Shown here piece after piece: positions 1 to 64,000 of a stretch of DNA of 64,000 bases. This DNA is from an uncultured Anaerolineales bacterium (lineage in GTDB: Bacteria > Planctomycetota > Phycisphaerae > FEN-1346). The notes beneath the pieces are model-generated. The model was not told where the DNA came from and did no database searches. It saw only the letters and a program-made list of their open reading frames with translations. Position numbers and translations under genes: made by a program. Location of the stretch: assembly GCA_964526295.1 (NCBI GenBank), contig CAZGKW010000012.1, forward strand, positions 30,643 through 94,642, written 5' to 3'. How positions within the stretch are numbered: position 1 is the stretch's first letter; each line of letters begins with the position of its first letter.

Positions 1-369
1 TTCGAAGCCGACACGCCGCTCGGCGGGGGCGTCGCCCGGCAGATCGGCCCGGAAGCGCGCCCCGAGGACGCCGACACCGCCGTGCTCTTCGCAGGCTACC
101 TGCGCGCTCCCCGACAAGGGATCTACCGCTTCTATCCGAGCCCGCCCAACAGCGGCAAGGTATGGATCGGCGACCGCGTCGTGTGGGACCCGAACCCCCT
201 GAACCCCAAACGGCACCGCCACGAGTTGGTGGTCCTGGCACCCGGCAGACACCGCTTCCGGGCGGCGTTCTTCTTCGGCGAGGGCGTCGGCCAGGGGAAG
301 CTGGGCATTCAGTGGGAGGGGCCGGGCCTTGCCAGGGAGCCGATCCCGGCCGCGGCGATGAGTCACTGA
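1..369 (+). CDS. 5'-truncated paralog of the secreted PA14-domain protein family. Only the C-terminal PA14-like end is present.
   Basis: The frame is open from nt 1. Its C-terminus (..FAGYLRAP..GKLGIQWEG..SH*) parallels the C-terminus of the next gene (..FEGYLAIEAPGPYNVYLG..RIEFMDGGWGEL..SH*). Confidence 0.55.
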   Translation, partial: FEADTPLGGGVARQIGPEARPEDADTAVLFAGYLRAPRQGIYRFYPSPPNSGKVWIGDRVVWDPNPLNPKRHRHELVVLAPGRHRFRAAFFFGEGVGQGKLGIQWEGPGLAREPIPAAAMSH

Positions 370-389
370 CTGCGCACAAGGAGCAGGTT

Positions 390-2744
390 ATGAAACGAGC
401 GGTGCTACGAGTGGTTGGAATGGTCTTTTGTATGATGGCAACAGGTGTTCCGGCGGCCCCTGCGGCCGAGAAAACACCGGGCCTGGACCTCGAGCCCTGC
501 ACGGTCGAGCTGGTGGACGGGACGAAGATCGACGGCAAGCTCGCCGTCCAGTTCCAGATGCCCGAGCACCTCGTCGTCTACTCGCCGCGCCTGGCGACGG
601 TGCGAAGCTTTCGGAAGGACCACGTCCACGCCCTGACCATCGCGGGTGAGCGGAAGGAGCTGAACCCGAAGCGCGCGTTGACGGAGGAGGACCGCAAGCT
701 CCTCGGCCGGGTCCGGTGGCCGGACGAGCCGCCGGCGGAGGGCCGCCAGCCCCCCTACACGACCGAGACGTGGAACAAGCCCAAGCAACTGCTCGTCTGG
801 GCCCGCCCCGGCAAGAGCGGTCGCTTCGACGACACCAGCAACTGGCTGGTCAACGGCGCCCCGGTCCGGACGCTGGCCACGACGGAGGTCTGGTCCGGGC
901 CCGCCTGGCACCGAGGCCGCGGCGTGTCGGCACTGAACAAGGACACCGACCTTCTCATTCCCGTCGCCGCGTCGGCATACCAGGTGCGCGGTCGCGGCGA
1001 CTACCTCGCCCGTCACATCACGGTCGAGTCGGGCGCCGCCTTTCACCACGGCCTGAAGGGCGCCTACGGGAACCTGTGGGTTGACGAGCACGGCCGCATC
1101 GACGGCGGGGGGCACGCGTCTCTGCTTGGAGGCAAGCATACCTTCTTCGTCAACGGCGAGCGTCGCGACCCAGCCAAGCCGGTCGACTGGAGCACCATCG
1201 AGGCCAAGCATTTCGCGCGGAAGTGGGTGGTTCGAAAAGACGCCCGCGACGCGTCTGTGGAGCTGATCGGCAGTATCGGTTCCGGGGACGAGACCCACGT
1301 CATTCGCGGCCGTGCCGTGGTCTCTGAGAACACGACCGTCCTGATCGGGCCGAGGTGCTGCCAGAGCGTACGCCGCGAAGCCACGCTGCAGTTGACCTCC
1401 GGGGCGGTCGTGGCCAAGAACAGCAATCAGCTCCACAAGCAGGACATGATGGTTGTCGGCACGTTGCTGGCCGGGACGCCTGACCGGCCGCTCGAGAGCG
1501 ACTGCTACATCGGCATCAGCTTCAAGGACCACGCGGCCGCGTTCGCCGGCCGGATGTGGTCGGAGGTCGGCCGGCGCGTCGGCTTCCGCGGATTCGAGGT
1601 CGTCCCCACCGGCACGATTCGCGTCCACAGCGCCGACCCGACGGAAGCCCGGCTCGTCTTCTGCTGCCATCGGCAGGACGGCTGTGGCGACACCGGCAGT
1701 CTGCCTAGCAAGGAGCAGGACCCCAAGAAATGGGCCGCCTACGAGAAGTTGCCCCGACGCATCAACCTGGTGTTCTGGGAGGGCGCGGACGTGCAGCTTG
1801 ACGGCGTCGAGTTCCGCGACATCGAGAAGGGCGGCATCCGCCTCCAGGACCTGAACATGAAGGACCCCTGGAAGCACGTGTATTACGGCGAGAACAACGC
1901 CGGGCCGCCTGAGCAGCTCCTCGTGCAATACGAGCCCACCATGGAAGGCAGAGGGGCGTACTCGTTCCCGATTGAGAAGGCTGCGAAAGGCGACCTGTTC
2001 ACCGCCCACGGCCTGTACACGATCAATCCGGGCACGCCGATCATTGAGACGCCCGACGGGTGCTACCCCAAGGGCAAGACGGTCAAGGTGAGGCTCTCGA
2101 GCGAGATCAACGAACTCGAGGTCCGCTACACGCTGGACGGCGCGGAGCCGTCGGCAAGTTCGACGCTCTACCTGGCGCCGTTCACCGTCAGCGAGGACGT
2201 TGTCGTCAAGGCGGCGGGGTTTAAGGACGGCAAGCGACTCGGCGATACGGCCGAGGCCCGGTTCCGGTTTGTGGCGGCCGATGAGGTCAAGCTGACCGAA
2301 GGGGCCGACCCGGGCAAGACCTCCGCCGGTCTGGCCTACAAGGTCTTCGACGGCGAGTGGGAGACGATGCCCGATTTCCGCGGTTTGAAGCCGGTGAACA
2401 CGGGAGTGGTGCCCGTACCTGACCTCGACGCCCTGGAGCGAGGCCGCGACAAGTCCGCGGTCGTCTTTGAAGGGTACCTGGCCATCGAAGCGCCGGGGCC
2501 CTACAACGTGTATCTGGGCACGGCGAAGGCCGATGCCTGCCGGGTCTACGTCAACGGTCGGCGCATCATCGACAACGACATGGACACGTATGAGAGCGTC
2601 GGCCTGGCCGGGCTGGCCAAGGGCAAGCACGCCCTGCGGATCGAGTTCATGGACGGCGGCTGGGGGGAGCTGGTCCGCATGGCCTTGCGCAAGCTCGATG
2701 ACCCGGAGAAACGTGCCGTCACCCCGAACATGCTCAGTCATTGA
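390..2744 (+). CDS. Secreted multidomain protein. It has a family-specific N-terminal module, a chitobiase/beta-hexosaminidase C-terminal-like domain and a C-terminal PA14-like domain.
   Basis: AAGGAGcaggttATG RBS and a signal peptide (MKRAVLRVVGMVFCMMATGVPAAPA). Motifs: VRYTLDGAEPSASSTLYLAPFTV (CHB_HEX_C-like) and GEWETMPDFRGLKP..VYLGTAKADACRVYVNGRRIIDND (PA14-like). It is a paralog of 2776..4401 and 12169..13563. Confidence 0.7.
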   Translation: MKRAVLRVVGMVFCMMATGVPAAPAAEKTPGLDLEPCTVELVDGTKIDGKLAVQFQMPEHLVVYSPRLATVRSFRKDHVHALTIAGERKELNPKRALTEEDRKLLGRVRWPDEPPAEGRQPPYTTETWNKPKQLLVWARPGKSGRFDDTSNWLVNGAPVRTLATTEVWSGPAWHRGRGVSALNKDTDLLIPVAASAYQVRGRGDYLARHITVESGAAFHHGLKGAYGNLWVDEHGRIDGGGHASLLGGKHTFFVNGERRDPAKPVDWSTIEAKHFARKWVVRKDARDASVELIGSIGSGDETHVIRGRAVVSENTTVLIGPRCCQSVRREATLQLTSGAVVAKNSNQLHKQDMMVVGTLLAGTPDRPLESDCYIGISFKDHAAAFAGRMWSEVGRRVGFRGFEVVPTGTIRVHSADPTEARLVFCCHRQDGCGDTGSLPSKEQDPKKWAAYEKLPRRINLVFWEGADVQLDGVEFRDIEKGGIRLQDLNMKDPWKHVYYGENNAGPPEQLLVQYEPTMEGRGAYSFPIEKAAKGDLFTAHGLYTINPGTPIIETPDGCYPKGKTVKVRLSSEINELEVRYTLDGAEPSASSTLYLAPFTVSEDVVVKAAGFKDGKRLGDTAEARFRFVAADEVKLTEGADPGKTSAGLAYKVFDGEWETMPDFRGLKPVNTGVVPVPDLDALERGRDKSAVVFEGYLAIEAPGPYNVYLGTAKADACRVYVNGRRIIDNDMDTYESVGLAGLAKGKHALRIEFMDGGWGELVRMALRKLDDPEKRAVTPNMLSH

Positions 2745-2775
2745 CAATCCCCGACTGTTGCCACAGGAACAGCGC

Positions 2776-4401
2776 GTGCATTATAATACATCCCTACTCT
2801 CTTTCGCCCTGGCCGCCTGCCTCCTGGCAACGGTCGCATCGCAGGCCCAAGCCGAGGCCACCCCTGGACCTCAGCTCAAGCCCTGCACCCTCGAGCTGGT
2901 CGACGGACGCAAGGTCGAGGGGCACCTTGCGGTGCAGTTCAAGATGGACGATCACCTCGTCGTCTACTCGCCGCGCCTGGCGACGGTGCGGTCGTTACTG
3001 AAGGAGCACGTGCATGCGCTGACCGTGAACGGTAAGCGCGAGGAGCTGAACCCGAAGCGCGAGTTGACGGAGGAGGACAAGAAGCTTCTGGGGCAGATCG
3101 AATGGCCGGACGAACCGCCGGCCGAGGGTCGCAAGCCCGCCTACACCAGCCAAAAGTGGGAAGCCCCGAGGCGGCTGCTGGTCTGGGCGGGGCCCGGCAC
3201 GAGCGGCCTTCTGCACCACTCGGCGAACTGGCTCGACAGCGGGCGCCCCGCCGAGGGGCTTTGGCCCGAAAAGGGCATCAATCCGCGGGACCTCAAGGTC
3301 GCTTGGCTGGACAGCGAGACGGACGTCCTCCTCCCCGCCGCCGGGAAGGGCTACGCGGTGGCCTACAGCGTCCGGCCGGCGGGCAACCTGGAGCTGCGGC
3401 ACCTGACCGTCGAGCCCGGCGCGACCTTCAAGGTCGCTGCCTGCCGCGCCCTGACCGGCAACGTCTGGGCGATGCGGGGGGCCGTCTTCCGCACCCGCTA
3501 CACGGCGACCCTGAGCGGCCCCCGGCACACGCTGTTCTTCAACGACCTGCCGTGGGTGGGCCCCGAGACGGAAAGGGCCCGGCCCGTACGGCGGGGGTTC
3601 GTCGTCCCCTCGCCGGAGGGGTTGAAGGTCGCCCAGTACCTCGACGTCCGAAAGGCCGACGAGGCATCCGTCACGTTCTGCGGGAGCGTCGCGACGAGCG
3701 ACGACTTCCAGATCGCGTCGGGCACGGCGATCGTCGCCCCTCACAGCCAGCTCTGGCCGGGGACCCGCTCGTCGCAGCGGCTGCCAAGCGGGGCCGTTCT
3801 GCGGCTCCACTCCGGGTCTGAGTTCGGCAAGGCCCACAACGCCACCTCGACGGGCTACGGACTGGGCGAGTTCGCCGACGGCGGGTCCGTCGATCTGGTC
3901 GTCGCCGGGCGGATCGAGGCCGGCACGCCCGACCAGCCCATCACCGAGGACGTCGGCCTGGGGGTCAGCTTCAAGAACCCCGTCGGCTGGTCCAACGGCA
4001 AGGGAACGGTGAAGAAGCGGCCGATGAGCCTTATCGTCGCCGAGGGCGCCGAGATCGTCGTCCACACCGCCGACCCCAAGAAGGCCCGACTGGTCATCGG
4101 CTGGCACCGGCGGCACAACGATTGGTTCGAGACCCGCCTTGAAGGCTACAAGCAGATGCCGGAGGAGATCGAGATCGCCTTCCTCGGCAAGCCGGCTCTG
4201 GAGCACGTGGGTTTCGAGGACGTCGCCCGCGGCGGCATCCACGTGGCGGACCCGGCTTCGGTGAAGTGGTGGCAAAACGTGTCCTTCGGCGCCCGCAACC
4301 GAGGCCGGCCCGAGGAGCTGATCGCCCCGCTCTCCGACGCCGAACGGGAGGCCATCAATTCGACGCGGTGGTACCGGCGGCTTGTTCAGCCCCCGAGGTA
4401 G
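2776..4401 (+). CDS. Secreted paralog of the same family, lacking the PA14 tail.
   Basis: GTG start followed by a signal peptide (HYNTSLLSFALAACLLATVASQAQA). It shares the N-terminal block LKPCTLELVDG.K..G.LAVQF.M..HLVVYSPRLATVRS..HVHALT..ELNPKR.LTEEDKKLLG..WPDEPPAEGR..LLVWA.PG.SG with 390..2744. Confidence 0.65.
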   Translation: MHYNTSLLSFALAACLLATVASQAQAEATPGPQLKPCTLELVDGRKVEGHLAVQFKMDDHLVVYSPRLATVRSLLKEHVHALTVNGKREELNPKRELTEEDKKLLGQIEWPDEPPAEGRKPAYTSQKWEAPRRLLVWAGPGTSGLLHHSANWLDSGRPAEGLWPEKGINPRDLKVAWLDSETDVLLPAAGKGYAVAYSVRPAGNLELRHLTVEPGATFKVAACRALTGNVWAMRGAVFRTRYTATLSGPRHTLFFNDLPWVGPETERARPVRRGFVVPSPEGLKVAQYLDVRKADEASVTFCGSVATSDDFQIASGTAIVAPHSQLWPGTRSSQRLPSGAVLRLHSGSEFGKAHNATSTGYGLGEFADGGSVDLVVAGRIEAGTPDQPITEDVGLGVSFKNPVGWSNGKGTVKKRPMSLIVAEGAEIVVHTADPKKARLVIGWHRRHNDWFETRLEGYKQMPEEIEIAFLGKPALEHVGFEDVARGGIHVADPASVKWWQNVSFGARNRGRPEELIAPLSDAEREAINSTRWYRRLVQPPR

Positions 4402-4443
4402 GGTCGCTTGCCTCCAATGCGACTGGAACGTGGAGGACCGGAC

Positions 4444-6630
4444 ATGCAGCGGACGTTTCGATTCGGACTGAGCATCGCCGCCCTCGGACTCGCCGCCCTG
4501 GGCTTGGCCGCCGGCGACGCCCGGGCCCTCATTAACCCCCAGCTCCAGCCCTTCATCCACCTCCCGCGGCGGTACCGGGTGGTCCTCGGGACGCGCGTCG
4601 CGTCGCGCAACCTCGACGACGGCGCGATGACGCTCGAGGTGACCGACGTGATCTCCGGCCAATTCCAGCCGCGGCGCATCCACGTCACCACCGTCGAGGC
4701 GACGCGCGACGCCCCCATCTTCATCGACGACGGCCATCCCATCGTCGCCTACGTCGGCCGCAACCCCACCCGCCACGAACCCGGCGGCGAGAACAGCATC
4801 GTCTTCTACGGCGACAACGGCGTGTGGCACGAGGCCGAGGCCGACCCTGAGGACCCCGCCCGGTGGACGTGGACCCGGGTCCGCGAGGAGCAGACTACCG
4901 AGAGCCTGTTCGGCTGCTACAACGGGGCCGCCGACCGGTTCCTGGAGATGATGCGGGACTGGAAGGCGGGCCGGGCGTTCTTCCCCCCCCGGGCCTTCAT
5001 CCAGCTCAGGCAGCAGGCCGTCGGGCGGTTCGCGAAGCCCGTGCGCGGCGTGGCCCTTTACGACCTCGACGGTGACGGCCGGTGCGACATCTACGCCTGC
5101 TCCGAGGCGGGCAACCGGGCTTACGTCCAGACCGGGCCCCTGGAGTTCACCGACCGGACCGACGCGCTGGGTCTGGCGGGCCTGGCGACGCCGAGCTCCT
5201 CGCTGGCCGATGCGAACGCCGACGGCTGGGTCGACCTGCTGGCGGGCGGCCGGCTGTTCCTCGGCGGCCCCGAGGGGTTCCGGCCCTCGGACCGGCTCCC
5301 TCCCGCGGCGAACGAAGGCGTCAAGACCGCCGCCTTCGTCCAGGTCAACGGCGACGGGTGGCCGGACGTCATCGTCTCACGCATCGGCGGCGGACTGGCC
5401 GTCTACCTCAACCCAGGCGCCGCGGCGTGGGCCGAGAAGGCGGCGTTCACCGACGCGACGAAGGCCCTGGGCCTCGACGGGGAGGCCCTCGGGGCCGACG
5501 GAACGGGCTTTGTCGCGCCCGGCGACCTGAACGGCGACGGGCGGACGGACCTCTTCTACGGCGCCGCCTCCGGCGTGCTGCTCGTCCAGGGCGAGGACGG
5601 CATGTTCACCGGCGGCGGATTGGGTCTGGATTTCTCGACCGCCGGCGCCGGTCCGGGCCTGACCGGCGCGGCCTGCTTCGGCCCCCTCTGGCGCGACGAC
5701 CGCTCCGCCCTGGTCGTGCCGACGGACTACAGTTACGCCCTGCTGACGCTCGAAGACGGCGGCCTGCGCGAGCTGGTGACCGCCACGAACGAGCTCCACA
5801 ACGAGCCGACGCAGGACCAGCTCGCCGTCCTCGCCGCCGACCTGAACGTCGACGGACGCGTCGACCTCTACACCGCCAGCCGCTCGGCCGGCGTGTCCAA
5901 CGCCTTCCACGCCAACCGCGGCTACGGCTCCTACATGAACTCCGTCAAGGCCAAGCCGGCGGGGTTCCCCGACGCCCACCGGACGGGCGCCTGGGGCCTG
6001 GCGGCCGGCGACGTCGACGGCGACGGGGCAAACGAGCTGCTCCTCGGCGGCGTCGACGGGAACCTGACGCTTCTCGTCAACGAGACACTCCGCGAACGTA
6101 AACCCAAGCTGAATCCGACCTATCACGAAGCCAAGCTCCTCGGGACGCGGGTCCTCTCGGTCCACGTGACGGGCAAGGTCGGAGTCCTTGGCGCGGTCGT
6201 GACCCTGGCCGAGGCCCCATCCGCGAAGAAGGGCAGCTCGATCGGCGGCGCGGGCGGTCGCGTCATCGCCCGGCGCAGCGTCGGCACGCAGTTCCTGACG
6301 GGCTGCCGGGGGCCGGATACGATCAACCTGGCCGTCCGCGAGCCCGGCCGGTACGTCCTCGCGGTCCGCTACGCCGACGGGCACGAGCGGACGTGGCCCG
6401 TCAACCTGTCGGCCTCGACTTCGACGCACGTGAAGCTTCGCGCCGAGCGTCAGACGACCGACGGGCCGCTACGACCCGTCGGGATTGAAGCTGCACTTGA
6501 CACCCCGCACGCACGGGCTGCTCTGCCTCTGGGGGTTCGCGAGCGCGAAGGCCCCGGCCGCCGGGAGCCACCATCCGCTTCGTATGGGGCGCGTGGTTTC
6601 TCCCCACCGCGACAGGCCCACCGGACCTGA
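4444..6630 (+). CDS. FG-GAP/VCBS repeat protein (ASPIC/UnbV-like), secreted.
   Basis: Signal peptide MQRTFRFGLSIAALGLAALGLAAG. Repeated D.DGDG..D motifs: DLDGDGRCDIY, DANADGWVDLL, VNGDGWPDVIV, DLNGDGRTDLFY, DVDGDGANELLLGG. Confidence 0.7.
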   Translation: MQRTFRFGLSIAALGLAALGLAAGDARALINPQLQPFIHLPRRYRVVLGTRVASRNLDDGAMTLEVTDVISGQFQPRRIHVTTVEATRDAPIFIDDGHPIVAYVGRNPTRHEPGGENSIVFYGDNGVWHEAEADPEDPARWTWTRVREEQTTESLFGCYNGAADRFLEMMRDWKAGRAFFPPRAFIQLRQQAVGRFAKPVRGVALYDLDGDGRCDIYACSEAGNRAYVQTGPLEFTDRTDALGLAGLATPSSSLADANADGWVDLLAGGRLFLGGPEGFRPSDRLPPAANEGVKTAAFVQVNGDGWPDVIVSRIGGGLAVYLNPGAAAWAEKAAFTDATKALGLDGEALGADGTGFVAPGDLNGDGRTDLFYGAASGVLLVQGEDGMFTGGGLGLDFSTAGAGPGLTGAACFGPLWRDDRSALVVPTDYSYALLTLEDGGLRELVTATNELHNEPTQDQLAVLAADLNVDGRVDLYTASRSAGVSNAFHANRGYGSYMNSVKAKPAGFPDAHRTGAWGLAAGDVDGDGANELLLGGVDGNLTLLVNETLRERKPKLNPTYHEAKLLGTRVLSVHVTGKVGVLGAVVTLAEAPSAKKGSSIGGAGGRVIARRSVGTQFLTGCRGPDTINLAVREPGRYVLAVRYADGHERTWPVNLSASTSTHVKLRAERQTTDGPLRPVGIEAALDTPHARAALPLGVREREGPGRREPPSASYGARGFSPPRQAHRT

Positions 6631-6650
6631 CTACCGGCACCTGGACGCCG

Positions 6651-8732
6651 ATGAGGAGCCGACCGACCCAAATGCCACGGAATCGCAAGAAAGCCCGAAC
6701 GAAACCGGCCCGCAGGGCGGCCCGGCCTTCGGCGTCGGCTCGGGCGGGAGCCCAGGGGACGCTACTTGCCGCCGTGCCTCCCCCCGGCCGCACGACTCGC
6801 CTCTGCCTGTGGGTCGCTTTGTGGCTGGTCTTCGTGCTGGGCCTGGTCCTCGGGTACCGGGAGATCGGCAGCCCCGACCTCGGGTTCCACCTCAGCTCGG
6901 CCCGATGGATCGTCGAGAACGGCACGGTCCCCCGGACGGACATCTTCACCTACACCGTCACCGACCACGCCTACGTCGACCTTCAGTGGCTGTTTCAGCT
7001 CTTCGTGTACGGGCTGCTTCAGGTGGGCGGCACGGCCGGGATCGTGGCCGCGACGACCGGCCTGACGCTCGCGTTCGCGGGGCTCTTGCTCTTGCGGACG
7101 TGGCGGCGCGACGGGCGGATTCCGCTGGCCGCGGTGCTGCTGATGATGCTGTTCCTGCTGGCGACACACTGGGAGCCCCGGCCGCACCTGCTGTCGTGGA
7201 TGTGGGGGTCGCTGGTTCTGCTGGTCTTGGAAGAGCACGCCCGGGGCTCGCGGCGGTGGCTGCCGGCCCTGCCCGTCATCATGGTCCTCTGGGTGAACAC
7301 ACATTCGCTGTTCGTGCTGGGCCTGGTGATCATCGTCGTCTACGCCGTCCGCATGACGGCCGCGGCGCTCCGGGCCCGGGCGAACGGCCGGCCGGGGCCG
7401 CTCGACAGGAGGCTCCTCCTCTGGTCGGTGGCGGCGGTCGCGGCGTGCCTCGCGAATCCCTACCACGTCGACGGCCTGCTGCTTCCCCTGACGCAGTACG
7501 GCGACATCCAGCCGGGTTCGGCCTTCACGTCGCCCGAGACAGGCATCTCGGAGTTCACCTCGCCCTTCAGCTTCAACGAGTACGTCGTGGACGGCCGGCT
7601 GGTGCTGTTCCAGCCGCGGCTCTACTACCAGCTCTTCACGGTCCTGGCGGTCGCCGGGCTGATTGGCAACTGGCGGCGGTGGCGGCCCGCGGAGATGGTC
7701 CTGTTCGCCGGCTTCCTCTACGTCTTCGCCCGGGCGAACAAGAACTTCGGCTACTTCGTGATGGCCGTCTTCCCGATGGCCGCGACCGGCTTGGACCGCC
7801 TGGGCGGACAGCTGAGGGCTGCGCTCGTCCGGAAGTCGCCGAAAGGGCTCGAGCCGCACGGCGCTCGTCCGTGGCGACTCCTCTGGCTGGGGGCGTGCGG
7901 GACCGTCTGCCTCGTGCTCATTCCCGCCGTCTGGACGGGTTGGCTGTACGACCTGGCGTGGGTGTCCCATCGCCGCGGGACGGGGTTCAACGAGTCGCTG
8001 CTCCCGGTCGAGGCGTCCGAGTTTATCAATCGCCATAAGATCGAGGGCCGGCCCCTCAACACCTGGAACGACGGCGGCTACCTGTCGTGGGCGACCCGAC
8101 AGAAGGTCTTTATCTGTAGCCACGGCGAGGTGATGGGCCAGGGCTTTTACGGCCGGTACGTCGAGGCCAAGCAGCCGGGGGGCCTGGCCGACGCGCTCAA
8201 CCGGCACGTGCCGACCGTGGCCGTGGTGCCCTACAGGAGCGTCCCGTACTGGCTGTACGCCTTCGACCGGGCCAAGGCGTGGCGGCTGGTCCATGCGGAC
8301 GACCGCACGGCGGTGTTCGTCCATCCGCCGGCAGCGCCGCTGGTGCCCCCCATGCCCGAGCCCAGGGCCGGCGCCGACTACCCGGCGTTCGACGATGCGG
8401 ACGTGGAGCGCGTCGTCCGCCAGGCGGCGTCGGCTCGGCCGCCGAACCTGGGGGAATGGTTCCGGGGCCGGCGGGCCTGGCCCCTGCGAGAGATGGCCCG
8501 CTCGGGCTTCTACCTCCAGACGCGGGAGGTGGACGCCTGCATCGGCACGGCCTTGGCGGGGCTGGAACGGACGCCGTTCCTCGTGCCCGACCTGCTGCTG
8601 ACCCTGGGTCACGCCCTGAACGCACGGGGCCGCTACGGCCTGGCCGACCGGTGCTACGAAGCGTTCCTGCGGGCGGAGGACGATCCGCGCATCGCCCGCG
8701 AGATCGAGCAGTTGCGGCGGCAGCGCCGCTGA
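6651..8732 (+). CDS. Polytopic inner-membrane protein, possibly a GT-C-type (ArnT/PMT-like) glycosyltransferase, with a C-terminal soluble TPR-like tail.
   Basis: More than 10 predicted TM helices in the N-terminal two thirds (LCLWVALWLVFVLGLVLG, LLLLRTW.., VIMVLWVNTHSLFVLGLVIIVVYAV..). It is convergent with a GT2 Dpm1/ArnC-like gene. The start may be M8 (6672). Confidence 0.45.
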   Translation: MRSRPTQMPRNRKKARTKPARRAARPSASARAGAQGTLLAAVPPPGRTTRLCLWVALWLVFVLGLVLGYREIGSPDLGFHLSSARWIVENGTVPRTDIFTYTVTDHAYVDLQWLFQLFVYGLLQVGGTAGIVAATTGLTLAFAGLLLLRTWRRDGRIPLAAVLLMMLFLLATHWEPRPHLLSWMWGSLVLLVLEEHARGSRRWLPALPVIMVLWVNTHSLFVLGLVIIVVYAVRMTAAALRARANGRPGPLDRRLLLWSVAAVAACLANPYHVDGLLLPLTQYGDIQPGSAFTSPETGISEFTSPFSFNEYVVDGRLVLFQPRLYYQLFTVLAVAGLIGNWRRWRPAEMVLFAGFLYVFARANKNFGYFVMAVFPMAATGLDRLGGQLRAALVRKSPKGLEPHGARPWRLLWLGACGTVCLVLIPAVWTGWLYDLAWVSHRRGTGFNESLLPVEASEFINRHKIEGRPLNTWNDGGYLSWATRQKVFICSHGEVMGQGFYGRYVEAKQPGGLADALNRHVPTVAVVPYRSVPYWLYAFDRAKAWRLVHADDRTAVFVHPPAAPLVPPMPEPRAGADYPAFDDADVERVVRQAASARPPNLGEWFRGRRAWPLREMARSGFYLQTREVDACIGTALAGLERTPFLVPDLLLTLGHALNARGRYGLADRCYEAFLRAEDDPRIAREIEQLRRQRR

Positions 8733-8766
8733 CGCGTCCCTTGGGTGGCAGCCGGGGGGCGGCCCG

Positions 8767-9981
8767 TCAGTCTCCCGACGAGGGCGGCTCGCTTCCCTTT
8801 CGCCGCATCCCCAGCATGCTGAGGAAGAAGCCCGAGAGCATCGTCTGGAACGCCAGGGCGAAGAGCGTCGCCCCGGGGACCACCAGCCGCATCGTGCGGG
8901 TGTAGTCGAGGTCGCCGAAGTCGGCCAACCGCCACTGGTTGATCGCCGCGATCAGGAGGCCCGCCCCCACCGCGAACACGGCCACGGCCAGCACCATCGC
9001 CCGCTCCAGCGTCGCCCAGTCGAAGAACCGCTCGAGCCGCGGGTCCGGCGGCAGGAACCCCTCGGCGATCGCGAACACCTTCGCCAGCAACGCGAACAGC
9101 ACCGCCTGGTACCCGCACAGGGCGAACAGGCTGGCGAACAGCAGCGTGTGGGCGTCGAAGCGCACCTCGCCCACCTCGAGGCCCGGCAGGGCCACCGCGT
9201 ACCCCACGACCCCCAAGCCGATCAGCGCCAGCCCCGGCACCAGGAACAGGTATCGCGGCGTGCACAGCAGGAAGAACCGCAACGTCCTCCAGCCGTCGCG
9301 GAGCGTCCTGAGGTGGGGGGCCCGGACCGTCCGGCCGTCCGGGTGGAGCGTGATCGGCACCTCGGCGACCCGCTCGCCCCGGAGGCTGGACTTGATGATC
9401 ATCTCGGTGGCGAACTCCATCCCCGTGCACCGCTGCTCCAGGCGGTCGTAGAGGTCGGGGGTGAATCCGCGGAGGCCGCAGTAGATGTCGTGGATCGTCG
9501 CGCCGAACCACCGCCGGGCCAGCCAGGTGAACAGGGGATTGCCGATCCAGCGGTGGGACCAGGGCATGGCCCCGGGCTCGACGCGGCCACCCCCCGCCGG
9601 CAGCCGGCAGCCCTGCACCAGGCCGAACCCCTCCCGGAGCTTCTCGACGAACCGGGGCACCTCGCGGAAGTCGTAGCTGTCATCGGCGTCGCCCATGACG
9701 ATGAAGCGGCCGCGGGCCGCCTCGACCCCGCCCATCAGGGCGCTGCCGTACCCCGGCTCGGTCACGTGCACGACGCGGGCGCCGAGCTGCCGGGCGATCT
9801 CCATCGAGCCGTCCGTGCTGCCGTTGTCGGCGACGATCACCTCGCCCGCCACGCCGGCCTCGTCGAGGCCCTCCTGGGCCTTGCCGATGCACGTGCCGAG
9901 GGTCTCGGCCTCGTTCAGACAGGGGATGACCACCGAGACCTCGATCTCGTGCGGCTCGGGGGTGGTTGGCTCGTCGCTCAC
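8767..9981 (-). CDS. Family 2 glycosyltransferase (polyprenyl-phosphate sugar synthase, Dpm1/ArnC-like) with a C-terminal membrane anchor.
   Basis: Motifs: VSVVIPCLNEAETLG, VIVADNGSTDGS, MGDADDSY (the DXD motif), followed by 3–4 TM helices. Confidence 0.8.
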   Translation of the reverse strand: MSDEPTTPEPHEIEVSVVIPCLNEAETLGTCIGKAQEGLDEAGVAGEVIVADNGSTDGSMEIARQLGARVVHVTEPGYGSALMGGVEAARGRFIVMGDADDSYDFREVPRFVEKLREGFGLVQGCRLPAGGGRVEPGAMPWSHRWIGNPLFTWLARRWFGATIHDIYCGLRGFTPDLYDRLEQRCTGMEFATEMIIKSSLRGERVAEVPITLHPDGRTVRAPHLRTLRDGWRTLRFFLLCTPRYLFLVPGLALIGLGVVGYAVALPGLEVGEVRFDAHTLLFASLFALCGYQAVLFALLAKVFAIAEGFLPPDPRLERFFDWATLERAMVLAVAVFAVGAGLLIAAINQWRLADFGDLDYTRTMRLVVPGATLFALAFQTMLSGFFLSMLGMRRKGSEPPSSGD

Positions 9982-10172
9982 GCGGCTCGCCTCGCTGTCG
10001 GGGGTTCGTGAGGCCCAGGATTATACCGGCGCCCCGGCGGTTCGCAACCGCGGGGCGACGCCGGGGATGCTGGGAGAGGAACCCGCCCGGACGGGGCGTG
10101 TTAAGACCCGTGGTAGCGGTAACAGCTCGCCGGACACCCCGCGACTCGCCCTGAGGGGAAAGGTGAAGGCCC

Positions 10173-12092
10173 ATGCATGTTGGCAGGACGATGGCGTTAC
10201 TGGCCCTGGCCGGCGCTCTGACAGCCATCGTGGCCCACGCCGCGCCGGGCGGCGCCGGCAGCGACCGCGGCAACGGAAACCTCGTGTTCCCCGATGATGC
10301 CGGCGTCATCGACCTGAAGGCCGAGTTCGGGGCCAAGGGCGACGGCCGGACCGACGACACCCGAGCCATCCAGGCCGCCCTCGACAAGTACGCCAACGGC
10401 AACCGCATCCTCTACCTGCCGCCCGGCACGTATCTGATCTCCGACACGCTGAAATGGGGCGCGGGCACCCACGGCGGCGCGGCCCAGAAACGGACCACCC
10501 TCCAGGGGGCCGGCATGGACCGCACCACCGTCAAGCTCAAAGACCGCTGCCCCGGCTTCCAGGAGCCGACCGCCACGAAGGACCGCCGCGGCCGCCGGCG
10601 GGAAGAGTTCAAGGCCATGATCTGGACCGGCCGCAAGCCCGCCCAGCGGTTCCGCAACGGCATCCGCCACCTGACCATCGACACGGGCCGCGGCAACCCG
10701 GCCGCCACCGGCGTCCAGTACATCGCCAACAACCAGGGCTCCATGCGGTACGTCCGCATCCGCTCGGGCGACCCCGACGGGGCCGGCTCGATCGGCCTCG
10801 ACCTCGGCTACACCGACGAGCAGGGGCCGTGCCTGATCAAGCACGTCCACGTCATCGGCTTCGACGTCGGCATCCGCACGCGGACCGCCGTCGACAGCGT
10901 GACTCTCGAGCACATCACCGTCGAGGGCCAGCGGCGGGTCGGCTTCTCCAACGACGGCCAGTGCGTCTCGATGCGAGATTTCGTCAGCCGCAACGCCGTC
11001 CCGGCGATCGAGAACCTCGGCTCCTACAGCCTGATGACGGTCATTGAAGGCGAACTGGTCGGCGCCGGCAGGGCGGCGAAGCTCGCCGCCGTGGAGAACT
11101 CCGGCGCGTTGCTCGTCCGCAACGTCGACGTGCAGGGCTACGAGAAGGGCGTCCACAACGCGGCCGAAGGCGGTACGGGCGAGGGCGCCGCCGCCGGACG
11201 GATCGAGGAGTTTTGCTCCCACCGGCCGACCGTCCTGTTCGAGGATTCGCCCCGCCACACGCTCGGCCTGCCCGTCAAGGAGACGCCCGTGGTGCCGAGC
11301 GTCCCGCTTTCGGAGTGGGTCAGCCCAGCCGAGTTCGGCGGCAACCCCGAGGACGACGAGGACGACACCGAGGCCGTCCAGAAGGCAGTCGACTCCGGCC
11401 GGCGGGTGCTCTACTTCCCCCGCGGCCGGAAGTGGCTCGTCGATGGCACGGTCGAGATCCGCGGCAGTATCGAGCGGGTCACGTCGCTCGAAGGGTCCAT
11501 CTTCGGCACCGGCACGCTCAAGGTCACCGCCGGGACGCCCCGGACGGTGATCTTCGACCGCATGGGCCAGACGTACAAGAAGGTGGCCATCGAGAACGCG
11601 TCCGACCGAACGATGGTCCTCAGCGGCGTCCTGACGTGGGGGGACGTCCGGTTGACCGGGCCGGGCGACTGCTTCCTGGAGGACTACTGCGGGCGGCTCG
11701 AGATGAAGGGCCAGAACGTCTGGGCTCGCCAGTGGAACAACGAGGCCAAATCGCAGCCGAAGTTCCTGAACGACGGCGGGACGGTCTGGATCCTCGGCCT
11801 CAAGACCGAGCAGGCCGGGACGCTCATCGAGACCGTCCGAGGCGGCCGGACCGAGGTCCTCGGAGGGTTCTGCTACGCCCAGGGCGCCCCGAAGACGACG
11901 CCCATGTTTATCCTCACGAACGCCGCCGGGTCGTTCACCATCGGTGAAATCACGTTCAACAACCGGCCGTTCAAGACGATCGTCCGCGAGACCCGCGGCG
12001 GCGAGACCCGCGAACTCATCCGACGCGAACCGGGCACCTACGTCCGCGGACCCGGCACGATGCTGCCCCTGTTCGTCGGGTACGGGAAGTAG
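10173..12092 (+). CDS. Secreted two-beta-helix glycoside hydrolase (Pectate_lyase_3 domains; GH55-like exo-beta-1,3-glucanase architecture).
   Basis: Signal peptide, then FGAKGDGRTDDTRAIQAALD in the N-terminal domain and a second copy FGGNPEDDEDDTEAVQKAVDSGRRVLYFP. Two-domain organisation. Confidence 0.6.
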   Translation: MHVGRTMALLALAGALTAIVAHAAPGGAGSDRGNGNLVFPDDAGVIDLKAEFGAKGDGRTDDTRAIQAALDKYANGNRILYLPPGTYLISDTLKWGAGTHGGAAQKRTTLQGAGMDRTTVKLKDRCPGFQEPTATKDRRGRRREEFKAMIWTGRKPAQRFRNGIRHLTIDTGRGNPAATGVQYIANNQGSMRYVRIRSGDPDGAGSIGLDLGYTDEQGPCLIKHVHVIGFDVGIRTRTAVDSVTLEHITVEGQRRVGFSNDGQCVSMRDFVSRNAVPAIENLGSYSLMTVIEGELVGAGRAAKLAAVENSGALLVRNVDVQGYEKGVHNAAEGGTGEGAAAGRIEEFCSHRPTVLFEDSPRHTLGLPVKETPVVPSVPLSEWVSPAEFGGNPEDDEDDTEAVQKAVDSGRRVLYFPRGRKWLVDGTVEIRGSIERVTSLEGSIFGTGTLKVTAGTPRTVIFDRMGQTYKKVAIENASDRTMVLSGVLTWGDVRLTGPGDCFLEDYCGRLEMKGQNVWARQWNNEAKSQPKFLNDGGTVWILGLKTEQAGTLIETVRGGRTEVLGGFCYAQGAPKTTPMFILTNAAGSFTIGEITFNNRPFKTIVRETRGGETRELIRREPGTYVRGPGTMLPLFVGYGK

Positions 12093-12168
12093 CCGACGGG
12101 GGCGAGGCGGCGTCCTGAATCTCCAGGGCCGCGGGCCCGTCGAAATACCGTGAGATGGAGGGCCTGTC

Positions 12169-13563
12169 GTGAAAACGTCTGTTCGGCGAATCGCTTTTGC
12201 GATGCTGGTCGTTTGGGCCACCGCATGCGGAACGGCCCCGGCGGCGGAGTCCGGCGAACCCGGACCGGCCCCGCAATTCAGCTACCGCGGCGCGGCCGCC
12301 CACGACCCGCGATTCGACGACCGGGCCCTCTGGCCGAAGCTCACGGGCAAGGAGTACTTCCTCAAGGAGACGTGGCCGAAGGGGCGGCCCTACGTCTGGG
12401 CCCACCCGGGCACCAGCGGCGGCCCGCGGTTCCGCGGCAGCCGCGACGTCACCGACCCGAAAAACTGGCTCCTCGACGGCAAGCCCTGCGAGGCGCTCGT
12501 CCTCGACGAGACGGCCGACCTCCTCCTGCCGGCGTCCGAGACGCGCTACAACGTGGGCTTTCGCGGCACGAACGTCCGCGAGGTCCTCCGCCACGTGACC
12601 ATCGAGTCGGGGGCCGCCTTCATCGGCGGAGGTGACGGGGTCGGACGCAGCATCCACGGCAACGTCTGGGTCAAGGTCGGCGGCGGGATGGATTCCCAGG
12701 GGGCCACCCGGTTCCTCGGCTCGCGGCACACGTTCTTCCGCAACGACAACACGCCCGAGACCGCCCGCTCGATGGGCCGCGGCGGGGGAATCATGTCGTC
12801 ACAATACTTCACGTTCAACAAGACCGACGGCGCATCGGTCGAGTTCCTGGGCCACGTCACGGTGCTCGACGAGTTCCGCATCCACGGATGCACGGTCATC
12901 GTGGGGCCGGACAGTCTCCTCCAGCCGGGCCGCAACGCCTCGCCGACCATCTCGGAGGGCGGCACGTTGGCGCTGCTGGACGGGGCCCGCTTCGAGAGCT
13001 GGAACAACGACTTCGGGACGCCCGAGATCGTCGTTCGCGACGGGGCGATCCAGGGCGGCCTGCCCGACCGGCACCTGGCGCGGAGCTGCCGCTTCGGCCT
13101 CGCCTTCAAGAACCACACGGCGGCCGACAGCGAGAAGGCCGACGCGAAAACCCGCCAGCGCCGCCTTCGGCGCGTCCCGTCGATGGTCGTCCTGAAGGGG
13201 GCCCTCCGGTCCTACACCCGCGACCCGAAGACGGCCCGCCTCGTCTTCACCGTCATGGAGAACGAGGACATCTGTCCCCGCCCCGGCACCGAGGACTACC
13301 GAGAGGACCTCGCCCGGTGGCCGGAGAAGAAGGCGCTCTACGACTGGATGCTCAAGCTGCCGCGCGGCACGGACTGCTACCTCGGCCCGGAGGTGGCGGT
13401 CAGCCGGGTGGAGTTCGATCATCTCCGTGAAGGCGGGCTGATGGTCGCAAGCTCGGAGACCGTCGGTCGGTTCGAGGACGTCACCTTCGGCCCGCACTGC
13501 CGCGCCACCAGCCGGGACCTCGTCTCCCCCGCCCCCGACCTCGGACGGGGCCTGGACTACTGA
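12169..13563 (+). CDS. Secreted paralog of the 390/2776 family (core module only).
   Basis: Signal peptide MKTSVRRIAFAMLVVWATACG. Conserved blocks PYVWAHPGTSG, RHVTIESGAAF, SRHTFF, ARLVFTV parallel LLVWARPGKSG, RHITVESGAAF, HTFFVNG, ARLVFCC in 390..2744. Confidence 0.6.
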   Translation: MKTSVRRIAFAMLVVWATACGTAPAAESGEPGPAPQFSYRGAAAHDPRFDDRALWPKLTGKEYFLKETWPKGRPYVWAHPGTSGGPRFRGSRDVTDPKNWLLDGKPCEALVLDETADLLLPASETRYNVGFRGTNVREVLRHVTIESGAAFIGGGDGVGRSIHGNVWVKVGGGMDSQGATRFLGSRHTFFRNDNTPETARSMGRGGGIMSSQYFTFNKTDGASVEFLGHVTVLDEFRIHGCTVIVGPDSLLQPGRNASPTISEGGTLALLDGARFESWNNDFGTPEIVVRDGAIQGGLPDRHLARSCRFGLAFKNHTAADSEKADAKTRQRRLRRVPSMVVLKGALRSYTRDPKTARLVFTVMENEDICPRPGTEDYREDLARWPEKKALYDWMLKLPRGTDCYLGPEVAVSRVEFDHLREGGLMVASSETVGRFEDVTFGPHCRATSRDLVSPAPDLGRGLDY

Positions 13564-13710
13564 CGGGGCGGCCCGTCCGGGCACGGGGCCCTTCGCTCCT
13601 GGAGCGTGGATTCATTGGCCAGCGCTTCCCGCCGCGGATATGCTACCAGCCTGCCGGTGTCCGACGCGTAAGGACCCGGCGCAGCGTTCCAGGGGGAAGG
13701 GCCGCCGACG

Positions 13711-15246
13711 ATGGCAGGACACGTTCCAGGGGCCGACATGATTCCGTCGGCGGGGGGCGCGCCGGCGCTCGGCAAGCCCCCGCGCCAGGCCTACGTGGGA
13801 CGGCGGTTTCGGCTGCCGCCGCCGGCAGTTTTCGGCTTTCTGCTGCCGAACTTCGTGGGTTTTCTCGTTTTCACGCTCTTTCCGATCGCCCTGTCGGTCT
13901 ACATGGCCTTCACGAACTGGAGCCTGAAACCGGCGATCGAGCGGCGGTTCCTCGGCCTGGGGAACTTCCGCGACCTCTTGGGCGTACGGGCCCTGCCGGG
14001 CGAGGACCCGACGGTCCTCTGGGCCGGCTACGCCGCCGCCGCGCTGGTGGCGCTGGCGGGCGGCGTGGGGTTCGTTCTGGCCGTCGCGTCGACCTGGCGG
14101 GGCACGAAGTGGGGCGGATGCCTCCTGGCCGGGACGGGCCTCGCGACGGTCGTGGCCGGCCTGGTCGTCGGCGCCCCCCAGGGCGTCGTGGTGGCGGGGG
14201 TCATCGCCCTGCTCTGCGGCCTGGCCGCCGCCTGGCGAGAGGGCGGCGACTGGGGCTTCGGCCTCGGGACGGTAGCGGGCCTGATGGTCCTCGCCGGGTC
14301 GGCGGCCCTGTGGCTGTTGCACCGCCCCCTGTGGACCGCCTGCGAGCCGCGCGACCCGCGGTTCTGGAAGTACTTCTACAACACGCTGTACCTGATGATG
14401 CGGATCCCGTTCACCATCGCTGGGTCGCTGGCGCTGGCGCTGCTCGTCAACAACCGGGTCCTGGCCGCGGGGGGGGACCGGCGAACCGTCGGCCGGATCT
14501 CGGGAACGGGCGTCTGCTGCCTGCTGGGCGTGATGACGGCGGGAATCCTCTGGGCCCTGGGGCGGCCCAACCTCGCGCTGCTGGGCCTCGTGTTCTGGAC
14601 GGCGGCGGCCCTCGGGTTCGCCTTCGACGTCGTCAGCTTCCGGACGCTCTATTACCTGCCGACCTTCTGCGCGGGCGTCGCCCTGATCATCCTGTGGAAG
14701 AACCTCTACAACCCCGAGACGGGGCCGATCAACACGGTCCTGGCGGCGGCGCTCGAAGCCGTCGGCATCGGGGCCGAGAGGATCGACGAGCTCCTGCCCG
14801 GCTGGCACACCGAGGTCGGCTGGGCCAAGCCGTCGCTCATCGTCATGGCCACGTGGACGCTCATCGGCGGGACGAACATGCTGCTGTACCTGGCGGGCCT
14901 GTCGAACGTGCCGCAGGACCTCCTGGATGCCGCGGCGGTCGACGGGGCCGGCCCGTGGGCCCGGTTTCGACACGTCACGTGGCCGCAGCTCGCCCCGACG
15001 ACGTTCTTCATCTCGATCATTTCGGTCATCCAGGGCCTCCAGGGCGGGTTCGAGGCGGCCCGCGTCATGACCCAGGGCGGCCCGGCCGGCGCCACGACTA
15101 CCCTCAGCTACTACATCTATCAGAAGCTCTACGAGGACTTGGAGCTCGGGTATGCGGCGGCAATCAGCCTGGTCCTGTTCGCCCTCATCTTCCTCGGCAC
15201 GGCGGTCAACTGGCGGTTCGGCAAGGGCCTGGAGGTGTCGCCGTGA
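13711..15246 (+). CDS. Sugar ABC transporter permease (MalF/UgpA-like) with a long N-terminal extension.
   Basis: C-terminal EAA-type permease signature region (VPQDLLDAAAVDGAGPWARFRHVTWPQLAP) and multiple TM helices. The start may be 13738. Confidence 0.8.
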   Translation: MAGHVPGADMIPSAGGAPALGKPPRQAYVGRRFRLPPPAVFGFLLPNFVGFLVFTLFPIALSVYMAFTNWSLKPAIERRFLGLGNFRDLLGVRALPGEDPTVLWAGYAAAALVALAGGVGFVLAVASTWRGTKWGGCLLAGTGLATVVAGLVVGAPQGVVVAGVIALLCGLAAAWREGGDWGFGLGTVAGLMVLAGSAALWLLHRPLWTACEPRDPRFWKYFYNTLYLMMRIPFTIAGSLALALLVNNRVLAAGGDRRTVGRISGTGVCCLLGVMTAGILWALGRPNLALLGLVFWTAAALGFAFDVVSFRTLYYLPTFCAGVALIILWKNLYNPETGPINTVLAAALEAVGIGAERIDELLPGWHTEVGWAKPSLIVMATWTLIGGTNMLLYLAGLSNVPQDLLDAAAVDGAGPWARFRHVTWPQLAPTTFFISIISVIQGLQGGFEAARVMTQGGPAGATTTLSYYIYQKLYEDLELGYAAAISLVLFALIFLGTAVNWRFGKGLEVSP

Positions 15247-16094
15247 GCCGTGCCCGCGTCCTCACCGTGCTTCGTCTGCTGGCCCTGGCGGCCATCGGCT
15301 TCGCCATCGCCATCCCGTTCGTCTGGATGGTCTCGACCTCGCTGAAGCCGCGGGCAGAGGCCGACAGCCTGAACCTGGTGCCCGCAGAGCCCACCCTCCG
15401 CAACTACCCCATCGTCCTGGACATCGTCCCCGACCCGGTGACGAAGCGCTACTTCGGGATGCACTACGCCCGGTGGTACCTGAACTCGATCCTGGTGGCG
15501 TCGGCGGTGACGCTGCTCCAGGTGCTGACGAGCGCGATGGCCGCCTACGCGTTCTCGCGGATCCAATGGCGGGGGCGGGACACCGTGTTCCTGCTGTACC
15601 TGGCAACGATGATGGTCCCGTGGATCCTGACGGTGATCCCGAACTTCCAGATCATGGTGTGGCTGGGGTTCGTCGATTCGTACCGGGGGCTGGTCCTGCC
15701 GCTGGCGTTCAGCGCGTTCGGGACGTTCCTCCTGAGGCAGTTCATGCTGTCGATCCCGCCGTCGCTGGACGAGGCGGCCCGGATCGACGGGGCCGGCCAC
15801 TGGCAGATCTTCTGGGAGGTGATCATGCCGCTGGCCAGGCCGGGCCTGATTGCCCTGGCGATCATCACGTTCCTGGGGGTCTACCGGACGCTGTTCTGGC
15901 CGCTCATCATGCTCGACACGGAAGAACTGTACACGCTGTCGGTGGGGATGCTGGCGCTGGACTCGAGCCAGGGCCGCCAGACCGAGCTGATCATGGCTGC
16001 CACCGTGATGAACGTCGTGCCGCTGATCATCGTTTTCATCGTGTTCCAGCGGTTCCTCGTCAAAGGCATCCAGCTCGGCGCCGTGAAGGGCTAG
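15243..16094 (+). CDS. Sugar ABC transporter permease (MalG/UgpE-like).
   Basis: The GTG start overlaps the upstream stop codon (GTGA). Carries the permease loop LDEAARIDGAGHWQIFWEVIMPLARPG. Confidence 0.85.
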   Translation: MSRARVLTVLRLLALAAIGFAIAIPFVWMVSTSLKPRAEADSLNLVPAEPTLRNYPIVLDIVPDPVTKRYFGMHYARWYLNSILVASAVTLLQVLTSAMAAYAFSRIQWRGRDTVFLLYLATMMVPWILTVIPNFQIMVWLGFVDSYRGLVLPLAFSAFGTFLLRQFMLSIPPSLDEAARIDGAGHWQIFWEVIMPLARPGLIALAIITFLGVYRTLFWPLIMLDTEELYTLSVGMLALDSSQGRQTELIMAATVMNVVPLIIVFIVFQRFLVKGIQLGAVKG

Positions 16095-16095
16095 G

Positions 16096-16184
16096 AAAAA
16101 GACACTAAGTGTCTTTTTCGGGCACGTAAGTCGTTGCGAAGAAGGGGTTTACCCACACAAAAAAGACACTAAGTGTCTTTTTTT
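16096..16184. repeat. Composite AT-rich double-hairpin element (copy D). Two AAAAAGACAC-TAA-GTGTCTTTTT hairpins flank a 40-bp core.
   Basis: Hairpins at 16096..16118 and 16159..16184. The same hairpin recurs six more times at 49.7–51.9 kb. The core ends TTTACCCACAC, against TTTATCCACACC in copies A–C. Confidence 0.85.
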
Positions 16185-16201
16185 GGGGGGCGGGGGAAGC
16201 G

Positions 16202-17965
16202 GTGAAGAAGGTCTTCCTGGTGCTGACGGCGGTGGTGGCGGCGCTCTATGCGGTGGCGCTCGTGACGGTGCCGGAGGTCCCGCCGGGGCGGCTGCTGTGG
16301 GCCACCGACAAGAACCCGGCCCGGACGGTCCAGACGGGCCTCTTTCGCATGCTGCGTCGGCCGCTCGCGTTGTCGGAGGCGAACGTTGCCGACTGGGACC
16401 GCCTGGCGACGGCGCTCGCCGGATCGGAGGTGTCGCCGGCAGCCGAGGCGATCCGCGAGCGCCTGCCCGAGAACGCCCTCGCCGCCCTCAAGCGCGCCGC
16501 GGCCGGGGCCGAGCTGGACGACGCCGCGAAGGCGACCGTCCTGGCCGCCCTCAACGCCTTGCTCGACCGGCCGGACCTCCACCCGGACGAGGCGTTCGGC
16601 GGCGTGGCCCCCCCTGCCGAGGTCGTGCCGCTCCTCGGGCGCGACCCCGGGTCGCTCATGCCCCTGGAGGTGCGGCACCTCAACCGGGTGCTCATCGAGG
16701 CGGCCTTGCCCGGGGCCTTCCAGCCCGCCGAGCCGCTCTACCCCGGCCTCCAGGTCCAGGTCGACCCCGGGGACCGGGCCAAACTGATCGTTCGCTGCGC
16801 CACGGGCACCGGACCCGACATCATCGACCTCTACACCCTCCAGGAGATGCACTCGTTCGTCGAGGCGGGCATCCTGATGGACCTGACGCCCTACGCCGAC
16901 GAGATGGGTTTCGGCCTCGGCGACACCTATCCCGCCCTGGCGACAGCCCTGACGGTTGCCGGCCGGCAGTACCGCTTCCCCTGCAACGTCTGGGCCAACT
17001 GCGTGGTGTACAACCGGGCCCTGTTCGAGCGGCTGGGCGTCCCCGAGCCGCAGCCGGGATGGACGTGGGACGATTTCATCCGGGCCGGCACGGCCATCCG
17101 CGACGCGGCAGGGCGGCGAGGCGAGCGGATCATGCCCGTCGCGAACTGGAACAACGTCTGGATCTTCCAGGACGCCCTCGTTGGCCGTGGCGGCCGGTAC
17201 TTCACGGAGGACGGCCTGGCGTCGCGGCTGGCCGAGCCCGAGGCGGTCGAGGCGATGCAGCTCTACCACGACCTGATGCACGTCCACGAGGTCCTCCCCA
17301 CCCCCGCCGAGACCGCCGCCATGAGCAGCCAGGGCGGATGGGGCCAGAGCGGCCTGAACTGGTTCTTCGAGGAGCGGGCCGCCATGATCTTCATCGGCCG
17401 GTGGATCCTCGTCCAGGTCCGATCCTGGCCCGGGATCTCCGACCACCTGGGCGCCGCCCGCCTGCCGCGCTTTCCCGGCCGGCCCAGCCAAGGCATGGCC
17501 GACTGCCGCGGGGCCGGCATCAACGACGCCAGTCCCCGCAAGATGGAGGCCCTGAAGTTCCTCCAGTACCTGGCGAGCCCGGAGTACGGCGAGGTCATCG
17601 TCTTCGACGGCGACGCCCTGCCGCCCAACCCGGACCTCGCCCGCACGGGGAGGGACCTGGTGAATCCGGCGGTGACCGACCCGGCGTTCCACCAACCGTT
17701 CGTCGATGCCATCGAGGCGGCCCGGCCGCTGGACACCAGCCCCTTCATCGACGCCGGCCAGGTCAAACGCTGGACCAAGGAGCGGGTCGAGCGGGTGGAG
17801 AACCGGCTGGAGACGCCCGAGGAGGCGATGCGAGGCTTCGCCGACGAGATCGACCGACAGATCCGGACGAACCTCCAGCGGCGGCCCGATCTTCGGCAGC
17901 GGTACCGCGAGGTCACCGGCCGCGAATGGACCCCCGACTGGTGGAAACCGCCCCCGCCGCGCTGA
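16202..17965 (+). CDS. ABC transporter extracellular solute-binding protein (family 1, sugar) with a ~200 aa N-terminal extension.
   Basis: GTG start and signal peptide MKKVFLVLTAVVAALYAVALV. SBP_bac_1-like core (..RCATGTGPDIIDLYTLQEMHSFVEAGILMDLTPY..). Confidence 0.7.
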   Translation: MKKVFLVLTAVVAALYAVALVTVPEVPPGRLLWATDKNPARTVQTGLFRMLRRPLALSEANVADWDRLATALAGSEVSPAAEAIRERLPENALAALKRAAAGAELDDAAKATVLAALNALLDRPDLHPDEAFGGVAPPAEVVPLLGRDPGSLMPLEVRHLNRVLIEAALPGAFQPAEPLYPGLQVQVDPGDRAKLIVRCATGTGPDIIDLYTLQEMHSFVEAGILMDLTPYADEMGFGLGDTYPALATALTVAGRQYRFPCNVWANCVVYNRALFERLGVPEPQPGWTWDDFIRAGTAIRDAAGRRGERIMPVANWNNVWIFQDALVGRGGRYFTEDGLASRLAEPEAVEAMQLYHDLMHVHEVLPTPAETAAMSSQGGWGQSGLNWFFEERAAMIFIGRWILVQVRSWPGISDHLGAARLPRFPGRPSQGMADCRGAGINDASPRKMEALKFLQYLASPEYGEVIVFDGDALPPNPDLARTGRDLVNPAVTDPAFHQPFVDAIEAARPLDTSPFIDAGQVKRWTKERVERVENRLETPEEAMRGFADEIDRQIRTNLQRRPDLRQRYREVTGREWTPDWWKPPPPR

Positions 17966-18448
17966 CGACGAAGGCGGCTCGTGGGCCTTCGCAAGGCGGT
18001 CACGTCGGGTGCGCGGCACGAGCAGGGCGCCGATGCCGTCTGACCCGCCGAGCGCCGAGGCGGCAACTCCTCAGCCGCATCGCCCCCGGCACGGCCCCGA
18101 CGCGCCGCCCGGACACGGGCCACGAGCCGTTCCTGCGGCCCGAATTCGGTTTCAGCCCCACCTGGTACCACCGGGCGGCAGGGGGCGAGTCGGACCTGGT
18201 GCGGGCACGGCAACTCTTTCCCCGGTCCCGCCGGGCGGTCAGGTATCCGCCGGCGAACTTCGCCCGGAAGGGAATGGACACGATCCGGTCCGATCTGGAA
18301 CGCTTCGCCCACGAGTACGGACCGGCGGACCTCGTCTTCGCCGACCATGGGCCCGGCGTGCCGGACGGGCGGCTCCGCGAGGTGCGGGACACGTGCCGGC
18401 GGCTGAGCGACGACTTCGGGTGAGCCGCCGGGGCGTCCGTCATCCCGT

Positions 18449-19471
18449 TCAGGGCGCCAGCGCCCGGGCGAAGGCGGCCGGGGCGTCTTCGACGTCCTGG
18501 GCCGAGACACCGAGGTGCGTGACGGCGCGGATCGAGTCGGGCCCGCGCGGCAGGACCGCCACGCCCTCCTCGGCCAGCCGCGCCACCACCTCTGCCGCGG
18601 GCCGGGCCGTGACGCCGAAGACGACGATGTTCGTCTGGACCGTCTCGGGGTCGAGGTCGATGCCGGGCAGCTCGGCGAGGCCCTCGGCGAGGCGGCGGGC
18701 GTTTCGGTGGTCCTCCTCGAGCCGGTCGCGGTGGTTCTCGAGGGCGTACAGGGCCCCGGCGGCGATGATGCCCGCCTGGCGCATCCCGCCGCCGAACATC
18801 TTGCGGAACCGACGGGCCCGCTCGATGAACGCCTCGCTCCCGGCCAGGGCCGACCCGACGGGGGCCCCGAGGCCCTTCGAGTAGCAGACGCTGACCGAGT
18901 CGAAGTGGCGGGCGTACTCGGCCTCGGCCGTACCGCTCGCGGCCGCCGCGTTCCACAGTCGGGCCCCGTCGAGGTGCATCCGGAGGCCCGCCTCGCGGGC
19001 CGCGGCGGCGACCTCGGCGACCGCTTCGAGGGGCCAGACGCTCCCGCCGCCCGAGTTGTGGGTGTTCTCGACGCAGACGAGCCGGGCCGGGGCGAAGTGA
19101 TCGTTGGGCGGGCGGAGCGCGGCCCGGACCTGGTCCCCCGCGAAGACCCCCCGCCGACCCTCCAGGAGCCGCATCATGACGCCCGACAGGGCCGCCGGGG
19201 CGCCCGATTCGTAGAAATAGTTGTGGGCGTGGGCCTCGGCGATCACCTCGTCGCCGGGCTCCGTGTGCGTCCGGATGGCCACCTGGTTGGTCATCGTGCC
19301 GGAGGGCATGTAGACGGAGGCCGCGAGGCCCAGGACCTCGGCGGTCCGCTCCTCCAGGCGGCGGACGGTGGGGTCGTCGCCGAGGACGTCGTCGCCGACC
19401 TCGGCATCGGCCATGGCCCGGCGCATGGCGGGCGTCGGGCGGGTGACGGTGTCGCTCCGTAAGTCGATCAT
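18449..19471 (-). CDS. ltaE: Low-specificity L-threonine aldolase (PLP-dependent).
   Basis: [37 protein letters not shown] shows collinear similarity to LtaE/GLY1. Confidence 0.85.
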
Positions 19472-20055
19472 CGTCTTTCCTCGGTCTGACGGCGGGTGCG
19501 ATTATACCGCGCCGAGCCCCTCCGCCCCAGGGCTGCCCTGTCCGGCACGATGCCGAGTCGCGCCGGCGGGCTCGGGCCATCCGGCCCCGTGGCGATCACC
19601 GACCGAGGGGCGACGGTTTTTCGATTCTTCCCCGAATCGTAACACGGCCTTAATGCGCGCTCCGTATGTTGGCTCCCGCACGGACCCAAGAGGCCATACA
19701 GAGCGGTCGGCGGCATGATCGGCATCCTGACTCGCAACGCCGCCAAGGACAGCCCAACCGGCAGACCGCTGTCAGTCGCGACCTTCGAGCTCAGCGGCCG
19801 GCCCAACACCGGCGACTCCGCCCCACGCTGACTCACGCCCGACTGCCGGCCACCCGGAACACGCAGCCCATCCGCGCGGGCTGTCCGCGCCGATGCTTCC
19901 CGGCACCCCTCTGATGGCCCACTGGGCGCCCCCCTTCCGGCCCCCCTGTGGGGCCCCAAGGACCCCCCGGTGCCTCCCGAACCGCGAACCCCTACGGGCC
20001 GCCATGCGAGCCGGTCGCCATTGACCCCGCCGCGCCGGCGCGGTACGAGGGGGGC

Positions 20056-20718
20056 ATGAAGCTGGCCCTCAAGGTCCTCGTCGTGGCGGTCGTCCTGGCC
20101 GGCCTGTTCATGCTCGGGTTCGAGCTGTGGGGCGAGCGGCTGGAGACCCTCTTCAGCCAGGAGGCCTGCGTCCGGTGGTTCGAGGGGATGCGGCCGTGGG
20201 CGTGGGCGGTCGCCATCGGCCTGCTGATCGCGGACCTGCTGCTGCCGATCCCGGCCACGGGCGTCATGGCCGCCCTCGGGAGCGTCTACGGCGTCGCGGT
20301 GGGGACGCTGGTGGCGGCGGCGGGGTCGAGCGCGGCGGGGCTGGCGGGATACGGCCTGGCGCGGCTGACCGGGGAGCGGGCCGCCCGGTGGCTGGCCGAC
20401 CAGGGGGAGCGGGCCCGGTTCAAGGCGTTCTTCGACCGGTGGGGCGGGTGGGCCGTCATCGTCAGCCGGGCCCTGCCCATCCTGCCGGAGGTGGTGGCCG
20501 TCCTGGCGGGGCTGGCGGGGATGCGGCTGCGGCGGTTCCTGGCGTCGCTGCTCCTGGGCACGGGGGCGACGAGCCTGCTCTTTGTCTGGCTGGGACACGC
20601 CTCCCGGGAGCAGCCCTGGTGGGGGATGCTGGTGGCGGTCGTCGTGCCGCTGCTGGTGTGGCCGATCTTCTTGCGGTTCGCCCTGCCGGATCGTCGACAT
20701 CGCGGCGGCTCGAGATGA
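20056..20718 (+). CDS. DedA/SNARE-associated (VTT domain) membrane protein.
   Basis: Carries LLLPIPATGVMAALGSVYG..GYGLARLTGE..FFDRWGGWAVIVSRALPILPEVVAVLAGLAGM. Confidence 0.7.
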   Translation: MKLALKVLVVAVVLAGLFMLGFELWGERLETLFSQEACVRWFEGMRPWAWAVAIGLLIADLLLPIPATGVMAALGSVYGVAVGTLVAAAGSSAAGLAGYGLARLTGERAARWLADQGERARFKAFFDRWGGWAVIVSRALPILPEVVAVLAGLAGMRLRRFLASLLLGTGATSLLFVWLGHASREQPWWGMLVAVVVPLLVWPIFLRFALPDRRHRGGSR

Positions 20719-20719
20719 A

Positions 20720-21361
20720 CTACGGCTGCTGCTGGTCGGGGGCCGCCCTGGGCCCCTCCGGCGCGTAGCCCAGGCGGGCCAGTTGCTTTCGGGCCCAGCT
20801 CCGCCACCTCGCCCGTTCGTCCTCGTGAAGCACCTGCTCCAGGAGCAGGCAGACCTCGTCGGTCCGGTCGCCGCGGCGGACGAGCGTCCGGGCGAGGTTC
20901 GCCCGGTACTCGATCACGTCGGGGGCGAGTCCGACGGCTTCGCGATAGTAGGCGACCGCCTCGTCGAGCTCGCCGGCCTCCTCGTGGACGAGTCCCAGAT
21001 TGTTCCGGGGCCCGGCGTGCTTGGGCAGGAGCTGACGCGCGTCCTCGAACTCCCAGGCCGCCTTGTGGAAGTCGCCCTGCCGATAGTAGACCTTGCCCAG
21101 GTTGTTGTGGGCCGGTCCGAACTCGACGTCGGCGGTCAGGGCCCGGCGGAACGCCTCGGCGGCCCCCTCCAGGTCGTCCTGGGCGAGGTGCCGGAGGCCG
21201 GCGGCATTGGACTCGCGGGCGGCCTCGGTGTCCCGCCCCGGCTCCGGCCGGATCGTGGCGTAGACACGGGTCGGCGACTGGGCCTTCCACCCCGTCGCAC
21301 AGCCGCCGCCCGCGAGCACCGCGCCCGCCAGGAAGAGACACAACGCGATCTTGCCAGTCAT
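20720..21361 (-). CDS. TPR-repeat outer-membrane lipoprotein (PilF/PilW- or T2SS pilotin-like).
   Basis: Lipobox LAGAVLAGGGC. TPR repeats (..AAEAFRRAL..GPAHNNLGKVYYRQGDFHKAAWEFEDARQL..NNLGLVHEEAGELDEAVAYYREAV). It is the last gene of the minus-strand T2SS array. Confidence 0.6.
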   Translation of the reverse strand: MTGKIALCLFLAGAVLAGGGCATGWKAQSPTRVYATIRPEPGRDTEAARESNAAGLRHLAQDDLEGAAEAFRRALTADVEFGPAHNNLGKVYYRQGDFHKAAWEFEDARQLLPKHAGPRNNLGLVHEEAGELDEAVAYYREAVGLAPDVIEYRANLARTLVRRGDRTDEVCLLLEQVLHEDERARWRSWARKQLARLGYAPEGPRAAPDQQQP

Positions 21362-21371
21362 GGTCGGTCCT

Positions 21372-21905
21372 TCAGATATCGCGTGCCGCCGTCGCGGTCG
21401 GCACGTACATCAGGTAGGTCAGCGTGGCCTCGGCGTCCCAGACGTCGCGGGGGACGTCGCCGTGCGGGATACGAAGCCTGAGGTCGCGGACGCTCAGGCC
21501 CGATTCGGCCGTCAGGTGATGCAGGAACAGCGCCGCCTGGCGAAGCGTCACGCCCCGAATCGCGAGGACCGTGGGCTTCTGGACGTACGGCGTGTTCCCC
21601 AGGCGCCGGGGCGCCTGCGGCAGCACCCCCTCCAGGGCGTCCTTTCCGAGGCCGACCTGACGCGAGGCGGCCTCGATCCGCCGGCCCAGTTCCTGGACGC
21701 CCATGGCCTCGGCCGCGGCGACCGCCGGGGCGTCGCGGAGGGCCCTGATCTCGCCGGCCAGGACCTTGCAGTCGGCCAGGTCGCGGGCCGCCCCGAGGGC
21801 CGTCTCCCGCTGATCGAGCATCCACAGCACGTTCCATGCCGCGGCGATGACGAGCATCGCCAGCATCACGGCGATCAGGATCGCCTGTCTCGCGTGGGCG
21901 GTCAT
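21372..21905 (-). CDS. gspM: T2SS protein M-like (bitopic inner-membrane protein).
   Basis: 177 aa with an N-terminal TM (AILIAVMLAMLVIAAAW). It follows the GspL-like gene, and its start overlaps the GspL stop. Confidence 0.5.
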   Translation of the reverse strand: MTAHARQAILIAVMLAMLVIAAAWNVLWMLDQRETALGAARDLADCKVLAGEIRALRDAPAVAAAEAMGVQELGRRIEAASRQVGLGKDALEGVLPQAPRRLGNTPYVQKPTVLAIRGVTLRQAALFLHHLTAESGLSVRDLRLRIPHGDVPRDVWDAEATLTYLMYVPTATAARDI

Positions 21906-23284
21906 GGGGTACCCCCTTCGCCGGCTGAGGCGGGCCGCGGCCTGGCGGTGAAGAGGAAGCTGACACCCCCCTGCCGCAGGGCCTGGGTCTTCGGGGGCTG
22001 GACCTCGTACCGGCCGGACTGGCGTACGGCGATCGCGACGCCCTCCGCTTCCGCATGGCTGCGGGCCTGGCCGTCCAGACGGATGAAGTCCGGCTGGATG
22101 TTCAGATCCAGGATGCGGTACCGCACGTCGGTGGGGAGGCTGCCCAGCACCTGCCGCAGGTGCTCCAGCGCCGAGGTCGACGCCGCCGCTTCGCTGACGG
22201 ACGCGTCCGATTCGTGTCCGCCGATGCCCGCCAGCTTCCGTTTCTCGCTCAGGAGCCGCCCTCGGGCGCCGGCCCGGGGCACCGGCTGGCCCGGCAGGGC
22301 CTCCTTGCAGACGTCCGTCTGCTCCGCCAGGTACGCCTCGCGCAGCGCCTGGTACCGCCGCCCGCGCCACTGAGCGGCACCCGAGATCGAGACCAGCAGC
22401 AGCACCACGGCCGCCACGAGGGCCCCCAGGGGCCGGCGATACGTCCTCAGCGGGTCGGGGGCGGCCAGTGCGTCGCACCGCAGGTCGATCCACGGCGAGT
22501 CGTCGCCGGCGAGGACCTTCGCCGCATGAAGCGCCGCGGCCCGGTCGCCGCCCAACTCCCGCATCTCGACCCGCTGAAGGCCCTCCGGCACCAGTTCGGC
22601 GGGCCGCGTCGACCCGCCGTCGCCGAGAACGACGACGGGTCCCGGCCGGTCCTCGGACGTGGCCCAGACGGCCAGCCGCTCGCGGACGACCGCGCCGTCG
22701 TGGGCAAACCACCACCAGTCGGCCGGCCTGCCGCTTCGAAGCTCGACCAGGTCGTAGGCGGGGGGGGCGCCGTCCTGCCGGCGCCCCTCGCGTATCAGGA
22801 CCGCGCCGGCGTCCCTGGCATGGCGATCGACCACGTGGGCCGCCGCCAGGAAGGCCCGCGGGCAGACGTGCCTCACGCGGACGCCCGCCGCCTCGAAAGC
22901 GTCGACGACGGGCTCGAGGCGTTCGAGCTGGGCGCAGACGCCGAGGGCCCGGGCGCCGGCGGCGGGGAGGTAATCGGCGACGACCTCCTCAGCCGAGCAC
23001 GGCAGGTGCTCCTCCAAGCGGAACGCCATCCCCCGGCGGCGCGCGCCCCGCTCCAGGCCGTCCGTCGAGATCGCCGCGCACAGACACCACGACGAGGGGA
23101 CCACCAGGGCGATCGGCTGGTCGGCGTGCCCGAGACCCGTCAGCTCCTTCCGGGCCGCCTCGACGCGGCCCTCGGCGGTCGCGTCCGCCCCAAACGGGAC
23201 CTCGGCCAGGTGCACGTCGCCGTCGCGCACGGCCGCCGCGCGCCACGCCTCGTCGCCCAGAAAGACCAGGTAACGGTCGCTCAT
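21902..23284 (-). CDS. gspL: T2SS protein L-like. An N-terminal cytoplasmic actin-like domain, a single TM helix and a periplasmic C-terminal domain.
   Basis: 460 aa with a mid-protein TM (LGALVAAVVLLLVSISGAAQW). Position and architecture match GspL. The start overlaps the upstream stop. Confidence 0.55.
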   Translation of the reverse strand: MSDRYLVFLGDEAWRAAAVRDGDVHLAEVPFGADATAEGRVEAARKELTGLGHADQPIALVVPSSWCLCAAISTDGLERGARRRGMAFRLEEHLPCSAEEVVADYLPAAGARALGVCAQLERLEPVVDAFEAAGVRVRHVCPRAFLAAAHVVDRHARDAGAVLIREGRRQDGAPPAYDLVELRSGRPADWWWFAHDGAVVRERLAVWATSEDRPGPVVVLGDGGSTRPAELVPEGLQRVEMRELGGDRAAALHAAKVLAGDDSPWIDLRCDALAAPDPLRTYRRPLGALVAAVVLLLVSISGAAQWRGRRYQALREAYLAEQTDVCKEALPGQPVPRAGARGRLLSEKRKLAGIGGHESDASVSEAAASTSALEHLRQVLGSLPTDVRYRILDLNIQPDFIRLDGQARSHAEAEGVAIAVRQSGRYEVQPPKTQALRQGGVSFLFTARPRPASAGEGGTP

Positions 23285-23799
23285 GGCCGCGTCCCTCCCC
23301 CCGCAGCCGGTGCGAGGACCAGCTCGATCGTTTCGTCGGCGTACTCGACCGTGACCGTCTGCTGGTCGATCCGCTTGACGGTCACGGCCCCGCCCGCGTC
23401 GTCGACGCTTTGCCCCTCGGCACAGAGCGCGATCGTGCCGTCCTTCTTCTGAAACATCGCCATCGAGTGGCCGGGTTCGTCGACCGTGCCGATCAGGCGG
23501 ACGGTCATGGGGACCTTCGAGGCCCCGCCGGCGACGGGGGCGTCCTGGAGCGGCCGCCGAACGTCCAGTCCGGAGACCCGTTGAAGCTCGGCCAGCTTGG
23601 CCCGGGCCCGCTCGGCCTTCGCCTGCTCCGCGGCCGGGTCCCTGGCGGCGCCGCCGGCCCCCTCGGAGGACGGGACGTCCGGTTCGTCCGGGCCGGTCTC
23701 GAGCGGCACGGCCACCCCTGCCGCCAGCACCGCGACGGCCGCGAGCCCGACGGCCGCGGCGGCCAGTCCGATCGCCCGTTTCCGTTGACGCACGTTCAT
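23281..23799 (-). CDS. Small membrane-anchored periplasmic T2SS accessory protein (GspC/PilP-like position).
   Basis: 172 aa. N-terminal TM (IGLAAAAVGLAAVAVLAAGVAV), then an acidic/Pro-rich linker and a C-terminal beta-rich domain. Sits between the GspK-like and GspL-like genes. Confidence 0.4.
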   Translation of the reverse strand: MNVRQRKRAIGLAAAAVGLAAVAVLAAGVAVPLETGPDEPDVPSSEGAGGAARDPAAEQAKAERARAKLAELQRVSGLDVRRPLQDAPVAGGASKVPMTVRLIGTVDEPGHSMAMFQKKDGTIALCAEGQSVDDAGGAVTVKRIDQQTVTVEYADETIELVLAPAAGGGTRP

Positions 23800-23803
23800 A
23801 CCA

Positions 23804-24760
23804 TCACCAGGCGAACTCGTATCGGCGGTCGATATCGAGCAGGCGGCCGGATCGGCCCGCCTGGCCGCCCTTCTCGACGCCGCCCTCTCCCACGACCAGC
23901 GTGTGCCAGGACCGCTGCCGGCCCCGGACGATCACCCAGAGGCCGTGGCAGGACGACGCATCGGTCACGCACTCCTGGATCCGCAGTTTCTCGTCGCGAT
24001 CGGCCTTGTCGAGCTCCGCGACCATGGCCGGGAGACTGCGATAGGGGTCGCGGCTTCGCACCTCGAGCAGGGCGGCGACGAGGTCGCGGCCCAGCTCGCC
24101 GCGGCAGGCCAGCTCGACGACGGCGTCCGGGGCCCGCCGCAGGTTCACCTTGCCGTCGCCCCAGCAGGTGATCGCACGGACCAGCCCCGGTCGGCGTCCG
24201 TCGCCGGCCAGCCGCTCCGGCAGGACGCCTTCGAAGACCTGGCCGTAGCCGGCCACCTTCGACAGGTTGCCGGTCTGTCGGGAGAGGCCCTCCCCGAGCG
24301 CGAGGGTCCGAAGCGCCAGGCCGCCCTGCCGGACGAAGCCGCCGCCGGCCTCGGCGATGAGGTGGGCGACCTCGGAACGGGCCTCGCCGCGGCCCATCTC
24401 GTCGACCAGCACGTTCACGTTCAGCTTCGCCTGCTCGTCCGTCACGAGCAGCTCGTAGTCGAGGTCCGCGAGGCGGCAGGCGACACGGCGCTCGACCATC
24501 GGCGGGTTCAGATATCCCTGAGGGCCTGCGACGCCCTCGCCCCGCTCCGCCTCGTCGAGCAGCATCGCGGCCCGCGGCAGGAGCGCCTCGCGGCAGCTCG
24601 CCACGGCCCACCGCCGCTTCAGCTCCTCGACGGCGCCCCGTGCCTCCAGCGCCTCGACCATGCTCCGGCGGGCCATCCCCGCCAGCGAGATGGCCGCCAG
24701 GAGGACGAGCACCAGCACCAGCAGCAGGGCGAAGCCCGATTGTGCCGACCGGCGTCTCAT
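23804..24760 (-). CDS. gspK: T2SS minor pseudopilin K-like.
   Basis: N-terminus MRRRSAQSGFALLLVLVLVLLAAISLAGM resembles GspK leaders. ~318 aa. Follows the J-like gene, with a stop/start overlap. Confidence 0.55.
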   Translation of the reverse strand: MRRRSAQSGFALLLVLVLVLLAAISLAGMARRSMVEALEARGAVEELKRRWAVASCREALLPRAAMLLDEAERGEGVAGPQGYLNPPMVERRVACRLADLDYELLVTDEQAKLNVNVLVDEMGRGEARSEVAHLIAEAGGGFVRQGGLALRTLALGEGLSRQTGNLSKVAGYGQVFEGVLPERLAGDGRRPGLVRAITCWGDGKVNLRRAPDAVVELACRGELGRDLVAALLEVRSRDPYRSLPAMVAELDKADRDEKLRIQECVTDASSCHGLWVIVRGRQRSWHTLVVGEGGVEKGGQAGRSGRLLDIDRRYEFAW

Positions 24761-25752
24761 GTCCGTCCGCCCGATTCGATCATGACGATTCGCTCGCGGG
24801 TCGGCTGGGTCGCGTCGTCCGTCCAGAGGCGAAGCCGCCACACGGTGCCGACCGCCCGCCGACGGGGCGCCTGTTGCCCCTCGGCCGCCCCCCCGATGCC
24901 CCCCTGCCAACCCCCCTCGTCCCGTCCGGCGGGACGGGCCTCAGACGAGCCGGCCCTTCCCCGCCTGGAACCGGCCGGGCCGGCCTCCTCCGAAGTTTCC
25001 TCATCCCCGGAGCGGCCTTCGAGGACCCAGGGGACCAGCTCGATGAAGATCCAGTTGCCGCGGATGCGGACCTGCCCCTCCGGTCCGTCGGCCGGGAACT
25101 CGACGCCCTCTATGCCGGATTCCCTGGGGGGCGCCGAGGTCTTCGCTTCGGCCGGGCCGCGGTTGCCGGGGCCCGCTGCCGCTTCCGGCCCTGCTTCGCT
25201 TGCCGCCTCGGCCTCCTCTGCCTCGACTCCGCCCCCGGCGTCCGTCCCGCCGGTCGTCCCGATCGCGCCGGCGTTGAGCGTCCGTATCTCGCCGGTCCCG
25301 GCCATGCCGCCGAGGCCGATCAGCTCGAACCGCGTGACCCCACAGCAGACGAGGTCGCGCTGCACGTTCTGGTTCGTCAGGACGTCGAGGACGGCCTGGC
25401 GGCGGATGAGCCACGGCCGGCCGTCGATCCTCTCGATCTTGTAGAGCACGAGCACGGGCCGATGCGTCCGCTCGCGGGCCCGTCCATCCAGGGCCCCGTA
25501 GCCCATCAGCACCACCTCGTTGGCCTTGGAGGCGTCGATGCTGTGTGCGTGCGCGAGGTCCTCCCGGAGCAGGCCGACCCAGGCGTCGAGTGCCTCATCC
25601 CCGCCCGCAGCGCCGGCCTCCTCAGCGATGCCTGCCGCGACCTCGGGCGCCCCGAGGTCGGCCACCACCGCCAGGACGCCGATCATCAGGACGGTCGAGA
25701 GGGCCGTGGCCACGAGCAGCTCCAGCAGCGTGAATGCCCGCGCAGTGCTCAC
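24757..25752 (-). CDS. Minor pseudopilin (GspJ-like) with a prepilin-type N-terminus.
   Basis: The GTG start overlaps the upstream TGA (GTGA). Prepilin motif ARAFTLLELLVATALSTVLMIGVLAVV. Confidence 0.6.
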   Translation of the reverse strand: MSTARAFTLLELLVATALSTVLMIGVLAVVADLGAPEVAAGIAEEAGAAGGDEALDAWVGLLREDLAHAHSIDASKANEVVLMGYGALDGRARERTHRPVLVLYKIERIDGRPWLIRRQAVLDVLTNQNVQRDLVCCGVTRFELIGLGGMAGTGEIRTLNAGAIGTTGGTDAGGGVEAEEAEAASEAGPEAAAGPGNRGPAEAKTSAPPRESGIEGVEFPADGPEGQVRIRGNWIFIELVPWVLEGRSGDEETSEEAGPAGSRRGRAGSSEARPAGRDEGGWQGGIGGAAEGQQAPRRRAVGTVWRLRLWTDDATQPTRERIVMIESGGRT

Positions 25753-26201
25753 GGCGTCGCCTCCGGCACGGGGCCCGCTTCCGGGACGGGCCGCACCAGG
25801 TCGACGACCACGAGCGGCCCATCCGGGTCGGCCGACTGCGACGCCCCCATCGTCGACTCGTAGACCTCGACCCGCACGACGCGTGCCCCCAGCCGCTCGA
25901 CCGCCTCGTTCTCGACGAGGCGCGTCCGCCAGGTCAGCGATTCGCCGGTGCCGAGGGTGCCCGATTCGTCGACGGGCACGCCCTCTGGTTCGGCCCACCA
26001 CCCGGCAATCAGGTCGTCGGCCTCGCGGACGGCCATGTGCGTCCGCCGCGCCAGCGCAAGCTGGTGCGTGTGCCGCGCCTTCGCCAGGACGATCCCGACG
26101 AGGATCGCGCCGAGGATGGCGATGGCGGCGACGACCTCAATGAGCGTCAGGCCGCCCCGTCTCGAGCACCGCGAACAGGTTGTCGACTTCGTCGTCTTCA
26201 C
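25749..26201 (-). CDS. Minor pseudopilin (GspI-like).
   Basis: Prepilin motif RRGGLTLIEVVAAIAILGAILVGIVLA. The annotated start overlaps the upstream gene by 65 nt, so the true start is uncertain. Confidence 0.6.
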   Translation of the reverse strand: MKTTKSTTCSRCSRRGGLTLIEVVAAIAILGAILVGIVLAKARHTHQLALARRTHMAVREADDLIAGWWAEPEGVPVDESGTLGTGESLTWRTRLVENEAVERLGARVVRVEVYESTMGASQSADPDGPLVVVDLVRPVPEAGPVPEATP

Positions 26202-26733
26202 AATCGAGCACCATCTGGCCTGTCAGCCCCGCGAAGACCAGCCACCGGCCGTCGCCGCGGCCGGCCGGAGCGCCCCGGGGAGCCGTTCCGGAGCCGGACA
26301 CCAGGCGGAGGGCGTAGCTGGCGCTGCGTCCGGCCGTCGAGCAGGCGACGTCCACCACGCCGGATTCCTTCCCGCGGGCCGCCGGTCCCCCCGGCACCAG
26401 CGCCGAGGAAGCGGCCCGGGCGAAGACGACCCGGTCGATCCTGTGGCCGACCGGCAGGTCCAGGACGTGGCCCGGCATCTCGGTCCCGTCGTCATCGAAC
26501 ACGACCCGGCAGACGACCTGCCGGTCCAGGTCGAAGCGGAGGACGCAGGGCCGGCCCAGGCGTCGGGCGGCGATGCGGGCCCGCCGGTCGGCGTGGGCGA
26601 TCCGGCCCACGGCGTCCTCGCGGGACCACCGCTTCGCCTCGTCGGTCATCGACCAGACCACCGCACCGGCCAGGAGCCCCAGCAGCGCGACGACGGCCAT
26701 GACCTCGATCAGCGTGAAGCCGCCGCGTCGCAC
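26137..26733 (-). CDS. Pseudopilin (GspH-like).
   Basis: MRRGGFTLIEVMAVVALLGLLAGAVVW has the class III signal peptide signature. Confidence 0.65.
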   Translation of the reverse strand: MRRGGFTLIEVMAVVALLGLLAGAVVWSMTDEAKRWSREDAVGRIAHADRRARIAARRLGRPCVLRFDLDRQVVCRVVFDDDGTEMPGHVLDLPVGHRIDRVVFARAASSALVPGGPAARGKESGVVDVACSTAGRSASYALRLVSGSGTAPRGAPAGRGDGRWLVFAGLTGQMVLDCEDDEVDNLFAVLETGRPDAH

Positions 26734-26736
26734 GGG

Positions 26737-27180
26737 CTACTCCTCCACCTCTCGGGCATGTCCAAGTACGTCGGCGACCTGCCAGGAATAGACGTCGGCG
26801 TTCATCCCGTCGCCACCCTCGCGGCCGTCCGCCCCGAAGCTGATGACCTCGAAGGGGCCCTTCCGCCCGGGGCTGTTGTACTGGTAGGGGTTGCCCCAGG
26901 GGTCGAGGCGGGTCTTGATGGGGAGGTCGTCGAGGCCTTCCTCGTTGGTCGGATAGCGGCTGTGGGTCAGGTAGAACGTTTCGATGGCCCGCTCGATGGT
27001 GGCGATATCCGACTTCGTCCGGTTCACCTTGGCGGTGTCCATGTAGCCGGTGACCTTGAGGGCCACGGCGCCGGCCAGCAGGCCGATGATCACCACGACA
27101 ACCATCACCTCGATGAGCGAGAACGCGGCACGTCTCCGACCGCCTCCCATGGGGCGTCCAGGGCGTGACCGGCGGGCCAT
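26737..27180 (-). CDS. gspG: Major pseudopilin, type II secretion system protein G.
   Basis: RRRAAFSLIEVMVVVVIIGLLAGAV matches the GspG N-terminus. Conserved ..TKSDIATIERAIETFY..GRYP..L..L...L.DPWGNPYQY.. The start is chosen at the M with an AGCAGGA RBS; alternatives are 27201 and 27150. Confidence 0.85.
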   Translation of the reverse strand: MARRSRPGRPMGGGRRRAAFSLIEVMVVVVIIGLLAGAVALKVTGYMDTAKVNRTKSDIATIERAIETFYLTHSRYPTNEEGLDDLPIKTRLDPWGNPYQYNSPGRKGPFEVISFGADGREGGDGMNADVYSWQVADVLGHAREVEE

Positions 27181-27190
27181 GTCCTGCTTT

Positions 27191-28405
27191 TTAGAGCACA
27201 TCGGCAGCCTCCAGAATGGGAAGAATCGCGGCGAACGCGATGAACCCCACCGCGATCGCCAGGAGCACCGTCATGACCGGCTCCAGCAGGGCCGCGAGCC
27301 GGCCCGACGTGATATCCACCTGCGTATCGTAGTCGACGGCGAGGCCCTCGAGCATCGTCTCGAGCCGCCCCGACGCCTGGCCCACCGAGAAGACCTGGAT
27401 CACCAGCGGGGGGAACGCGCGGGTCTTCTCGAGGGCCACCGAGATGTCGCGCCCCGCACAGACGGCCTTTTCGCAGGCCACCAGGGCGTCGCGGAGCACC
27501 CGGTTGTGCACGGTTCGCTGGGCGATGCGGACCGCCCGGACGAACGTGACGTCGCTCTTCAGGAGCGTGGCCATGACCATCGCCATCCGGGCGATGGCCT
27601 GCTTGCGGATCAGCTCGCCGAAGAGCGGCACCTTCAACTCCAGCCGATGCCACGCCCGGCGCCCGCCCTCTGCCCGAAGGACGGCCCCGACCGTGACGAC
27701 CAGGGCCGCGGCCCCGAGCAGCAGGGCCCACCACCCGCCGAGGAGGAAATCGCTGACCGCCTTGACGACCATCGTCGGCATGGGCAGCGTCTTGCCGCTG
27801 TCGAGCAGGACGCCCAGCAGGTTCGGCACGACGTAGGTCATCAGGAAGATGCTGACGGCCAGGCCGACGGCCATCACGATGCCGGGGTACAGGAGGGCCG
27901 AGGCGACGCGGTTCTTCAGGCGGGCCGTCCGCATGCGGAACTGGACCAGCCGCCCGAGGGCCACGTCGAGCGTGCCGGCGTTCTCGCCCACCTCGACGAT
28001 GTTCAGGCACAGCTCGTCGAACAGGGCCGGCTCGAGGCCCATGGCCTCGGCCAGGCCCCCGCCCGCGGCGACGTGGTCGCGAAGCAGCAGGACCGATCGC
28101 TGAAAGCGTCCCTGGTGCTGGCGGAAAATCGTGTCGAGGGCCTCGAGCATGGGGATGTCGGCCGCCAGGAGCGTCGACAGCTCCTGGAGGAACCCCGTGA
28201 CCTTGGCCGTCTGCCGGCCCGTCAGGTAGCGGGCCCACCAGCCTTCGCGCCGGCCGGGCTGCTGCTCGGCGATGTCGCGGACCGAGAGGCCCTGGGCCCG
28301 CAACTGGTCGCGGGCCTGGCGGGGCGAGTCGGCGGCGATCGTGCCGCGCACCAGGCCCCCCCGGCCGTCTCCGTTCCCGCTCGCCGTGTAGACGTAAACC
28401 GCCAT
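27191..28405 (-). CDS. gspF: T2SS/T4P inner-membrane platform protein F.
   Basis: MAVYVYTASG.., two T2SSF repeats, and TM helices. The ATG overlaps the gspE stop (TGATG). Confidence 0.85.
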   Translation of the reverse strand: MAVYVYTASGNGDGRGGLVRGTIAADSPRQARDQLRAQGLSVRDIAEQQPGRREGWWARYLTGRQTAKVTGFLQELSTLLAADIPMLEALDTIFRQHQGRFQRSVLLLRDHVAAGGGLAEAMGLEPALFDELCLNIVEVGENAGTLDVALGRLVQFRMRTARLKNRVASALLYPGIVMAVGLAVSIFLMTYVVPNLLGVLLDSGKTLPMPTMVVKAVSDFLLGGWWALLLGAAALVVTVGAVLRAEGGRRAWHRLELKVPLFGELIRKQAIARMAMVMATLLKSDVTFVRAVRIAQRTVHNRVLRDALVACEKAVCAGRDISVALEKTRAFPPLVIQVFSVGQASGRLETMLEGLAVDYDTQVDITSGRLAALLEPVMTVLLAIAVGFIAFAAILPILEAADVL

Positions 28406-30093
28406 CAGAGAGTCGCCCTGATTGCGACGCGTATCACCTCGTCGAGGGTCGTGCGGCCCGCCGCCACCTTCGTCAGCCCGTCCTCGCGGAGGCTGTGCAT
28501 GCCGGCCCGCTGGGCGGCTTCGTTGATGGCCGCCGCGGTCGATTGGGCGTGGATGAGCCGGCGGACCTCGTCGTCGACCATCAGCAGCTCGAAGCACCCG
28601 AGCCGGCCGTGATAGCCCGTGCCCCGGCACGCCTCGCAGCCCGCCCCCTTGCGGAACCGCTGCCGCTGCTCGCGAGAAGGCTCGAAGCGGAGGGTCTCGA
28701 GCTCGGCGGCGTCCGGCACATCGGGCCGGGCGCACTCCGCGCAGACCCGCCGGACGAGCCGCTGGGCGAGCACCCCCACCAGCGAACTGCTCACCAGGTA
28801 GGGCTCGATCCCGAGGTCCAGGAGCCGCGTCACGGCGGAGGCGGCGTCGTTGGTGTGCAGCGTGCTGAAGACGAGGTGGCCGGTCAGGGCCGACTGGATG
28901 GCCAGGACGGCGGTCTCGTGGTCGCGGACCTCGCCGACCATGATGATGTCGGGGTCCTGCCGCAGGACGCTTCGAAGGCCGCTGGCGAACGTCATGCCCT
29001 TTTTCTCGGCGATCTGGATCTGGCTGATGCCCTCGAGCTGGTACTCGATGGGGTCTTCGAGCGTGATGACGTTCCTCTCGGCGGAGTTGATCTCGCCGAG
29101 GGCGGCGTAGAGGGTGGTGGTCTTGCCGGAGCCGGTGGGTCCGGTCACGAGGACCAGGCCGTGCTCGACGCCGATCAGGCGGGCGAACCGCGCCAGCGTC
29201 CGCTCGTCCATGCCCAGCTCGCCCAGGGTGTAGAGGCGGACGCTCTTGTCGAGCAGCCGGATGACGGCGCGCTCGCCGTGGCTCGCCGGGACCGTCGAGA
29301 CCCGCAGGTCGATGACCCGGTCGCCGACCTGGACGGTGGCCCGCCCGTCCTGGGGCAGCCGCTTCTCGGCGATGTTCATGCGGCACATGACCTTGACGCG
29401 GCTGACGACCTCCTCCTGGACGCCGACAGGCAGGTCGAACAGGTCGAACAGGACGCCGTCGATCCGCATCCGGACGACGAGTCGGTCCTCGTAGGGCTGG
29501 ATGTGGATGTCGGAGGCCTCCTGCTGGACGGCCTCGAACAGGATGAGGTTCACCAGCTTGATGACCGGGGCCCGGTCGGCCACGTTCAGGAGGTCCTCGC
29601 GTCCGCCCAGCTCGCTGACCTGCTCGATGACGGCGGCCCGGTCGAGGGCCTCGACGAACTCCCGGGCGGCCCCTTTCTGCTGGCCGTAGGCCTGGTTGAT
29701 GGCGGGCCCGAGCCACCCGGGGTCGGCGGCGACAACGTCGATGGCGGCCCCGAGCCATCGGCGGAGCACGTCCTGGGTCCGGGCGTCGTCCGGGTCGGCC
29801 ATGGCGATCCGCATCGGGCCGTCCTCGGTCGCCAGGCCCAGCACCTGCTTGGACCGGGCGAAGCCGATCGGCACGCGCTTGACGAACAGGGCCGAGGGAT
29901 GGGCCCCGGCGATGTCGACCGAGGGCCGGGGGGGCCGCGTCACGCCGTCCGGACGGCCATCCGCCTGCGGCCGGCCGGCGTCTTCGGGCGCCGGGAACGC
30001 GTCGGCGGCGCCGTCGGCCTCGGCGTCCGCCGTCGGGGGCGAGCGGACCGCGTGGGCGTCAACCTGCGGGTTGCGTTGGAAAGGCATAATCAT
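28405..30093 (-). CDS. gspE: T2SS ATPase GspE (GspE_N domain, AAA+ ATPase, C-terminal Zn-finger).
   Basis: Walker A GPTGSGKTTTLYAALGEIN. Carries the tetracysteine motif CAECARP..CEACRGTGYHGR. The N-terminal domain is GspE_N-like. Confidence 0.9.
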   Translation of the reverse strand: MIMPFQRNPQVDAHAVRSPPTADAEADGAADAFPAPEDAGRPQADGRPDGVTRPPRPSVDIAGAHPSALFVKRVPIGFARSKQVLGLATEDGPMRIAMADPDDARTQDVLRRWLGAAIDVVAADPGWLGPAINQAYGQQKGAAREFVEALDRAAVIEQVSELGGREDLLNVADRAPVIKLVNLILFEAVQQEASDIHIQPYEDRLVVRMRIDGVLFDLFDLPVGVQEEVVSRVKVMCRMNIAEKRLPQDGRATVQVGDRVIDLRVSTVPASHGERAVIRLLDKSVRLYTLGELGMDERTLARFARLIGVEHGLVLVTGPTGSGKTTTLYAALGEINSAERNVITLEDPIEYQLEGISQIQIAEKKGMTFASGLRSVLRQDPDIIMVGEVRDHETAVLAIQSALTGHLVFSTLHTNDAASAVTRLLDLGIEPYLVSSSLVGVLAQRLVRRVCAECARPDVPDAAELETLRFEPSREQRQRFRKGAGCEACRGTGYHGRLGCFELLMVDDEVRRLIHAQSTAAAINEAAQRAGMHSLREDGLTKVAAGRTTLDEVIRVAIRATL

Positions 30094-30229
30094 AACCAGA
30101 CCTCGAACTGATCTACCCCTTTTCTGGCCGTCCGCGTCGGCCGCGGCTGCCGCGGCGACGAGGCCGGTCCCGCGCCGCCGGGCGGCCGGCCTCGTCGGCG
30201 GGCCGACGGGGCGCGGGTCCCCGGGGCCC
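30094..30229 (-). promoter_or_regulatory. GC-rich inverted repeat in the 136-bp secretin–gspE spacer. It is a candidate intra-operon attenuator, RNA-processing site or internal promoter region.
   Basis: CGACGAGGCCGG..(18 nt)..CCGGCCTCGTCG is a 12-bp perfect stem. This is the only gap larger than 100 bp inside the minus-strand array. Confidence 0.3.
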
Positions 30230-32445
30230 CTACGGGACCTCGACGGGCTCGCTGTCGGGCCAATCGCTCGGCAGCTTCGCGCGTCCGGCGGCCGTGTCCG
30301 AGACCACCTTCAGGTCCTCGAACTTGTCGGCCCGGAGGACCACCGCCCGGATGAACACGAACAGCGTGGTCTCTCGTGTCTGCTTGGAGCGGCTGGAGAA
30401 CAGGTATTCGAGGATGGGGATATTGCCCAGGATGGGGAGCCGGTCGACCGACTCCAGAATGTCCTCCCTCGTCAGGCCGCCCACGACAATCGTGTGGCCG
30501 TCGGGAACCGTCGCCTCGCTGGTCAGCTTGTTCGTCTGGCGCGACGGCGGCAAGGTCTCCGAGACGTCCTCGCCGAAGCTGCTCAGCTCGATCTCGTATT
30601 CAAGCTTCAGGTGATCGCCTTCGCTGATCTGCGGCCGGACGCGAATGGTGGTGCCGGCCGAGACGAAGCCGCCCAGGCTGGTCGTGGCCACGGTGGTGGA
30701 GGCGTTGACGCTGGCGAAGGGCTCCTCGCCCTCGCTGGTCAGCTCGCCTTGGGCGTTGTCGTTGATCAGGACGCTGGGGCGGGCCACGACCTTGGCCCGG
30801 CTGTCGCTTTCGAGGGCCCGGATCACGACGTTGGCGATGTCGGCGCTCAGGAGGGCCCCGTTGAAGCCCAGGCCCGGCCGGAGGGTCAGCATGCCCGTCT
30901 CGGTGTCGACCTCGCTCAGGCCGAACGAGCTGAACGTCAGGACCGTCCCGTCGTCGTCGCCGACGTTCTCGGTGTTCGAGATCTCCACGCCGACCGAGTA
31001 CCCGTCGGTCGTATCGAGCAGCACGACGGTGGCCTCGACGAGGACCTGCGGCCGCCGCACGTCCAGCCGGCTGATCAGCCGCTCGTAGACGCGGTGGAGC
31101 GAAGGCTTCGCGACGACGATGATCGTGTTGGTGGCCTCGTCGGCCATGACGCGTGTGTTCTGGAGGCCGAGGGCGCCTTCGACGACGCCCGGCGAGGCGG
31201 CGCGGCCCTCGCCGGGGCCGGCGAGCGGGTTCGGCCGGGTCTCCATCGCCGGCCGGACCGGCAGGGGATAGGCCACGTCCTGCGGCTCGGCCGTTACCCC
31301 GTCGACGCTCACGCCCGTCAGGCCCGTCTCCCCTTCGATGCTTCGGAGGGTCTCCAGCACGTCGATGGCCTTGGCGTTCTGGAGCTTGTAGAACCGGATG
31401 GGGCTCTGGGAATCCTCCGGCGGCTGGTCGAGCGCCCCCCTGAGGGCCTCGACCTGCTCGTGGACCTCCGGGCCGGCGGTGACGATCAGCAGGTTCGCAT
31501 CGGCGTCGATGGCCGACTTGTACATCCGTTGGGCGGCCACCTCGCCGATCAGCTCACGGACCAGCCGGTCGACCTGTCCGGGCGAGGCCACGCTGAATCG
31601 ATAGATCTCCGTCTTGAAGCCGAGGGGCACGTCGAGCGACTCGATCATGGCGACCGCTTCGGCCACGGCGTCGGGCAGGCCGATGACCACGACCCGGTTC
31701 GTCCGCTCGTCCGCCAGGACGGTCAGGGCCGGCAGGGCCTTGTCGACGGCGCGTCCGGTGGCCTTGGCCCGGGCCTCGATCATCTCGGTCACTTTCTCGG
31801 CCATGGCCTCGGCTTCGAGCTGGCCGACCGGGACGAAGCGGGTGGCCGCCTCGCGGGCCGGGCGGTCCACGACCGCCACGAGGTCCTCGATCCGACCCAT
31901 GTTCGCCGCGTAGTCGGTCACGATAATGAGGCCGTGCTCCTCGACCTTCGTCAGGTCGGCCGAGGGGGCCGACAGGAACGGCCGGACCACCTGGTCGGCC
32001 CGCTGGGGGCTGGTGTGGCGGAGCTCGAAGACGCTTGTCACCGCCAGGCCGGGGGGGGCCCCGGCGGGGGGCCCCGGGCCGGCCGCAATCGAGGTGAGCT
32101 TCTGGGCCCCCTCGATCCGCATCATGCCCGGCACATCGGTCGGGGACATCACGAGGCCCTTCATCCGGAGGATGCTTCCGAGCAGCGTCAGCAGCGAGTC
32201 GGCCGGCACCTTCAGGGGGGCCTTCAGGGTGACGCGTTTGCCGGCGACCTGCTCGTCGTAGAGGAAGTTGATGCCCTGGCGATGGCCGACGTACTCGATG
32301 AGGACCTTGAGCTCCAGGTCCTCGGGGAAGTTGATGCTGACCCAGCCGGCCGGGGCGTTTGTCGGCCCGGCCGCACGGGTCCCGGACGCTGCCAGGCCGA
32401 CGACGGCGACCCAGGCCGCCATCCACACTCGATTCCGCGGATTCA
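30230..32445 (-). CDS. gspD: Outer-membrane secretin (GspD/PilQ family).
   Basis: Signal peptide MNPRNRVWMAAWVAVVGLAASG, N0-like domain, and a C-terminal secretin domain (VPDGHTIVVGGLTREDILESVDRLPILGNIPILEYLFSSRSKQTRETTLFVFIRAVVL). Confidence 0.9.
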
Positions 32446-32492
32446 TGACCACCCCTCGACGTTCGTGAAAAGGGGCCGCTCGGCCCCGGTCC

Positions 32493-34085
32493 CTAGCGAG
32501 TCCTCTGGGCGACGCGCTCGACCTTCTCCATGTATTCCTGAACGGCCTCGCGTGGCCGGACCTGCTGGGCCCGGCGAAGCAGGGGCAGGGCCTGGGCGTA
32601 CTTGCCCTCCCGGACGAGCAACTGGGCGTGGCGAAGCAGGGCATCCGCCTCAAACTCCTCGATGGCGGCGGCCTGCTGGAAGTAGAAGATCGCCTGGTCG
32701 GGGTCGCCGGTGTCGGCGTGGTACTGGCCGAGGCTGATGAGGGCCTCGCCGTCCAGGGGGTCGAGCTCGATGATCTCCTTCAGGGTCCGGGCGTGCTCCT
32801 CGCTCTTGTCCTCGACCAGGGCCACCCGGGCCTCCAGCTTGAGGAGTTCCTTGCGGGCCTCCTCGCTCAGGCGGTCGCCGTGGGTCCGCTGGATGCTCTC
32901 GACGAGCTGTCGCGTCTGTTCGGTGGCGCCGCGGGAGGCCAGCACCTTGGCGCCGCGGACGGCCCGGTCGGGCTTGTCCGCGGGCTTCTTCTCCATGGCG
33001 CGGATGTAGGACCGGACGGCGAGGTCGAAGAGGTCCTCATTGATGTAGATATCCCCCATCATATTGAGGGCGGCGGCATCGGCCTTGCCGAGACTGTCGG
33101 CGAACTCGTAGTTCTGGACGGCCTTGAGGGGCTCGTCGAGGCCGATGTAGGCGTTGGCCTGGAGCAGCCAGAGGTCGGCGTTGTCGGGGTAGTGCTCGAT
33201 GAGCTGGCCGCACAGGGCGGCGGCCTCGGCGAAACGGCGCTGCTGGAAGAAGCTCTGGGCCAGGCCCATCTTCCAGTCGAGCGTGGCCGGGTCGAGCAGG
33301 ACCGCCATGCGGTAGGCGGACTCGGCCGACAGGGGGTTGCCCACCGAGGCGTAGGCGTAGCCGAGCAGGCCGTACATGATGGCATCGCCGCCGCCCAGCT
33401 CGATGACCTTGGTCAGGGCGGGCAGGGCCTTCTCGAACTCGTTCAGGCGGACGTAGGCGACGCCGAGGTTCCGGTAGGCGCGGCGGAACTTGACGCCCGC
33501 CTTCGCGGCCTTCTCGATGGCCTCCTGGTAGATCGAGGCGGCCCGGTCGAGCCGGTCCCGCTCGAAGTAGATGTTGGCCAGCGTGAAGTCGATCACGGCG
33601 CTGGCCGCCTCGTTGCGGTTCCTCTGGAGCAGGCGGGTGGCCTCATCGCGGTTGTCGGCCCCCATCAGGTCGAGCACCTCCCGCATCAACGCCTGCTCTT
33701 CGGTCGTCAGCTTCGGCTCGACGTCGGTGTCGGCGGCATAGCTCTGGACGAAGTCCACCCGGAACGCCGGGTCGTTCCAGATCTGGAGCTCGACCTGCTC
33801 TCTGCCGGGCATCGGCACCGACGCGCCGGCGAACCGCATCTCGCGTTGCCGGTCGGCCTTCGAAGGGCCGGTCGGCCGCTGGCCGAGCTCTCGCTGCCCG
33901 AGCCCGGTGCAGCCGGCCAGCGTCCCGGCGGCCAGCGCCAGGGCCGCCGCCACCCGCCACGCAAGGACGAACCCGGACGGGGCGAGGGCCTCGCCGCCTC
34001 GACGGCCGCGGGCCGCCGGCGCGGGCCTCTCCGTCAGCGGGCCCTGGCGACCGGGCATTCTCGATATCCGCTCTGGCATGGTCAT
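32493..34085 (-). CDS. Large periplasmic TPR-repeat protein (TtpD-like partner of TonB2-type systems).
   Basis: The ATG overlaps the tonB stop (ATGA). About 10 TPR units (..AYRNLGVAYVRLNEFEKALPALTKVIEL..). Signal/TM FVLAWRVAAALALAAGTLAGCTG. Confidence 0.6.
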   Translation of the reverse strand: MTMPERISRMPGRQGPLTERPAPAARGRRGGEALAPSGFVLAWRVAAALALAAGTLAGCTGLGQRELGQRPTGPSKADRQREMRFAGASVPMPGREQVELQIWNDPAFRVDFVQSYAADTDVEPKLTTEEQALMREVLDLMGADNRDEATRLLQRNRNEAASAVIDFTLANIYFERDRLDRAASIYQEAIEKAAKAGVKFRRAYRNLGVAYVRLNEFEKALPALTKVIELGGGDAIMYGLLGYAYASVGNPLSAESAYRMAVLLDPATLDWKMGLAQSFFQQRRFAEAAALCGQLIEHYPDNADLWLLQANAYIGLDEPLKAVQNYEFADSLGKADAAALNMMGDIYINEDLFDLAVRSYIRAMEKKPADKPDRAVRGAKVLASRGATEQTRQLVESIQRTHGDRLSEEARKELLKLEARVALVEDKSEEHARTLKEIIELDPLDGEALISLGQYHADTGDPDQAIFYFQQAAAIEEFEADALLRHAQLLVREGKYAQALPLLRRAQQVRPREAVQEYMEKVERVAQRTR

Positions 34086-34768
34086 GACCGTTTCGGGAAG
34101 GTGATGGGGACCCGCATGCGTGTCTTGACGGGTTTGCCGCCCCGCTTGCCGGGCTCGAATTTCCATTGCTGCACGGCGCCCAGGGCCGGCTTCTCGAAGG
34201 CCGGGTGGCTCGACGTCTGGACGATCGGGTCCTCCACGCGGCCTCGTTCGTTGACGATGAAGATGACGACCACCTTGCCGGAAGTCTCGTTCAGCATCTT
34301 CCTCACCTGGCTGTTGAGGGTGGGCTGAGGCTGGTAGAGGACGCGGGGCTTCTGGTCGAGGTCGGCCAGGGAGAACAGCTCGTTGAGGTCGCCGGCCCCG
34401 GGGCCCACAGCGAACAGCTTGACGGCGAGCTCGGCGGCACCCAGGTTGCCCTCGCCGAACGCCGTGGGGTTCAGGACCAGCTCGAGCTGCTCGAGCGTCA
34501 GCGGCTGCGTCTTCTCCTCGAACTCCGGCGGCTGCTCCTGCGGCTCGGGCTCCTCCTCGGGCTCCTCTTCGGGAGGCGGCGGGGGCGAGGGCACCTCGCC
34601 GGTGTAAACGTCCCGGACGACCAGGTCGGATTCGGGCGGCCGGCTGATGGTCTGCATGAGCGGCAGCACGAGAAAGAACGCGAGCGTCAGTCCCGCAGCG
34701 CCCAGAAAGACCCACAGGCGGTGCAGGAGCCACCGCAAGACCGACGTTCGTTGTCTCGGTCTGGCCAT
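34082..34768 (-). CDS. tonB: TonB energy transducer.
   Basis: N-terminal TM (LWVFLGAAGLTLAFFLVLPL) and a Pro/Glu-rich spacer (PPPPPEEEPEEEPEPQEQPPEFEE). C-terminal TonB_C (..VVVIFIVNERGRVEDPIVQTSSHPAFEKPALGAVQQWKFEPGKRGGKPV). Confidence 0.85.
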   Translation of the reverse strand: MARPRQRTSVLRWLLHRLWVFLGAAGLTLAFFLVLPLMQTISRPPESDLVVRDVYTGEVPSPPPPPEEEPEEEPEPQEQPPEFEEKTQPLTLEQLELVLNPTAFGEGNLGAAELAVKLFAVGPGAGDLNELFSLADLDQKPRVLYQPQPTLNSQVRKMLNETSGKVVVIFIVNERGRVEDPIVQTSSHPAFEKPALGAVQQWKFEPGKRGGKPVKTRMRVPITFPKRS

Positions 34769-34778
34769 GGGCCGACGC

Positions 34779-35195
34779 TCAACTTTCCGTTCGCCGCGTG
34801 GCGACGCTGACCTTCGTCGCCCCGCCCAGCTTGGCCTGGTCGATGACGCGGACCAGGAGGCCGGACTGGACGGCCGGATCGGCCTGTACGATGACCGGCA
34901 TGTCGCGGTTGGCGAGCGTGTTCTCGACGAGCAACCGGACGCCGCCGATGGGGACTCGTCTGCCCTCGCAAAGCACCTCGCCCTGCTGAGTCATTTCGAT
35001 CAGGATGCTGGTTTTCTCGTCGCTTCGGGACGCACCCCCGGGCTGCGGCTTGTCGACCTGCACGCCGGACTCGTCCACGAACGCCGTCGTCACGATGAAG
35101 AAGATCAGGAGGATGAAGACGCAGTCCATGAGGGGAGAGATATCGACCGCGCCCTCGGTGCCCTCTTCGTCGGCGGTTTCTCGAAAACGTCTCAC
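34779..35195 (-). CDS. exbD: ExbD/TolR biopolymer transport protein.
   Basis: AVDISPLMDCVFILLIFFIVTTAFV is the ExbD signature. Confidence 0.85.
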   Translation of the reverse strand: MRRFRETADEEGTEGAVDISPLMDCVFILLIFFIVTTAFVDESGVQVDKPQPGGASRSDEKTSILIEMTQQGEVLCEGRRVPIGGVRLLVENTLANRDMPVIVQADPAVQSGLLVRVIDQAKLGGATKVSVATRRTES

Positions 35196-35216
35196 GTCGT
35201 CTCCTCGCGTCAGGCT

Positions 35217-35630
35217 TCAGCCCTGACCTGGCCGCGTCGCGATGCTGACTTTCGTGGCCTCGGCCAGCTTGGCCTCCTCGAGCACCCGGACCAGCACGCC
35301 GGAATGGGCGGCGGCGTCGGCCTGGATGATCACGGGGACCTGCTCCTTCCGGATGAGCCGCTTCACGAGCGGCTGGACCCCGCTGACGCCGATCTCGCGT
35401 CCCGCGTAGACCACCTCGCCCTTGGCGGTGACCGCGATGAGAATGCTGTTCTTCTCGAGGCGGACGCCGGACGCGGCCTGGGGCCGGTCGACCTCCACCC
35501 CGGTCTCCTCCACGAACGTCGTCGTCACGATGAAGAAGATCAGGAGGATGAAGACGCAGTCGAGCAAGGGAGAGATGTCGATCCCGCCCTCGCTGCTCTC
35601 ATCCATCGCCGCTTCGCGGAAGCGTCCCAT
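35217..35630 (-). CDS. exbD: ExbD/TolR paralog.
   Basis: GIDISPLLDCVFILLIFFIVTTTFV, a tandem duplicate of the downstream exbD. Confidence 0.85.
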   Translation of the reverse strand: MGRFREAAMDESSEGGIDISPLLDCVFILLIFFIVTTTFVEETGVEVDRPQAASGVRLEKNSILIAVTAKGEVVYAGREIGVSGVQPLVKRLIRKEQVPVIIQADAAAHSGVLVRVLEEAKLAEATKVSIATRPGQG

Positions 35631-35656
35631 GGGACTCCCCGTCGGTCACCTCGTTC

Positions 35657-35986
35657 TCAGGGGGCCGGCCGCTTTCCCGGCCCCTCGGCGCCTCGTCTCG
35701 CCCCTCCGGAGCGGATGGGCGGCCCCCAGCCATCACCGCCCGTGAGGGTATTGAACAGGGCATCGAGGTCGTCAAAGTCCAGGGGCCCGGTCTCGACCGG
35801 CCCAGGCGGGCGCCGCCGGCCCGGGTCGATGGTGCGCACCTCGAAGTCCGGCCCGGGCGGCTTCACGAGGGCCTTGGTCAGCAGCGGCGCGAGGAGGAAC
35901 AAGGCCGTCAGGCCCATCGCCCCCGCCACGACCGAGACGTTGTGCAGAAGCCGCCTTCTCGATGGACCCGCCTGGTGCGGTCCCAT
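35657..35986 (-). CDS. Small single-TM, Pro/Gly-rich protein inserted between exbB and exbD (unknown function).
   Basis: GGAGG RBS 6 nt upstream of the ATG. TM VSVVAGAMGLTALFLLAPLL. About 109 aa. Nested inside a longer GC-artifact ORF. Confidence 0.4.
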   Translation of the reverse strand: MGPHQAGPSRRRLLHNVSVVAGAMGLTALFLLAPLLTKALVKPPGPDFEVRTIDPGRRRPPGPVETGPLDFDDLDALFNTLTGGDGWGPPIRSGGARRGAEGPGKRPAP

Positions 35987-36036
35987 GGTTCGACCTCCAG
36001 GTCTTGCCGCCTCGGGCGGCCGCACGCGCCTCCGAT

Positions 36037-36675
36037 TCACGCCACCGCTCTGTGCCCGCGCGAATGCCCATGAAGCTTCTGTGCACAGACGGTCTCGAGG
36101 TGGGTCAGGAACGCCTTGTACCGTTCGTGCTTTCGGGTCAACTGGTACTGGAAGAAAAGGCCCGGCAAGGCGATGACCAGGCCCGTCTCGGTGGTGACCA
36201 GGGCCTCGGAGATGCCCTCGGCCACCAGGCCCATGGTCTTGTCGCCGCCGGAACCGGTGGCCAGGGCGGAGAAGGTGGCCAGCATCCCGGTGACGGTGCC
36301 CAGCAGGCCGAGAAGCGGGGCCCCGCCGACGCAGATCCGCATGACGCGGAGGTCCCGCTCGAACGGGGCAATCTCGGTGGTGCGAAGCTCCTCGAACACG
36401 GCGGCGCTTTCGCGGAGCGACCTGCCGCCCACCGCAAAGTCGAGCAGCTCGCCGATCGGGCCCTGCCGCTCCTCGGGATGGTCGATCCAGCGGCGCCAGG
36501 TCTTCTCCGGCACGGACTGGAACCCCTTCTCCTGGAGCTTCAGATGGACGTGCATCCCCATGGCGAACATGACGAGGGCCATCGCGGCGATGCCGATCAT
36601 GGCCCACCCCCCGGAGAGCCAGATGGCGTAGGCCTGGTGCCAGAGGGCCCTGAGATGTTCGAGGATCACGTCCAT
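36037..36675 (-). CDS. exbB: MotA/TolQ/ExbB proton channel (short form).
   Basis: Three TM helices and the MotA_ExbB core (ICVGGAPLLGLLGTVTGMLATFSALATGSGGDKTMGLVAEGISEALVTTETGLVIALPGLFF). An alternative start lies at 36720. Confidence 0.85.
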   Translation of the reverse strand: MDVILEHLRALWHQAYAIWLSGGWAMIGIAAMALVMFAMGMHVHLKLQEKGFQSVPEKTWRRWIDHPEERQGPIGELLDFAVGGRSLRESAAVFEELRTTEIAPFERDLRVMRICVGGAPLLGLLGTVTGMLATFSALATGSGGDKTMGLVAEGISEALVTTETGLVIALPGLFFQYQLTRKHERYKAFLTHLETVCAQKLHGHSRGHRAVA

Positions 36676-36760
36676 GTCGGTTATGCCTTTCCGGCCCCGC
36701 CCTTCGGGGCCGCGCCTCATCCGGTCAGCGGCGGCCGCGACACCGCCGGTCTCCGGTCGC

Positions 36761-38317
36761 CTATTCCGCGGTTCCGGGCCGGCTGTCGGACCAGCCCATC
36801 ATCTCCGGCTCGAGGGCCACGTCGTCGGCCAGCTCGTCGCCGGTCTCGTACTCGTGGCGGGGCCCCAGCGGGGTCTTGCTGACCTGGTTCGCGAGCGCGA
36901 CGGCGGCCTTCTCCATCTGGCTGACCAGACCGCGGGCCTTGCGCGAGAGGAACGCGTAGAGCAGCAGCGACGGGATGGCCACGATCAGGCCGAACTCGGT
37001 GGTGATCAGGGCCTCCGAGATGCCGCCCGAGAGGGTCTTCACGTCGCCTGAGCCGAACACCGTGATCAGCTTGAAGGTGTTGATGATGCCCGTGACGGTC
37101 CCGAGCAGCCCCAGCAGCGGGGCGGCCGAGGCGCTGATGGCGATGAACGGCAGGAGCCGGTTGAGCTTCAACCGCGTCGTCAACACCTTCTCGTACATGA
37201 CCTCTTCGATCAGCTCGCGGGGCTCGCGGAGCTGTTCGACGCCGGCGGCGAGCATCTGGCCGATCGGGCCCTTGATCGCCCGGACCTTCTCCCTGGCCTC
37301 CTGCTCGTCGCGGCGGGCGATGGCGTCGAGCAGCGCCCGGATGCGTTTCTGGGACGGCTTGCGGACCAGGCCCAGCCGCACCCACTTGTACAGGGCCACC
37401 AGGAAGGCCATTGCCGCCATGGCCAGAATGGGATACATGACCGGGCCGCCCTTGCTGATGTGCTCGACGAGCGACTCCTCGGTCTCCTCGATCTTGTGGG
37501 CATTGCCCAGCGTGGGGTCGAGGGGGAAGCGGCCCTCGCCCTGCTTGACGACCTGGGCGGCCGCCTCCGCGTCTTCGGGGTCGCCGAAGGCGATGATGGC
37601 CGGCTCGAGCGACCCGAGGCGTTGCTCGGCGGTCCCGACGTCCTGGCCGTCACTGGACCGGAACAGGGCGGCCGGGCCGACGAGAACGAAGGTCCCCTGC
37701 TTGACCACGCCGCCGGGGTCAACGGCCGTGCCGTCGAATCGGGCGCCGCTCAAGGCCTGGTGCAGCCGCTCGAGGGAGGCCTGGACCAGGGCGACCTGGG
37801 CCTCGTAGATCTCCTGCTGCGAGAGGTTGCTGTTGCCCGGGGCGTCGGAGGCGACCTGGAGGGTCTCGTCGTAGCGCTGGATTTCGGCGATGTGGAGGCG
37901 GGACTCGAAGTTCCGGACGTATTCCCCGAGCAGGTTCGACAGGTACGTCGCTTCCGCCTGGCGCGACTTGATCTCGCTCTGAAGGTTCGCCAAGTCGAAC
38001 GTCCGCCTGTCGAGCGTCCCGGCCGTCTGCTGAAAGTCCAGCCGGACTTTGACCAGCTCGGCTTCGAGCTCGCGGAGCTTCTTGTTGAGAGGGACCTGCT
38101 CCTTCTCGATCCGGTCGCGGAGGGCATCGAGCTCCGCGAGACTGTCCTTGAGGCGGTGCTGGATGCTGTCGGCGGCGGCGTTGAAGGCGTTCCCCTGGGG
38201 TGCCTCGGGAGGCGCGTCGGGCCCCGCCTCGGGCTGGGCGTTCGGTTCCTGGGCACCCGCCCCGGCCGGGCCGGCCAGGAGGAGGACCAGGACGAGCAGG
38301 GTCGTCGCCGTCTTCAT
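36761..38317 (-). CDS. Long-form MotA/TolQ/ExbB protein with a ~300 aa N-terminal periplasmic coiled-coil domain (TtpC-like).
   Basis: Signal peptide MKTATTLLVLVLLLAGPAGAGA and a long coiled coil. C-terminal MotA/ExbB core (LPFIAISASAAPLLGLLGTVTGIINTFKLITVFGSGDVKTLSGGISEALITTEFGLIVAIPSLLLY). Confidence 0.75.
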   Translation of the reverse strand: MKTATTLLVLVLLLAGPAGAGAQEPNAQPEAGPDAPPEAPQGNAFNAAADSIQHRLKDSLAELDALRDRIEKEQVPLNKKLRELEAELVKVRLDFQQTAGTLDRRTFDLANLQSEIKSRQAEATYLSNLLGEYVRNFESRLHIAEIQRYDETLQVASDAPGNSNLSQQEIYEAQVALVQASLERLHQALSGARFDGTAVDPGGVVKQGTFVLVGPAALFRSSDGQDVGTAEQRLGSLEPAIIAFGDPEDAEAAAQVVKQGEGRFPLDPTLGNAHKIEETEESLVEHISKGGPVMYPILAMAAMAFLVALYKWVRLGLVRKPSQKRIRALLDAIARRDEQEAREKVRAIKGPIGQMLAAGVEQLREPRELIEEVMYEKVLTTRLKLNRLLPFIAISASAAPLLGLLGTVTGIINTFKLITVFGSGDVKTLSGGISEALITTEFGLIVAIPSLLLYAFLSRKARGLVSQMEKAAVALANQVSKTPLGPRHEYETGDELADDVALEPEMMGWSDSRPGTAE

Positions 38318-38335
38318 GCCGGCCTCCCGCGCCGG

Positions 38336-39193
38336 TTACTGGACCTTGATCGGCAGCCTGACAAAGGATGCCACCTGTTCGTTCTTGAGGATGGCGACGG
38401 CCTGGGCGATCTGGGGAGCGGCCTCGTTGGCGGGGTCCCAAATCCACCCCTGGTCGGTGGCCCGACCGACGCCGGCCACGGTTCCGTTGGCCCCGACGTA
38501 GTAGGCCTGCCCGATGCCGACGTAAAGCGTCGTCACTTCCACGCGGGTCCCATCGGGGAGGGTCCGGAGCTCGCTGGTGAGGCTGATGCCGCGGTTGAAC
38601 TTGTTGACCTCGTTCAGGATGCCCACGACGTTCTGGAAGCGTTCGCCGAGGGACAGCTTGGTGTCCTGGGGGTCGTCGGGGAAACGCTGGCTCAGGGGCC
38701 TGACGCGTTCACGGACGGGGTCGGGCAGCCGCTTGAGCAGCTCCCTGGTCCGGGCCTCCATGGCGGCGATGCGTTGGGCGAGCGCGGCGGAGGCGGCCTT
38801 GAGCTTCTCGCTCTGCTCGACGAGCCCGGTCCGTTTCTCCTCGGCCTCGGCGATGCTCTCCTCGGCGGCGGCGATCTTCTCGCGGAGCGACCCGATCTCG
38901 CGCTGCACGAGGTCGATCCGCGCGTTGAGCATCTCGCGGGCCAGGGCCCAGTCGCTCCGCATCTTGGAGATGGTGCGGCGGGTATCGACCCATCGCTCGA
39001 GCGCTTCGCGGGTGGTGACCACCCCGTCCCGGGCGTCGATCGGCCCGGCCGGTCCGGCCGCCCCCGCGACGAGACAGGTGACCGAGGCCGCCAGCAGCGC
39101 GCCGGCGATTGCGGCATACCCACCGATGCGGCGTCGCGCCGGCCGTTTCGCCGCCGGGTGCCGACCGGTCCTCTCTTTTCGCGTCATTCTCAC
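38336..39193 (-). CDS. DUF3450-like periplasmic coiled-coil protein (TtpB-like component of TonB2-type clusters).
   Basis: N-terminal TM and a long coiled coil (LVQREIGSLREKIAAAEESIAEAEEKRTGLVEQSEKLKAASAALAQRIAAMEARTRELLKRL). C-terminal ..RVEVTTLYVGIGQAYYVGANGT.. It sits immediately upstream of the TtpC-like gene. Confidence 0.5.
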   Translation of the reverse strand: MRMTRKERTGRHPAAKRPARRRIGGYAAIAGALLAASVTCLVAGAAGPAGPIDARDGVVTTREALERWVDTRRTISKMRSDWALAREMLNARIDLVQREIGSLREKIAAAEESIAEAEEKRTGLVEQSEKLKAASAALAQRIAAMEARTRELLKRLPDPVRERVRPLSQRFPDDPQDTKLSLGERFQNVVGILNEVNKFNRGISLTSELRTLPDGTRVEVTTLYVGIGQAYYVGANGTVAGVGRATDQGWIWDPANEAAPQIAQAVAILKNEQVASFVRLPIKVQ

Positions 39194-39241
39194 CCGGCCC
39201 CTTTCGCCCCTCTCGGTTCGTCTTCTTCCGGCAGCCGTCGG

Positions 39242-42200
39242 TCACCAGGAGAAGTGGGCGCTGAGGCCCACCGAGTAATCGATGCCCTTGTGAAAGGAGG
39301 TCTTGGTCACGTCTTCTCCGATGAAGTCGGACCGGTAGACGGTCTCGATCTCCGGGTCGGTGAGGTTCTTGGCCTTGAACGACAGCGTGAGGTAGTCGCC
39401 GAGCTTCTGGGACACGCTGACGTTGAGCGTGCCGAACTCGGTCGCGTAGACGCTGGGCACGAAGCGCCCGCTGGCCTGCCCGGCCCCGGCGACCAGGGTG
39501 TCGCCGCGGACCGTGTAGAAGACCGCGAATCGCGTCCCGGTGGGCCCCAAGTCGTAGGTCATAAAGAGATTATAGATATACTCGGGAGCATTTGTCATGT
39601 CGCGGGTCAGCACGGGGACGCCCAGGAGCTCCTCGAGCTCGGCCGCCTCGTCCGGGGGCAGGATGACCTCCGAGTCGATGAACGTGGCGTTGGCCCCGAC
39701 CGTCAGGCCGTTGAGCTCGCGTACGAAGTGGCCCAGGTGCTGCCGGGCCTCGACCTCGACCCCCCTCAACCTGCCGCGGGTGAAGTTGCGGGGGGTCGTG
39801 TAGGTGAACAGGCTGGCCACCCGCTGGACGTTCTCGATGGGATCGACGACTCGCTTGTCGAAGTAAGAGACCGAGAACAGCCCCCCCGCGTAGGGCTCGT
39901 AGTCGAACCGCAGGTCGTAGTTCTCCAGGGCGCTCATCCGCAGGCCCGGGAACCCGATGAAGATGTCGCCCCCGAGAAACTCCTGCTGGAGGATCGGCGA
40001 GAGCTCCCGGAACGTCTGGCGGGCCACCGTCTCGGTGTACGAGCCCCGGAGCGTGATCTCCTTGAGCGGCGCGAAGACGAAGCCGATCGCGGGCAGCACG
40101 TCGCCCTGCTGAAACGCCACATCCGGCCCGTCCGGGAACAGGCCCGGGGTCAGCTTGATCCCGACGCTCGCCCCCGGCGGGAACCACGTCGCGTCCTCTT
40201 CGGCGGTGTTGACGATGGTCAGCTCGGTTTCCTCGTACCGGGCCCCGCCGATCACCTTCAGCATCGAGAACAGGGGGAAGTCCACCATCCAGTACCAGGC
40301 CGAGATGTGCTGGTCCCCCCGGTAGTCGACGTCCACGAAGGGGGGGCCGTCCTTGATGGTGGGGACGCCGCCCTGCTCCTCGAGCAGGTCCGGATAGGCG
40401 GCGCTGTAGGACGCCTCGAACGGGGCGTCCCGGAGGCGCGGGGCCTGCGGGTCGCCCGTGTCTCGCAGGTTGCTGAAGCTGTTCTGGTCGAACGTCCGGG
40501 CCACCTCGTCCTCGAACACGCCGAACCTGACGTATCCCTCGTCACCGGTCCACTGTCGGAAGGGGAACTTGACGTTGATGGCGTGCTGCTCGCTCTCTTC
40601 CTCGATTTCCTTCCAGATCCGCTGGATGTTGCCCAACCGGAAGTTGGCCCCCGGCTTGACCGGGAAGTGCTCCGACCTGGTGACGAACGGGGGAACGAAC
40701 GGCGGGAACCCCGGATTGAACGACGGGGCGACCCACCCGCCGCCGAACTGCCGCTTGTCCGGCTGAAACATGTCGGCCGTGCTTCGGGCGACGAACCAGT
40801 CCACCTCCGGGGACAGGGCCCTGAACACGTCCACCTTCCCCACCTCGGGGACGGGCAGCCTGTGGTGCCCGTGGAGCTGAAGCGTCTCGGTGGTCCGCTC
40901 GGTGTAGGCCAGCGTCTCGTTCCGGCGATAGGCCGCCAGGGCCTTGCTCTGGGTGGAGTTGCCCGGGTGGCTCGGATCGTCCGGGTCGTACACCGGGACG
41001 TCGCCGAACGCCGGAAAGAAGAACTCCTTGCCCCGGGTGTCTTCGGCAAGCGTCGCGACGTCCTCGGCGATACGGGTATAGAGATAGACGAGGTTGAGCG
41101 AGTGGTTCTCGGTCTCGACGCCGACGGCCCCGAGGGCCCCCCACTGGACCTCCTCCTTGGCCTGTGTGACGTCGTAGAGCTTCGTGAAGAGATCGCCCCG
41201 GGCGGGCGGGTTGTACGGGTCGTCCGGGTCCCAATCGCCCTGGACGGTTCCCTGGGTGGTCTGCGGCATCAGCCGCTGCTCGCCGGCCTGTTCCTGAAGC
41301 TGATACCGGTCGTCGATCCCGTCCTCGTAGTACGAGGCATCCCGCTTATAGAAGAGGCTGGTATAGCCGCCGACCGTCAGGCCGGTCTTGAAGGCCCGCC
41401 TCCCGCCGGCGGCAAACGACCAGTCATATTCCCGCGGCGCCTCGTCGAGGGAGGTGCCCAGGGCCCCGCCGAACTCGCCGGGCGCCGGTATCGGCACATC
41501 CTGCCGGGCCCACGTCGGCACCCCGCCGCCCCGGTACGTGAGGAACTCGTCCCCGGCATCCCTGACCTGGGTGTTGAAGCTGTAGCCCCCGCCGAACTTC
41601 AGGATGGTCTCGTCCGGAATGCCCTTCAGAACGATGTTGACGGCGCCGCCGGAGGCGTCGCCCTGCTGGTCCGGCGTGAAGGTCTTGCTGACCAGGAGGG
41701 CCTCGATCACCGCGGCCGGAAACTGGTCGAGCTGAACGGCCCGCTTCTCGGCGTCGGCGGTCGGCAGCCGACACCCGTTCATCTGCGAGTTCACGTACCG
41801 GTCCGGCAGGCCCCGGATCACCGCGAACTTGCCCTCCTGGACGCTGGCCCCCGCCACCAGCTGGACGGCGTCGGCCGCATCGCTGGCCCCGGCGTCTTTC
41901 ATCAGCTCGCTGCTGATCCCGGTGACGAACGCCGCTTCCCCGCGGCGAAGCTCGAGGACCTGGAGCTCCGTCCCGGCCTCGAACGAGATGTCCTGGACGA
42001 CGAACTCGTCCATCTCGGTGAAGTCGCCCCCCATCCAGGCGTTGGCCTCGACGATCTGCCCCGGCGGCACCACCACGTCGCCCCGGACCTGCCGGGTGAA
42101 GCCCGGCTTCGAGAAGATCAGCGTGTACGTGCCCGGCTCGACCTGAGGAAAGACGTAGTTGCCCTCCGGAGCGGTGGTGGCTTTCTGGCTGGTCTCGACG

Positions 42201-42346
42201 ATGGCAACCCGGACCTCCCCCAGTGGCGTGTTAAACGCCTTGTCGTACACCACGCCGCGCAGGGAGCCCGCCTGCTGGGCCGAAGCGGTCGCCGCCAGAC
42301 AGAGCAACGCCCCCAGAGCAGCCCATCCCGCCGATAGCCGTGTCAC
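39242..42346 (-). CDS. TonB-dependent outer-membrane receptor with an N-terminal carboxypeptidase-regulatory-like domain.
   Basis: Signal peptide VTRLSAGWAALGALLCLAATASA and a CarbopepD_reg-like domain (GSLRGVVYD..GNYVFPQVEPGTYTLIFSKPGF). Plug domain (..AVIRGLPDRYVNSQMNGCRLP..) and a ~800 aa barrel ending ..SAHFSW. The GTG start overlaps the upstream TGA. It is nested in a 1331-aa GC-artifact ORF. Confidence 0.8.
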   Translation of the reverse strand: MTRLSAGWAALGALLCLAATASAQQAGSLRGVVYDKAFNTPLGEVRVAIVETSQKATTAPEGNYVFPQVEPGTYTLIFSKPGFTRQVRGDVVVPPGQIVEANAWMGGDFTEMDEFVVQDISFEAGTELQVLELRRGEAAFVTGISSELMKDAGASDAADAVQLVAGASVQEGKFAVIRGLPDRYVNSQMNGCRLPTADAEKRAVQLDQFPAAVIEALLVSKTFTPDQQGDASGGAVNIVLKGIPDETILKFGGGYSFNTQVRDAGDEFLTYRGGGVPTWARQDVPIPAPGEFGGALGTSLDEAPREYDWSFAAGGRRAFKTGLTVGGYTSLFYKRDASYYEDGIDDRYQLQEQAGEQRLMPQTTQGTVQGDWDPDDPYNPPARGDLFTKLYDVTQAKEEVQWGALGAVGVETENHSLNLVYLYTRIAEDVATLAEDTRGKEFFFPAFGDVPVYDPDDPSHPGNSTQSKALAAYRRNETLAYTERTTETLQLHGHHRLPVPEVGKVDVFRALSPEVDWFVARSTADMFQPDKRQFGGGWVAPSFNPGFPPFVPPFVTRSEHFPVKPGANFRLGNIQRIWKEIEEESEQHAINVKFPFRQWTGDEGYVRFGVFEDEVARTFDQNSFSNLRDTGDPQAPRLRDAPFEASYSAAYPDLLEEQGGVPTIKDGPPFVDVDYRGDQHISAWYWMVDFPLFSMLKVIGGARYEETELTIVNTAEEDATWFPPGASVGIKLTPGLFPDGPDVAFQQGDVLPAIGFVFAPLKEITLRGSYTETVARQTFRELSPILQQEFLGGDIFIGFPGLRMSALENYDLRFDYEPYAGGLFSVSYFDKRVVDPIENVQRVASLFTYTTPRNFTRGRLRGVEVEARQHLGHFVRELNGLTVGANATFIDSEVILPPDEAAELEELLGVPVLTRDMTNAPEYIYNLFMTYDLGPTGTRFAVFYTVRGDTLVAGAGQASGRFVPSVYATEFGTLNVSVSQKLGDYLTLSFKAKNLTDPEIETVYRSDFIGEDVTKTSFHKGIDYSVGLSAHFSW

Positions 42347-43596
42347 CACGGTGGCCCCAATCCCTCGAGAATCTCGCGCAAACGGGTCTCGAACTCGGCG
42401 TCCGGCTCCACGCCGTCCAGCGCCATCGAACGGCAGGCGGCGGAGAGGTCCTCGGCCCGAGGCCGGGCATTGGGGTTCTCGGCCCCGACTTCCACGGCCT
42501 TCCGGTAGACCTCCAGCGCCCGTTCCGTGGCCCCCATCGCCCGGTACGCCTCCGCCACCGACAGGAGCACGCTTGCCCGGTCGGTCGTCAGGACCTTCTT
42601 CCGCTCCGGCTCGAACCTCGCGAGCGCGGCCCCCACGTCGGCGCGGGCCCGGTCTTCGTCGCCGGCCCGGAACCGAAGCCCCGCCACGCGGGCACGCACC
42701 GGGATGCCGTACTGAGGCGGCCAGGAGACGCTTTCCACCCGCTCCTCGGTCTCCTCCACCAGCGCCAGGGCATGGGGCCGGTCCTCGTGTGCCAGGGCCG
42801 CGCCCACCAACGCCTCGAAGACGTCCACCTGGACCTGGCCCGGCATGCGGACGAGGCCGGCCCGGACCTTCTCCTCCACCAGCGATCGGCGCTGCGGGTC
42901 GTCGTAGAAGCGGTCGTAGAGCTCGACGTATGCCGCCAGCGCATTCCGGATGACATCGAAGTGGCCGGATGCGATGGCCGCGTCCAGCCGTTCCACCTGC
43001 TGCTGGAAGGCCTCGTCGTCGGCCAGCATCGCCCGGATGCGATCGACCTTGCCCTGTTCGGCCGGGGGCGCGCCGGCCTCGAGCCGCCGGGCCTCCTCGT
43101 CCCGGCCGAGCCAGGCCTGCGTCTGGGCCATCTTGACCCGTATGCGGCCCTGGCGCCAGTCCTGCTCGTCCTCGGCGAGCTTGGCGGCCACCTCCAGGAA
43201 ACGGCCCGCCTCGTCGGTGTGCCCGTTGCGAGCGCAATAGAGCGCGAGGTCGGCATAGGCCAAGCCCCGGCGCCAGTTGACGATCTGCTTCGTGTAGTCG
43301 AGGGCCCGCTCGGGCTGCCCGAGTTCCAGACAGGCCCTCACGACCTCCTCCTGCTGCCGGGAACGGTCCTTGACGTGCGGCTGGACCGGGAGCGCCGTCG
43401 CCGCCTCAAACGCCAGGTCGAGCAGTTCCGTGCGGTACGGCTCGACCGGCTTGTCGGCCATCGGCTCGGAGGCCGGGGCGGTCTCGGACGGCACCGGCCC
43501 TTCCTGGCCGGGCCCGTCGGCGGACTGAGGGGCGCAGCCGCCCACCCAGAGCACACCGCCCACCAGCAGGAGAAACGTTCGCAGCGCAGTCTGCAT
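42343..43596 (-). CDS. Helical-repeat (TPR-like) lipoprotein.
   Basis: Lipobox LLLVGGVLWVGGC. Alpha-helical repeats. The stop overlaps the TBDR start. Confidence 0.5.
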   Translation of the reverse strand: MQTALRTFLLLVGGVLWVGGCAPQSADGPGQEGPVPSETAPASEPMADKPVEPYRTELLDLAFEAATALPVQPHVKDRSRQQEEVVRACLELGQPERALDYTKQIVNWRRGLAYADLALYCARNGHTDEAGRFLEVAAKLAEDEQDWRQGRIRVKMAQTQAWLGRDEEARRLEAGAPPAEQGKVDRIRAMLADDEAFQQQVERLDAAIASGHFDVIRNALAAYVELYDRFYDDPQRRSLVEEKVRAGLVRMPGQVQVDVFEALVGAALAHEDRPHALALVEETEERVESVSWPPQYGIPVRARVAGLRFRAGDEDRARADVGAALARFEPERKKVLTTDRASVLLSVAEAYRAMGATERALEVYRKAVEVGAENPNARPRAEDLSAACRSMALDGVEPDAEFETRLREILEGLGPPW

Positions 43597-43618
43597 CGTG
43601 TCTGGTTCTCCCCCGGTA

Positions 43619-43661
43619 GAAAGTCTGATGGCAGGACGACACGTCCTGCCATCAGACTTTC
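43619..43661 (-). promoter_or_regulatory. Perfect 20-bp stem / 3-nt loop hairpin in the leader of the lipoprotein–TBDR unit. Candidate terminator or attenuator, or an RNA stability element.
   Basis: GAAAGTCTGATGGCAGGACG-ACA-CGTCCTGCCATCAGACTTTC. No U-tract on either strand. Confidence 0.5.
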
Positions 43662-43685
43662 GTTGCCACTCTCCCGAACGACTGC

Positions 43686-45614
43686 CTACAGAGGAAGGAC
43701 CCGGTAGAGCTTCGTCCCGTCGAAGCCCGCGAGGTCCTGGATGCAGATCTCGCCGCCGGTGCCCTCGACCACCTTGAAGGGGGCCCAGTCCGTGCCGTCG
43801 TCCGAGACCTCAATCTGGTACCACGTGCCGTCCTCGGTGTCGAAGCAGACCACGGTGAACTTCAGCTCCAGCTCCTGGGGCGGGGCGGCCACAACGTCGC
43901 CGTCCGGAGCGCCGAAGAACCCGAAGGCGTCGGCCGCCGTCCAACCCCGGGCCCAGTTGTGGTCCGGGCTGAACGCCCCGCGGAAAGGCGTGTTCGTGAA
44001 GAACCCGCAGACCGGCTCGTCGTCGATGTTGAACGTTGCCGCGCTGACGGCGTCGTTGGCGGCCCGCGGGTCGATGGTGACGACCGGGAACATGATTTTC
44101 CCGCCGCGGGTCACGCCGGGGTCCCCGTCGCCGTCGGCGTCGCTGAAGTCGCGGGTCAGGGCCGCGATGGGCATGTTGTCGTCCGGGCTGCCCACGTTGA
44201 ACGAGGCGACCACGTTGTTCTTGGCCGGGTTGCTGCCGCCGCCCACCGTCACGCCGCGGGCGTCCGACTCGGTGTAGGCCCCGGCGGCCAGGTTGCGGAA
44301 GAACACGCTGTCGACGATCTCGGCGAGCTTGCCGGAGGTCTGGGCCGCGTAGATCGCCATCAGTTCGGGCTGGGTGAAGCCGGGACCGATGGGGGGGACC
44401 ATGTTCGCGTGACCGCCCGTCAGGACGTTGGCCGGGTTGTAGACCTCGCTCCAGTCGGTCGTCCAGGTGGCGGCCCACGACAGGGTGCCGTTATGGCCGT
44501 ACCCGTTGGCCCCGTCGCCGTCGATGTTGTCGAACTGGACCAGCCCGGCGCCCAGGTCCATCCAGATACACTTACGGTACTGGATGCGGCAGTTGTCGCG
44601 CCAAGCGGTCCCGCCGTCGCCGTCGCCGGGCTGGCCGACGACGGTGGCGTTATAGATGACGGCGGTCGTGCACGGCTGGAAATCGGAGTCCTCGGCCCCG
44701 TCATGCTCGAAGCAGTTGTCGCCGACACCGGAGCCCTGGCTGTCGTCGACGCTGTAGCCCTGGACGATGAAGATGAACTGGGCCTTGCCTCGCCAGCCCT
44801 GGTCCAGGTCGAAGGTGTCGTCGCCGATGTTCCAGATGGTGCAGTACTTCAGCTCGACCGTGCCGCCCCAGATCTCGATGCCGTCGTCGACGTTGTTCAT
44901 GACGTCGACGTGGTTGATCTCGGTCTCGCGGCCGACGCCGCCGAGCGAGAAGCCGTTCAGCTCGTCGTTGAGGCCGATGACCCGTCCGCCGTAGCGGAGC
45001 GACAGATACTGGATGGTGCCGCTGTTGTCATCGTCCATGTTACCGCCGTACCGCGTGTCGGGGTCGCCGACGAACCCGGGGACCAGGCCTTCCATGTCGG
45101 CCTCGTTGCCGGCGGCGGGATAGGGCACGTTGCCGGGGACGGCGTCCTCGGCGATGTAGCCCTTGCCCATGATGGCGATGCTGCCCCACTCGTTGGCGGC
45201 CTCACGCCAGGTGCCGGTCTTGGGGTCGCCGACGGTGTCGATGACGCCGGCGTTGACGACGCTGCCGGTCCACGTCGCGACGTCCTGGTTGGTGGTGAAG
45301 ATGACCGGCTCCTGGGCGGTGCCGAGGACGTAAAGGCGGCTGCCGCGGGTGATGGCGAGGCTGCCCGCCCCGCCGCCCGTCGCCGTGCTGGCCACGAGCG
45401 TGCCGGCCTCGATGGTCAGCGTGGCCCCGTTCTTCACGACGGTCGAGGCGGTCAGGTCGTAGACGTTGCGGACGCCTGCGGTCTCCTTGGTCCAGACCTC
45501 GGAGACGGTGATGTCACCCGACTTCGGGATGATGTTGACGGCCGCGCCGGCCGTCCCGGCCATGGCGAAACCGATCGCCAGAACCAGCAGAGCTGCTTTT
45601 CTGAAGGCTTTCAT
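43686..45614 (-). CDS. Large secreted protein of unknown function (beta-rich, Asp/Gly-rich; possible beta-helix).
   Basis: Signal peptide MKAFRKAALLVLAIGFAMAGTAGAA. No recognisable catalytic motif. It is the first gene upstream of the lipoprotein/TBDR/TonB block. Confidence 0.4.
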   Translation of the reverse strand: MKAFRKAALLVLAIGFAMAGTAGAAVNIIPKSGDITVSEVWTKETAGVRNVYDLTASTVVKNGATLTIEAGTLVASTATGGGAGSLAITRGSRLYVLGTAQEPVIFTTNQDVATWTGSVVNAGVIDTVGDPKTGTWREAANEWGSIAIMGKGYIAEDAVPGNVPYPAAGNEADMEGLVPGFVGDPDTRYGGNMDDDNSGTIQYLSLRYGGRVIGLNDELNGFSLGGVGRETEINHVDVMNNVDDGIEIWGGTVELKYCTIWNIGDDTFDLDQGWRGKAQFIFIVQGYSVDDSQGSGVGDNCFEHDGAEDSDFQPCTTAVIYNATVVGQPGDGDGGTAWRDNCRIQYRKCIWMDLGAGLVQFDNIDGDGANGYGHNGTLSWAATWTTDWSEVYNPANVLTGGHANMVPPIGPGFTQPELMAIYAAQTSGKLAEIVDSVFFRNLAAGAYTESDARGVTVGGGSNPAKNNVVASFNVGSPDDNMPIAALTRDFSDADGDGDPGVTRGGKIMFPVVTIDPRAANDAVSAATFNIDDEPVCGFFTNTPFRGAFSPDHNWARGWTAADAFGFFGAPDGDVVAAPPQELELKFTVVCFDTEDGTWYQIEVSDDGTDWAPFKVVEGTGGEICIQDLAGFDGTKLYRVLPL

Positions 45615-45672
45615 AGTCCCTCGTCCTTTCGTTGTTGTGCTGGGTCAAGTAACCCGTTCTGTGAGGGTCGCC

Positions 45673-46320
45673 TCAGGCGCCTGGTTGCCTGCGACGACGG
45701 GCGGCCAGCAGACCGCCACCAGCCAGCAGCAGCACGAGCGTAGCCGGCTCCGGGGCCGTCATGTGGATGGCGGAGAAGTTCCCCGCGGGAAACGGCTCGA
45801 CCCCGACGATGTCGAGCAGGCCTCTGGCCTGGTTGTCGCCGGGGGGAAGCCCCGGGTCCCAGGTGAGGCAGCCGAACGGCTGGTTCGGGCCCGGCTCGGT
45901 CGCGGCCAGGTCAAGGCCCGGGAACCAGTACAAGCTCACCGGCGTGTTGACCGGGATGCCGTCGAGCGGGAACTCGTACTGCCGGGAAATGAGCCAGGAA
46001 TCGTTCCCGCCTTCCTCGGTAGTTCCCGTGACCTCGTCCCACTCGATGACCGGCCCGGCGCCGAGGATCTGCCCGGCGATGATCATGTCGTCCAGATCGA
46101 GATTGAACGTGTCCGTGGGGCCCTTGTTGACCAGCCACTGGGCGCACCCGTCGCCGTCGAGGTCGAGCGTGGCGATCGTCAGGGTCGGCTGGGACAGCAG
46201 CACCCCGTTTTCGTCCTTGAGGCCGTTGGTGCTGGTGACCTGGATCGCGACGTTCGCGTGGGCCGTCGCACCGGCCAGCAGGACGACACCGACACAAGCT
46301 AATGCGATTTTCTTCATCAC
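45673..46320 (-). CDS. PEP-CTERM-anchored secreted protein (exosortase substrate).
   Basis: Signal peptide. C-terminal PEP-CTERM: ..MTAPEPATLVLLLAGGGLLAARRRRQPGA*. Confidence 0.75.
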   Translation of the reverse strand: MMKKIALACVGVVLLAGATAHANVAIQVTSTNGLKDENGVLLSQPTLTIATLDLDGDGCAQWLVNKGPTDTFNLDLDDMIIAGQILGAGPVIEWDEVTGTTEEGGNDSWLISRQYEFPLDGIPVNTPVSLYWFPGLDLAATEPGPNQPFGCLTWDPGLPPGDNQARGLLDIVGVEPFPAGNFSAIHMTAPEPATLVLLLAGGGLLAARRRRQPGA

Positions 46321-46338
46321 TTTATCCTCCCAAGTTCG

Positions 46339-47289
46339 TCAGTAAGGTTTGACGGCCGAAACCACACCTCCGGCGTCGCCGTTCTGCCGGAAGATGAAAC
46401 CGCCCGCCCCGTCGATGTCCGGCGGCGCCGGCGCCCACACGGTCCCAACCCAAGAGGCAATCTGCCCGACCTTGAACTGCCCGACGCCGCTGTTGTCGAA
46501 CACCACCACCTGGCGTCCGGGGACGGTGCCCAGACCGGTCAGCAGCACCGGCAGGTCAACCGGATACCCGGGGCCGATCAGGATGTCCTTGACCGCGCCG
46601 GCGGGAAGGACGCGCTTGACCTTGTAGTCCGGCGTCGTGCCGGCCAGGAACAGCGTCAACGTCTTCGTGGTGCTGCCGTTACGAAGAATGAACGCCGAAT
46701 CCGGCTCCAACGTCATGGTGTCGGCAATCCCGGCGCCGATGAACTGGTCGGCGGCCTGGATGTACGTGAAAATCTGGCCCAGCTTGAACTGCTGATTGGC
46801 CGCGTTGTTGAACAACAGGACCTGCGTGCCGTTCAGGTACGACGTGCCGAGCATGCTGGGCGGAAACACGTCGCGGACTTTGCGGTGCTTGTAGATCCGG
46901 AACGAGTCGCCGTTGCCCACCAGGGCGGCCAGGGCGGCGTTCCCAATGGTCAGATCGTTGTCCGTGTGGCCGATGATGGTGCTCCAGGCCCCTTCCGGAC
47001 CGGCCGAGCCGCCGCTGATGAAGCGGACGTAGAACGTCTGCTCGCCGCCGCGACCGTAATCCTTGCCGGCCAGGGCCCCGCCGGTCAGCGGCAGGGACGT
47101 GCCGGCCGGCGCCCCGTTGACCGTCAACGTCTCCTCGATCACCGGATTGAACGGGTAGGAAACCATGACGTCCGTCTGGGGCGGCGCCGTGATGACTTTC
47201 AACCCCGGCGGTACGGCCGCCAGGCCCGCCGACTGGATGGCCAGCACCAGCAGCACGACGGCCGCCGTTGCACTTGCCTTGCTCCTCAT
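46339..47289 (-). CDS. Secreted protein with an internally duplicated domain (unknown function).
   Basis: Signal peptide MRSKASATAAVVLLVLAIQSAGLAA. Internal repeat FNNAANQQFKLGQIFTYI / FDNSGVGQFKVGQIASWV. Confidence 0.45.
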   Translation of the reverse strand: MRSKASATAAVVLLVLAIQSAGLAAVPPGLKVITAPPQTDVMVSYPFNPVIEETLTVNGAPAGTSLPLTGGALAGKDYGRGGEQTFYVRFISGGSAGPEGAWSTIIGHTDNDLTIGNAALAALVGNGDSFRIYKHRKVRDVFPPSMLGTSYLNGTQVLLFNNAANQQFKLGQIFTYIQAADQFIGAGIADTMTLEPDSAFILRNGSTTKTLTLFLAGTTPDYKVKRVLPAGAVKDILIGPGYPVDLPVLLTGLGTVPGRQVVVFDNSGVGQFKVGQIASWVGTVWAPAPPDIDGAGGFIFRQNGDAGGVVSAVKPY

Positions 47290-48005
47290 ATCGTTGTCCT
47301 CCTCGGTCTTGCCACGTTGCGACTCTCTCTCAATCGGGCCCGCCTTCCCTCCGGGCGGACGAACCAACCGAAACCCTCTCGAGAAGCGAGAGCCTATTGT
47401 CCAACTGTGTGGATTTGGTTACTCGCTCGTTTTTGTTCTGTTAGCCCATTCGGCCTCCTTACTCCTCCGCCCGGACAAACCCCTTGTCCCGTCCTCACGT
47501 TGTCTGCGGCCCCCCCGCCGGGCGGGGCGGTGCAAGCCCTATCCAATCGCCGGCCAAGGGCCCGCAAGTGGATGGACGTGCGCCCCCGCACGCCCCCTCT
47601 GGAAGAACTTGGCTGGAAGCCCCCGGTTCTGCTTGCCGACCAGAACGTCCATGCACCGAGACCGGCCGGAAAGCGGAACCCCCCTCGCATCAGCAGTGTA
47701 GCCGACGACTGTGTGCGTCGCGTTAAGGGGGCGCTCCATTTCCGCTAGTCGCCGATTCCCCCCGAGACACGCTTGGCGCCACGGGCATCCGGCCGGCCAC
47801 GGAAAGCTGCAAGGCGAGCGGGTGCGGCCGGCGACCGATCGGGTGACGCCTGGTATCGGAATCGGGGCCGCACGAGGGCCCCCTCTCGCTCCGGCCCGGC
47901 CCGCGCCCACACCGCTTGACCCCCACAAGACAACCCGCTACGCTTCCTCAAAGGCGGCCCTCGGACCTCGCCGTGGCCGGGCCGCCCTCCACAGAAAGGC
48001 CACCG

Positions 48006-49475
48006 ATGAACCCCGTCAAACTCGTGCGAAAGCTCCTCAAGGCCCTCCGCGGCGGCGCCAAGGCCCCCCAGATCGTCCTGGCCGTCCTCCTCGGCTTCGC
48101 CGTCGGCATGGTCCCCGGCGTCAACCTGACGCTCCTGGGGTGCCTCGTCCTGCTGCTCATCCTCAACACCAACGGCGGCCTGGCGGGCCTCTCGGCCATG
48201 CTCGGCAAGGGCCTGTGCCTCGTGCTCGCCCCCGTGACGTTCCGAATCGGCTACTTCCTGATGCACACGGCGGGCCTGGTGGGCATCGTCCGGAAGCTGG
48301 CCGACACGCCCGTCCTCGCCCTGCTGGACCTCCACGTCTACTGCGTCCTGGGGGCGGTCCCGATCATCCTGGTGGTCGGCGGAGGCCTGGGCATCGCCGT
48401 CGCCGCCGCCATCCGGCAGGCCCAGACCCGCATGAGGGCCTCCCACGGAAAAAGCGAGAGGGTCCGGAAGGTCGCAGCCAATCCCGTGGTCAAGTTCCTC
48501 GTCCGCGTCGCCGTCGGCAAACGCAAGCCCGGCCAGACCGACGAGCCCCAGCCGCTCTTCAAGACCAGCCGCCTCATCGCCGGCGGCATCGTCCTGATGC
48601 TGATCGTCATCCTCCAGCTCGTGTTCCTCGATCACCTGGCCCGCCGGGGCCTCGAGGCGGGCCTGGCCCAGGCCGCCGGGGCCGAGGTCAACGTCGAGAA
48701 GGCCCACCTCTCCCTGGCCCAAGGGCGGCTCGTCGTCGAGGGACTCCAGGTCACCGACCCGGCCCGCCCGACGCACAACCAGGTCCGGTCGGACCGCATC
48801 GTCGCGGACTTCAGCATCGCCGACCTGCTGGCCAAGCGGTTCGTCTTCGACTCGGTCCGGAGCGCGAGCACCCGCCTCGACGTGCCGCGGGAGGGGCCCG
48901 GCGAGGTCTATCGCCCGCCGGAAGACGACGAGCCGCTCCTGCCGCCGCTGCCGGAAGGCGGCCTCGGGTCGGTCCGCGAATACCTGGAACGTATCAAGCG
49001 GCTGAAGGAGAAGATCGACAAGGTCCGGGACTTTCTCCGGAAGGTCGACCCGGCCAAGGACGAGCCCTCGCCGGAGGAACTGGCCGAGGCGGCACGCCTG
49101 AAGGGCTACCTCCGTCTCTCGGCCAAGGACTACCTGGCCAGGCACCCCACCTGGGTCATCCGCGACCTCGAAGCCTCCGGCGTCGTCCTCTACGAGGACC
49201 TCCCGACCGTGACCATCCGCGGCAAGGACCTCGCCAGCCACCCCTCGCTCTATGAGAAGGAGGCGTCGATCGACGTGCGGCCCGAGGGCGACGTCGCCGA
49301 ACAGCTCAAGAAAGGCGTCTGGGACAAGGTCCGAGAGGGGGCCGGCAAGCTCCTCGGCGGCGGGGCCGACGAGGAAGACCCCACGAAGGACGCTCAGCCG
49401 GAAGAGAAGGACGGAGAGAAATCCGACCTGGAGAAGGTCGGCGAAGGGTTCAGGAAGCTCCTCGGCGGCGACTGA
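48006..49475 (+). CDS. Membrane protein with an N-terminal DUF2062/TIGR03546-like domain fused to a long charged C-terminal region (TIGR03545-like).
   Basis: MNPVKLVRKLLKALRGGAKAPQIVLAVLLGFAVGMVPGVNLTLLGCLVLLLILNTNGGLAGL, then further TM helices and an acidic, coiled-coil tail. Confidence 0.4.
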   Translation: MNPVKLVRKLLKALRGGAKAPQIVLAVLLGFAVGMVPGVNLTLLGCLVLLLILNTNGGLAGLSAMLGKGLCLVLAPVTFRIGYFLMHTAGLVGIVRKLADTPVLALLDLHVYCVLGAVPIILVVGGGLGIAVAAAIRQAQTRMRASHGKSERVRKVAANPVVKFLVRVAVGKRKPGQTDEPQPLFKTSRLIAGGIVLMLIVILQLVFLDHLARRGLEAGLAQAAGAEVNVEKAHLSLAQGRLVVEGLQVTDPARPTHNQVRSDRIVADFSIADLLAKRFVFDSVRSASTRLDVPREGPGEVYRPPEDDEPLLPPLPEGGLGSVREYLERIKRLKEKIDKVRDFLRKVDPAKDEPSPEELAEAARLKGYLRLSAKDYLARHPTWVIRDLEASGVVLYEDLPTVTIRGKDLASHPSLYEKEASIDVRPEGDVAEQLKKGVWDKVREGAGKLLGGGADEEDPTKDAQPEEKDGEKSDLEKVGEGFRKLLGGD

Positions 49476-49705
49476 GCGGGCGTCCCGACGTGCTCCTTAT
49501 GTCCCCTCTCCCTCGACGGGCTCGCACGGCATAGCCTTGGCGACGCTGGGAGAGGGAAAGCATGCGTGTGTCGGGCGAGGGCGAGCCGGGCCGCCGATGT
49601 AAGTCGGCGGGGACGCGCGGCCGGGCTCCCCGCGGAGCGGCCCCAGGCCCGAGACGCGCCGGTGGTCCGTCAGGCATCGGCATCGAGCACCGTGCCTGGA
49701 GTCGG

Positions 49706-49754
49706 CGGCGTTGGACGTTGAGCGCTCGGCGTTGGACGTTCGGCGTTGGACGTT
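49706..49754. repeat. Iteron-like direct repeats: three copies of CGGCGTTGGACGTT (the last two exactly tandem).
   Basis: Copies at 49706..49719, 49727..49740 and 49741..49754, immediately upstream of repeat copy A. Confidence 0.7.
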
Positions 49755-49774
49755 CTGTCTCTGAGTCGAACGAG

Positions 49775-49865
49775 AAAAAGACACTAAGTGTCTTTTTGGT
49801 AGAAGCTAAGCCCTTTATCCACACCGGGTTAGGCGCAGAAAAAAGACACTAAGTGTCTTTTTTTT
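49775..49865. repeat. Composite double-hairpin element, copy A (hairpin / 41-bp core / hairpin).
   Basis: AAAAAGACACTAAGTGTCTTTTT + GGTAGAAGCTAAGCCCTTTATCCACACCGGGTTAGGCGCAG + AAAAAAGACACTAAGTGTCTTTTTTTT. Confidence 0.9.
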
Positions 49866-50219
49866 CCGTGGTCGCCGCTCCCGCCGGGCGCGGCACTCCT
49901 TACATACCCTCTCCCTTGACGGGAGAGGGAACGGGTGAGGGTGTCGGCGGCCTTCGGCCGCCGCCTGCCGTCACCCCGAGCGGAGCGAAGCGCACTCAAG
50001 GGGTCTCGCCGTGCGTTGCCGTTCCAGGGAGTGCGGTGGCAGGGCCCGCGCCAGCCGGCGTCGACACCGCTTTCGTTTCGCGCACGACAGGGAAAGCGGC
50101 CCCTCCGGTCTCCGGTCCTGCGCCTCGTGCCCGCAGCATTGCCCCGGAACATCGTCCTGACAGGACGTTCCGGATGCCGCCGCCCCCGAGCCGCCAGGAC
50201 GTCTCGCGAAACCGTCAAG

Positions 50220-50310
50220 AAAAAGACACTAAGTGTCTTTTTGGTAGAAGCTAAGCCCTTTATCCACACCTGGTTAGGCGCAGAAAAAAGACACTAAGTG
50301 TCTTTTTTTT
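50220..50310. repeat. Composite double-hairpin element, copy B.
   Basis: Identical to copy A except for one core substitution (CACCTGG against CACCGGG). Confidence 0.9.
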
Positions 50311-50445
50311 CCCGCGGAAGTAGACGTGCATGGCGTTGGGTTCTTCCACGGGGAGCCCCAGGTCGGCGACGCATTTCACCTTGCGGTGCTGCGGGCCGTC
50401 CGGATCATTCTTGCCCGGGAACAGGCGAAACCCGCCGCCGGCGGG

Positions 50446-51561
50446 TCAATCGCCCTTCTCCGGCGAATCCTTCTTCGCAGGTGCATCCCCTTCCTCACTC
50501 TTGTCCTCGGTCCGCGGCTTGACGACCGTGACGCCCTTGCCGCGGGAAGGGGGCGCCTCGGCGCCTTGCTGTGGCTGGCGAATCTTGTCGAGGTCGAACT
50601 CGCGGACGGTCCGAAGGACCGTCGCGTTCGGGAACTTCGGCAAGGCCTCGGCCCGGACCGCCGCCGCCTTCTCGGGCTCTTTCTGCTGCACGTGACACCG
50701 GAACAGCGTGTAATAGACGTCCGGGAGCAACAGCGACTGGGGATACTCCCTGATGAACTGCCGGCCCAAGGCCTTGCTGCGCTCGAGCGCCGCCTCGCGC
50801 TCAAGATGGTCCGCGCCGAGCCCGTCGATGATGTCGGCGTACATGACGGTCTCTCGGAAGGCGCTCCCGCGGTGCTGTTCGATGATGGTCGCCGCAACGT
50901 CATCAAAGGCCTTTCGGCCGAGGCTGCCGTCTGGCCCCGTACTTCCCATGATCCGCTGTGCGTAGTGGGCTTCCACAAGAGCTCGCCCGAGACGGAGAGC
51001 GAACACTCTGTCACCCAGCTTTGCGATGCTGTCGGGCACCTCGGCCAGAGGCAAGACCTCGACCGAGACCGGCGAGGAGACGAACCGGAACTCCTTTTCC
51101 TCGACGATGCTGGCCCGAACCCGGTAGCGACCCGGTTTCGGCAGGACCAGCAGGTCGGTGCGTTCATACCGCTGGCCCGCTTCAATCGTCCCGGGGACCC
51201 AGTGGCGCTCGGTGTAAAAGTCGTATTCGATGGGCCGAGGCGAAGGCTTGATGTTCCGGACCACCTCGAGGTCCCAGAGCCGCCTGAACTCACTTTCCTC
51301 GCCCAGCGCGATATCGAGACTGTATCCGTCCCGGGAGTCCCACCGAATCGTGGGCCGCCGAGATGTGAAATGCGCTTGCGACGGGTTGGCCATCGTTGTT
51401 CGCAGCACAATTGGCTCGCCGCAGATGTAGCGCGCCTTATTGGCTCTCAGGTGGAGCTCAAGCCGCCCGGATGGCTCTTGGCTTAAGGCACTCATCGCGA
51501 GTAGAATAACCGTGCAGAGCACAACAGGTAGCACACGCCCAACGACCAGATGCGGTGCCAT
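50446..51561 (-). CDS. Hypothetical secreted protein encoded in a lower-GC (~60%) insert bracketed by repeat copies B and C.
   Basis: Signal peptide MAPHLVVGRVLPVVLCTVILLAMSALS. Codon usage and GC content differ from the flanking genes. No recognisable family. Confidence 0.5.
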   Translation of the reverse strand: MAPHLVVGRVLPVVLCTVILLAMSALSQEPSGRLELHLRANKARYICGEPIVLRTTMANPSQAHFTSRRPTIRWDSRDGYSLDIALGEESEFRRLWDLEVVRNIKPSPRPIEYDFYTERHWVPGTIEAGQRYERTDLLVLPKPGRYRVRASIVEEKEFRFVSSPVSVEVLPLAEVPDSIAKLGDRVFALRLGRALVEAHYAQRIMGSTGPDGSLGRKAFDDVAATIIEQHRGSAFRETVMYADIIDGLGADHLEREAALERSKALGRQFIREYPQSLLLPDVYYTLFRCHVQQKEPEKAAAVRAEALPKFPNATVLRTVREFDLDKIRQPQQGAEAPPSRGKGVTVVKPRTEDKSEEGDAPAKKDSPEKGD

Positions 51562-51582
51562 AACAGAGCCCCTTCCGTAAGG

Positions 51583-51832
51583 TTAGTCGCCCGCCGATTC
51601 CCTGAGGTCTCTAATGTGCTCATGCGAGAACCGGTCCGGAGGGCCTTGCTTCAGGTCAAACCACTGTTTCCAGCAGGGGATCGTGTCGGGTCTTTCCCAT
51701 CCAATGATCCCGTCCTTGTTCGGATCCGGTTGCCAGACGGTGAGGCTCCCGGTGTATACCGGCGTCTCGAGTCCGAGCACATGCCCCACCTCGTGCGCCA
51801 CGACCACAGGAAGCGATTTCCCCTTGGTCAAG
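51583..51832 (-). pseudogene. 3' fragment of a snapalysin/metzincin-like zinc metalloprotease gene, 5'-truncated by repeat copy C.
   Basis: ..VVAHEVGHVLGLETPVYTGS.. contains the HExxHxxGL zinc-binding motif. The reading frame runs straight into the repeat (MWIKGLASTKKTLSVFFL is the repeat translated). Confidence 0.6.
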
Positions 51833-51923
51833 AAAAAGACACTAAGTGTCTTTTTGGTAGAAGCTAAGCCCTTTATCCACACCTGGTTAGGCGCAGAAAA
51901 AAGACACTAAGTGTCTTTTTTTT
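51833..51923. repeat. Composite double-hairpin element, copy C.
   Basis: Identical in sequence to copy B. Confidence 0.9.
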
Positions 51924-52450
51924 CTGCGGGCCGTCCGGATCATTCTTGTCGGGGAACAGGGGAAATCCGGGGACACAATACGGTTTTTCCCGGCCGCGTC
52001 CGGCGTCGGCCCCGGACGGCCAACGGCGCAAAGCGCAGCCTCAACCGGGGGCTCACGGTGGCGTTCCGGGGCGGGGCAAGGGGCAGGCGGCCGTGGCCCC
52101 GCCCCAAGTGAGCAGCGATGCAGCGGCTGTTGCTATGCCGCCGGAAGCCCCGGCGCGTGGCCACAACAGCTAGTCCGGATTAGCGCGTCTTGCGGGCAAC
52201 CTGCTGCCAAGCCGCCCTAGCCTCCGGCGAGGCCATGTCGAAGGCCTCGGTCTGCTCCCACACCTCGTGCAGCACAGTACGGCCCAGGTCGGTAAACTCG
52301 AAGCACACGTCCTCGCCGAGAGGGCCAACTAGGCCCAAAACAAGCGTATTGCCTGGGGCGTAATGCCCGCAGGATCGCGAAATATGGCGGCGCGGCAAGG
52401 CTCCGTTGGGCCGGGCGGGCCCGCCGCCGCGTCGTAGCGTTGTATTTCAA

Positions 52451-54016
52451 TCATGGACGACTCTCTTTCCATCCCATCGCGTGTGCGCGGCGGATCGGGG
52501 CGTCCGTACCCCGACGTCGGGGCGCCGCCGTCAGCACCGCAGCGGCAGGCGCCGCCCCGGTCATCTGAAGGCTGCGGTCCTTCGCCGAGAGGACCAGGGC
52601 CGTGGCGGCCGTGGCCGCCAGACGGGGGGCCGCCGCGAAGTCCTGCGGATTGTTGTCCCGGTTCGGCTGGTAGTAGAACGTCCCGTCCGGGCAGTGGGCC
52701 AGGGCGAACGACCACCGATTGTGGTCCATGAGCTTGCGGAAGCTGGGCGGGTCGACCGCCGCCCCCAGGGCCGTCCACACCATCCCGATCAGGGGCGACC
52801 CGTGCGTGTCGGGGAACGTGTCGGGATGGTCGCCGATGCACCGGGCCCCGCGGAGGGCGTACTCGCGGTACTCCCGGCCGCCCGTCGGCGAAAGGTAATG
52901 CGCGAGGACGGCCGCGCCGGTCCGGCCCATGTCGGCGTATTTGGGGTTGTTCGCCCCGCCGTCCTTGTACCAGACGTAGCCCCTGGCGTTCGTGCCGCGG
53001 ACGACGAAGTCGTGGGCGGCCCGGTAGCGGCGGAGGTCGACCTCGATGCCGCACCTCTGGAGGAGCGACCAGGCCATCTTGGCCTGCATGGTAATGATGT
53101 TGATTGGTCCGTACCCGTTGATCTTGCCCTCGTCGTCCCAGGGTCGGTGTCCCCACCCGCCGCGGGGGGCCTGGGCGGCGGCCAGCCAGGTGCTGATCTC
53201 CTCCAGTTCAGGCCGGACCCACGCCTCGCCCGTCAGGAGGTAGTACTCCGCCAGGACCGTCCCGTAGAGGCCGTAGTGCCAGCACTTGTAGCCGCGGAAG
53301 TCGAGCTCCGGGCCGGTCATCCCGGCCATGGCCCGGACGGCCTTTTCGACGGCGGGCCGGTACTCGGCGCGCCCGCTCGCCATCAGGGCCAGCGCGGCAA
53401 ACGTGTTGATGTGCGGCCGCCCGTGCCACAGGCCGTCCGGCCGCTGCTTCCGGGCGAGATACGCGCAGGCTTCCTCCAGGATGCGGTCGGTCTTGGGGCA
53501 ATCGTAGGGATACGTCTTTGCGAAGCGGCCGTAGGTCGTCGGCAGCTCGAGCTCGACCTTGCGGGGCCCCCCGTCGCGGACGACGGCCAGGACGAGCCGC
53601 CCTCTGAGCTTCGGGCCCTGGCTCGCCTCCAGGGCGTCGCCGAAGTCCATCATCGGCCCCTCGTAGCCGAACTTCCCGACGCCGTAGCCGAACTTGTGCG
53701 GCGTGGTGAAGGGTTTTCCGTTCGCCCCGACGATGCGGTCGCCGACCTGGAGGCGTCCGGCGGCGGGCGTGTTGTCGAAGACGAACGCGACCTCCAGGAC
53801 GGTGGGCGCGTCCTCGGGCAGCCTGGCCCGTGCCCCGGTGATGCCGAGGTTGATGAACCAGCCGCCCGCCTCGGCGTCGGGGCCGACCTTCGTCGTCTTG
53901 GCCCAGGTGGCCTTCTCGCCGCTTCGAAGGGCCCACGCCGGGGGGCACCTGGAGCAGACCGCGAGGAACGCGAGCAGGGCCATCGCGCCGCGACTCAAAC
54001 GGCGACGGCCCTTCAT
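52451..54016 (-). CDS. Secreted PDZ-domain protein fused to an alpha/alpha-toroid (prenyltransferase/terpene-cyclase-like repeat) domain.
   Basis: Signal peptide MKGRRRLSRGAMALLAFLAVC. PDZ-like segment LQVGDRIVGANGKPF. Repeated Q..DG.W-type motifs (RKQRPDGLWHG, AQAPRGGWGHRPW). Confidence 0.45.
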   Translation of the reverse strand: MKGRRRLSRGAMALLAFLAVCSRCPPAWALRSGEKATWAKTTKVGPDAEAGGWFINLGITGARARLPEDAPTVLEVAFVFDNTPAAGRLQVGDRIVGANGKPFTTPHKFGYGVGKFGYEGPMMDFGDALEASQGPKLRGRLVLAVVRDGGPRKVELELPTTYGRFAKTYPYDCPKTDRILEEACAYLARKQRPDGLWHGRPHINTFAALALMASGRAEYRPAVEKAVRAMAGMTGPELDFRGYKCWHYGLYGTVLAEYYLLTGEAWVRPELEEISTWLAAAQAPRGGWGHRPWDDEGKINGYGPINIITMQAKMAWSLLQRCGIEVDLRRYRAAHDFVVRGTNARGYVWYKDGGANNPKYADMGRTGAAVLAHYLSPTGGREYREYALRGARCIGDHPDTFPDTHGSPLIGMVWTALGAAVDPPSFRKLMDHNRWSFALAHCPDGTFYYQPNRDNNPQDFAAAPRLAATAATALVLSAKDRSLQMTGAAPAAAVLTAAPRRRGTDAPIRRAHAMGWKESRP

Positions 54017-54855
54017 TGCGCCTTCCCCTCGCGGTCGCCGCCCTCTCCGCCCTTCAGCTCCTTGATCCAGATGTTGCGGAACTGGATGAAGGAGGTGGCG
54101 CTGCCCGATTCGCCCGTCTTCGGGTTGACGCCGCCGTGGTTCTGGAGGCCGATCCGCCCCTTGGGCGGCAGGCCCGGCAGGTCCGCCCCCTCGATGACCG
54201 TCTTGCCGTTCAGGACGACCGTCAGGACGCTGCCGCGGGCGGTGATGTCGAAGGCGTTCCACTGGCCCGGCGGATGGTCGGCCTTCACGTCCGGGGCGGC
54301 GGCGGCCCGGACCTCGGGCGGCATGTTCTTATTGTTTCGATAGCTCCAAAGCTCGCCCGACCCGCACGGCCAGCACCAGATGTTGATCTGCGGCCCGCCC
54401 CGGACGAAGATCCCGGAGTCGGCGTTCGGGAAGCTGACCCGTATCGTCTTCCCGTCGGCGTCCTGCTTGAGGCCCCCGTCCGGGAGGATGATGGGGGCCG
54501 TGTAGGGCCGGCTGCTCATCCGCGTGAACCGCCACTCGACGTGGAGAGTGAAGTCGGCGAACTCCCGCTCGGTCCAGAGGGTATGCCCGGCGGTGCCGTC
54601 GTTCTCGATCGTCCCGTCGGTGACCTTCCACTTGATGCCTTCCTGGCCCTCGCCGCCCTTGTTGCGGGTCCAGCCGGCGAAGTCCTTGCCGCTGAAGAGC
54701 GAGACCCATCCGTCGCCCTCGGGCTTCTTCGGCGGCGGGCCGGACGGCTTCGGCGTCGGGTCGCCGGGCTTGAGGTCGGCCGCGGCGGCACCGGCCGCAT
54801 GCGCGACGACGAGGACCAGGCCGAGTAAGAGCGACGGAAGTCCCGAGCGTGTCAT
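54013..54855 (-). CDS. DUF1080 family (3-keto-disaccharide hydrolase-like, LamG-fold) secreted protein.
   Basis: Signal peptide. ..DGWVSLFSGKDFAGWTR..WKVTDGTIE..HTLWTEREFADFTLHVEWRF..GLQNHGG..IQFRNIWIKEL. It overlaps the upstream gene by 4 nt. Confidence 0.65.
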   Translation of the reverse strand: MTRSGLPSLLLGLVLVVAHAAGAAAADLKPGDPTPKPSGPPPKKPEGDGWVSLFSGKDFAGWTRNKGGEGQEGIKWKVTDGTIENDGTAGHTLWTEREFADFTLHVEWRFTRMSSRPYTAPIILPDGGLKQDADGKTIRVSFPNADSGIFVRGGPQINIWCWPCGSGELWSYRNNKNMPPEVRAAAAPDVKADHPPGQWNAFDITARGSVLTVVLNGKTVIEGADLPGLPPKGRIGLQNHGGVNPKTGESGSATSFIQFRNIWIKELKGGEGGDREGKAQ

Positions 54856-55108
54856 GGCTTACGCCTCCAGTCAGATGGACGTGAGGGGCCGGCCCCGCCG
54901 GCGCGTCGGGCGGTGATGATACGCCGCCGCAATGCCCCGCGTCAATCGACGGTCCCCCTGCTGCGTGGACGTGTCACGCGGCGGCCCTCCGCACCCGCCG
55001 CGCAGCGCCCCCCCCCTCACGGCGTCTCTTGGATGATTCGGGAGGACCTTGCTCGGTTCTCCGCGGTCTCGGCGACCGCCGCTGTCGATCCGAGTCCGAG
55101 GACCGCTG

Positions 55109-55975
55109 CTATGCCCCCAGGCGGGCCAGGACCTCGGCCACGGCCCGGTGTCCCTCGGGGGTCTGCGAGATGATCAGCCGGCCCTGGAGGTACTGGATCG
55201 ACGCCGGGCCGCCCTCGTCCTCCCACCGGGCGATCCGCCGGTCGTTCTCGTGGCGGACGTGCTTCAGGATGATGTCGATCACGCGTTCGGGCGTGGCCCG
55301 GCCTTCGTCGTCGAGGTGCTCGGCCGGGACGTCGCCGAAGAGCTTCTCGAATGCGAGTCCGCCGCTCCCGCCGCCTCCGCCCGAGGTCAGCTCCCCGACG
55401 TCCATCCTGGGGCCCTCGAAGTCCGGCACCTCCGCCAGGACGATCCGGATCGAGTACGACGCCACCCGAAGCGGCAGCCACGACTTCTCCAGCGTCGTGA
55501 TCAGGACGTAGCCCGGGCCGATCCTATAGCCCAGCTCGGCCGGCAGGACCAGCAGCAGGACCCGCTCGTAGGAGAGGCCCGACAGGTTCAGCGTGACCCG
55601 GTGGACGTTCAGGTCGATGCCGCGCTCTTCCAGCTCCGGGTCGAAGACGACGCCGAAGTTGCCCATCTCGCCGAGAAGCTGGAGGGCGTTCTTGAGGTTG
55701 ACGTCCTCGAGCTGCGTCCCGCGCCGCGGCCGGGCCCGAAGGGTCCGCTGGACCCGGTAGTACTCGCGGACCTGCCGCTCCCGCTCCAGGCGGGCCTTGC
55801 GTTCGGCGGCGGCCTTCTCGGCGGCCGTCTGCGGTTCCACGTCGGCCCCGGCGGCCGAGGCCGACTGGGGCGCCTTGGCGGGCGCCGCTTCGGCGTCGCC
55901 GGCCGGCTTGGCCCACACCGCGGCGGTCGCGGCCGCCAGTCCCGCCGCAGCGGCGAGCATCGTGAGACGTTTCAT
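55109..55975 (-). CDS. Secreted hypothetical protein with a secretin-N/STN-like segment.
   Basis: Signal peptide MKRLTMLAAAAGLAAATAAVWA. DVNLKNALQLLGEMGNFGVVFDPELEERGIDLNVHRVTLNLSGLSYERVLLLVL resembles secretin N-terminal (STN/NolW-like) modules. Confidence 0.35.
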   Translation of the reverse strand: MKRLTMLAAAAGLAAATAAVWAKPAGDAEAAPAKAPQSASAAGADVEPQTAAEKAAAERKARLERERQVREYYRVQRTLRARPRRGTQLEDVNLKNALQLLGEMGNFGVVFDPELEERGIDLNVHRVTLNLSGLSYERVLLLVLPAELGYRIGPGYVLITTLEKSWLPLRVASYSIRIVLAEVPDFEGPRMDVGELTSGGGGGSGGLAFEKLFGDVPAEHLDDEGRATPERVIDIILKHVRHENDRRIARWEDEGGPASIQYLQGRLIISQTPEGHRAVAEVLARLGA

Positions 55976-56153
55976 GGCCGGCCCCCTTCTCGCGGACGTT
56001 CCTGTACTACTATACGAGAGCGGTCTGCCCGGCAGCGCCCGATTCTGGAGCAAGCGGCCCTATGGGGGCCCCCCGGCAGGTCTGTGACGGGCGGCCCCGC
56101 AGGAGGGCGCGACGAGCGGGCACCCCAAGCCGTTCGGGCCTGGCGCCGGCCGA

Positions 56154-57341
56154 TCAGTCCACCACCCGCCCGTTCTTGTACGCCGTGCCCCGCCAGTGTA
56201 CCCGCGCCAGGCCCGCCACCTGCGCGACGGCCGCCCCCAGCATCGCCAGCACCACCCCCATCACCGCCGGGTACAGGAGGACGTACCACCCGTTGACGCG
56301 GCCGATGACGTACGCGCAGCGGACCGTGACGAGGAGGGCCCCCGTCGCGACGAGCGCCAGGACGAAGCACGCCCACAGCCACGTCCCCCCTGCCCCGGCG
56401 GCCAGGGCGACACCCGTCCCCGCCAGTCCCGCCACCGGCAGCACCGAGAACAGGAGGATCATCACGATCGCCGCCGCCAGGAACGGCACCGACCGGAACG
56501 TCCCGGCGTAGATCCGCGTCCATCCGTGCCACAGGGCCTTCAGGCTCTCGTACATCCGCGTCCGATACAGGTCGCCCCCCACGCCGTTGAGCAGCCGATG
56601 GCCCGACCCCTTCACCGCACGGGCCAAGGCCACGTCCTCGGCCAGCTCGTCCTTGACCCCCTCCCACCCGCCGACCGCCCCGTACACCCCGCGACGGATG
56701 AGCAGGTACTGGCCGCACGCGAACGCCGTGGGCCATTTGGGGCTGTTCACGCGGCTGGGTCGGAACCAGACGGCGATGATCGCCGCCGCCACCGGTTCGA
56801 TGGCGTTCTCCCAGAACCCCCGCATCTCCAGCACCGGCCACAGGCTCAGGCAGTCCGCCTCCCGGGCGATCAGAAAGCCCAGCCCCGCCCGGACGGCGTG
56901 CGGCTCCAGGCGGCAGTCGGCGTCCACGAACAGGAGATAGTCCCCCCGGGCCGCCTCCGCCCCGACCGACAGGGCGTGCGGCTTGCCGAACCACCCCTCC
57001 GGCAGCGACTCGACCTCGATCATCCGGACCCGCTCGTCGCGGGCGGCCGTCTCGCGGACGATCTCGGCCGTCCGGTCCGTCGACCGGTCGCTGACGACGA
57101 TCACTTCCAGGTGCCGGTAGGCCTGGGCCAGGATCGTCTCCAGGGCCGCCCCGATGTTGGCCTCCTCGTCCTTGGCCGGCACGATGATCGACACCAGGCC
57201 GGCATCGCGGAGGTCGGCGTAGGAATCGCGCCCGAGGACCGGCCCCATGGCCTCGACGGCGTAGACGCCGATGGCCCGGACGATCCACATCAGGGCGTTC
57301 AGGGCCAGCAGGACGAGCAGGATCCATTGGGGGATGGTCAC
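56154..57341 (-). CDS. Membrane-embedded family 2 glycosyltransferase.
   Basis: VSIIVPAKDEEANIGAALETI..VIVVSDRSTDRT..FVDADC (the DXD motif). N-terminal and C-terminal TM helices. Confidence 0.75.
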   Translation of the reverse strand: MTIPQWILLVLLALNALMWIVRAIGVYAVEAMGPVLGRDSYADLRDAGLVSIIVPAKDEEANIGAALETILAQAYRHLEVIVVSDRSTDRTAEIVRETAARDERVRMIEVESLPEGWFGKPHALSVGAEAARGDYLLFVDADCRLEPHAVRAGLGFLIAREADCLSLWPVLEMRGFWENAIEPVAAAIIAVWFRPSRVNSPKWPTAFACGQYLLIRRGVYGAVGGWEGVKDELAEDVALARAVKGSGHRLLNGVGGDLYRTRMYESLKALWHGWTRIYAGTFRSVPFLAAAIVMILLFSVLPVAGLAGTGVALAAGAGGTWLWACFVLALVATGALLVTVRCAYVIGRVNGWYVLLYPAVMGVVLAMLGAAVAQVAGLARVHWRGTAYKNGRVVD

Positions 57342-57348
57342 GGGCGAC

Positions 57349-58590
57349 TCACTCGCTCTGGGCGGACGCAGGCTGGGACGAAGCGGCGGCGGGCGGCTTC
57401 CCGGTAAGCACCTCCTCCGCCGGACGGGCCGCCAGGGCCGCCTCGAAAACCTTCAGGAACGGAACGCCGGCCTCCCGGGCCAGCCGCCGGCAATCCTCGT
57501 ACTCGGGACGGGCCGCGACGGTCCGCCCGCCCCGGCGGCCGACCTTGACCCGCACCTGGCCGTAGGGCGTCGCGACCGTGACGGGCCCCCGCCGAAGCTT
57601 CGTCCGCTCCACGAGCGTCCGGCGGACGCCGAAGGTCGCCGTATGACTAAACATATCTCTCTCTACTTCCGCCCACCTGGACGGCGGCGCGAGGCACGAA
57701 AGGACGACGCCCGGCCGGCCCTTCTTCATCGTCGCCGGGGTCATCCAGACGTCCAGGGCCCCCGCCTCGAACAGCGCCTCGGCCGCCGCCCCGAGCGTCT
57801 CGCCCGTCGCGTCGTCCAGGTTCGCCTCCAGGAGCCAGACGGCGTCGGCGTCGGCCCCCTCGGCCGCGGCGGACGGCCCGAGGAGGACCCGGACGACGTT
57901 CGGCAGCCGCTCGCCCTGGCGCGATCCCGCCCCGTAGCCGACCGCCTCGATCGTCATCGGCGGCGACGGACCGAACGCGTCCGCCAGCGTCGAGACGAGG
58001 GCGGCACCGGTCGGCGTGGTCAGCTCGCCCTGCTCCTCGCCCGGCCGCGTCGGGACGCCCTTCAAAAGCTCCACCGTGGCCGGCGCCGGCACCGGCAGAC
58101 GCCCGTGGGCCGTCTCGATCGTCCCGGACCCGAGCGGCACGGGGCCGCAGACGATTCGCTCCACGCCCAGCAGCGCCAGGCCCGTGCACGTCCCGACAAT
58201 GTCGACAATCGAGTCGACCCCGCCGACCTCGTGGAAGTGGACCCGGTCGGGCGTCGTGCCGTGGACCTTCGCCTCGGCCTCGGCCAGGCGGCGGAAGACG
58301 GCGAGGGCCCGCCCGTCCGCGCCCGGCGGCAGGTCCGCCCGGCGGACGATCTCTTCGACGTCGGCCAGGTGCCGATGCGGCCCGTCCGCTGCCGGACCGG
58401 GCGTGACGACCAACCGCGTCGCAGCCAGGGCGCGGCGCTTCTCCCGGCGGACGTCGATCTCGTAACCCGTTATGGGCAAAGCCCTTAGCACGCTGCGCAG
58501 CGGCCCCTCCTCCAGGCCCGCATCCAGCAGGGCCGCCAGGAGCATGTCGCCCGCCACGCCGCAAAACGGATCAATATATAATGTATGCAT
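57349..58590 (-). CDS. larC: LarC (DUF111) nickel-pincer cofactor biosynthesis / nickel insertion protein.
   Basis: MHTLYIDPFCGVAGDMLLAALLDAG..HFHEVGGVDSIVDIVG..TTPTGAAL matches the TIGR00299/LarC pattern. Confidence 0.75.
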   Translation of the reverse strand: MHTLYIDPFCGVAGDMLLAALLDAGLEEGPLRSVLRALPITGYEIDVRREKRRALAATRLVVTPGPAADGPHRHLADVEEIVRRADLPPGADGRALAVFRRLAEAEAKVHGTTPDRVHFHEVGGVDSIVDIVGTCTGLALLGVERIVCGPVPLGSGTIETAHGRLPVPAPATVELLKGVPTRPGEEQGELTTPTGAALVSTLADAFGPSPPMTIEAVGYGAGSRQGERLPNVVRVLLGPSAAAEGADADAVWLLEANLDDATGETLGAAAEALFEAGALDVWMTPATMKKGRPGVVLSCLAPPSRWAEVERDMFSHTATFGVRRTLVERTKLRRGPVTVATPYGQVRVKVGRRGGRTVAARPEYEDCRRLAREAGVPFLKVFEAALAARPAEEVLTGKPPAAASSQPASAQSE

Positions 58591-58684
58591 GGAGCGTCGC
58601 TCCGCGGCGGCCGGGGGATTATAGGCGCCGCCGGACCGGCCGTGCCAAGGAAAACGCGGACCCGGTTGACCGGCGGGCCCGCCC

Positions 58685-59497
58685 TCAGGGCGACGCCGCG
58701 TCGGCCGACCCCCTGCCCTTCCCGGGCCGATCGGACCCCGGCGCCCCCTCGCCGTCCGCCTCGGCGGCGGCCTTGGCGTGCATCTCCTTGACGGCCTTCG
58801 CGTAGGCCGGCTTGCCGAAGACGACGCGGCGGATGTAGAGGAGGTCCTCCAGCGTCCCGCCGATCGGCCCCTTCTGCCGCTTGTGCAGGACCCACCGCTC
58901 GGTCTCGCCTTCCCGGGTGACATAGAGCGGCTGGCCGAGGATGTGGCCCGTGATGACGTGGTCGTTGCGGAGCGTCAGCCGCCAGGCGAGCATCCGGGCC
59001 GGGTACGTCCGGCCCGAGTAGACCTTCTCCGGGCTGCCGGCCTCCTTGAACCGCCACTGCCTCTCGATGCGTTCCCACTCGACGACGGCCTCGATCGACT
59101 TGATCGCCGGCACCGGGACGTGCTCGTCCAATCTCCGCTCGAGGTTGTGGACATCCAGCCGCTTGGCCCGCGTCGTGTAAATCTTGCCGGGCACCTTCCG
59201 GCCGTCCGACAGCTCGATGTAACCCGGCACCGCATCGCGTCGCAGGACGCTCGCCTCAAGGCCGAACGGGCTGGCCGGCGAGCGGCCGGACGCATCGTCG
59301 TCGTCGTCCTCCTCCTCGGGCCAATCGATAAACGTGATGTCGGGCCCGGCGGCAGGCCGGGCACCGTCCGGCTTCTCCGGCGCCTCGGCGGCCGGCGCGT
59401 CCTCCTGGGCCTCGGCCGCCGACCCTTCGCCGACCATGCCCGAGGCGGCGAGCGCCAAGGCCAGGGCTGTGGCAACCGGCAGCAGACGTCTCGGCAT
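58685..59497 (-). CDS. Secreted acidic hypothetical protein.
   Basis: Signal peptide MPRRLLPVATALALALAASGMVG and a poly-Asp stretch EEEDDDDDA. No family recognised. Confidence 0.4.
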   Translation of the reverse strand: MPRRLLPVATALALALAASGMVGEGSAAEAQEDAPAAEAPEKPDGARPAAGPDITFIDWPEEEDDDDDASGRSPASPFGLEASVLRRDAVPGYIELSDGRKVPGKIYTTRAKRLDVHNLERRLDEHVPVPAIKSIEAVVEWERIERQWRFKEAGSPEKVYSGRTYPARMLAWRLTLRNDHVITGHILGQPLYVTREGETERWVLHKRQKGPIGGTLEDLLYIRRVVFGKPAYAKAVKEMHAKAAAEADGEGAPGSDRPGKGRGSADAASP

Positions 59498-59681
59498 CGC
59501 GTAGGCTCCTCCGCACGGAATCATACCCCGCTTCGACCGGCGACGCAAGCTGCCCGTTGTGAGCAAGGCCGCTCGCAGACCGGCGGCGCGCGCCGCACGG
59601 GCGCCATTCCTCGTCAAGCCGGCGACCGCGGACCGGGCCGCCGCTTGACACCTTCCCGTCCCCCGCCGATACTCTCGCCCC

Positions 59682-60326
59682 ATGACCCGGCAGCGGATCG
59701 GCATCCTGGGCGGCACGTTCGACCCCGTCCACTACGGGCACGTCATCCCCGCCCAGTACGCCTTCAACGAGTGGCGGCTGGACCGGCTGCTTCTGGTGCC
59801 TGCCGACTCGCCGGTCCATCGCCCGCGTCACGAGCCGGCGCCGGCCGAGGACCGGCTCCGGATGTGCGAGCTGGCCGCCGCCCCCCTGCCCCGGTTCGAG
59901 GTCTCCGACGTCGAGGTCGCCCGGCCGGAGCCGAGCTACACCGTCCTGACGCTCCAGGACTTCCGTGAGCGGTTCGGGCCGGAGGCGGAGCTGGTCGTGC
60001 TGGTGGGCGAGGACAACCTGCCGCAGCTCCACACGTGGAGGCGGATCGGCGAGGTCCTCGACCTGGCCACGGTCGTGCCGCTGCCTCGGCCCGTGGATGA
60101 GCAGATCGATCTGGGTCCCCTGCGGGACCATCTGGGCGAGGAGGTCGTGGACGAGCTTCTGGCCCGGCGGGTGCACGCCCCGCTCGTTCCGATCAGCGGC
60201 ACCCGGATACGGCGGCTGCGAGCGGCGGGCGAGCAGATCACCGGCCTGGTGCCCGAGGCGGTAGAACGGTACATAACGACCCGAGGCCTGTATGCGGAGG
60301 GGCCTGGAAGGCAGCCGGAGGGCTGA
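59682..60326 (+). CDS. nadD: Nicotinate-nucleotide adenylyltransferase.
   Basis: GILGGTFDPVHYGHV is the HxGH nucleotidyltransferase motif. ISGTRIR lies near the C-terminus. Confidence 0.85.
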   Translation: MTRQRIGILGGTFDPVHYGHVIPAQYAFNEWRLDRLLLVPADSPVHRPRHEPAPAEDRLRMCELAAAPLPRFEVSDVEVARPEPSYTVLTLQDFRERFGPEAELVVLVGEDNLPQLHTWRRIGEVLDLATVVPLPRPVDEQIDLGPLRDHLGEEVVDELLARRVHAPLVPISGTRIRRLRAAGEQITGLVPEAVERYITTRGLYAEGPGRQPEG

Positions 60327-60591
60327 TTGGATCTGTTTGCGCTACCCTGACGTGGTCTCTTGCGGTCGGCTGACTATGCACGGCAACGCGATGGAAGGGG
60401 CCGTTCAGACGAGTCTGCGACAGGGGCGGAGGCAGGGCGAGTGGAGTCCTGCGGGTGAGGCGTGTCGAATAGCCGCCGGCCGACGACGCGCGGGGCCGTG
60501 GCTCAGTCTCGGGCAGTCGGTGGCTTGGGTCGGCGGCATGGGGGCGGAGGGTCGTTGGCGTCTTGGTGGCCAGGGCGTCGCCTGCCCGGGG

Positions 60592-60651
60592 GCCCTGCAC
60601 ATTTTTTGTGCAATGTTCCACGTGGAACATCGCACAAAAAACGTGCAGGGC
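60592..60651. repeat. 60-bp AT-rich near-perfect palindrome (2 A·C mismatches) between the convergent nadD and parB. Candidate bidirectional terminator that embeds parS.
   Basis: CCTGCACATTTTTTGTGCAATGTTCCACGTGGAACATCGCACAAAAAACGTGCAGG. Confidence 0.8.
60614..60629. promoter_or_regulatory. parS: parS centromere-like site (ParB binding).
   Basis: TGTTCCACGTGGAACA is a perfect palindrome. It matches the tGTTNCACGTGAAACa parS consensus at 15/16 positions and lies ~65 bp past the parB stop. Confidence 0.8.
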
Positions 60652-60691
60652 AGGGCGAGCCCCGGCCGGAGCCGAACCGACGTGACGACGC

Positions 60692-61579
60692 TCAGCTTGG
60701 ACGGCCGCGAAGCACCCGCAGGATGCGGTCCAGATCATCCGCGGAGTAGAATTCGATCGTGATCCGGCCCGAACCCGGCTTCCTCCCTTCCTTCACGTCC
60801 ACCTTGGTCCCCAGCACCTCCCGCAGACGCGTCTCGACGGCCCGCACGTGGGGAGACTTCGGAGGCCGGGCGCGGGCCTGGATCCGCCGCTTTCCAGCGA
60901 ACCCCGCCGCCACGAGCTGCTCGATCTGCCGCACGCTCAGGCCCTCCCGGGCGGCCCGCTGGGCCAGCGATACCTGACGCGCGGGGTCCCGGAGGGTCAG
61001 CAGGGCCCGGGCATGGCCCATCGCCACACGCCCGCTCCGAATGAGCGACCGAACGTCCTCGGGCAACTCCAGCAGCCGAACGAAGTTCGAGATGCTCGCG
61101 CGGTCGATGCCCAGCCGCTTCGACGCCTGGTCCTGGGTCTGCGACGTCGTGTCCAGATACGCCTGGAAACTCTCGGCCTTCTCGATGGGGTCGAGGTCCT
61201 CTCGCTGGAGGTTCTCGATGAGGGCGATCTCGAGCATCTCCTGGTCGCGGACGTCGCGGACGACGACGGGCACCTCGGCCAGGCCGGCTGCCTGGGCCGC
61301 CCGCAGCCGCCGCTCGCCGGCCACCACCTGATATCGCTCGCCGTGGGGCCGTACGACGAGGGGCTGAAGGACCCCGTGCTGGCGGATCGAGTCGGCCAGA
61401 CGGCCCAGCTCCTCGGCGTCGAAGCCCCGCCGCGGCTGGTGCGGGTTCGGGTCGATCAGCTCAACCGGCAGGGCCGTCGAGGGGAGGGGCCGCTCGGGGG
61501 CCTCGCCGGGCGACGCCTCGGCGGCGCCGATCGATTCCATCAGGCCGTCCAGGCCGCGTCCGAGCTTGCGTTCAGCCAT
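60692..61579 (-). CDS. parB: Chromosome partitioning protein ParB/Spo0J.
   Basis: LIDPNPHQPRRGFD..GERRLRAAQAAGL..VVVRD (ParB box) and an HTH. The start overlaps the parA stop. Confidence 0.9.
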   Translation of the reverse strand: MAERKLGRGLDGLMESIGAAEASPGEAPERPLPSTALPVELIDPNPHQPRRGFDAEELGRLADSIRQHGVLQPLVVRPHGERYQVVAGERRLRAAQAAGLAEVPVVVRDVRDQEMLEIALIENLQREDLDPIEKAESFQAYLDTTSQTQDQASKRLGIDRASISNFVRLLELPEDVRSLIRSGRVAMGHARALLTLRDPARQVSLAQRAAREGLSVRQIEQLVAAGFAGKRRIQARARPPKSPHVRAVETRLREVLGTKVDVKEGRKPGSGRITIEFYSADDLDRILRVLRGRPS

Positions 61580-62336
61580 CGTCGGGACTCCTTGGTGCGA
61601 GCGGGCCGCCGGCACAGGCCAGCTCCAGACCCAGTTCGGCATAGGCCCGGGCCCCGGGCGAGCGCGGGGCGTAGTCGATGACCGACAGGCAGTGGCTCGG
61701 CGCCTCGGCCACCGCCGGGTCGCGGGGGATGACGGTGCGAAGGACCGGCTCGTCGAGCTTTCCCCGGACCTCGGTCTCGACCTCGCGGGTCAGCTCGGCT
61801 GCCGGGTCGTACATCGTGAACAAGACGCCCGCGACGGCGGGGCGGTGCGTCCGGGCCCGGGCCCGGCGGACGGCCCCCAGGAGCTGGACGAGCCCCTCGA
61901 GCGGATAGTACTCGCACTGGATGGGGATGAGGACGAAGTCGCCGGCGGCCAGGGCGCTTCGCGTCAGCGGCCCCAGGGAAGGGGGGCAGTCGACGAGGAC
62001 GACGTCGAAGCGGGCCGAGGCGGTGCGGGCCAGGTTCTCGCGGAACGTCGCCGGCGTGGCCCGGTCTGCTAGGCCCTCAAGGTCGCGCCCGGCCGGCAGA
62101 CAGTGGACCCCGTGCCACTCGGTTTCGACCGGGGCGGCGGCCTCGCTCGGCGGGGCGAAGGCCGGGCTCCGACCGGCGACGCTCGCACCCACGCCGCTGG
62201 TGGCGTTGCCTTGGGGGTCGACGTCGACCAGGAGGACGCGGCGGCCCATCAGGCCCAGGACGTGGGCCAGGGTGGTGGCGGTGGTGGTCTTCCCGACGCC
62301 GCCCTTCTGGTTGGCTACCGCGACGGTGATCGGCAC
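61572..62336 (-). CDS. parA: Chromosome partitioning ATPase ParA/Soj.
   Basis: VPITVAVANQKGGVGKTTTATTLA is the deviant Walker A. The start is probably the GTG near 62336. The ORF is open to a TTG at 62447, through a C10 tract. Confidence 0.85.
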   Translation of the reverse strand: MPITVAVANQKGGVGKTTTATTLAHVLGLMGRRVLLVDVDPQGNATSGVGASVAGRSPAFAPPSEAAAPVETEWHGVHCLPAGRDLEGLADRATPATFRENLARTASARFDVVLVDCPPSLGPLTRSALAAGDFVLIPIQCEYYPLEGLVQLLGAVRRARARTHRPAVAGVLFTMYDPAAELTREVETEVRGKLDEPVLRTVIPRDPAVAEAPSHCLSVIDYAPRSPGARAYAELGLELACAGGPLAPRSPDDG

Positions 62337-62946
62337 GTGGCCCTCCGACGGGGGATTGTATCGCGCGGGGCAGGGGACGCAACGGCAAATCGGGTCGGCC
62401 CCCCCCCCGCGGACGGGGCCGAGCGGAAGCGCACACCCCCGGCTCAAGGTTATGGGACGTTGCGAAGCCGAGCGCGCGGGGACACGCCCGGCGAAGGACC
62501 GAAGGGCCCGAAAGCTATTGAGGACGGTAGAGGTAAGGTCACAAGTGCGGTGGGAGCCCGACTTGCTAAAGTGGCAGTTTCGGACCCAATTTGGGCACTT
62601 TTTCGGCCCCGCAGTGTCTCGCCATGTGCGACATTGGCAACACCGTCCTTAATAAGAGCGCCTGTCGGAATGAAACCGGGGGGCGCCGCCGGTTGCGACG
62701 TACGCCGGGACCCGCCACTGGACGGGCAGGCAAGCTGCCCGTGGGGCTCGTGCCGCGAGTTCTAAGGAGGTGGGCTGCCGGGCCGTCAGGGGAGCGACGC
62801 GCAGTTGGAGGCCAGGAGAGGTGGCCGGGCCTGTGCGGGGAGGAAACGGGTCTTCGTTGCCCCTTGCGGCTGGGGCCGGCGTGGGGTAACCTTGGCTTGC
62901 GAAAGAAGGCCGGCCGTACGGGCCGACACGGAATGAAGGGCGCAGC

Positions 62947-63225
62947 GTGGCCGGCAGGAGGCATGTACATTACTCTGGGATGGTCCAGGGCGTCGGGTTT
63001 CGCTACGCCGCCGTCCGGGCCGCCGCCGACCTCGACGTGACCGGCTTCGTCCGGAACCTCTCCGACGGGCGGGTCGAGCTGGTCGCCGAGGGCGACCCCG
63101 GACAGATCGAGGAGCTCCTTTCGCGGATCGACCGCCGGATGGGGGGCCATATCCGCGAAAAACAGGTGGCCGACGAACCGCCCACGGCCGAGTTCGCCGG
63201 CTTCGACGTCAAGTACACGCGGTAG
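62947..63225 (+). CDS. acyP: Acylphosphatase.
   Basis: VHYSGMVQGVGFRYAA..GFVRNLSDGRVELVAEG carries the acylphosphatase signatures. Confidence 0.8.
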   Translation: MAGRRHVHYSGMVQGVGFRYAAVRAAADLDVTGFVRNLSDGRVELVAEGDPGQIEELLSRIDRRMGGHIREKQVADEPPTAEFAGFDVKYTR

Positions 63226-63402
63226 GGCGGCCCAGGAACCGGGGCAGGAAGGAGCGGGGCCGGTCGTGACGGAGGGCAGGGCGGCCCGAGTCGTGCGCCG
63301 CCTGCGTTTGTCGGGGCCTCAGCTCCGGGGACACGCCGCCCGAGCCAGGGCAGGCGGGTCGCCCCCCGGCCGGGGGCGGCCGCGGCACAGCGCCAGGGCA
63401 CT

Positions 63403-64000
63403 ATGCGACTGTTCGGCGTCATCCTGAACACGTTCCGCGAGACGGTGCGGCAGGCGGTTTATCTGCTGCTGCTGCTGGCGGGCCTCGGGGTGGTGCTGGG
63501 GACGCTCCCGATGCCGCTTTTCACCTTCGCACAAGATACGGACATGTACAAGGAGCTTGGCCTCGCGTTCGTCCTGTTCTTCGTCCTGCTGGCGGGGCTG
63601 CTGGCGGCGGCGACGGGCATCGCCCGCGAGGTCGAGGACAAGACCGCCCACACGGTCCTGTCGAAGGCCCTCGGACGGGGGACCTTCATCCTGGGCAAGT
63701 ACCTGGGGGTGCTGGCGGCGGTGGCCCTGGCGACCCTGGTCCTGGGGGTCGTGTTTGTCGCGTCGGTCTACTATCGGGTGAAGCTCGACGCGGGTGTTCT
63801 GGAGCGCCCGTACGCCCACGCCGGGATCGGCCGCGAGATCGAGGCCTTCCGTGCCCGACAGATATACCAGGCCCTGACGGTCGTGCCGGGCCTGGCGCTG
63901 GTGTTCCTCCAGGTGTCGGTGCTGGCGGCGGTGGCGACGGCGCTGTCGACGCGGCTCTCGACGGCCGCCAGCGTCGGCTTGGGGCTGGGGGCGTTCCTGG
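63403..64000 (+). CDS. ABC-2 type transporter permease (GldF/NosY-like), 3'-truncated at the window end.
   Basis: Read directly from the sequence: MRLFGVILNTFRETVRQAVYLLLLLAGLGVV..TGIAREVEDKTAHTVLSKALGRGTFILGKYLGVLAAVALATLVLGVVFVAS.. It is absent from the ORF track because no stop codon falls inside the window. Confidence 0.55.
   Translation, partial: MRLFGVILNTFRETVRQAVYLLLLLAGLGVVLGTLPMPLFTFAQDTDMYKELGLAFVLFFVLLAGLLAAATGIAREVEDKTAHTVLSKALGRGTFILGKYLGVLAAVALATLVLGVVFVASVYYRVKLDAGVLERPYAHAGIGREIEAFRARQIYQALTVVPGLALVFLQVSVLAAVATALSTRLSTAASVGLGLGAFL

Follow-up and report, generated by a model that had tools for sequence, protein, structure and literature searches.

A tight co-oriented array joins a TonB-dependent transport module to a type II secretion module in one Phycisphaerae clade

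Do a TonB-dependent transport system and a type II secretion system (T2SS) that are encoded head-to-tail on one strand form a single coupled device, or are they two separate machines held in one array? The question is raised by a block of genes in the window, by which we mean the whole 64,000-nt stretch of Phycisphaerae DNA that was analysed. We found 25 genes (g01–g25) between positions 20720 and 47289, all on the minus strand, and assigned them with Pfam and NCBIfam profile searches (Table 1). A preliminary description of this DNA had reported a co-oriented minus-strand supercluster of about 26 genes, with most gaps at or below 50 bp and at least 10 overlaps, and this is borne out: 20/24 inter-gene distances are 50 bp or shorter, exactly 10 are overlaps (seven of −4 at ATGA or GTGA, and one each of −1, −11 and −65), and the four gaps above 50 bp measure 54, 58, 89 and, at the maximum, 136 bp. 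All 25 genes have a coding-type composition, with a GC3 of 0.82–0.95 against a GC2 of 0.42–0.62. Profile matches and gene order divide the array into a TonB2/TonB3-type module (g03–g13) and a T2SS module (g14–g25). The gene order given previously was correct; the gene listed there as accessory keeps its position with an amended identity, its best match being GspC (g22). No CAZyme, SusD-like or regulator domain was found by Pfam or NCBIfam in any of the 25 array genes.

Table 1. Genes of the array, its borders and other features of the window.
Feature	Description	Coordinates	Strand	Evidence
GH55-like and PA14 proteins	outside the array	3-12092	+
VTT/DedA gene	convergent, array border	19915-20718	+
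g25	213-aa TPR lipoprotein, PilW/Tgl-like, last T2SS gene	20720..21361	-	TPR matches
g24	177-aa single-TM protein, GspM by position, size and topology only	21372..21905	-	no Pfam match
g23	GspL-like	21902..23284	-	TIGR01709 3.6e-14, 52.7 bits vs cutoff 65
g22	GspC-like, 172 aa	23281..23799	-	NF041515 GspC_delta 9e-6, below cutoff
g21	GspK-like	23804..24760	-	NF037980 9e-13, below cutoff
g20	331-aa pseudopilin, GspJ by position	24757..25752	-	N-terminal prepilin motif alone matches
g19	GspI-like minor pseudopilin	25749..26201	-	GspI best match 8e-6, below cutoff
g18	GspH-like minor pseudopilin	26137..26733	-	N_methyl; GspH best match 5e-8, below cutoff
g17	major pseudopilin GspG	26737..27201	-	TIGR01710 115 bits vs cutoff 89
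g16	GspF	27191..28405	-	T2SSF twice; TIGR02120 317 bits, below cutoff
g15	GspE ATPase	28405..30093	-	TIGR02533 641 bits vs cutoff 630
g14	GspD secretin, 738 aa	30230..32446	-	Pfam; second independent gene call agrees
GC hairpin + U4	GGGGCC-GAGC-GGCCCC-UUUU, in 46-nt g13-g14 spacer	32468..32487	-
g13	530-aa TPR lipoprotein, TtpD-like, ends TonB module	32493..34085	-	TPR matches; lipobox LAG|C
g12	TonB	34082..34768	-	TonB_C 1.3e-15
g11	second ExbD, tandem paralogue	34779..35195	-	PF02472 4e-23
g10	ExbD	35217..35630	-	PF02472 2e-25
g09	127-aa small membrane protein resembling N-terminal part of TonB	35657..36040	-	GC3 0.82; no Pfam match
g08	ExbB	36037..36720	-	PF01618
g07	518-aa TtpC-like long ExbB	36761..38317	-	PF01618, residues 349-469
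g06	DUF3450 (TtpB-like)	38336..39187	-	PF11932 8e-32
g05	1034-aa Oar-class TonB-dependent transporter, 22-strand-type barrel	39242..42346	-	Pfam
g04	417-aa TPR lipoprotein	42343..43596	-	TPR matches; lipobox ...WVGG|C
Stem-loop	perfect 20-bp stem, in g03-g04 spacer	43619..43661	-	spacer fold z-score -4.5
g03	642-aa exported Beta_helix_4 protein	43686..45614	-	PF28492
g02	214-aa PEP-CTERM protein	45673..46317	-	PF07589 E 1.6e-5
g01	316-aa secreted protein, signal peptide, first gene of array	46339..47289	-	no Pfam match
Divergent gene	array border	47847-49475	+

The TonB module holds a complete six-gene set, TtpB(DUF3450)-TtpC-ExbB-ExbD-TonB-TtpD(TPR), in that order as judged from domains and gene positions. 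Its TtpC-like protein, g07, has a periplasmic N-terminal region of ~300 aa followed by the MotA_ExbB domain and is 60–70% identical across Planctomycetota and Omnitrophica. A tblastn match of the small membrane protein g09 falls within the TonB-position gene of another locus (L083), and two ExbD copies occur in 7/18 loci where the TonB module adjoins a T2SS (linked loci) as compared to 3/35 unlinked loci. The transporter g05 combines CarboxypepD_reg (PF13620, residues 26–100), Plug (PF07715, 138–232) and PF00593 (641–993) domains; the Oar subclass is defined by CarboxypepD_reg as an N-terminal extension ahead of a Plug and a beta-barrel (PMC6434023). Its best NCBIfam match, TonB-Xanth-Caul, is below cutoff, and a candidate TonB box, MDEFVVQ, was read by eye near residue 112, past the N-terminal extension and ahead of the plug. 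The next gene, 54 nt downstream, is the DUF3450 gene g06, which places g05 where the TonB3 operon has its receptor. Signal peptides are present on g01, g02 and g03. The beta-helix protein g03 is the constant partner of the transporter module across phyla, with 50–58% identity to proteins of Kuenenia, Brocadia, Sedimentisphaera and Omnitrophica, and the TPR lipoprotein g04 accompanies the transporter in most loci of the module, at 34–57% identity. A Foldseek search with the AF2 model of g03 (pLDDT 76) returned nothing significant; the weak matches (E ≥ 0.01) were of beta-helix lyase and tailspike type, with polysaccharide lyases, depolymerases and GH55 enzymes as structural neighbours, and neither a significant enzyme match nor a catalytic motif was found in g03.

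In the T2SS module, GspE and GspG pass their NCBIfam equivalog cutoffs and the other matches fall below theirs. The secretin g14 has an N0 domain (PF21305), four Secretin_N domains (PF03958) and the Secretin domain (PF00263), and its best match is GspD (TIGR02517, 315 bits vs a cutoff of 351). The frame of g24 was chosen because its GC3 is 0.92, as compared to 0.49 for the longest ORF at this position (21358-22056), which was considered as a GspM-like gene and rejected as an out-of-frame Arg/Pro-rich artefact; a 172-aa counterpart of g24 occupies the same position in L170. The terminal lipoprotein g25 has PilW, GltE and Tgl as its best NCBIfam matches, all below cutoff, and a counterpart ends most of the examined planctomycetal T2SS loci that have enough downstream sequence. 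It is a candidate assembly factor that probably helps the secretin to assemble. No Peptidase_A24 match to a prepilin peptidase (GspO/PilD) was found among the scanned ORFs of the window, and the gene for this enzyme may lie in another part of the genome, a common situation.

Each module also stands without the other. The TonB module lacks a downstream secretin in at least 35 loci, counted among those whose sequence extends 2.5 kb or more past the last TPR gene; annotated examples are Kuenenia, another Brocadiaceae genome, an Omnitrophica MAG and two further contigs. Sedimentisphaera has the same module content in a locus that ends inside the last TPR gene, with no downstream sequence. The halves of the module are permuted in 11/35 unlinked loci and are still co-localised, and we therefore treat g03–g13 as one functional unit. 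A homologue of g13 is present in all TonB-module loci, with or without a T2SS downstream, and none was found by tblastn (E ≤ 1e-5) upstream of unlinked T2SS loci. An adaptor role had been proposed for g13; instead this protein goes with the TonB module and not with the T2SS, and it sits in the TtpD position. The T2SS genes (g14–g25) stand behind unrelated genes in ~45 planctomycetal loci with at least 3 kb of upstream sequence, from Phycisphaerae, Tepidisphaerales and Pirellulales; in the loci that were checked, gspD is mostly preceded by a spacer of 200 nt or more, and in at least one locus a gene abuts it. Because either machine also occurs by itself in many other bacteria, co-regulation looks likelier than a hybrid device.

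The tonB-TPR-secretin junction is collinear, on one strand, in 19 related loci, all from Phycisphaerae-type MAGs or unlabelled metagenome contigs. Gaps are short in 18/19 of these, usually 20–100 nt and, at the junction, between about −4 and ~100 nt in most, and one (L013) has a 3.8 kb insert with a glycosyltransferase gene on the opposite strand between the modules; L006 probably has a 3.8 kb insert including an opposite-strand gene as well. The linked loci form a single clade in the GspE+GspF tree (100/100 bootstraps); the NJ tree of the TonB-module proteins has a star-like shape and gives no evidence that they are monophyletic on that side. The junction thus had a single origin and has been retained in one Phycisphaerae clade, within which identity to the window is 43–59% for GspD, 38–57% for TonB and 39–59% for the TPR protein. 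Homologues of g01 or g02 precede g03 in L114, L168 and L169 and were seen in linked-clade loci only. Those of g01 lie directly upstream of the beta-helix gene (40% identity in L169, 34% in L168 and 27% in L114), with none detected by tblastn in L165, L166 or other TtpC-anchored loci; the positional counterpart of g02 is 207 aa long and 38% identical in L169, and in L168 it has 186 aa and a weak PEP-CTERM match, without a tblastn match. Outside the array, at least 600 nt beyond g25 show no similarity among 10 linked loci, one close pair excepted, and the neighbours upstream of the array also differ. Collinearity in 19 loci with unconserved flanks favours the view, raised in the preliminary description, that the adjacency is not fortuitous.

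The spacers bear on how the array might be transcribed. The g03-g04 spacer folds better than chance (0/200 shuffles fold equally well), and the perfect stem-loop in it could be an attenuator or an mRNA-stabilising element. The spacer between g13 and g14 contains a 6-bp GC hairpin followed by U4, which is terminator-like and possibly a partial attenuator, and the 136-nt spacer after gspD is structured; transcription may therefore be segmented. Relatives do not share the junction hairpin, and several of them have just ~20–45 nt there; no strong conserved terminator was found between the modules in the window or in its relatives. Strong terminators combined with an absence of synteny, the pattern that the preliminary description had expected of a chance adjacency, were thus not seen. 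At the junction the modules are ~20 nt apart in L003, L113 and L117, with 28 nt between them in L170; spacers of ~20–30 nt leave no room for an independent promoter, so expression of the two modules would be at least coupled.

We think it probable, on balance, that two envelope systems, each self-sufficient, were joined once by operon fusion to give this array and are co-expressed. In the TonB module an Oar-class outer-membrane transporter would be powered by the PMF through the TtpB(DUF3450)-TtpC-ExbB-ExbD-TonB-TtpD(TPR) set, with the beta-helix exoprotein and the TPR lipoprotein as constant partners. In the T2SS the GspE ATPase would drive a GspG-K pseudopilus upon a GspF/L/M/C platform, pushing folded periplasmic proteins out through the GspD secretin. 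In the ancestor of one Phycisphaerae clade the TonB module, together with the clade-specific g01 and g02, would have been placed directly upstream of gspD, and the 25 genes would have been inherited since then as one block. The array is most likely transcribed largely by read-through, and such read-through would therefore switch on secretion and TonB-dependent transport together. The payoff, we infer, is coordinated nutrient acquisition at the cell surface: the T2SS would export exoproteins, possibly including g01 and g03, and the transporter would import what these release, with no physical contact required between the two machines.

It is possible, if somewhat unlikely, that the adjacency is functionally neutral, with two unrelated operons having been set head-to-tail by one rearrangement in an ancestor, and their junction persisting only because breaks in a packed co-oriented array are rarely tolerated, secretion and import being unlinked. 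Retention in a single clade cannot by itself distinguish selection for co-expression from the inertia of an operon once formed, and a neutral origin agrees with a junction that arose once, with modules that work alone in many lineages, with the interruption in L013 and probably in L006, and with an array that has no CAZyme, SusD-like or regulator gene to tie its halves together. Against this, genomes that preserved the inner junction show rearrangement at both outer flanks, the junction has been kept across the substantial divergence given above for GspD, TonB and the TPR protein, and in several species its spacer has no room for an independent promoter.

A tighter partnership, which we regard as unlikely, would have the T2SS export g01 and g03 so that a polymer is bound or cut at the cell surface, g02 anchored there by exosortase, and the Oar-class transporter importing the products, with the modules mutually dependent in the linked clade. 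The three proteins with signal peptides are encoded within the array, homologues of g01 and g02 were seen in linked-clade loci only, the weak structural neighbours of g03 include polysaccharide-active enzymes, and Phycisphaerae are CAZyme-rich polysaccharide degraders (PMC11131199). However, the beta-helix protein is equally conserved beside transporters without an adjacent T2SS, g03 has no significant enzyme match or catalytic motif, the array has no CAZyme domain, and T2SS cargo is unpredictable from sequence. The export-import "feeding" device of the preliminary description is not supported as a mechanism, both modules being autonomous, and survives as a looser, co-regulated partnership that is plausible. 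The GH55-like and PA14 neighbours that it named as cargo lie outside the array, and these CAZyme-like genes were not seen adjoining it in relatives.

Myxococcus requires Oar to export the protease PopC, a process that depends on the PMF and on TonB (PMC6434023), and the array could on that model be a dual secretion locus, in which the transporter exports a protein such as the beta-helix protein in parallel to the T2SS. The Oar-defining extension of g05, the pair of ExbD genes, which the Ton(Oar) cluster also has (PMC6434023), and an exported beta-helix protein as the transporter's invariant neighbour across phyla are consistent with this reading. We nevertheless judge it very unlikely, because just one Oar-class transporter has been tied to export and most transporters with CarboxypepD_reg are assumed to be importers, and because g03, unlike PopC, which has none, carries a classical signal peptide.

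It is extremely unlikely that the TonB/ExbBD motor, as the preliminary description had suggested, or g13 gates or assembles the secretin: secretin N0 domains, one of which g14 carries, resemble the signalling domain of TonB-dependent receptors, in Aeromonas secretin assembly requires the TonB-like ExeB, which binds the secretin (PMC4098917), and a few T2SS substrates need the PMF (as stated in PMC6434023), but the same TonB module, g13 included, does without a downstream secretin and the same T2SS without an adjacent TonB module in the unlinked loci counted above, an opposite-strand gene splits the modules in L013, the T2SS brings its own candidate assembly lipoprotein, g25, and g13 is the counterpart of TtpD, a protein that Vibrio requires for TonB2-dependent siderophore uptake (PMC6957404).

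Each half has counterparts among known systems. The Vibrio TonB2 operon has the order ttpB-ttpC-exbB-exbD-tonB-ttpD, with the TPR-containing ttpD as its last gene, and the TonB3 operon is headed by an outer-membrane receptor gene (PMC6957404). The TonB module matches both in order and domain content, receptor first, and differs in its phylum, in an Oar-class receptor with the CarboxypepD_reg extension, in its extra conserved partners (the beta-helix exoprotein and the TPR lipoprotein), and in its second ExbD and TonB-N-like mini-gene. The Myxococcus xanthus Oar/Ton(Oar) system shares the CarboxypepD_reg extension, Plug and barrel as well as ExbB, two ExbD and TonB; unlike the array, its cluster is without TtpB, TtpC and TtpD, its known role is PopC export, and no adjacent T2SS is reported (PMC6434023). 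The Aeromonas ExeAB/GspAB pair likewise ties a TonB-related protein functionally to a T2SS secretin, but ExeB serves assembly as a dedicated factor and comes with neither ExbBD nor a TonB-dependent transporter (PMC4098917), whereas the Ton system of the array is complete, has a receptor of its own and is conserved independently.

The T2SS module follows the canonical Gsp/Eps/Xcp systems of Proteobacteria in having GspD, E, F and G, then H-, I-, J-, K-, C-, L- and M-like components, in the usual order. It departs from them in that no component but GspE and GspG reaches its family cutoff, the 172-aa GspC-like protein is short, the array has no prepilin peptidase, and a terminal PilW/Tgl-type TPR lipoprotein replaces a GspS-type pilotin or GspAB. 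In Xanthomonas CUT loci and Bacteroidota PULs a TonB-dependent transporter is co-regulated with secreted glycan-degrading enzymes; CAZymes, regulators and inner-membrane transporters are encoded there, but the secretion machine itself is not. The array has no CAZyme domain, SusD or regulator, and it shares with them the logic of encoding an outer-membrane importer together with proteins that act outside the cell. Each of the two machines is well known individually; here they share one tight array that a single Phycisphaerae clade has kept.

The window has a G+C content of about 70%, for which reason raw ORF lists are mostly artefacts, and we therefore picked reading frames by third-position GC (GC3). 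With genes defined in this way, the array comprises 25 genes (g01-g25), every one of which has a GC3 of 0.82-0.95. Ten of the 24 junctions overlap, seven by the 4 nt of ATGA or GTGA and the others at -1, -11 and -65, and no more than four gaps are longer than 50 nt (54, 58, 89 and 136 nt). The preliminary description of this array was accurate overall, apart from a count of about 26 genes and the coordinates of the GspM-like gene. The longest ORF at that position (21358-22056) was rejected as GspM: it is out of frame and rich in Arg, Pro and Gly, with a GC of 0.91/0.76/0.49 by codon position. Among close relatives of high G+C, this artefact even produces false tblastn matches.

Features of the array and its surroundings, with domain calls from Pfam and NCBIfam; coordinates are those of the window unless a homologous locus (L) is named
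Feature	Coordinates	Strand	Description
Separate cluster	3-17965	+	likely exported carbohydrate-active proteins (CHB_HEX_C/PA14, FG-GAP repeats), then ABC sugar-transporter components
Beta-helix protein of cluster	10167-12092	+	pectate-lyase/RHGA-like
ABC permease	13672-15246	+	
ABC solute-binding protein	16130-17965	+	
VTT/DedA gene	19915-20718	+	convergent, bounds array at g25 end
Array	20720-47289	-	g01-g25
g01			secreted, 316 aa, no assigned family
g02			PEP-CTERM protein
g03			exported, 642 aa, Pfam Beta_helix_4 (PF28492; precomputed annotation)
g04			TPR lipoprotein
g05			TonB-dependent transporter, 1034 aa: CarboxypepD_reg N-terminal extension, Plug, barrel
g06			DUF3450 (TtpB-like)
g07			long ExbB (TtpC-like), 518 aa, MotA_ExbB confined to last third
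g08			ExbB
g09	35657-36040		127-aa membrane protein like TonB N-terminus: TM and Pro-rich segment, no C-terminal domain; between exbB and exbD pair
g10, g11	34779-35630		tandem exbD pair
g12			TonB
g13			TPR lipoprotein (TtpD-like), 530 aa
g14-g17			GspD, GspE (above equivalog cutoff), GspF, GspG (above cutoff)
g18-g21			best matches GspH, GspI, GspK; pseudopilin at J position
g22			short protein, best match GspC
g23			GspL-like
g24	21372-21905	-	GspM-like (true frame), single TM, GspM size
g25			TPR lipoprotein, best matches PilW, GltE, Tgl
Module A	32493-45614		g03-g13
g13-gspD hairpin	32468-32487		6-bp GC stem, then UUUU
g03-g04 hairpin	43619-43661	-	perfect 20-bp stem, 3-nt loop
Divergent gene	47847-49475	+	bounds array at g01 end
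Low-G+C segment	~49500-52450		~3 kb, G+C 0.62
ParB and ParA genes	60692-62648	-	adjoining
GT2 region in L013	6341-9804		opposite-strand family-2 glycosyltransferase before gspD
GT2 region in L006	706-1899		opposite-strand family-2 glycosyltransferase before gspD
Region next to module A in L081	15848-21473		Brocadiaceae; phosphate-related genes after TonB module

Elsewhere in the window, the ParB/ParA pair suggests that this stretch may lie near the chromosomal origin region. The low-G+C segment, set against about 0.70 around it, contains no ORF with the GC3 signature of the genome and no Pfam, tRNA or Rfam match. Rfam and tRNA scans of the window gave no RNA genes.

On domain content the array divides in two. 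The g14-g25 apparatus appears to be a T2SS that has diverged but is essentially complete; the window yielded no prepilin peptidase. The genes before it resemble the TonB2-type energisers of Vibrio vulnificus, where the tonB2 operon has the order ttpB-ttpC-exbB-exbD-tonB-ttpD, TtpD is the TPR-rich last gene, and siderophore uptake through TonB2 needs both TtpB and TtpD (PMC6957404). The related tonB3 operon starts with an outer-membrane receptor gene (PMC6957404). Since g05-g13 reproduce this architecture, the g13 TPR protein, earlier seen as a possible bridge to the secretin, is the expected terminal component of a Ton module. By its CarboxypepD_reg extension, which defines the Oar subclass (PMC6434023), the g05 transporter is a member of that subclass; its sequence had no match in the PDB. 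A pair of ExbD genes is likewise present in the Myxococcus Oar cluster (PMC6434023). Two ExbD copies occur in 7/18 linked loci (module A directly before a T2SS) versus 3/35 unlinked loci (one module alone). The sequence of g03 likewise found no PDB match. An AlphaFold2 model built with 25 homologues (mean pLDDT 76, pTM 0.78) gave nothing against the PDB in Foldseek at E ≤ 0.001, and the weak matches (E at least 0.01, TM about 0.2) were right-handed beta-helix tailspike depolymerases, capsule lyases, alginate epimerases and GH55 enzymes. These matches to a predicted model support a fold class, not an activity or enzyme assignment.

We scanned one genome per GTDB species with a GspD profile and searched the resulting 80 loci, with 10 kb flanks, by tblastn with all 25 window proteins. 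Seventeen of the 80 have at minimum the g13 TPR gene ahead of gspD and co-oriented with it; in the 14 with enough flank, module A could be traced back to the transporter. All 17 are Phycisphaerae-type MAGs, with other labels on a few TPA records. GspE identity to the window is 71-81% in the linked loci versus at most 65% in all others. Every other locus keeps the g14-g25 unit with no module A gene upstream, in hosts that include other Phycisphaeraceae, Tepidisphaerales (Fontivita among them) and Pirellulales (Stieleria, Roseiconus, Rubripirellula, Mariniblastus). The genes before gspD in these loci vary (DUF1800/DUF1501 pairs, DUF1573, UbiD, NicO/DsbD-like, GH28, DsbD_N and one TPR protein), and the spacers before gspD are mostly at least 200 nt in the loci checked, with at least one, L026, in which a gene abuts gspD. 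Because the unlinked loci keep g14-g25 behind such heterogeneous genes, the T2SS is an autonomous unit that normally begins at gspD. A general T2SS-associated TPR gene before gspD was ruled out, as a TPR protein lies upstream in a single unlinked locus. A DUF1501 gene stands directly before gspD on the same strand in three Pirellulales-type loci (L037, L040, L041), preceded in L040 by DUF1800, and several other Pirellulales loci have upstream ORFs similar in size to DUF1501/DUF1800 genes.

Module A has a wider distribution. In loci L081-L166 its proteins share 45-80% identity across Phycisphaerae, anammox Brocadiales (Kuenenia and a second Brocadiaceae genome) and at least one Omnitrophica-labelled MAG, and the TtpC-like protein is 60-70% identical across Phycisphaerae, Brocadiaceae and Omnitrophica. 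Annotated contexts of TtpC (a Brocadiaceae genome, an Omnitrophica MAG, two other contigs, Kuenenia stuttgartiensis and Sedimentisphaera salicampi) show the order Beta_helix_4, TPR, Oar-class transporter, DUF3450, TtpC, ExbB, ExbD, TonB, TPR. The Sedimentisphaera and Kuenenia loci stop inside the last TPR gene; in those reaching beyond it, unrelated genes follow. A TtpC-anchored metagenome scan added 80 loci, 35 of which extend at least 2.5 kb past the last TPR gene with no secretin. L113 and L117 alone run on into a T2SS, and L114, which ends after ExbD, appears to be the upstream half of a linked locus. Among the 35 unlinked loci, 11 have the beta-helix, TPR and transporter genes rearranged with respect to the energiser genes, or on the opposite strand, though still close by, a pattern that marks a functional unit. 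Thus g03-g13 make up a self-contained module found in at least two phyla, mostly not beside a T2SS. The literature searched gave no description of a TonB2-type energiser combined in this way with a beta-helix protein, a TPR lipoprotein and an Oar-class transporter. Some TtpC-like homologues (P0123, P0124, P0126 and others; locus L084) have a C-terminal CBS domain fused to the MotA_ExbB channel, absent from the window copy; in some lineages the energiser may thus sense nucleotides or ions. In L081 the genes that come after the TonB module encode a phosphate-selective porin (Porin_O_P), a PstS-like binding protein and PstC-type permeases.

The two modules appear to have been joined once. In a neighbour-joining tree of concatenated GspE and GspF from 60 loci, every linked locus in which both proteins are complete groups with the window in one clade (100/100 bootstraps), which indicates a single fusion event followed by vertical retention. 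L006, where little upstream sequence is available and an opposite-strand GT2 gene precedes gspD, nests within this clade. The corresponding tree of module A proteins has star-like inner branches with unlinked loci among the linked ones, and was given no weight on whether fusion happened more than once. Between the TPR stop and the gspD start lie about 20 nt in L003, L113 and L117, 28 nt in L170 (a whole 24-gene version with an 18-nt gspD-gspE spacer), 46 nt in the window and less than about 100 nt in most other linked loci. The exception is L013, where 3.8 kb (a 676-aa gene and the opposite-strand GT2 gene) splits the modules, so that its T2SS must have its own promoter. The beta-helix gene is preceded by homologues of g01 or g02 in L114, L168 and L169. 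Neither gene gave a tblastn match in the other TtpC-anchored loci or in the Kuenenia or Sedimentisphaera loci; both are probably clade-specific. The flanking proteins of the window matched nothing in any locus, the 600-1200 nt past g25 are unrelated among ten linked loci save one close pair, and the upstream neighbours vary (a DUF748-like gene in the window, UvrC in L168). As nothing outside the array is conserved, the conserved unit is the 25-gene block itself.

Consensus scans for promoters and terminators placed no sites between the genes, with counts near those of shuffled controls, and are uninformative for a planctomycete. The only significant fold among the spacers is the hairpin just past the g03 stop codon (z = -4.5), which may act as an attenuator or 3'-end stabiliser that raises expression of g01-g03 over the downstream genes; the 136-nt spacer after gspD is GC-rich with no significant structure. 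The hairpin lying exactly between g13 and gspD is real but is not conserved in relatives, and for that reason was not accepted as a terminator at the module boundary. Because it is not conserved and the junction in several relatives is too short for a terminator plus a promoter, we infer read-through transcription with species-specific attenuation.

Uptake of polymers across the outer membrane is poorly understood in Planctomycetota, and TonB-dependent uptake and T2SS export are usually studied, and encoded, apart. The data best fit an operon fusion of single origin that co-expresses two self-sufficient machines. By the established mechanism, proton-motive force, ExbBD and TonB would open the transporter plug, while ATP and GspE-driven pseudopilus extension would push cargo through GspD, and the likely benefit would be that export and import run in step at the cell surface. 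The proposal of a coupled export-and-import feeding device is thus upheld in spirit, at the level of co-regulation and no further; the neighbouring proteins suggested as T2SS substrates for it are encoded in the separate plus-strand cluster, outside the array. The transporter may instead have an export role like that of Oar, which is needed for TonB-dependent export of PopC (PMC6434023). Pure inertia of adjacency may also account for the arrangement, but the reshuffling of the flanks and the lack of promoters in the spacers speak for coupled expression as a minimum. For the second earlier suggestion, a secretin dependent on TonB, ExeB and the likeness of the N0 domain to receptor signalling domains provide a precedent (PMC4098917). 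Two observations contradict it: the modules occur independently of each other in dozens of lineages, and the T2SS has a PilW/Tgl-like lipoprotein of its own (g25).

The preliminary description called the arrangement undescribed, and the open-access literature searched contained no TonB2-type module fused to T2SS genes, an absence that is not proof of novelty. The components are of known kinds; the arrangement is new and confined to one clade. A clade with both systems in one likely transcription unit offers a natural test of a co-regulated export/import partnership. If the adjacency means co-regulation only, its value is as a guide to annotation and as a case of operon fusion, and no new machine is involved. 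The substrate of module A may matter more than the fusion itself, and the cross-phylum module is a by-product worth separate study.

It is distinctly unlikely, in our estimate, that the fusion went further and made an interdependent secrete-and-capture organelle in this Phycisphaerae clade. Here the T2SS would deliver the array exoproteins g01 and g03 to the surface, where exosortase would anchor g02. On the Oar-class transporter the exoproteins would join the TPR lipoprotein in an assembly, and the resulting TonB-powered polymer-harvesting complex would exist only when both modules are expressed. Such a complex would be a planctomycetal analogue of the Sus-like systems, with the secretion machine built into the harvesting locus itself.

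Follow-up and report, generated by a model that had tools for sequence, protein, structure and literature searches.

A block of twelve minus-strand genes, running from 32446 to 20720 in the 64,000-nt stretch of DNA analysed here (the window), probably encodes a complete type II secretion system (T2SS) that is typical of its lineage, with a minimal GspC and a TPR lipoprotein among its components. The planctomycete origin proposed earlier from the letters alone holds, the class being Phycisphaerae. The gene order is gspD-E-F-G-H-I-J-K-X-L-M-TPR lipoprotein, in which X is a gene of 172 aa (Table 1). An earlier account of the same DNA, made from the sequence without database searches (the sequence-only reading), had interpreted this set as a hybrid between a T2SS and a type IV pilus (T4P). 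As the odd gene proves to be a reduced GspC and the TPR lipoprotein is linked to the system in most loci, the block is better described as a lineage-typical variant than as a secretion/pilus hybrid.

Table 1. Genes of the T2SS block in transcriptional order; a slash marks the cleavage site in leaders and lipobox
Gene product	Length (aa)	Coordinates	Strand	Characteristics
GspD secretin	738	30230..32446	-	signal peptide without lipobox; N0, Secretin_N repeats, secretin domain
GspE secretion ATPase	562	28405..30093	-	TIGR02533; Pfam T2SSE and MshEN
GspF inner-membrane platform protein	404	27191..28405	-	Pfam T2SSF twice; 3 TM segments (hydropathy)
GspG major pseudopilin	154	26737..27201	-	leader RRRAA/FSLIEV; Pfam T2SSG and N_methyl
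GspH-like minor pseudopilin	198	26137..26733	-	leader MRRGG/FTLIEV; N_methyl 27.8 bits
GspI-like minor pseudopilin	150	25749..26201	-	leader RRGG/LTLIEV; N_methyl
GspJ-like minor pseudopilin	331	24757..25752	-	leader TARA/FTLLEL; N_methyl 21.7 bits, sole family match
GspK-like minor pseudopilin	318	23804..24760	-	SG/FALLLVL, without Glu5
Mini-GspC (gene X)	172	23281..23799	-	TM ~7-30 (hydropathy), helix 55-76, HR beta-domain 101-161; no PDZ or coiled-coil second periplasmic domain
GspL	460	21902..23284	-	cytoplasmic domain, TM at ~residue 282 (hydropathy), periplasmic domain
Divergent GspM	177	21372..21905	-	N-terminal TM segment; start overlaps gspL stop by 4 nt
T2SS-linked TPR lipoprotein	213	20720..21361	-	lipobox LAGGG/C21; ~3-4 TPRs; 10 nt after gspM

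All twelve open reading frames placed by the sequence-only reading are present on the minus strand, and their GC3 values of 0.86–0.95 are of the coding type. The secretin gene was correctly located, with its upper coordinate one base off (given as 32445 for 32446). Translational coupling had been claimed for the set as a whole. From gspE to the TPR gene the junctions are tight, with overlaps or gaps of at most 10 nt (E/F −1, F/G −11, G/H +3, H/I −65, I/J −4, J/K −4, K/X +4, X/L −4, L/M −4 and M/TPR +10), and the gspF start codon shares 1 nt with the gspE stop codon. Since these junctions are overlapping or near zero, coupling can be accepted from gspE onwards, but not between gspD and gspE, which are 136 nt apart and uncoupled. 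A scan for promoters and terminators across 20.3–34.3 kb revealed nothing exceeding shuffled expectation.

On profile scores, the core of the block is assigned to a T2SS and not to a T4P. GspE reached 641 bits against TIGR02533 type_II_gspE, above the cut-off of 630.25, versus 531 bits against PilB, which is under the cut-off of that model. The best NCBIfam model for GspF was TIGR02120 GspF (317 bits, cut-off 424) versus 256 bits for PilC, and for GspD it was TIGR02517 GspD (315 bits, cut-off 351) versus 147 bits for PilQ; in Pfam, the secretin matched type_II_gspD_N0, Secretin_N (1.7e-36) and Secretin (2.1e-35). The best scores of D, F, H, I, K and L came from Gsp models, while GspE and GspG passed the NCBIfam cut-offs for T2SS. 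GspL matched TIGR01709 gspL at E 3.6e-14 (52.7 bits, cut-off 65) over model positions 16–374 of 392, in addition to a weak match to Pfam GspL_C. The M-like protein of the window had no HMM match of its own in Pfam or NCBIfam, and a profile search of the PDB gave no matches either. However, 17 of its 38 aligned orthologues match Pfam PF04612 T2SSM (best E 1.8e-9) and one JGI orthologue carries the name PulM, and the gene is assigned to a divergent GspM on this homology. The topologies of GspL and GspM fit those of assembly-platform proteins. In the assembled machine GspD forms the outer-membrane secretin, with GspE, F, L and M as assembly platform and motor at the inner membrane.

GspG and the minor pseudopilins H, I, J and K would form the pseudopilus. 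The leaders of G, H, I and J are as first described (AA/FSLIEV, GG/FTLIEV, GG/LTLIEV and RA/FTLLEL). GspG scored 115 bits against TIGR01710 gspG, exceeding the cut-off of 88.85, whereas H, I and K had their best matches to Gsp models at sub-cut-off scores and J matched N_methyl only. For the GspH-like protein the best NCBIfam model was TIGR01708 GspH (E 5e-8), with coverage limited to the N-terminal third, and the slot of its gene after gspG is kept in four related loci (L003, L006, L007 and L008). The GspI-like protein covered 97 of 101 positions of TIGR01707 gspI (E 8.4e-6), and residues 7–129 of the GspK-like protein matched NF037980 T2SS_GspK (E 9e-13). A profile search of the PDB with the GspJ-like protein gave no matches. 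This protein carries an insert rich in Ala, Gly and Glu (about 150 aa), its aligned orthologues being about 200 aa long, and the GspJ label is a positional one, given from the slot between I and K and from these shorter orthologues.

As had been remarked, the block is without a prepilin peptidase. There was no Peptidase_A24 domain (Pfam) in the ~57 called genes of the window, and an approximate P. aeruginosa PilD query found nothing at E ≤ 10 in the six-frame ORFs of the window and 83 loci (547 kb), a weak negative. Such an absence from 64 kb is ordinary for T2SS clusters. A peptidase encoded away from the T2SS cluster is normal (PMC11981180), and TXSScan models gspO as a 'loner' that is exchangeable with pilD (PMC6668835). 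The gene for the peptidase that cleaves the five pseudopilin leaders would lie in another part of the genome, an arrangement shared by many bacteria with a T2SS.

The 172-aa gene between gspK and gspL had been taken for an unusual accessory gene in a block lacking GspC. Homology and fold show that it is itself a GspC homologue in minimal form, composed of a membrane anchor and an HR domain; GspC is thus truncated, not missing. The observation that the block holds no PDZ-containing GspC was borne out, in that Pfam detected no PDZ domain in this protein or in the ~57 called genes of the window. The AF2 model places the single N-terminal TM helix at residues 3–29, the HR domain by which a GspC is recognised was found, and the protein ends about 11 residues past the last HR strand. 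Members of the family are about 160–190 aa long, and in public sources the protein is called 'hypothetical' or has no name. Its best sequence model is NF041515 GspC_delta (25.6 bits, cut-off 150; model positions 15–158), and the same model is matched by 59 of the 64 family members, while the curated GspC cut-offs (NF041515 or TIGR01713) are not reached. With NF041515, a deltaproteobacterial model of 311 positions, the TM segment and HR region align, but only with its N-terminal half, and the protein falls short of membership under the curated threshold. A profile of the 64 sequences, built from an exhaustive search, recovered LspC, OutC and GspC from the PDB; a narrower profile of 15 sequences gave noise only.

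PilP structures were also among the top fold matches, and one family member weakly matched the pilP_fam model. The layout of an anchor plus an HR-like domain is likewise the minimal one of PilP, and PilW is the top NCBIfam match of the TPR lipoprotein, with Tgl also listed. These likenesses would agree with a mosaic in which a T2SS core has recruited from T4P a connector resembling PilP and a pilotin of the PilF/PilW type. We find this most improbable, given that D, E and F score higher as T2SS than as T4P proteins, that GspG passes its cut-off and that both GspL and GspK are present. For the 172-aa protein, the sequence models favour GspC and not PilP (Pfam PilP 13 bits, cut-off 25.6). In type IVa pili, PilP is a lipoprotein and its gene belongs to pilMNOPQ, whereas the mini-GspC has a TM helix, no lipobox Cys in its N-terminus, a place in a gsp operon and matches to GspC models. 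GspB-like scaffolds, too, have a TM anchor and an HR-like domain that contacts the secretin. The 172-aa protein could accordingly be a scaffold of this kind, aiding secretin assembly in a T2SS without GspC or with one encoded elsewhere; this seems improbable, and neither a T2SSB family match nor a GspA partner was found for it.

As a GspC, the 172-aa protein lacks the variable second periplasmic domain (PDZ or helix), whether by loss or from the outset. The HR domain of characterised systems attaches to the secretin N0 domain and so links platform to pore. With no second GspC domain, substrate recruitment must, we infer, use other parts, for example the N domains of the secretin, the tip of the pseudopilus or possibly the TPR protein.

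Compared with the canonical proteobacterial T2SS (Gsp/Pul/Eps/Out), the block has the same D–M core set, a GspC with an HR domain and the order E-F-G-H-I-J-K...L-M. It differs in having gspC between K and L and not before D, in the absence of the PDZ domain, in a cluster without GspO, GspS, GspA/B and GspN but with a TPR lipoprotein in the operon, and in that most components are too divergent for curated cut-offs. The resemblance to the Xps system of Xanthomonas and the Xcp system of Pseudomonas lies in a non-PDZ GspC (XpsC/XcpP-type) that does not head the operon, a peptidase outside the cluster and the lack of a GspS pilotin (PMC11981180). The Xps order is E-F-G-H-I-J-K-L-M-C-D (PMC11981180), and unlike the block described here Xps has no operon-encoded TPR lipoprotein. 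Furthermore, XpsC and XcpP retain a single-helix second periplasmic region, whereas the mini-GspC stops soon after its HR domain.

The TPR lipoprotein at the end of the operon belongs to this T2SS subtype, being conserved and co-transcribed. It matched TPR_2, TPR_16 and TPR_1 in Pfam, Cys21 does not vary and orthologues are 49–60% identical. Among 58 orthologous loci from metagenomes, most have the TPR gene linked to gspM/L or gspD. Directly upstream of it lies gspM or gspL in 28 of 36 loci, and gspD follows directly downstream in 8 of 27, giving a permuted operon (...M-TPR-D-E). The sequence-only reading had called the terminal gene a TPR lipoprotein not of the GspS type, which agrees with the lipobox and repeats found and with the lack of any match to PulS/OutS or AspS models at E ≤ 0.1 in Pfam and NCBIfam. 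GspS (PulS/OutS) and AspS are lipoproteins as well and may share a secretin-targeting role with it, but they are not TPR proteins. The resemblance to PilF/PilW that had also been seen is one of architecture only. PilW was the top NCBIfam match at 48.5 bits (cut-off 154), with MamA, GltE and PrsT also matched, and a second PilF/PilW/Tgl model gave 41.7 bits (cut-off 225), Tgl being among the matches; these cut-offs are from TIGR02521 and NF033762. Profile matches in the PDB were generic (consensus TPR and OGT), and the single-sequence AF2 model had a pLDDT of 43.8.

From its gene linkage, the lipoprotein is a plausible candidate for a role in secretin assembly. It may help to assemble or target the secretin in the manner of PilF/PilW/Tgl and TadD, a proposal to which we give slightly less than even chances. 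As with PilF/PilW/Tgl of T4aP and TadD of Tad systems, the gene for a small TPR lipoprotein here accompanies those of a secretin-based type IV filament machine. Unlike PilF/PilW/Tgl, it occurs in a T2SS context and scores far under their cut-off, and it has about 3–4 repeats, compared with six in PilF/PilW. It is rather unlikely, in our judgement, that the protein is no pilotin at all and instead a substrate-recruiting periplasmic adaptor, an envelope tether or an unrelated passenger of the operon. TPRs are general protein-binding modules, and the few repeats present have no specific likeness to known pilotins. In addition, the gene is at the opposite end of the operon from gspD in the window, and 4 of 36 orthologous loci are without nearby T2SS genes. 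The TPR lipoprotein also co-occurs across loci with a GspC without second domain, which would fit a compensatory role. However, the lipoprotein signal has Ala at +2, which by E. coli sorting rules would direct the protein to the outer membrane, where secretins assemble. The permuted loci place the TPR gene directly upstream of gspD, and in the related T4aP and Tad machines the known pilotins belong to the TPR lipoproteins (PMC10499894). The strong conservation of the lipoprotein speaks against the passenger version in particular.

Planctomycetota play a major part in breaking down complex polysaccharides and have to send many large enzymes out of the cell. A literature search for a planctomycete or Phycisphaerae T2SS found nothing specific. 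The T2SS described here is complete and conserved, and its GspC is an HR-only protein of about 170 aa. With so divergent a GspC the system could be missed or called 'generic' by finders in which gspC is mandatory (PMC6668835), and current annotation pipelines leave the GspC, J, M and TPR components of the subtype nameless. The minimal GspC may be regarded as a natural experiment on the purpose of the variable PDZ or helix domain, and the consistently linked TPR lipoprotein offers a concrete candidate for the pilotin that is missing from a non-proteobacterial T2SS. We tentatively suggest that the lipoprotein might represent a third kind of T2SS pilotin or assembly factor, hitherto undescribed, of the TPR type and working together with a mini-GspC without second domain in a subtype widespread in Planctomycetota, or that it might take over the substrate docking of the missing GspC domain; this is possible, if somewhat short of probable. 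The general picture of T2SS function is unchanged, while its range of variation is widened.

A second TPR protein, of 530 aa, is encoded upstream of gspD and was considered as a part of the T2SS. It was rejected because its gene is translationally coupled to tonB and the same 10-gene TonB module ends with a homologue in genomes where no T2SS follows; the homologues are sometimes TonB_C fusions. It shares about 55–62% identity with homologues in Planctomycetota, Omnitrophota and Verrucomicrobiota.

The twelve minus-strand genes running from gspD to the terminal TPR lipoprotein encode a complete, lineage-typical T2SS from a bacterium of the Phycisphaerae, with a predicted HR-only GspC between gspK and gspL, a TPR lipoprotein in the operon and the prepilin peptidase probably encoded elsewhere. 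Since the G+C content is about 70% across the window, raw ORF lists were crowded with spurious frames, and the twelve consecutive genes were obtained after filtering on codon-position G+C (GC3 of 0.86–0.95 and GC1 above GC2). The sequence-only reading had described this block correctly overall, save that the secretin start was one base off and that the junction of gspD and gspE, spaced by 136 nt, is uncoupled. Its observations were thus confirmed, including four quoted pseudopilin leaders that match the sequence exactly, while its interpretation held in part only.

Features of the window and their coordinates
Feature	Position	Strand	Remark
T2SS cluster, twelve genes	32446 to 20720	minus
Junctions E to J		minus	E/F -1, F/G -11, G/H +3, H/I -65, I/J -4 nt
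Junctions J to TPR		minus	J/K -4, K/172-aa gene +4, 172-aa gene/L -4, L/M -4, M/TPR +10 nt
GspG cleavage site	27100..27201	minus	RRRAA↓F
GspJ-like pseudopilin	24757..25752	minus
J-like cleavage site	25700..25752	minus	TARA↓F
172-aa protein	23281..23799	minus	between gspK and gspL
TPR lipoprotein	20720..21361	minus	final gene
TonB-type module, ten genes	32493..45614	minus	conserved; ends 46 nt upstream of gspD
PEP-CTERM protein	45673..46320		adjoins TonB module
Low-G+C stretch	50000..52400
ORF in low-G+C stretch	50446..51561
Cytidylyltransferase-like gene	59682..60326		close to parB/parA
parB and parA pair	60692..62447
Acylphosphatase gene	62947..63225		close to parB/parA

A hybrid of T2SS and T4P had been proposed for this cluster, and the core proteins speak against it. 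GspE scored 641 bits with TIGR02533, above the curated T2SS threshold of 630, and a lower 531 bits with the PilB model, under the cut-off of that model; GspG likewise exceeded its threshold (TIGR01710, 115 bits versus 88.85). For GspD and GspF, which carry the expected Pfam domains, the best models were those of T2SS (315 bits versus 147 for PilQ, and 317 versus 256 for PilC, respectively). For each of the H-, I-, K- and L-like proteins the best family was the corresponding Gsp model, with every score under the cut-off, and the J-like protein was assigned by its N-terminal methylation motif and its place between I and K, nothing further. The M-like protein had no match of its own in sequence models; Pfam T2SSM recognises 17 of its 38 aligned orthologues, with E 1.8e-9 for the best of them. 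Hydropathy gave the expected topologies, with three TM segments in GspF, one in GspL at about residue 282 and an anchor at the N-terminus of both GspM and GspC. The cluster has no component peculiar to T4P, such as PilT, PilM/N/O or a secretin with an AMIN domain, and is a T2SS and no hybrid.

The 172-aa protein had been read as an accessory gene in a block devoid of a PDZ-containing GspC. The PDZ domain is indeed absent, but the gene appears to encode a truncated GspC. The protein matches the deltaproteobacterial GspC model of NCBIfam weakly (E 9e-6, positions 15–158 of 311) in an alignment that takes in the TM segment as well as the HR region. A word-indexed search returned 15 close relatives only, one of them from a Phycisphaerae MAG, and at E<=1e-3 an exhaustive profile search gave 1,042 representatives of clusters, nearly all 160–190 aa long among the 150 matches listed. 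Among 64 diverse members, 59 match GspC_delta and 11 match TIGR01713 GspC, and their joint profile found Legionella LspC (8e-5), OutC/PulC (9e-4) and GspC-HR 2lnv (1.4e-3) in the PDB. The AlphaFold model has a TM helix (3–29), a helix (55–76) and a seven-strand beta-domain (101–161, pLDDT >90), and its top seven Foldseek matches are all PilP or GspC-HR structures. Because the chain ends about 11 residues past the HR domain, there is neither a PDZ nor a helical second periplasmic domain; anchor and HR are those of a GspC, and the score lies below the curated cut-off. Model matches, predicted fold and chain end together mark the protein as a minimal GspC. The second domain of GspC is known to vary between a PDZ and a single helix, and the gene need not head its operon (PMC11981180); in Xanthomonas Xps gspC likewise lies away from the operon head. 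Having no second domain at all seems to extend this known range by one step.

The terminal gene does encode a TPR lipoprotein and no GspS-type pilotin, as the sequence-only reading stated, and neither GspS nor AspS models matched it; the suggested resemblance to PilF/PilW proved to be one of architecture only. PilW was the top NCBIfam match at 48.5 bits versus a cut-off of 154, beside MamA, GltE, PrsT and Tgl, and the PDB matches were consensus TPR proteins and OGT; by these models the likeness is to generic TPR only. The lipobox LAGGG↓C21 is invariant among orthologues, which are 49–60% identical, a conservation exceeding that of GspC or GspM. A metagenome scan seeded by the orthologue alignment gave 71 loci, analysed with local HMMs and phmmer, and 58 of these have a clear orthologue. 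Of the 36 orthologue loci with at least 700 nt of upstream sequence, 28 have gspM or gspL immediately before the TPR gene in the same orientation, and among the eight others gspD or gspE is a neighbour in four. T2SS genes occur in 29 of 34 loci flanked by 1.5 kb or more, and gspD follows directly in 8 of 27 with downstream room, these having the permuted operon F-G-H-I-J-K-C-L-M-TPR-D-E. By this linkage the TPR lipoprotein is a genuine, conserved member of the T2SS subtype. PilF/PilW/Tgl and TadD are also TPR lipoproteins (PMC10499894). By analogy with these, the most economical guess, drawn from association only, is that the protein may act in secretin assembly or targeting, to which we give slightly less than an even chance; the main alternative is a substrate adaptor that would make up for the absent GspC domain. 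The T2SS form described is an aid to annotation and supplies a testable pilotin candidate, and holds no surprise for the field. This circularly permuted order, in which the TPR gene immediately precedes gspD, is common among relatives (metagenome loci L031, L033, L054, L065 and others).

The order D-E-F-G-H-I-J-K-C-L-M-TPR lipoprotein recurs in full in three more places: L003, from a Phycisphaerae MAG and on the same contig as locus L005; L006 (CAZNYC010000030.1), from a MAG labelled uncultured Anaerolineales; and the much more distant L008, with a GspC about 33% identical and neighbours carrying planctomycete-type PSCyt/PSD1 domains. In L007, a Phycisphaeraceae contig, D to L are visible before the contig ends. 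The L006 operon nearly equals that of L003, both in gene order and in how closely its products resemble the window proteins, and L006 is probably mis-binned or mislabelled.

The block was correctly said to hold no prepilin peptidase: Peptidase_A24 is absent from every called gene of the 64-kb window, and an unverified PilD probe matched nothing across the window and 83 related loci. This absence is unremarkable, since gspO sits outside the T2SS cluster in Xanthomonas (PMC11981180) and is treated by the TXSScan T2SS model as a loner exchangeable with pilD (PMC6668835). Position -1 of the cleavage site is Ala, replacing the near-universal Gly, in GspG and the J-like pseudopilin, and Gly in the L006 GspG orthologue; the Ala may hint at the specificity of the peptidase presumed to be encoded elsewhere. 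About 150 aa of the GspJ-like pseudopilin form a low-complexity insert rich in Ala, Gly and Glu, partial in L003 and missing in the orthologues of about 200 aa in L007 and L008.

The TonB-type module upstream of gspD encodes, in order, a beta-helix protein, a TPR protein, a TonB-dependent receptor with CarboxypepD_reg, DUF3450, a long MotA/ExbB, ExbB, two ExbD (one in the Omnitrophota contig L012), TonB and a 530-aa TPR lipoprotein. The last was rejected as a T2SS part, as its gene is translationally coupled to tonB and terminates a module that no T2SS follows in Planctomycetales bacterium ZRK34 (L011). The module is also present in L012, where the sequence stops right after the TPR gene. Its homologues in Planctomycetota, Omnitrophota and Verrucomicrobiota are about 55–62% identical, some being fused to a TonB C-terminal domain, and adjacency to gspD is kept in L003, L006 and L008. 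Next to the module lies a gene for a small protein that bears the PEP-CTERM sorting motif.

Elsewhere, tRNA genes were found nowhere in the window. One stretch has a local G+C of 0.62 versus about 0.70 and may be foreign DNA; its ORF has no Pfam match. The parB/parA neighbourhood may lie near the chromosomal origin region.

Follow-up and report, generated by a model that had tools for sequence, protein, structure and literature searches.

A Ttp-type Ton motor linked to a receptor in a PVC-group genome, with a probable partial duplicate of tonB

Introduction

To our knowledge, work on the six-gene Ttp-type Ton motor has been confined to Vibrio and a few marine Gammaproteobacteria. The TonB2 operon of Vibrio has the order ttpB-ttpC-exbB-exbD-tonB-ttpD, and TtpB2 is described as a DUF3450 protein; the TonB3 operon has an outer-membrane receptor as its first gene (PMC6957404). 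For example, Vibrio vulnificus has ttpB2-ttpC2-exbB2-exbD2-tonB2-ttpD2 for TonB2 and, for TonB3, an outer-membrane receptor followed by ttpB3-ttpC3-exbB3-exbD3-tonB3-ttpD3. The Vibrio Ttp systems serve uptake, and TtpB, TtpC, and TtpD are needed for receptor-mediated transport (PMC6957404). Teredinibacter turnerae also has TonB2 and TonB3 clusters, and the function of TonB3 itself is unknown (PMC10734418).

A different variation on the Ton operon is the presence of tandem exbD paralogues, as in Xanthomonas campestris (tonB-exbB-exbD1-exbD2), Sphingobium SYK-6 (tonB1-exbB1-exbD1-exbD2), and Flavobacterium psychrophilum. A separable role, in signalling and in the induction of pectate lyase, is known for the second ExbD of Xanthomonas. 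Here we describe a locus from the PVC superphylum that has the six Ttp-type genes, two tandem exbD genes, and a small additional ORF. It lies in a stretch of 64,000 nucleotides that was analysed as a whole (the window).

Results

The energizer genes

An initial annotation of the window listed eight genes, in the order DUF3450, long MotA/ExbB, ExbB, a 109-aa ORF, ExbD, ExbD, TonB, and a TPR protein. Our check of the ORFs and our Pfam searches agree with this order, and all eight ORFs are on the minus strand. The TtpB-like DUF3450 protein (38336..39193) matches PF11932 with E 8e-32 and covers positions 14-240 of the 241 in that profile. It comprises a signal or TM anchor, a coiled coil, and a C-terminal domain, and we found no relative with a solved structure. 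Its gene is present in every related locus. The TtpC-like long MotA/ExbB protein (518 aa; 36761..38317) starts with a signal peptide, has about 300 amino acids of its N-terminal part in the periplasm, and ends in an ExbB channel domain (PF01618, E 1e-29, residues 349-469); the long form of ExbB is thus supported by HMM. Its periplasmic region has only weak matches of the coiled-coil type in Pfam. BLASTP does not match this region to DUF3450; hhalign gives a colinear but weak match (E 0.017, probability 2.7%).

Both ExbB-type proteins keep the residues of the channel. In a gap-free alignment to the E. coli structure (5sv0_B), T407, E435, and T440 of the long ExbB correspond to T148, E176, and T181 of E. 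coli ExbB. The short ExbB (227 aa; 36037..36720; PF01618, E 6e-21) retains the motifs GLLGTVTG and GISEALVTTE, which cover the equivalents of the same three positions. The true start of the short ExbB may be an internal ATG near 36675; the related loci align to it from residue 10-16 onward.

TonB (34082..34768) consists of a TM anchor, a linker rich in proline and glutamate, and a TonB_C domain (PF03544, E 1e-15), and it scores above the cutoff for TIGR01352. As the initial annotation had it, the end of tonB overlaps the start of the TPR gene in an ATGA (ATG at 34085-34083, TGA at 34084-34082). The TtpD-like TPR protein (32493..34085) matches multiple TPR families in Pfam, and its gene is the last of the cluster in 71 of 80 genome loci. 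Judging from its sequence, it is probably a lipoprotein with a signal that ends in LAGC, and it is possible that an internal start would give this signal its canonical form.

A receptor and two more conserved genes

The energizer is the distal portion of a conserved PVC module. The functional unit reaches to about 45614, because a receptor gene and two conserved genes lie upstream of the DUF3450 gene, also on the minus strand. The gene for the TonB-dependent receptor (39242..42346) is 48 nt upstream of the DUF3450 gene. The receptor begins with a signal peptide and a CarboxypepD_reg domain, which are followed by a plug and a barrel (PF13620, PF07715, and PF00593), and its best match in NCBIfam is TIGR01782 (TonB-Xanth-Caul), with 200 bits, which is under the 310-bit cutoff. 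In 42 related loci the receptor gene precedes DUF3450, and in 11 loci of the Verrucomicrobia type it follows the TPR gene; overall, the receptor is linked to the energizer in 53 loci. A scan for promoters and terminators gave no signal beyond what is expected from shuffled sequence, save one sigma70-like site, which falls within the receptor gene.

The stop codon of a 417-aa lipoprotein (42343..43596) overlaps the GTG start of the receptor (GTGA). This protein has a lipobox (VGGC) and weak matches to TPR families in Pfam, and its AF2 model (pLDDT 92) is a TPR-like, all-alpha solenoid, for which Foldseek finds generic TPR and PPR solenoids. We considered a SusD-like reading, but Foldseek with this model gives no SusD. 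Among the 53 loci that have room for it, 39 have the lipoprotein gene immediately before that of the receptor.

The first gene of the module, which is conserved, encodes an exported protein of 642 aa (43686..45614) that carries a signal peptide and is predicted to fold as a right-handed beta-helix. It has no match in our local copy of Pfam, but its homologues, of which there are more than 1700, all bear the precomputed family PF28492. The AF2 model has a pLDDT of 83 and a pTM of 0.82. Foldseek matches it only weakly (best E 3e-3), and the structures matched are all beta-helix proteins, either polysaccharide lyases, epimerases, or tailspikes. A homologue of this protein is found beside the receptor in 59 related loci. 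Because a receptor of the Xanthomonas/Caulobacter type is linked to an exported beta-helix protein, we infer that the cargo is more likely to be a glycan than a siderophore, on the basis of fold matches with E >= 3e-3 and a sub-threshold match in NCBIfam.

This architecture is not peculiar to our genome: more than 140 PVC loci have it as their standard form. Homologues also occur in culturable carriers such as Sedimentisphaera and Anaerobaca. The same order of energizer genes is found in 80 loci from genomes and 80 from metagenomes of the PVC group, and the closest loci are in metagenome-assembled genomes of Planctomycetota, Verrucomicrobiota, and Sumerlaeota. In about 40 loci of the Planctomycetota type, the order of the module is beta-helix protein, TPR lipoprotein, receptor, DUF3450, long ExbB, ExbB, ExbD, TonB, and TPR protein.

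Comparison with known systems

The six protein types of the TonB2 and TonB3 operons of Vibrio all occur in our locus, and their order is unchanged, which is a likeness of Pfam families and of gene order. The Vibrio systems are in Gammaproteobacteria, whereas this locus is in the PVC superphylum. The locus was initially read as the Vibrio TonB2 architecture in a PVC-type genome. The domains and their order bear this out, but the layout is a better match to TonB3, because a receptor gene heads the operon, as it does in TonB3. Unlike the Vibrio operons, the locus also has two more conserved genes upstream (the beta-helix protein and the TPR lipoprotein), and the second ExbD and the small ORF are extra in this genome. 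Furthermore, the receptor appears to be of a carbohydrate-scavenging and not of a siderophore type.

The E. coli ExbB-ExbD-TonB complex (5sv0, 6tyi) shares with our locus the channel residues of ExbB, the aspartate of ExbD, and the TonB_C domain. In contrast, our locus encodes two ExbB-type subunits, one of which extends into the periplasm with a domain of roughly 300 aa, as well as three extra accessory genes of the obligatory type and a dedicated receptor. The SusC/SusD loci of Bacteroidetes are alike in combining a CarboxypepD_reg receptor with an all-alpha, TPR-like lipoprotein and an exported protein that is putatively active on glycans. However, our locus has no SusD fold, its gene order is reversed, and it has a Ton motor in cis, so the resemblance is best viewed as analogy rather than membership.

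The second ExbD

That the locus encodes two ExbD paralogues was part of the initial annotation, and the domain searches confirm it: ExbD1 (35217..35630) and ExbD2 (34779..35195) match PF02472 over their full length, with E 2e-25 and E 4e-23, and are 58% identical to each other. ExbD1 is the canonical orthologue of the ExbD that related loci have singly: it shares 72-79% identity with those proteins and clusters with them in a neighbor-joining tree. In this tree, ExbD2, a divergent paralogue, clusters with the extra ExbD of another locus (L003). Both proteins keep the TM aspartate that is equivalent to D25 of E. coli, within SPL(L/M)DCVF; ExbD1 reads PLLDCVF. Most related loci have one ExbD; about 11 of 143 (~8%) carry a second. 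The two-ExbD loci include both orders of the paralogues, and the duplication is sporadic among the PVC loci. The tandem-exbD systems of Xanthomonas campestris, Sphingobium SYK-6, and Flavobacterium psychrophilum resemble our locus in having tandem paralogues within a Ton operon, with the essential TM aspartate kept in both, but they differ in gene order and lack the Ttp accessory genes.

A small ORF that resembles the start of TonB

Between exbB and exbD1 lies the 109-aa ORF (35657..35986). It has a single hydrophobic helix and has no match in Pfam or NCBIfam, TonB_C included. The initial annotation described it as a small TM protein with no obvious counterpart in the Vibrio architecture. That is correct with regard to its position, but it overlooked that the ORF is a paralogue of the N-terminal part of TonB, as both BLASTP and a profile search show. 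BLASTP aligns the ORF to the TonB of the window (39% over 54 aa, E 2e-8). An HMM of the TonB family gives 23 bits, with a colinear match over 11-66 and a weak second piece at 86-106. When we shuffled the ORF by segment, preserving composition, none of 2,000 shuffles reached 23 bits, and the highest score was 8.8. Among the six-frame ORFs of the window, this ORF is the only match to the TonB family besides tonB itself, and as a tblastn query it matches solely the N-termini of TonB proteins, in about 35 loci. Judging from these alignments, the ORF is homologous to the anchor of TonB and the start of its linker. The ORF stops near position 106 of the TonB profile. It is not a TonB in the functional sense, because it has no TonB_C match and there is no C-terminal remnant in other frames; we found no remnants of ExbD around it either. 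We call it the TonB stub.

The stub seems to be restricted to this lineage. In about 143 syntenic loci, there is either no room or no ORF for a counterpart between exbB and exbD. For example, locus L002 has a large gap there without an ORF. The gap in L026 holds a 251-aa exported protein and the gap in L065 holds a 150-aa ORF, and neither is related to the stub. We found no homologue with HMMER, run exhaustively against 1.84e9 representative proteins, with a word-index search among 5.8e9 clusters, or with tblastn in metagenome contigs; these searches returned solely the ORF itself. The nearest relatives that have been sampled are 64-68% identical in the long ExbB, so the absence of the stub from them says nothing about congeneric genomes. 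A second scan of metagenomes, with ExbB as the query, found no closer relatives above 76% identity.

As to the origin of the stub, a simple tandem duplication does not yield the order stub-ExbD1-ExbD2-TonB, and we found no DNA repeat that joins the stub to the 5' end of tonB. Our best reading of the sequence is that the stub is a lineage-specific partial duplicate of tonB and not a component of the system: in this lineage only, a partial copy with the start codon, the anchor, and the first part of the linker would have been inserted between exbB and exbD1.

Discussion

We think that the locus is probably a Ttp-type Ton motor that serves the receptor encoded upstream, and that the small ORF is a partial duplicate of tonB confined to this lineage. 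The motor would be driven by the proton motive force, like the TonB2 and TonB3 systems of Vibrio, and would be dedicated to its receptor. By analogy with the E. coli structures and with the genetics of the Vibrio systems, the long and the short ExbB would form one or more pentameric proton channels around a dimer of ExbD, which might here be a heterodimer of ExbD1 and ExbD2. The channel would energize TonB, whose C-terminal domain would pull on the plug of the receptor. The DUF3450 protein, in the periplasm, and the TtpD-like TPR lipoprotein would be obligatory accessory or scaffold subunits, as for TtpB and TtpD of V. vulnificus.

Instead of an uptake system, the cluster could be a Tol-like motor or an export motor, either powering the export of proteins or polymers through an Oar-like receptor or acting as a partner of the type II secretion system next to it. 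The best matches in NCBIfam are TolQ for both ExbB-type proteins and TolR for both ExbDs, all of them below cutoff. Also, a complete gspD-E-F-G operon on the same strand begins 47 nt downstream, and the receptor's layout of CarboxypepD_reg, plug, and barrel is one that we take to be Oar-like. Oar of Myxococcus xanthus is reported to be needed for the secretion of PopC (PMC6434023). On the other hand, the cluster has a true TonB_C domain and a plugged receptor; it has no TolA, and neither it nor its flanks encode any TolB or Pal/OmpA domains. The type II secretion operon adjoins the cluster in 7 of 58 related loci and does not in the other 51. Finally, the architecture is that of the Vibrio Ttp systems, which have been shown to serve uptake (PMC6957404). 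So we consider a role in export to be very improbable.

The small ORF raises two more questions: whether it is derived from tonB at all, and whether it does anything. The ORF is an orphan in the HMMER search, it lacks any Pfam or NCBIfam match, and the window, at 70% GC, has many long spurious ORFs, so one could imagine that the frame is open merely by chance, in GC-rich DNA between genes. We give this almost no credence. The colinear profile match, the shuffles, and the six-frame comparison effectively refute it, and tblastn hits confined to TonB N-termini would be odd for a chance frame. It is harder to dismiss the idea that the stub is a functional subunit, with a TonB-like anchor that docks at the TonB site of the stator formed by ExbB or TtpC with ExbD. 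It might then compete with TonB for occupancy and act as a regulator, or it might be a partner that is specific to the extra ExbD, as the same locus carries this rare second ExbD. The start of the stub is colinear with that of TonB, with a GGAGG 7 nt upstream of the ATG, which is ideal spacing, and its neighbours are 26 and 50 nt away. (A GTG at 36040, which overlaps the exbB stop as GTGA, is an alternative start.) Codon-position GC is gene-like over residues 15-75 (GC3 of 0.9-1.0 and GC2 of about 0.5), 11 of 18 conserved columns of the TonB anchor are kept, and both the NCBI and the Logan records annotate a gene here. In Logan, the contig is present in runs SRR7048218 and SRR7048227. The intact start, the Shine-Dalgarno sequence, the tight spacing, and the GC3 periodicity speak against decay and suggest that the stub is translated and constrained, or was so until recently. 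But the stub is an orphan in all of our searches, and it is missing from the other two-ExbD loci (about 11). Its constraint also seems to be relaxed: two near-invariant positions of the anchor have changed (L34A and Q38K), and the coding signature is weak across the last 35 or so residues. Furthermore, a genome with 70% GC lets long open frames survive without selection. Overall, we consider a functional subunit to be unlikely. A partial duplicate of tonB that may still be translated, but that is most likely dispensable or decaying rather than a conserved part of the machine, accounts better for these observations. The initial annotation had counted the stub as an extra component of the system, and its absence from the syntenic loci argues against this.

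The motor itself is of a known kind: an uptake motor that is ordinary and complete, with minor variations at the level of the lineage. The stub matters only if it is expressed. We doubt a reading of the 109-aa protein as a natural "anchor-only" TonB, one that is translated, inserts into the membrane, and competes with or complements TonB at the stator. If this were true, then the anchor-only TonB would be an encoded brake or adaptor on the Ton motor, perhaps in connection with the second ExbD, and a naturally encoded example of a regulator that is built from the motor's own anchor. More broadly, the Ttp-type motor is the standard form in many Planctomycetota, Verrucomicrobiota, and Sumerlaeota, where it comes firmly tied to a single receptor and an exported beta-helix protein. 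These more than 140 loci are a comparative set for the roles of TtpB, TtpC, and TtpD, for the use of one versus two stators, and for the cargo of the receptor.

Results

A Ttp-type energiser behind a receptor gene

All of the genes in the energiser locus are on the minus strand, and the window is about 70% GC. Pfam searches bear out the gene content reported in the initial annotation: a DUF3450 protein (38336-39193; E 8e-32), a 518-aa long MotA/ExbB protein (36761-38317) whose channel domain is confined to residues 349-469, a 227-aa ExbB (36037-36720), ExbD1 (35217-35630), ExbD2 (34779-35195), TonB with its TonB_C domain (34082-34768), and a TPR protein (32493-34085). The reported ATGA overlap, in which the TGA of tonB and the ATG of the TPR gene share bases, is also there in the sequence.

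The locus extends beyond that annotation, with a receptor and two further minus-strand genes upstream. Directly upstream of the energiser is a TonB-dependent receptor (39242-42346; Pfam CarboxypepD_reg, plug, and barrel), whose top NCBIfam match, which is below threshold, is TIGR01782 (a Xanthomonas/Caulobacter subfamily). The receptor gene begins with a GTG that overlaps the stop codon of a gene for a 417-aa lipoprotein (42343-43596). The lipoprotein is confidently predicted to be an all-alpha TPR solenoid (pLDDT 92), and its structural matches are generic TPR/PPR proteins only, with no SusD among them. Farther upstream is a 642-aa exported protein (43686-45614) that is predicted to form a right-handed beta-helix (pLDDT 83). 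Its structural matches are all weak and are all to polysaccharide lyases, epimerases, or phage depolymerases. It has more than 1,700 homologues, all with the precomputed family PF28492 and all annotated as “hypothetical” or “exported protein.”

A few other features of the region are worth recording. Just upstream of these genes, a 215-aa protein (45673-46320, minus strand) has a C-terminal PEP-CTERM sorting motif; weak homologues are in the same place in only two related loci (L003 and L057). A sigma-70-like match (ATGACA-18-TATAAT, 11/12; 39598-39569, minus strand) falls within the 3' part of the receptor gene, some 380 nt 5' of the start of DUF3450. The energiser genes could have an internal promoter here, with the caveat that this consensus may not hold for this phylum. 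At 50001-52000, GC falls to 0.62, as compared to 0.68-0.74 elsewhere.

Conservation of the locus

Scanning species-representative genomes with the long ExbB gave 80 related loci (46-68% identity) from MAGs of Planctomycetota, Verrucomicrobiota, and Sumerlaeota, and scanning metagenomes with ExbB gave 80 more. Across both sets, the order DUF3450, long ExbB, ExbB, ExbD, TonB, TPR is constant. The receptor is 5' of DUF3450 in 42 loci and 3' of the TPR gene in 11 Verrucomicrobia-type loci, 4 of which have a beta-helix homologue just behind the displaced receptor. The whole order of beta-helix protein, lipoprotein, receptor, and energiser is found in about 40 loci. One such locus, in the genome of a Verrucomicrobiota isolate, has already been listed as a TonB transport system (PMC13274419).

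On the other side, a complete type II secretion operon (gspD-E-F-G and several pseudopilins; c. 23800-32445) begins on the same strand, 47 nt past the TPR gene. Of the 58 loci with sufficient flank, just 7 have GspD next to the TPR gene (L003, L020, L033, L037, L043, L051, and L057), so a link to type II secretion is not general.

The long ExbB varies among these loci. In about 25 of them it has an additional cytoplasmic extension at the C-terminus, about 150 aa long, that resembles a CBS pair (…AGGIM…V…TV.EAI..IR…IF(V/I)VD..GK…G.(V/I)…LL…). Examples are L001, L004, L007, L010, L014, L017, L022, L025, L035, L041, and L053, where it was located between the long ExbB match and ExbB. The window's long ExbB does not have it. 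The resemblance suggests that, in the lineages that bear the extension, the stator is controlled by nucleotide or ion sensing. In four Sumerlaeota loci (L059, L060, L071, and L079), the match is broken into query residues 1-350 and 351-500, about 200 nt apart, which suggests an insertion between the periplasmic and channel domains.

The second ExbD

That there are two ExbD paralogs, as had been claimed, is confirmed by Pfam; they are 58% identical, and both have the transmembrane Asp. Tandem ExbDs are present in 7 of 80 genome loci and in 4 of 66 loci from metagenomes. Neighbour joining places ExbD1 with the single ExbDs and one of the two ExbDs of L003 (L003_b), and ExbD2 with the other (L003_a). 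The D2-like gene comes before the D1-like gene in L003 and L034, while D1 is first in the window and in L042. From this grouping and the varying order, the duplication is sporadic, and it has undergone rearrangement. At the DNA level (34793-35194 versus 35231-35629), the two genes are 79-81% identical over the 5' 156 nt and the 3' 106 nt, and the central part has diverged. Either constraint on the transmembrane and C-terminal regions or partial gene conversion could account for this pattern. Tandem exbD genes have precedents in Xanthomonas, Flavobacterium, and Sphingobium, and the second copy in Xanthomonas has a separable role (PMC3551730, PMC8599685).

The 109-aa ORF is a probable partial copy of tonB

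The ORF between exbB and exbD1 (35657-35986, minus strand) has no match in Pfam or NCBIfam. It has a GGAGG 7 nt 5' of its ATG, and it begins 50 nt after exbB and ends 26 nt before exbD1. GC by codon position is gene-like at residues 15-75 (GC3 of 0.9-1.0) and the pattern is weak over the final 35 or so residues.

Could this be a random reading frame? Its matches to the N-terminus of TonB rule this out. By BLASTP, residues 3-56 align with residues 4-57 of the window's TonB (39% identity, E 2e-8). When a profile was made from 75 syntenic TonBs and the window's own, it gave a colinear match to the ORF of 23 bits (profile 11-66, ORF 11-66) and, after it, a weak second one (profile 86-106, ORF 66-87); 2,000 shuffles that kept the hydrophobic segment never exceeded 8.8 bits. 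Among all six-frame ORFs in the window, this is the profile's sole match besides tonB, and when the ORF was the tblastn query, TonB N-termini were all that it matched in other loci. It retains 11 of 18 strongly conserved columns of the TonB anchor; in the motif F-L-x-L-P-L-M-Q, two near-invariant residues, L34 and Q38, are substituted. There is no TonB_C domain and no room for one, nor is there a remnant in other frames, and we found no DNA-level repeat between the ORF and tonB.

The initial annotation had asked whether this small TM protein is conserved at this position, and would have taken a lack of conservation in syntenic loci as refuting its reading. It is not conserved: in the roughly 143 loci where exbB and exbD are both present, no comparable ORF separates them. 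The gap measures about 407 nt in the window, and it is no larger than about 230 nt in all of those loci but three, of which one has no ORF and two have unrelated genes. Homologues were sought by a word-index search, by exhaustive HMMER against 1.84e9 representatives, and by tblastn against metagenomes, and each search found only the ORF itself. Its identity to its own TonB (39%) is about the same as to those of other loci (30-50%), so the duplication was old, or the copy is evolving quickly, or it came from another tonB. From these comparisons, we conclude that the ORF is a lineage-specific partial copy of tonB.

Discussion

By domain content and gene order, the locus has all of the testable features that define the Vibrio Ttp-type systems. 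The initial annotation had described a Vibrio TonB2 architecture in a PVC-type genome; the Ttp content and order stand, but the layout fits TonB3 rather than TonB2, as the receptor gene comes first. What TonB3 does is not yet known (PMC10734418).

By analogy with the solved ExbB5-ExbD2-TonB complexes and from genetics in V. vulnificus, where TonB2-dependent transport needs each of TtpB2, TtpC2, and TtpD2 (PMC6957404), we propose that a PMF-driven stator would energise the neighbouring receptor via TonB, with the DUF3450 and TPR proteins as putative periplasmic accessory subunits. The equivalents of E. coli ExbB T148, E176, and T181 are present in both the long and the short ExbB, and each of the two is thus probably an active channel subunit. 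As the genome has two A-type and two B-type proteins, there may be two dedicated stators, or else one of mixed composition in which ExbD1 and ExbD2 form a heterodimer. The DUF3450 family aligns colinearly but weakly with the long ExbB's periplasmic domain (hhalign, E 0.017). This is consistent with a paper in which DUF3450 is also described as an appendage at the N-terminus of ExbB-like proteins (PMC12505986). The weak matches of the receptor and of the linked beta-helix protein suggest that the cargo may be a glycan rather than a siderophore.

Since the testable defining features of the Ttp-type systems are all here, this is an already-known kind of system that is common in a different superphylum. 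To it the window adds a tandem ExbD, which is a known variation, and an orphan TonB stub. The useful outcome is not the small ORF but the comparative set of loci and the extended module of nine genes: the beta-helix protein, the TPR lipoprotein, the receptor, and the six types of energiser gene.
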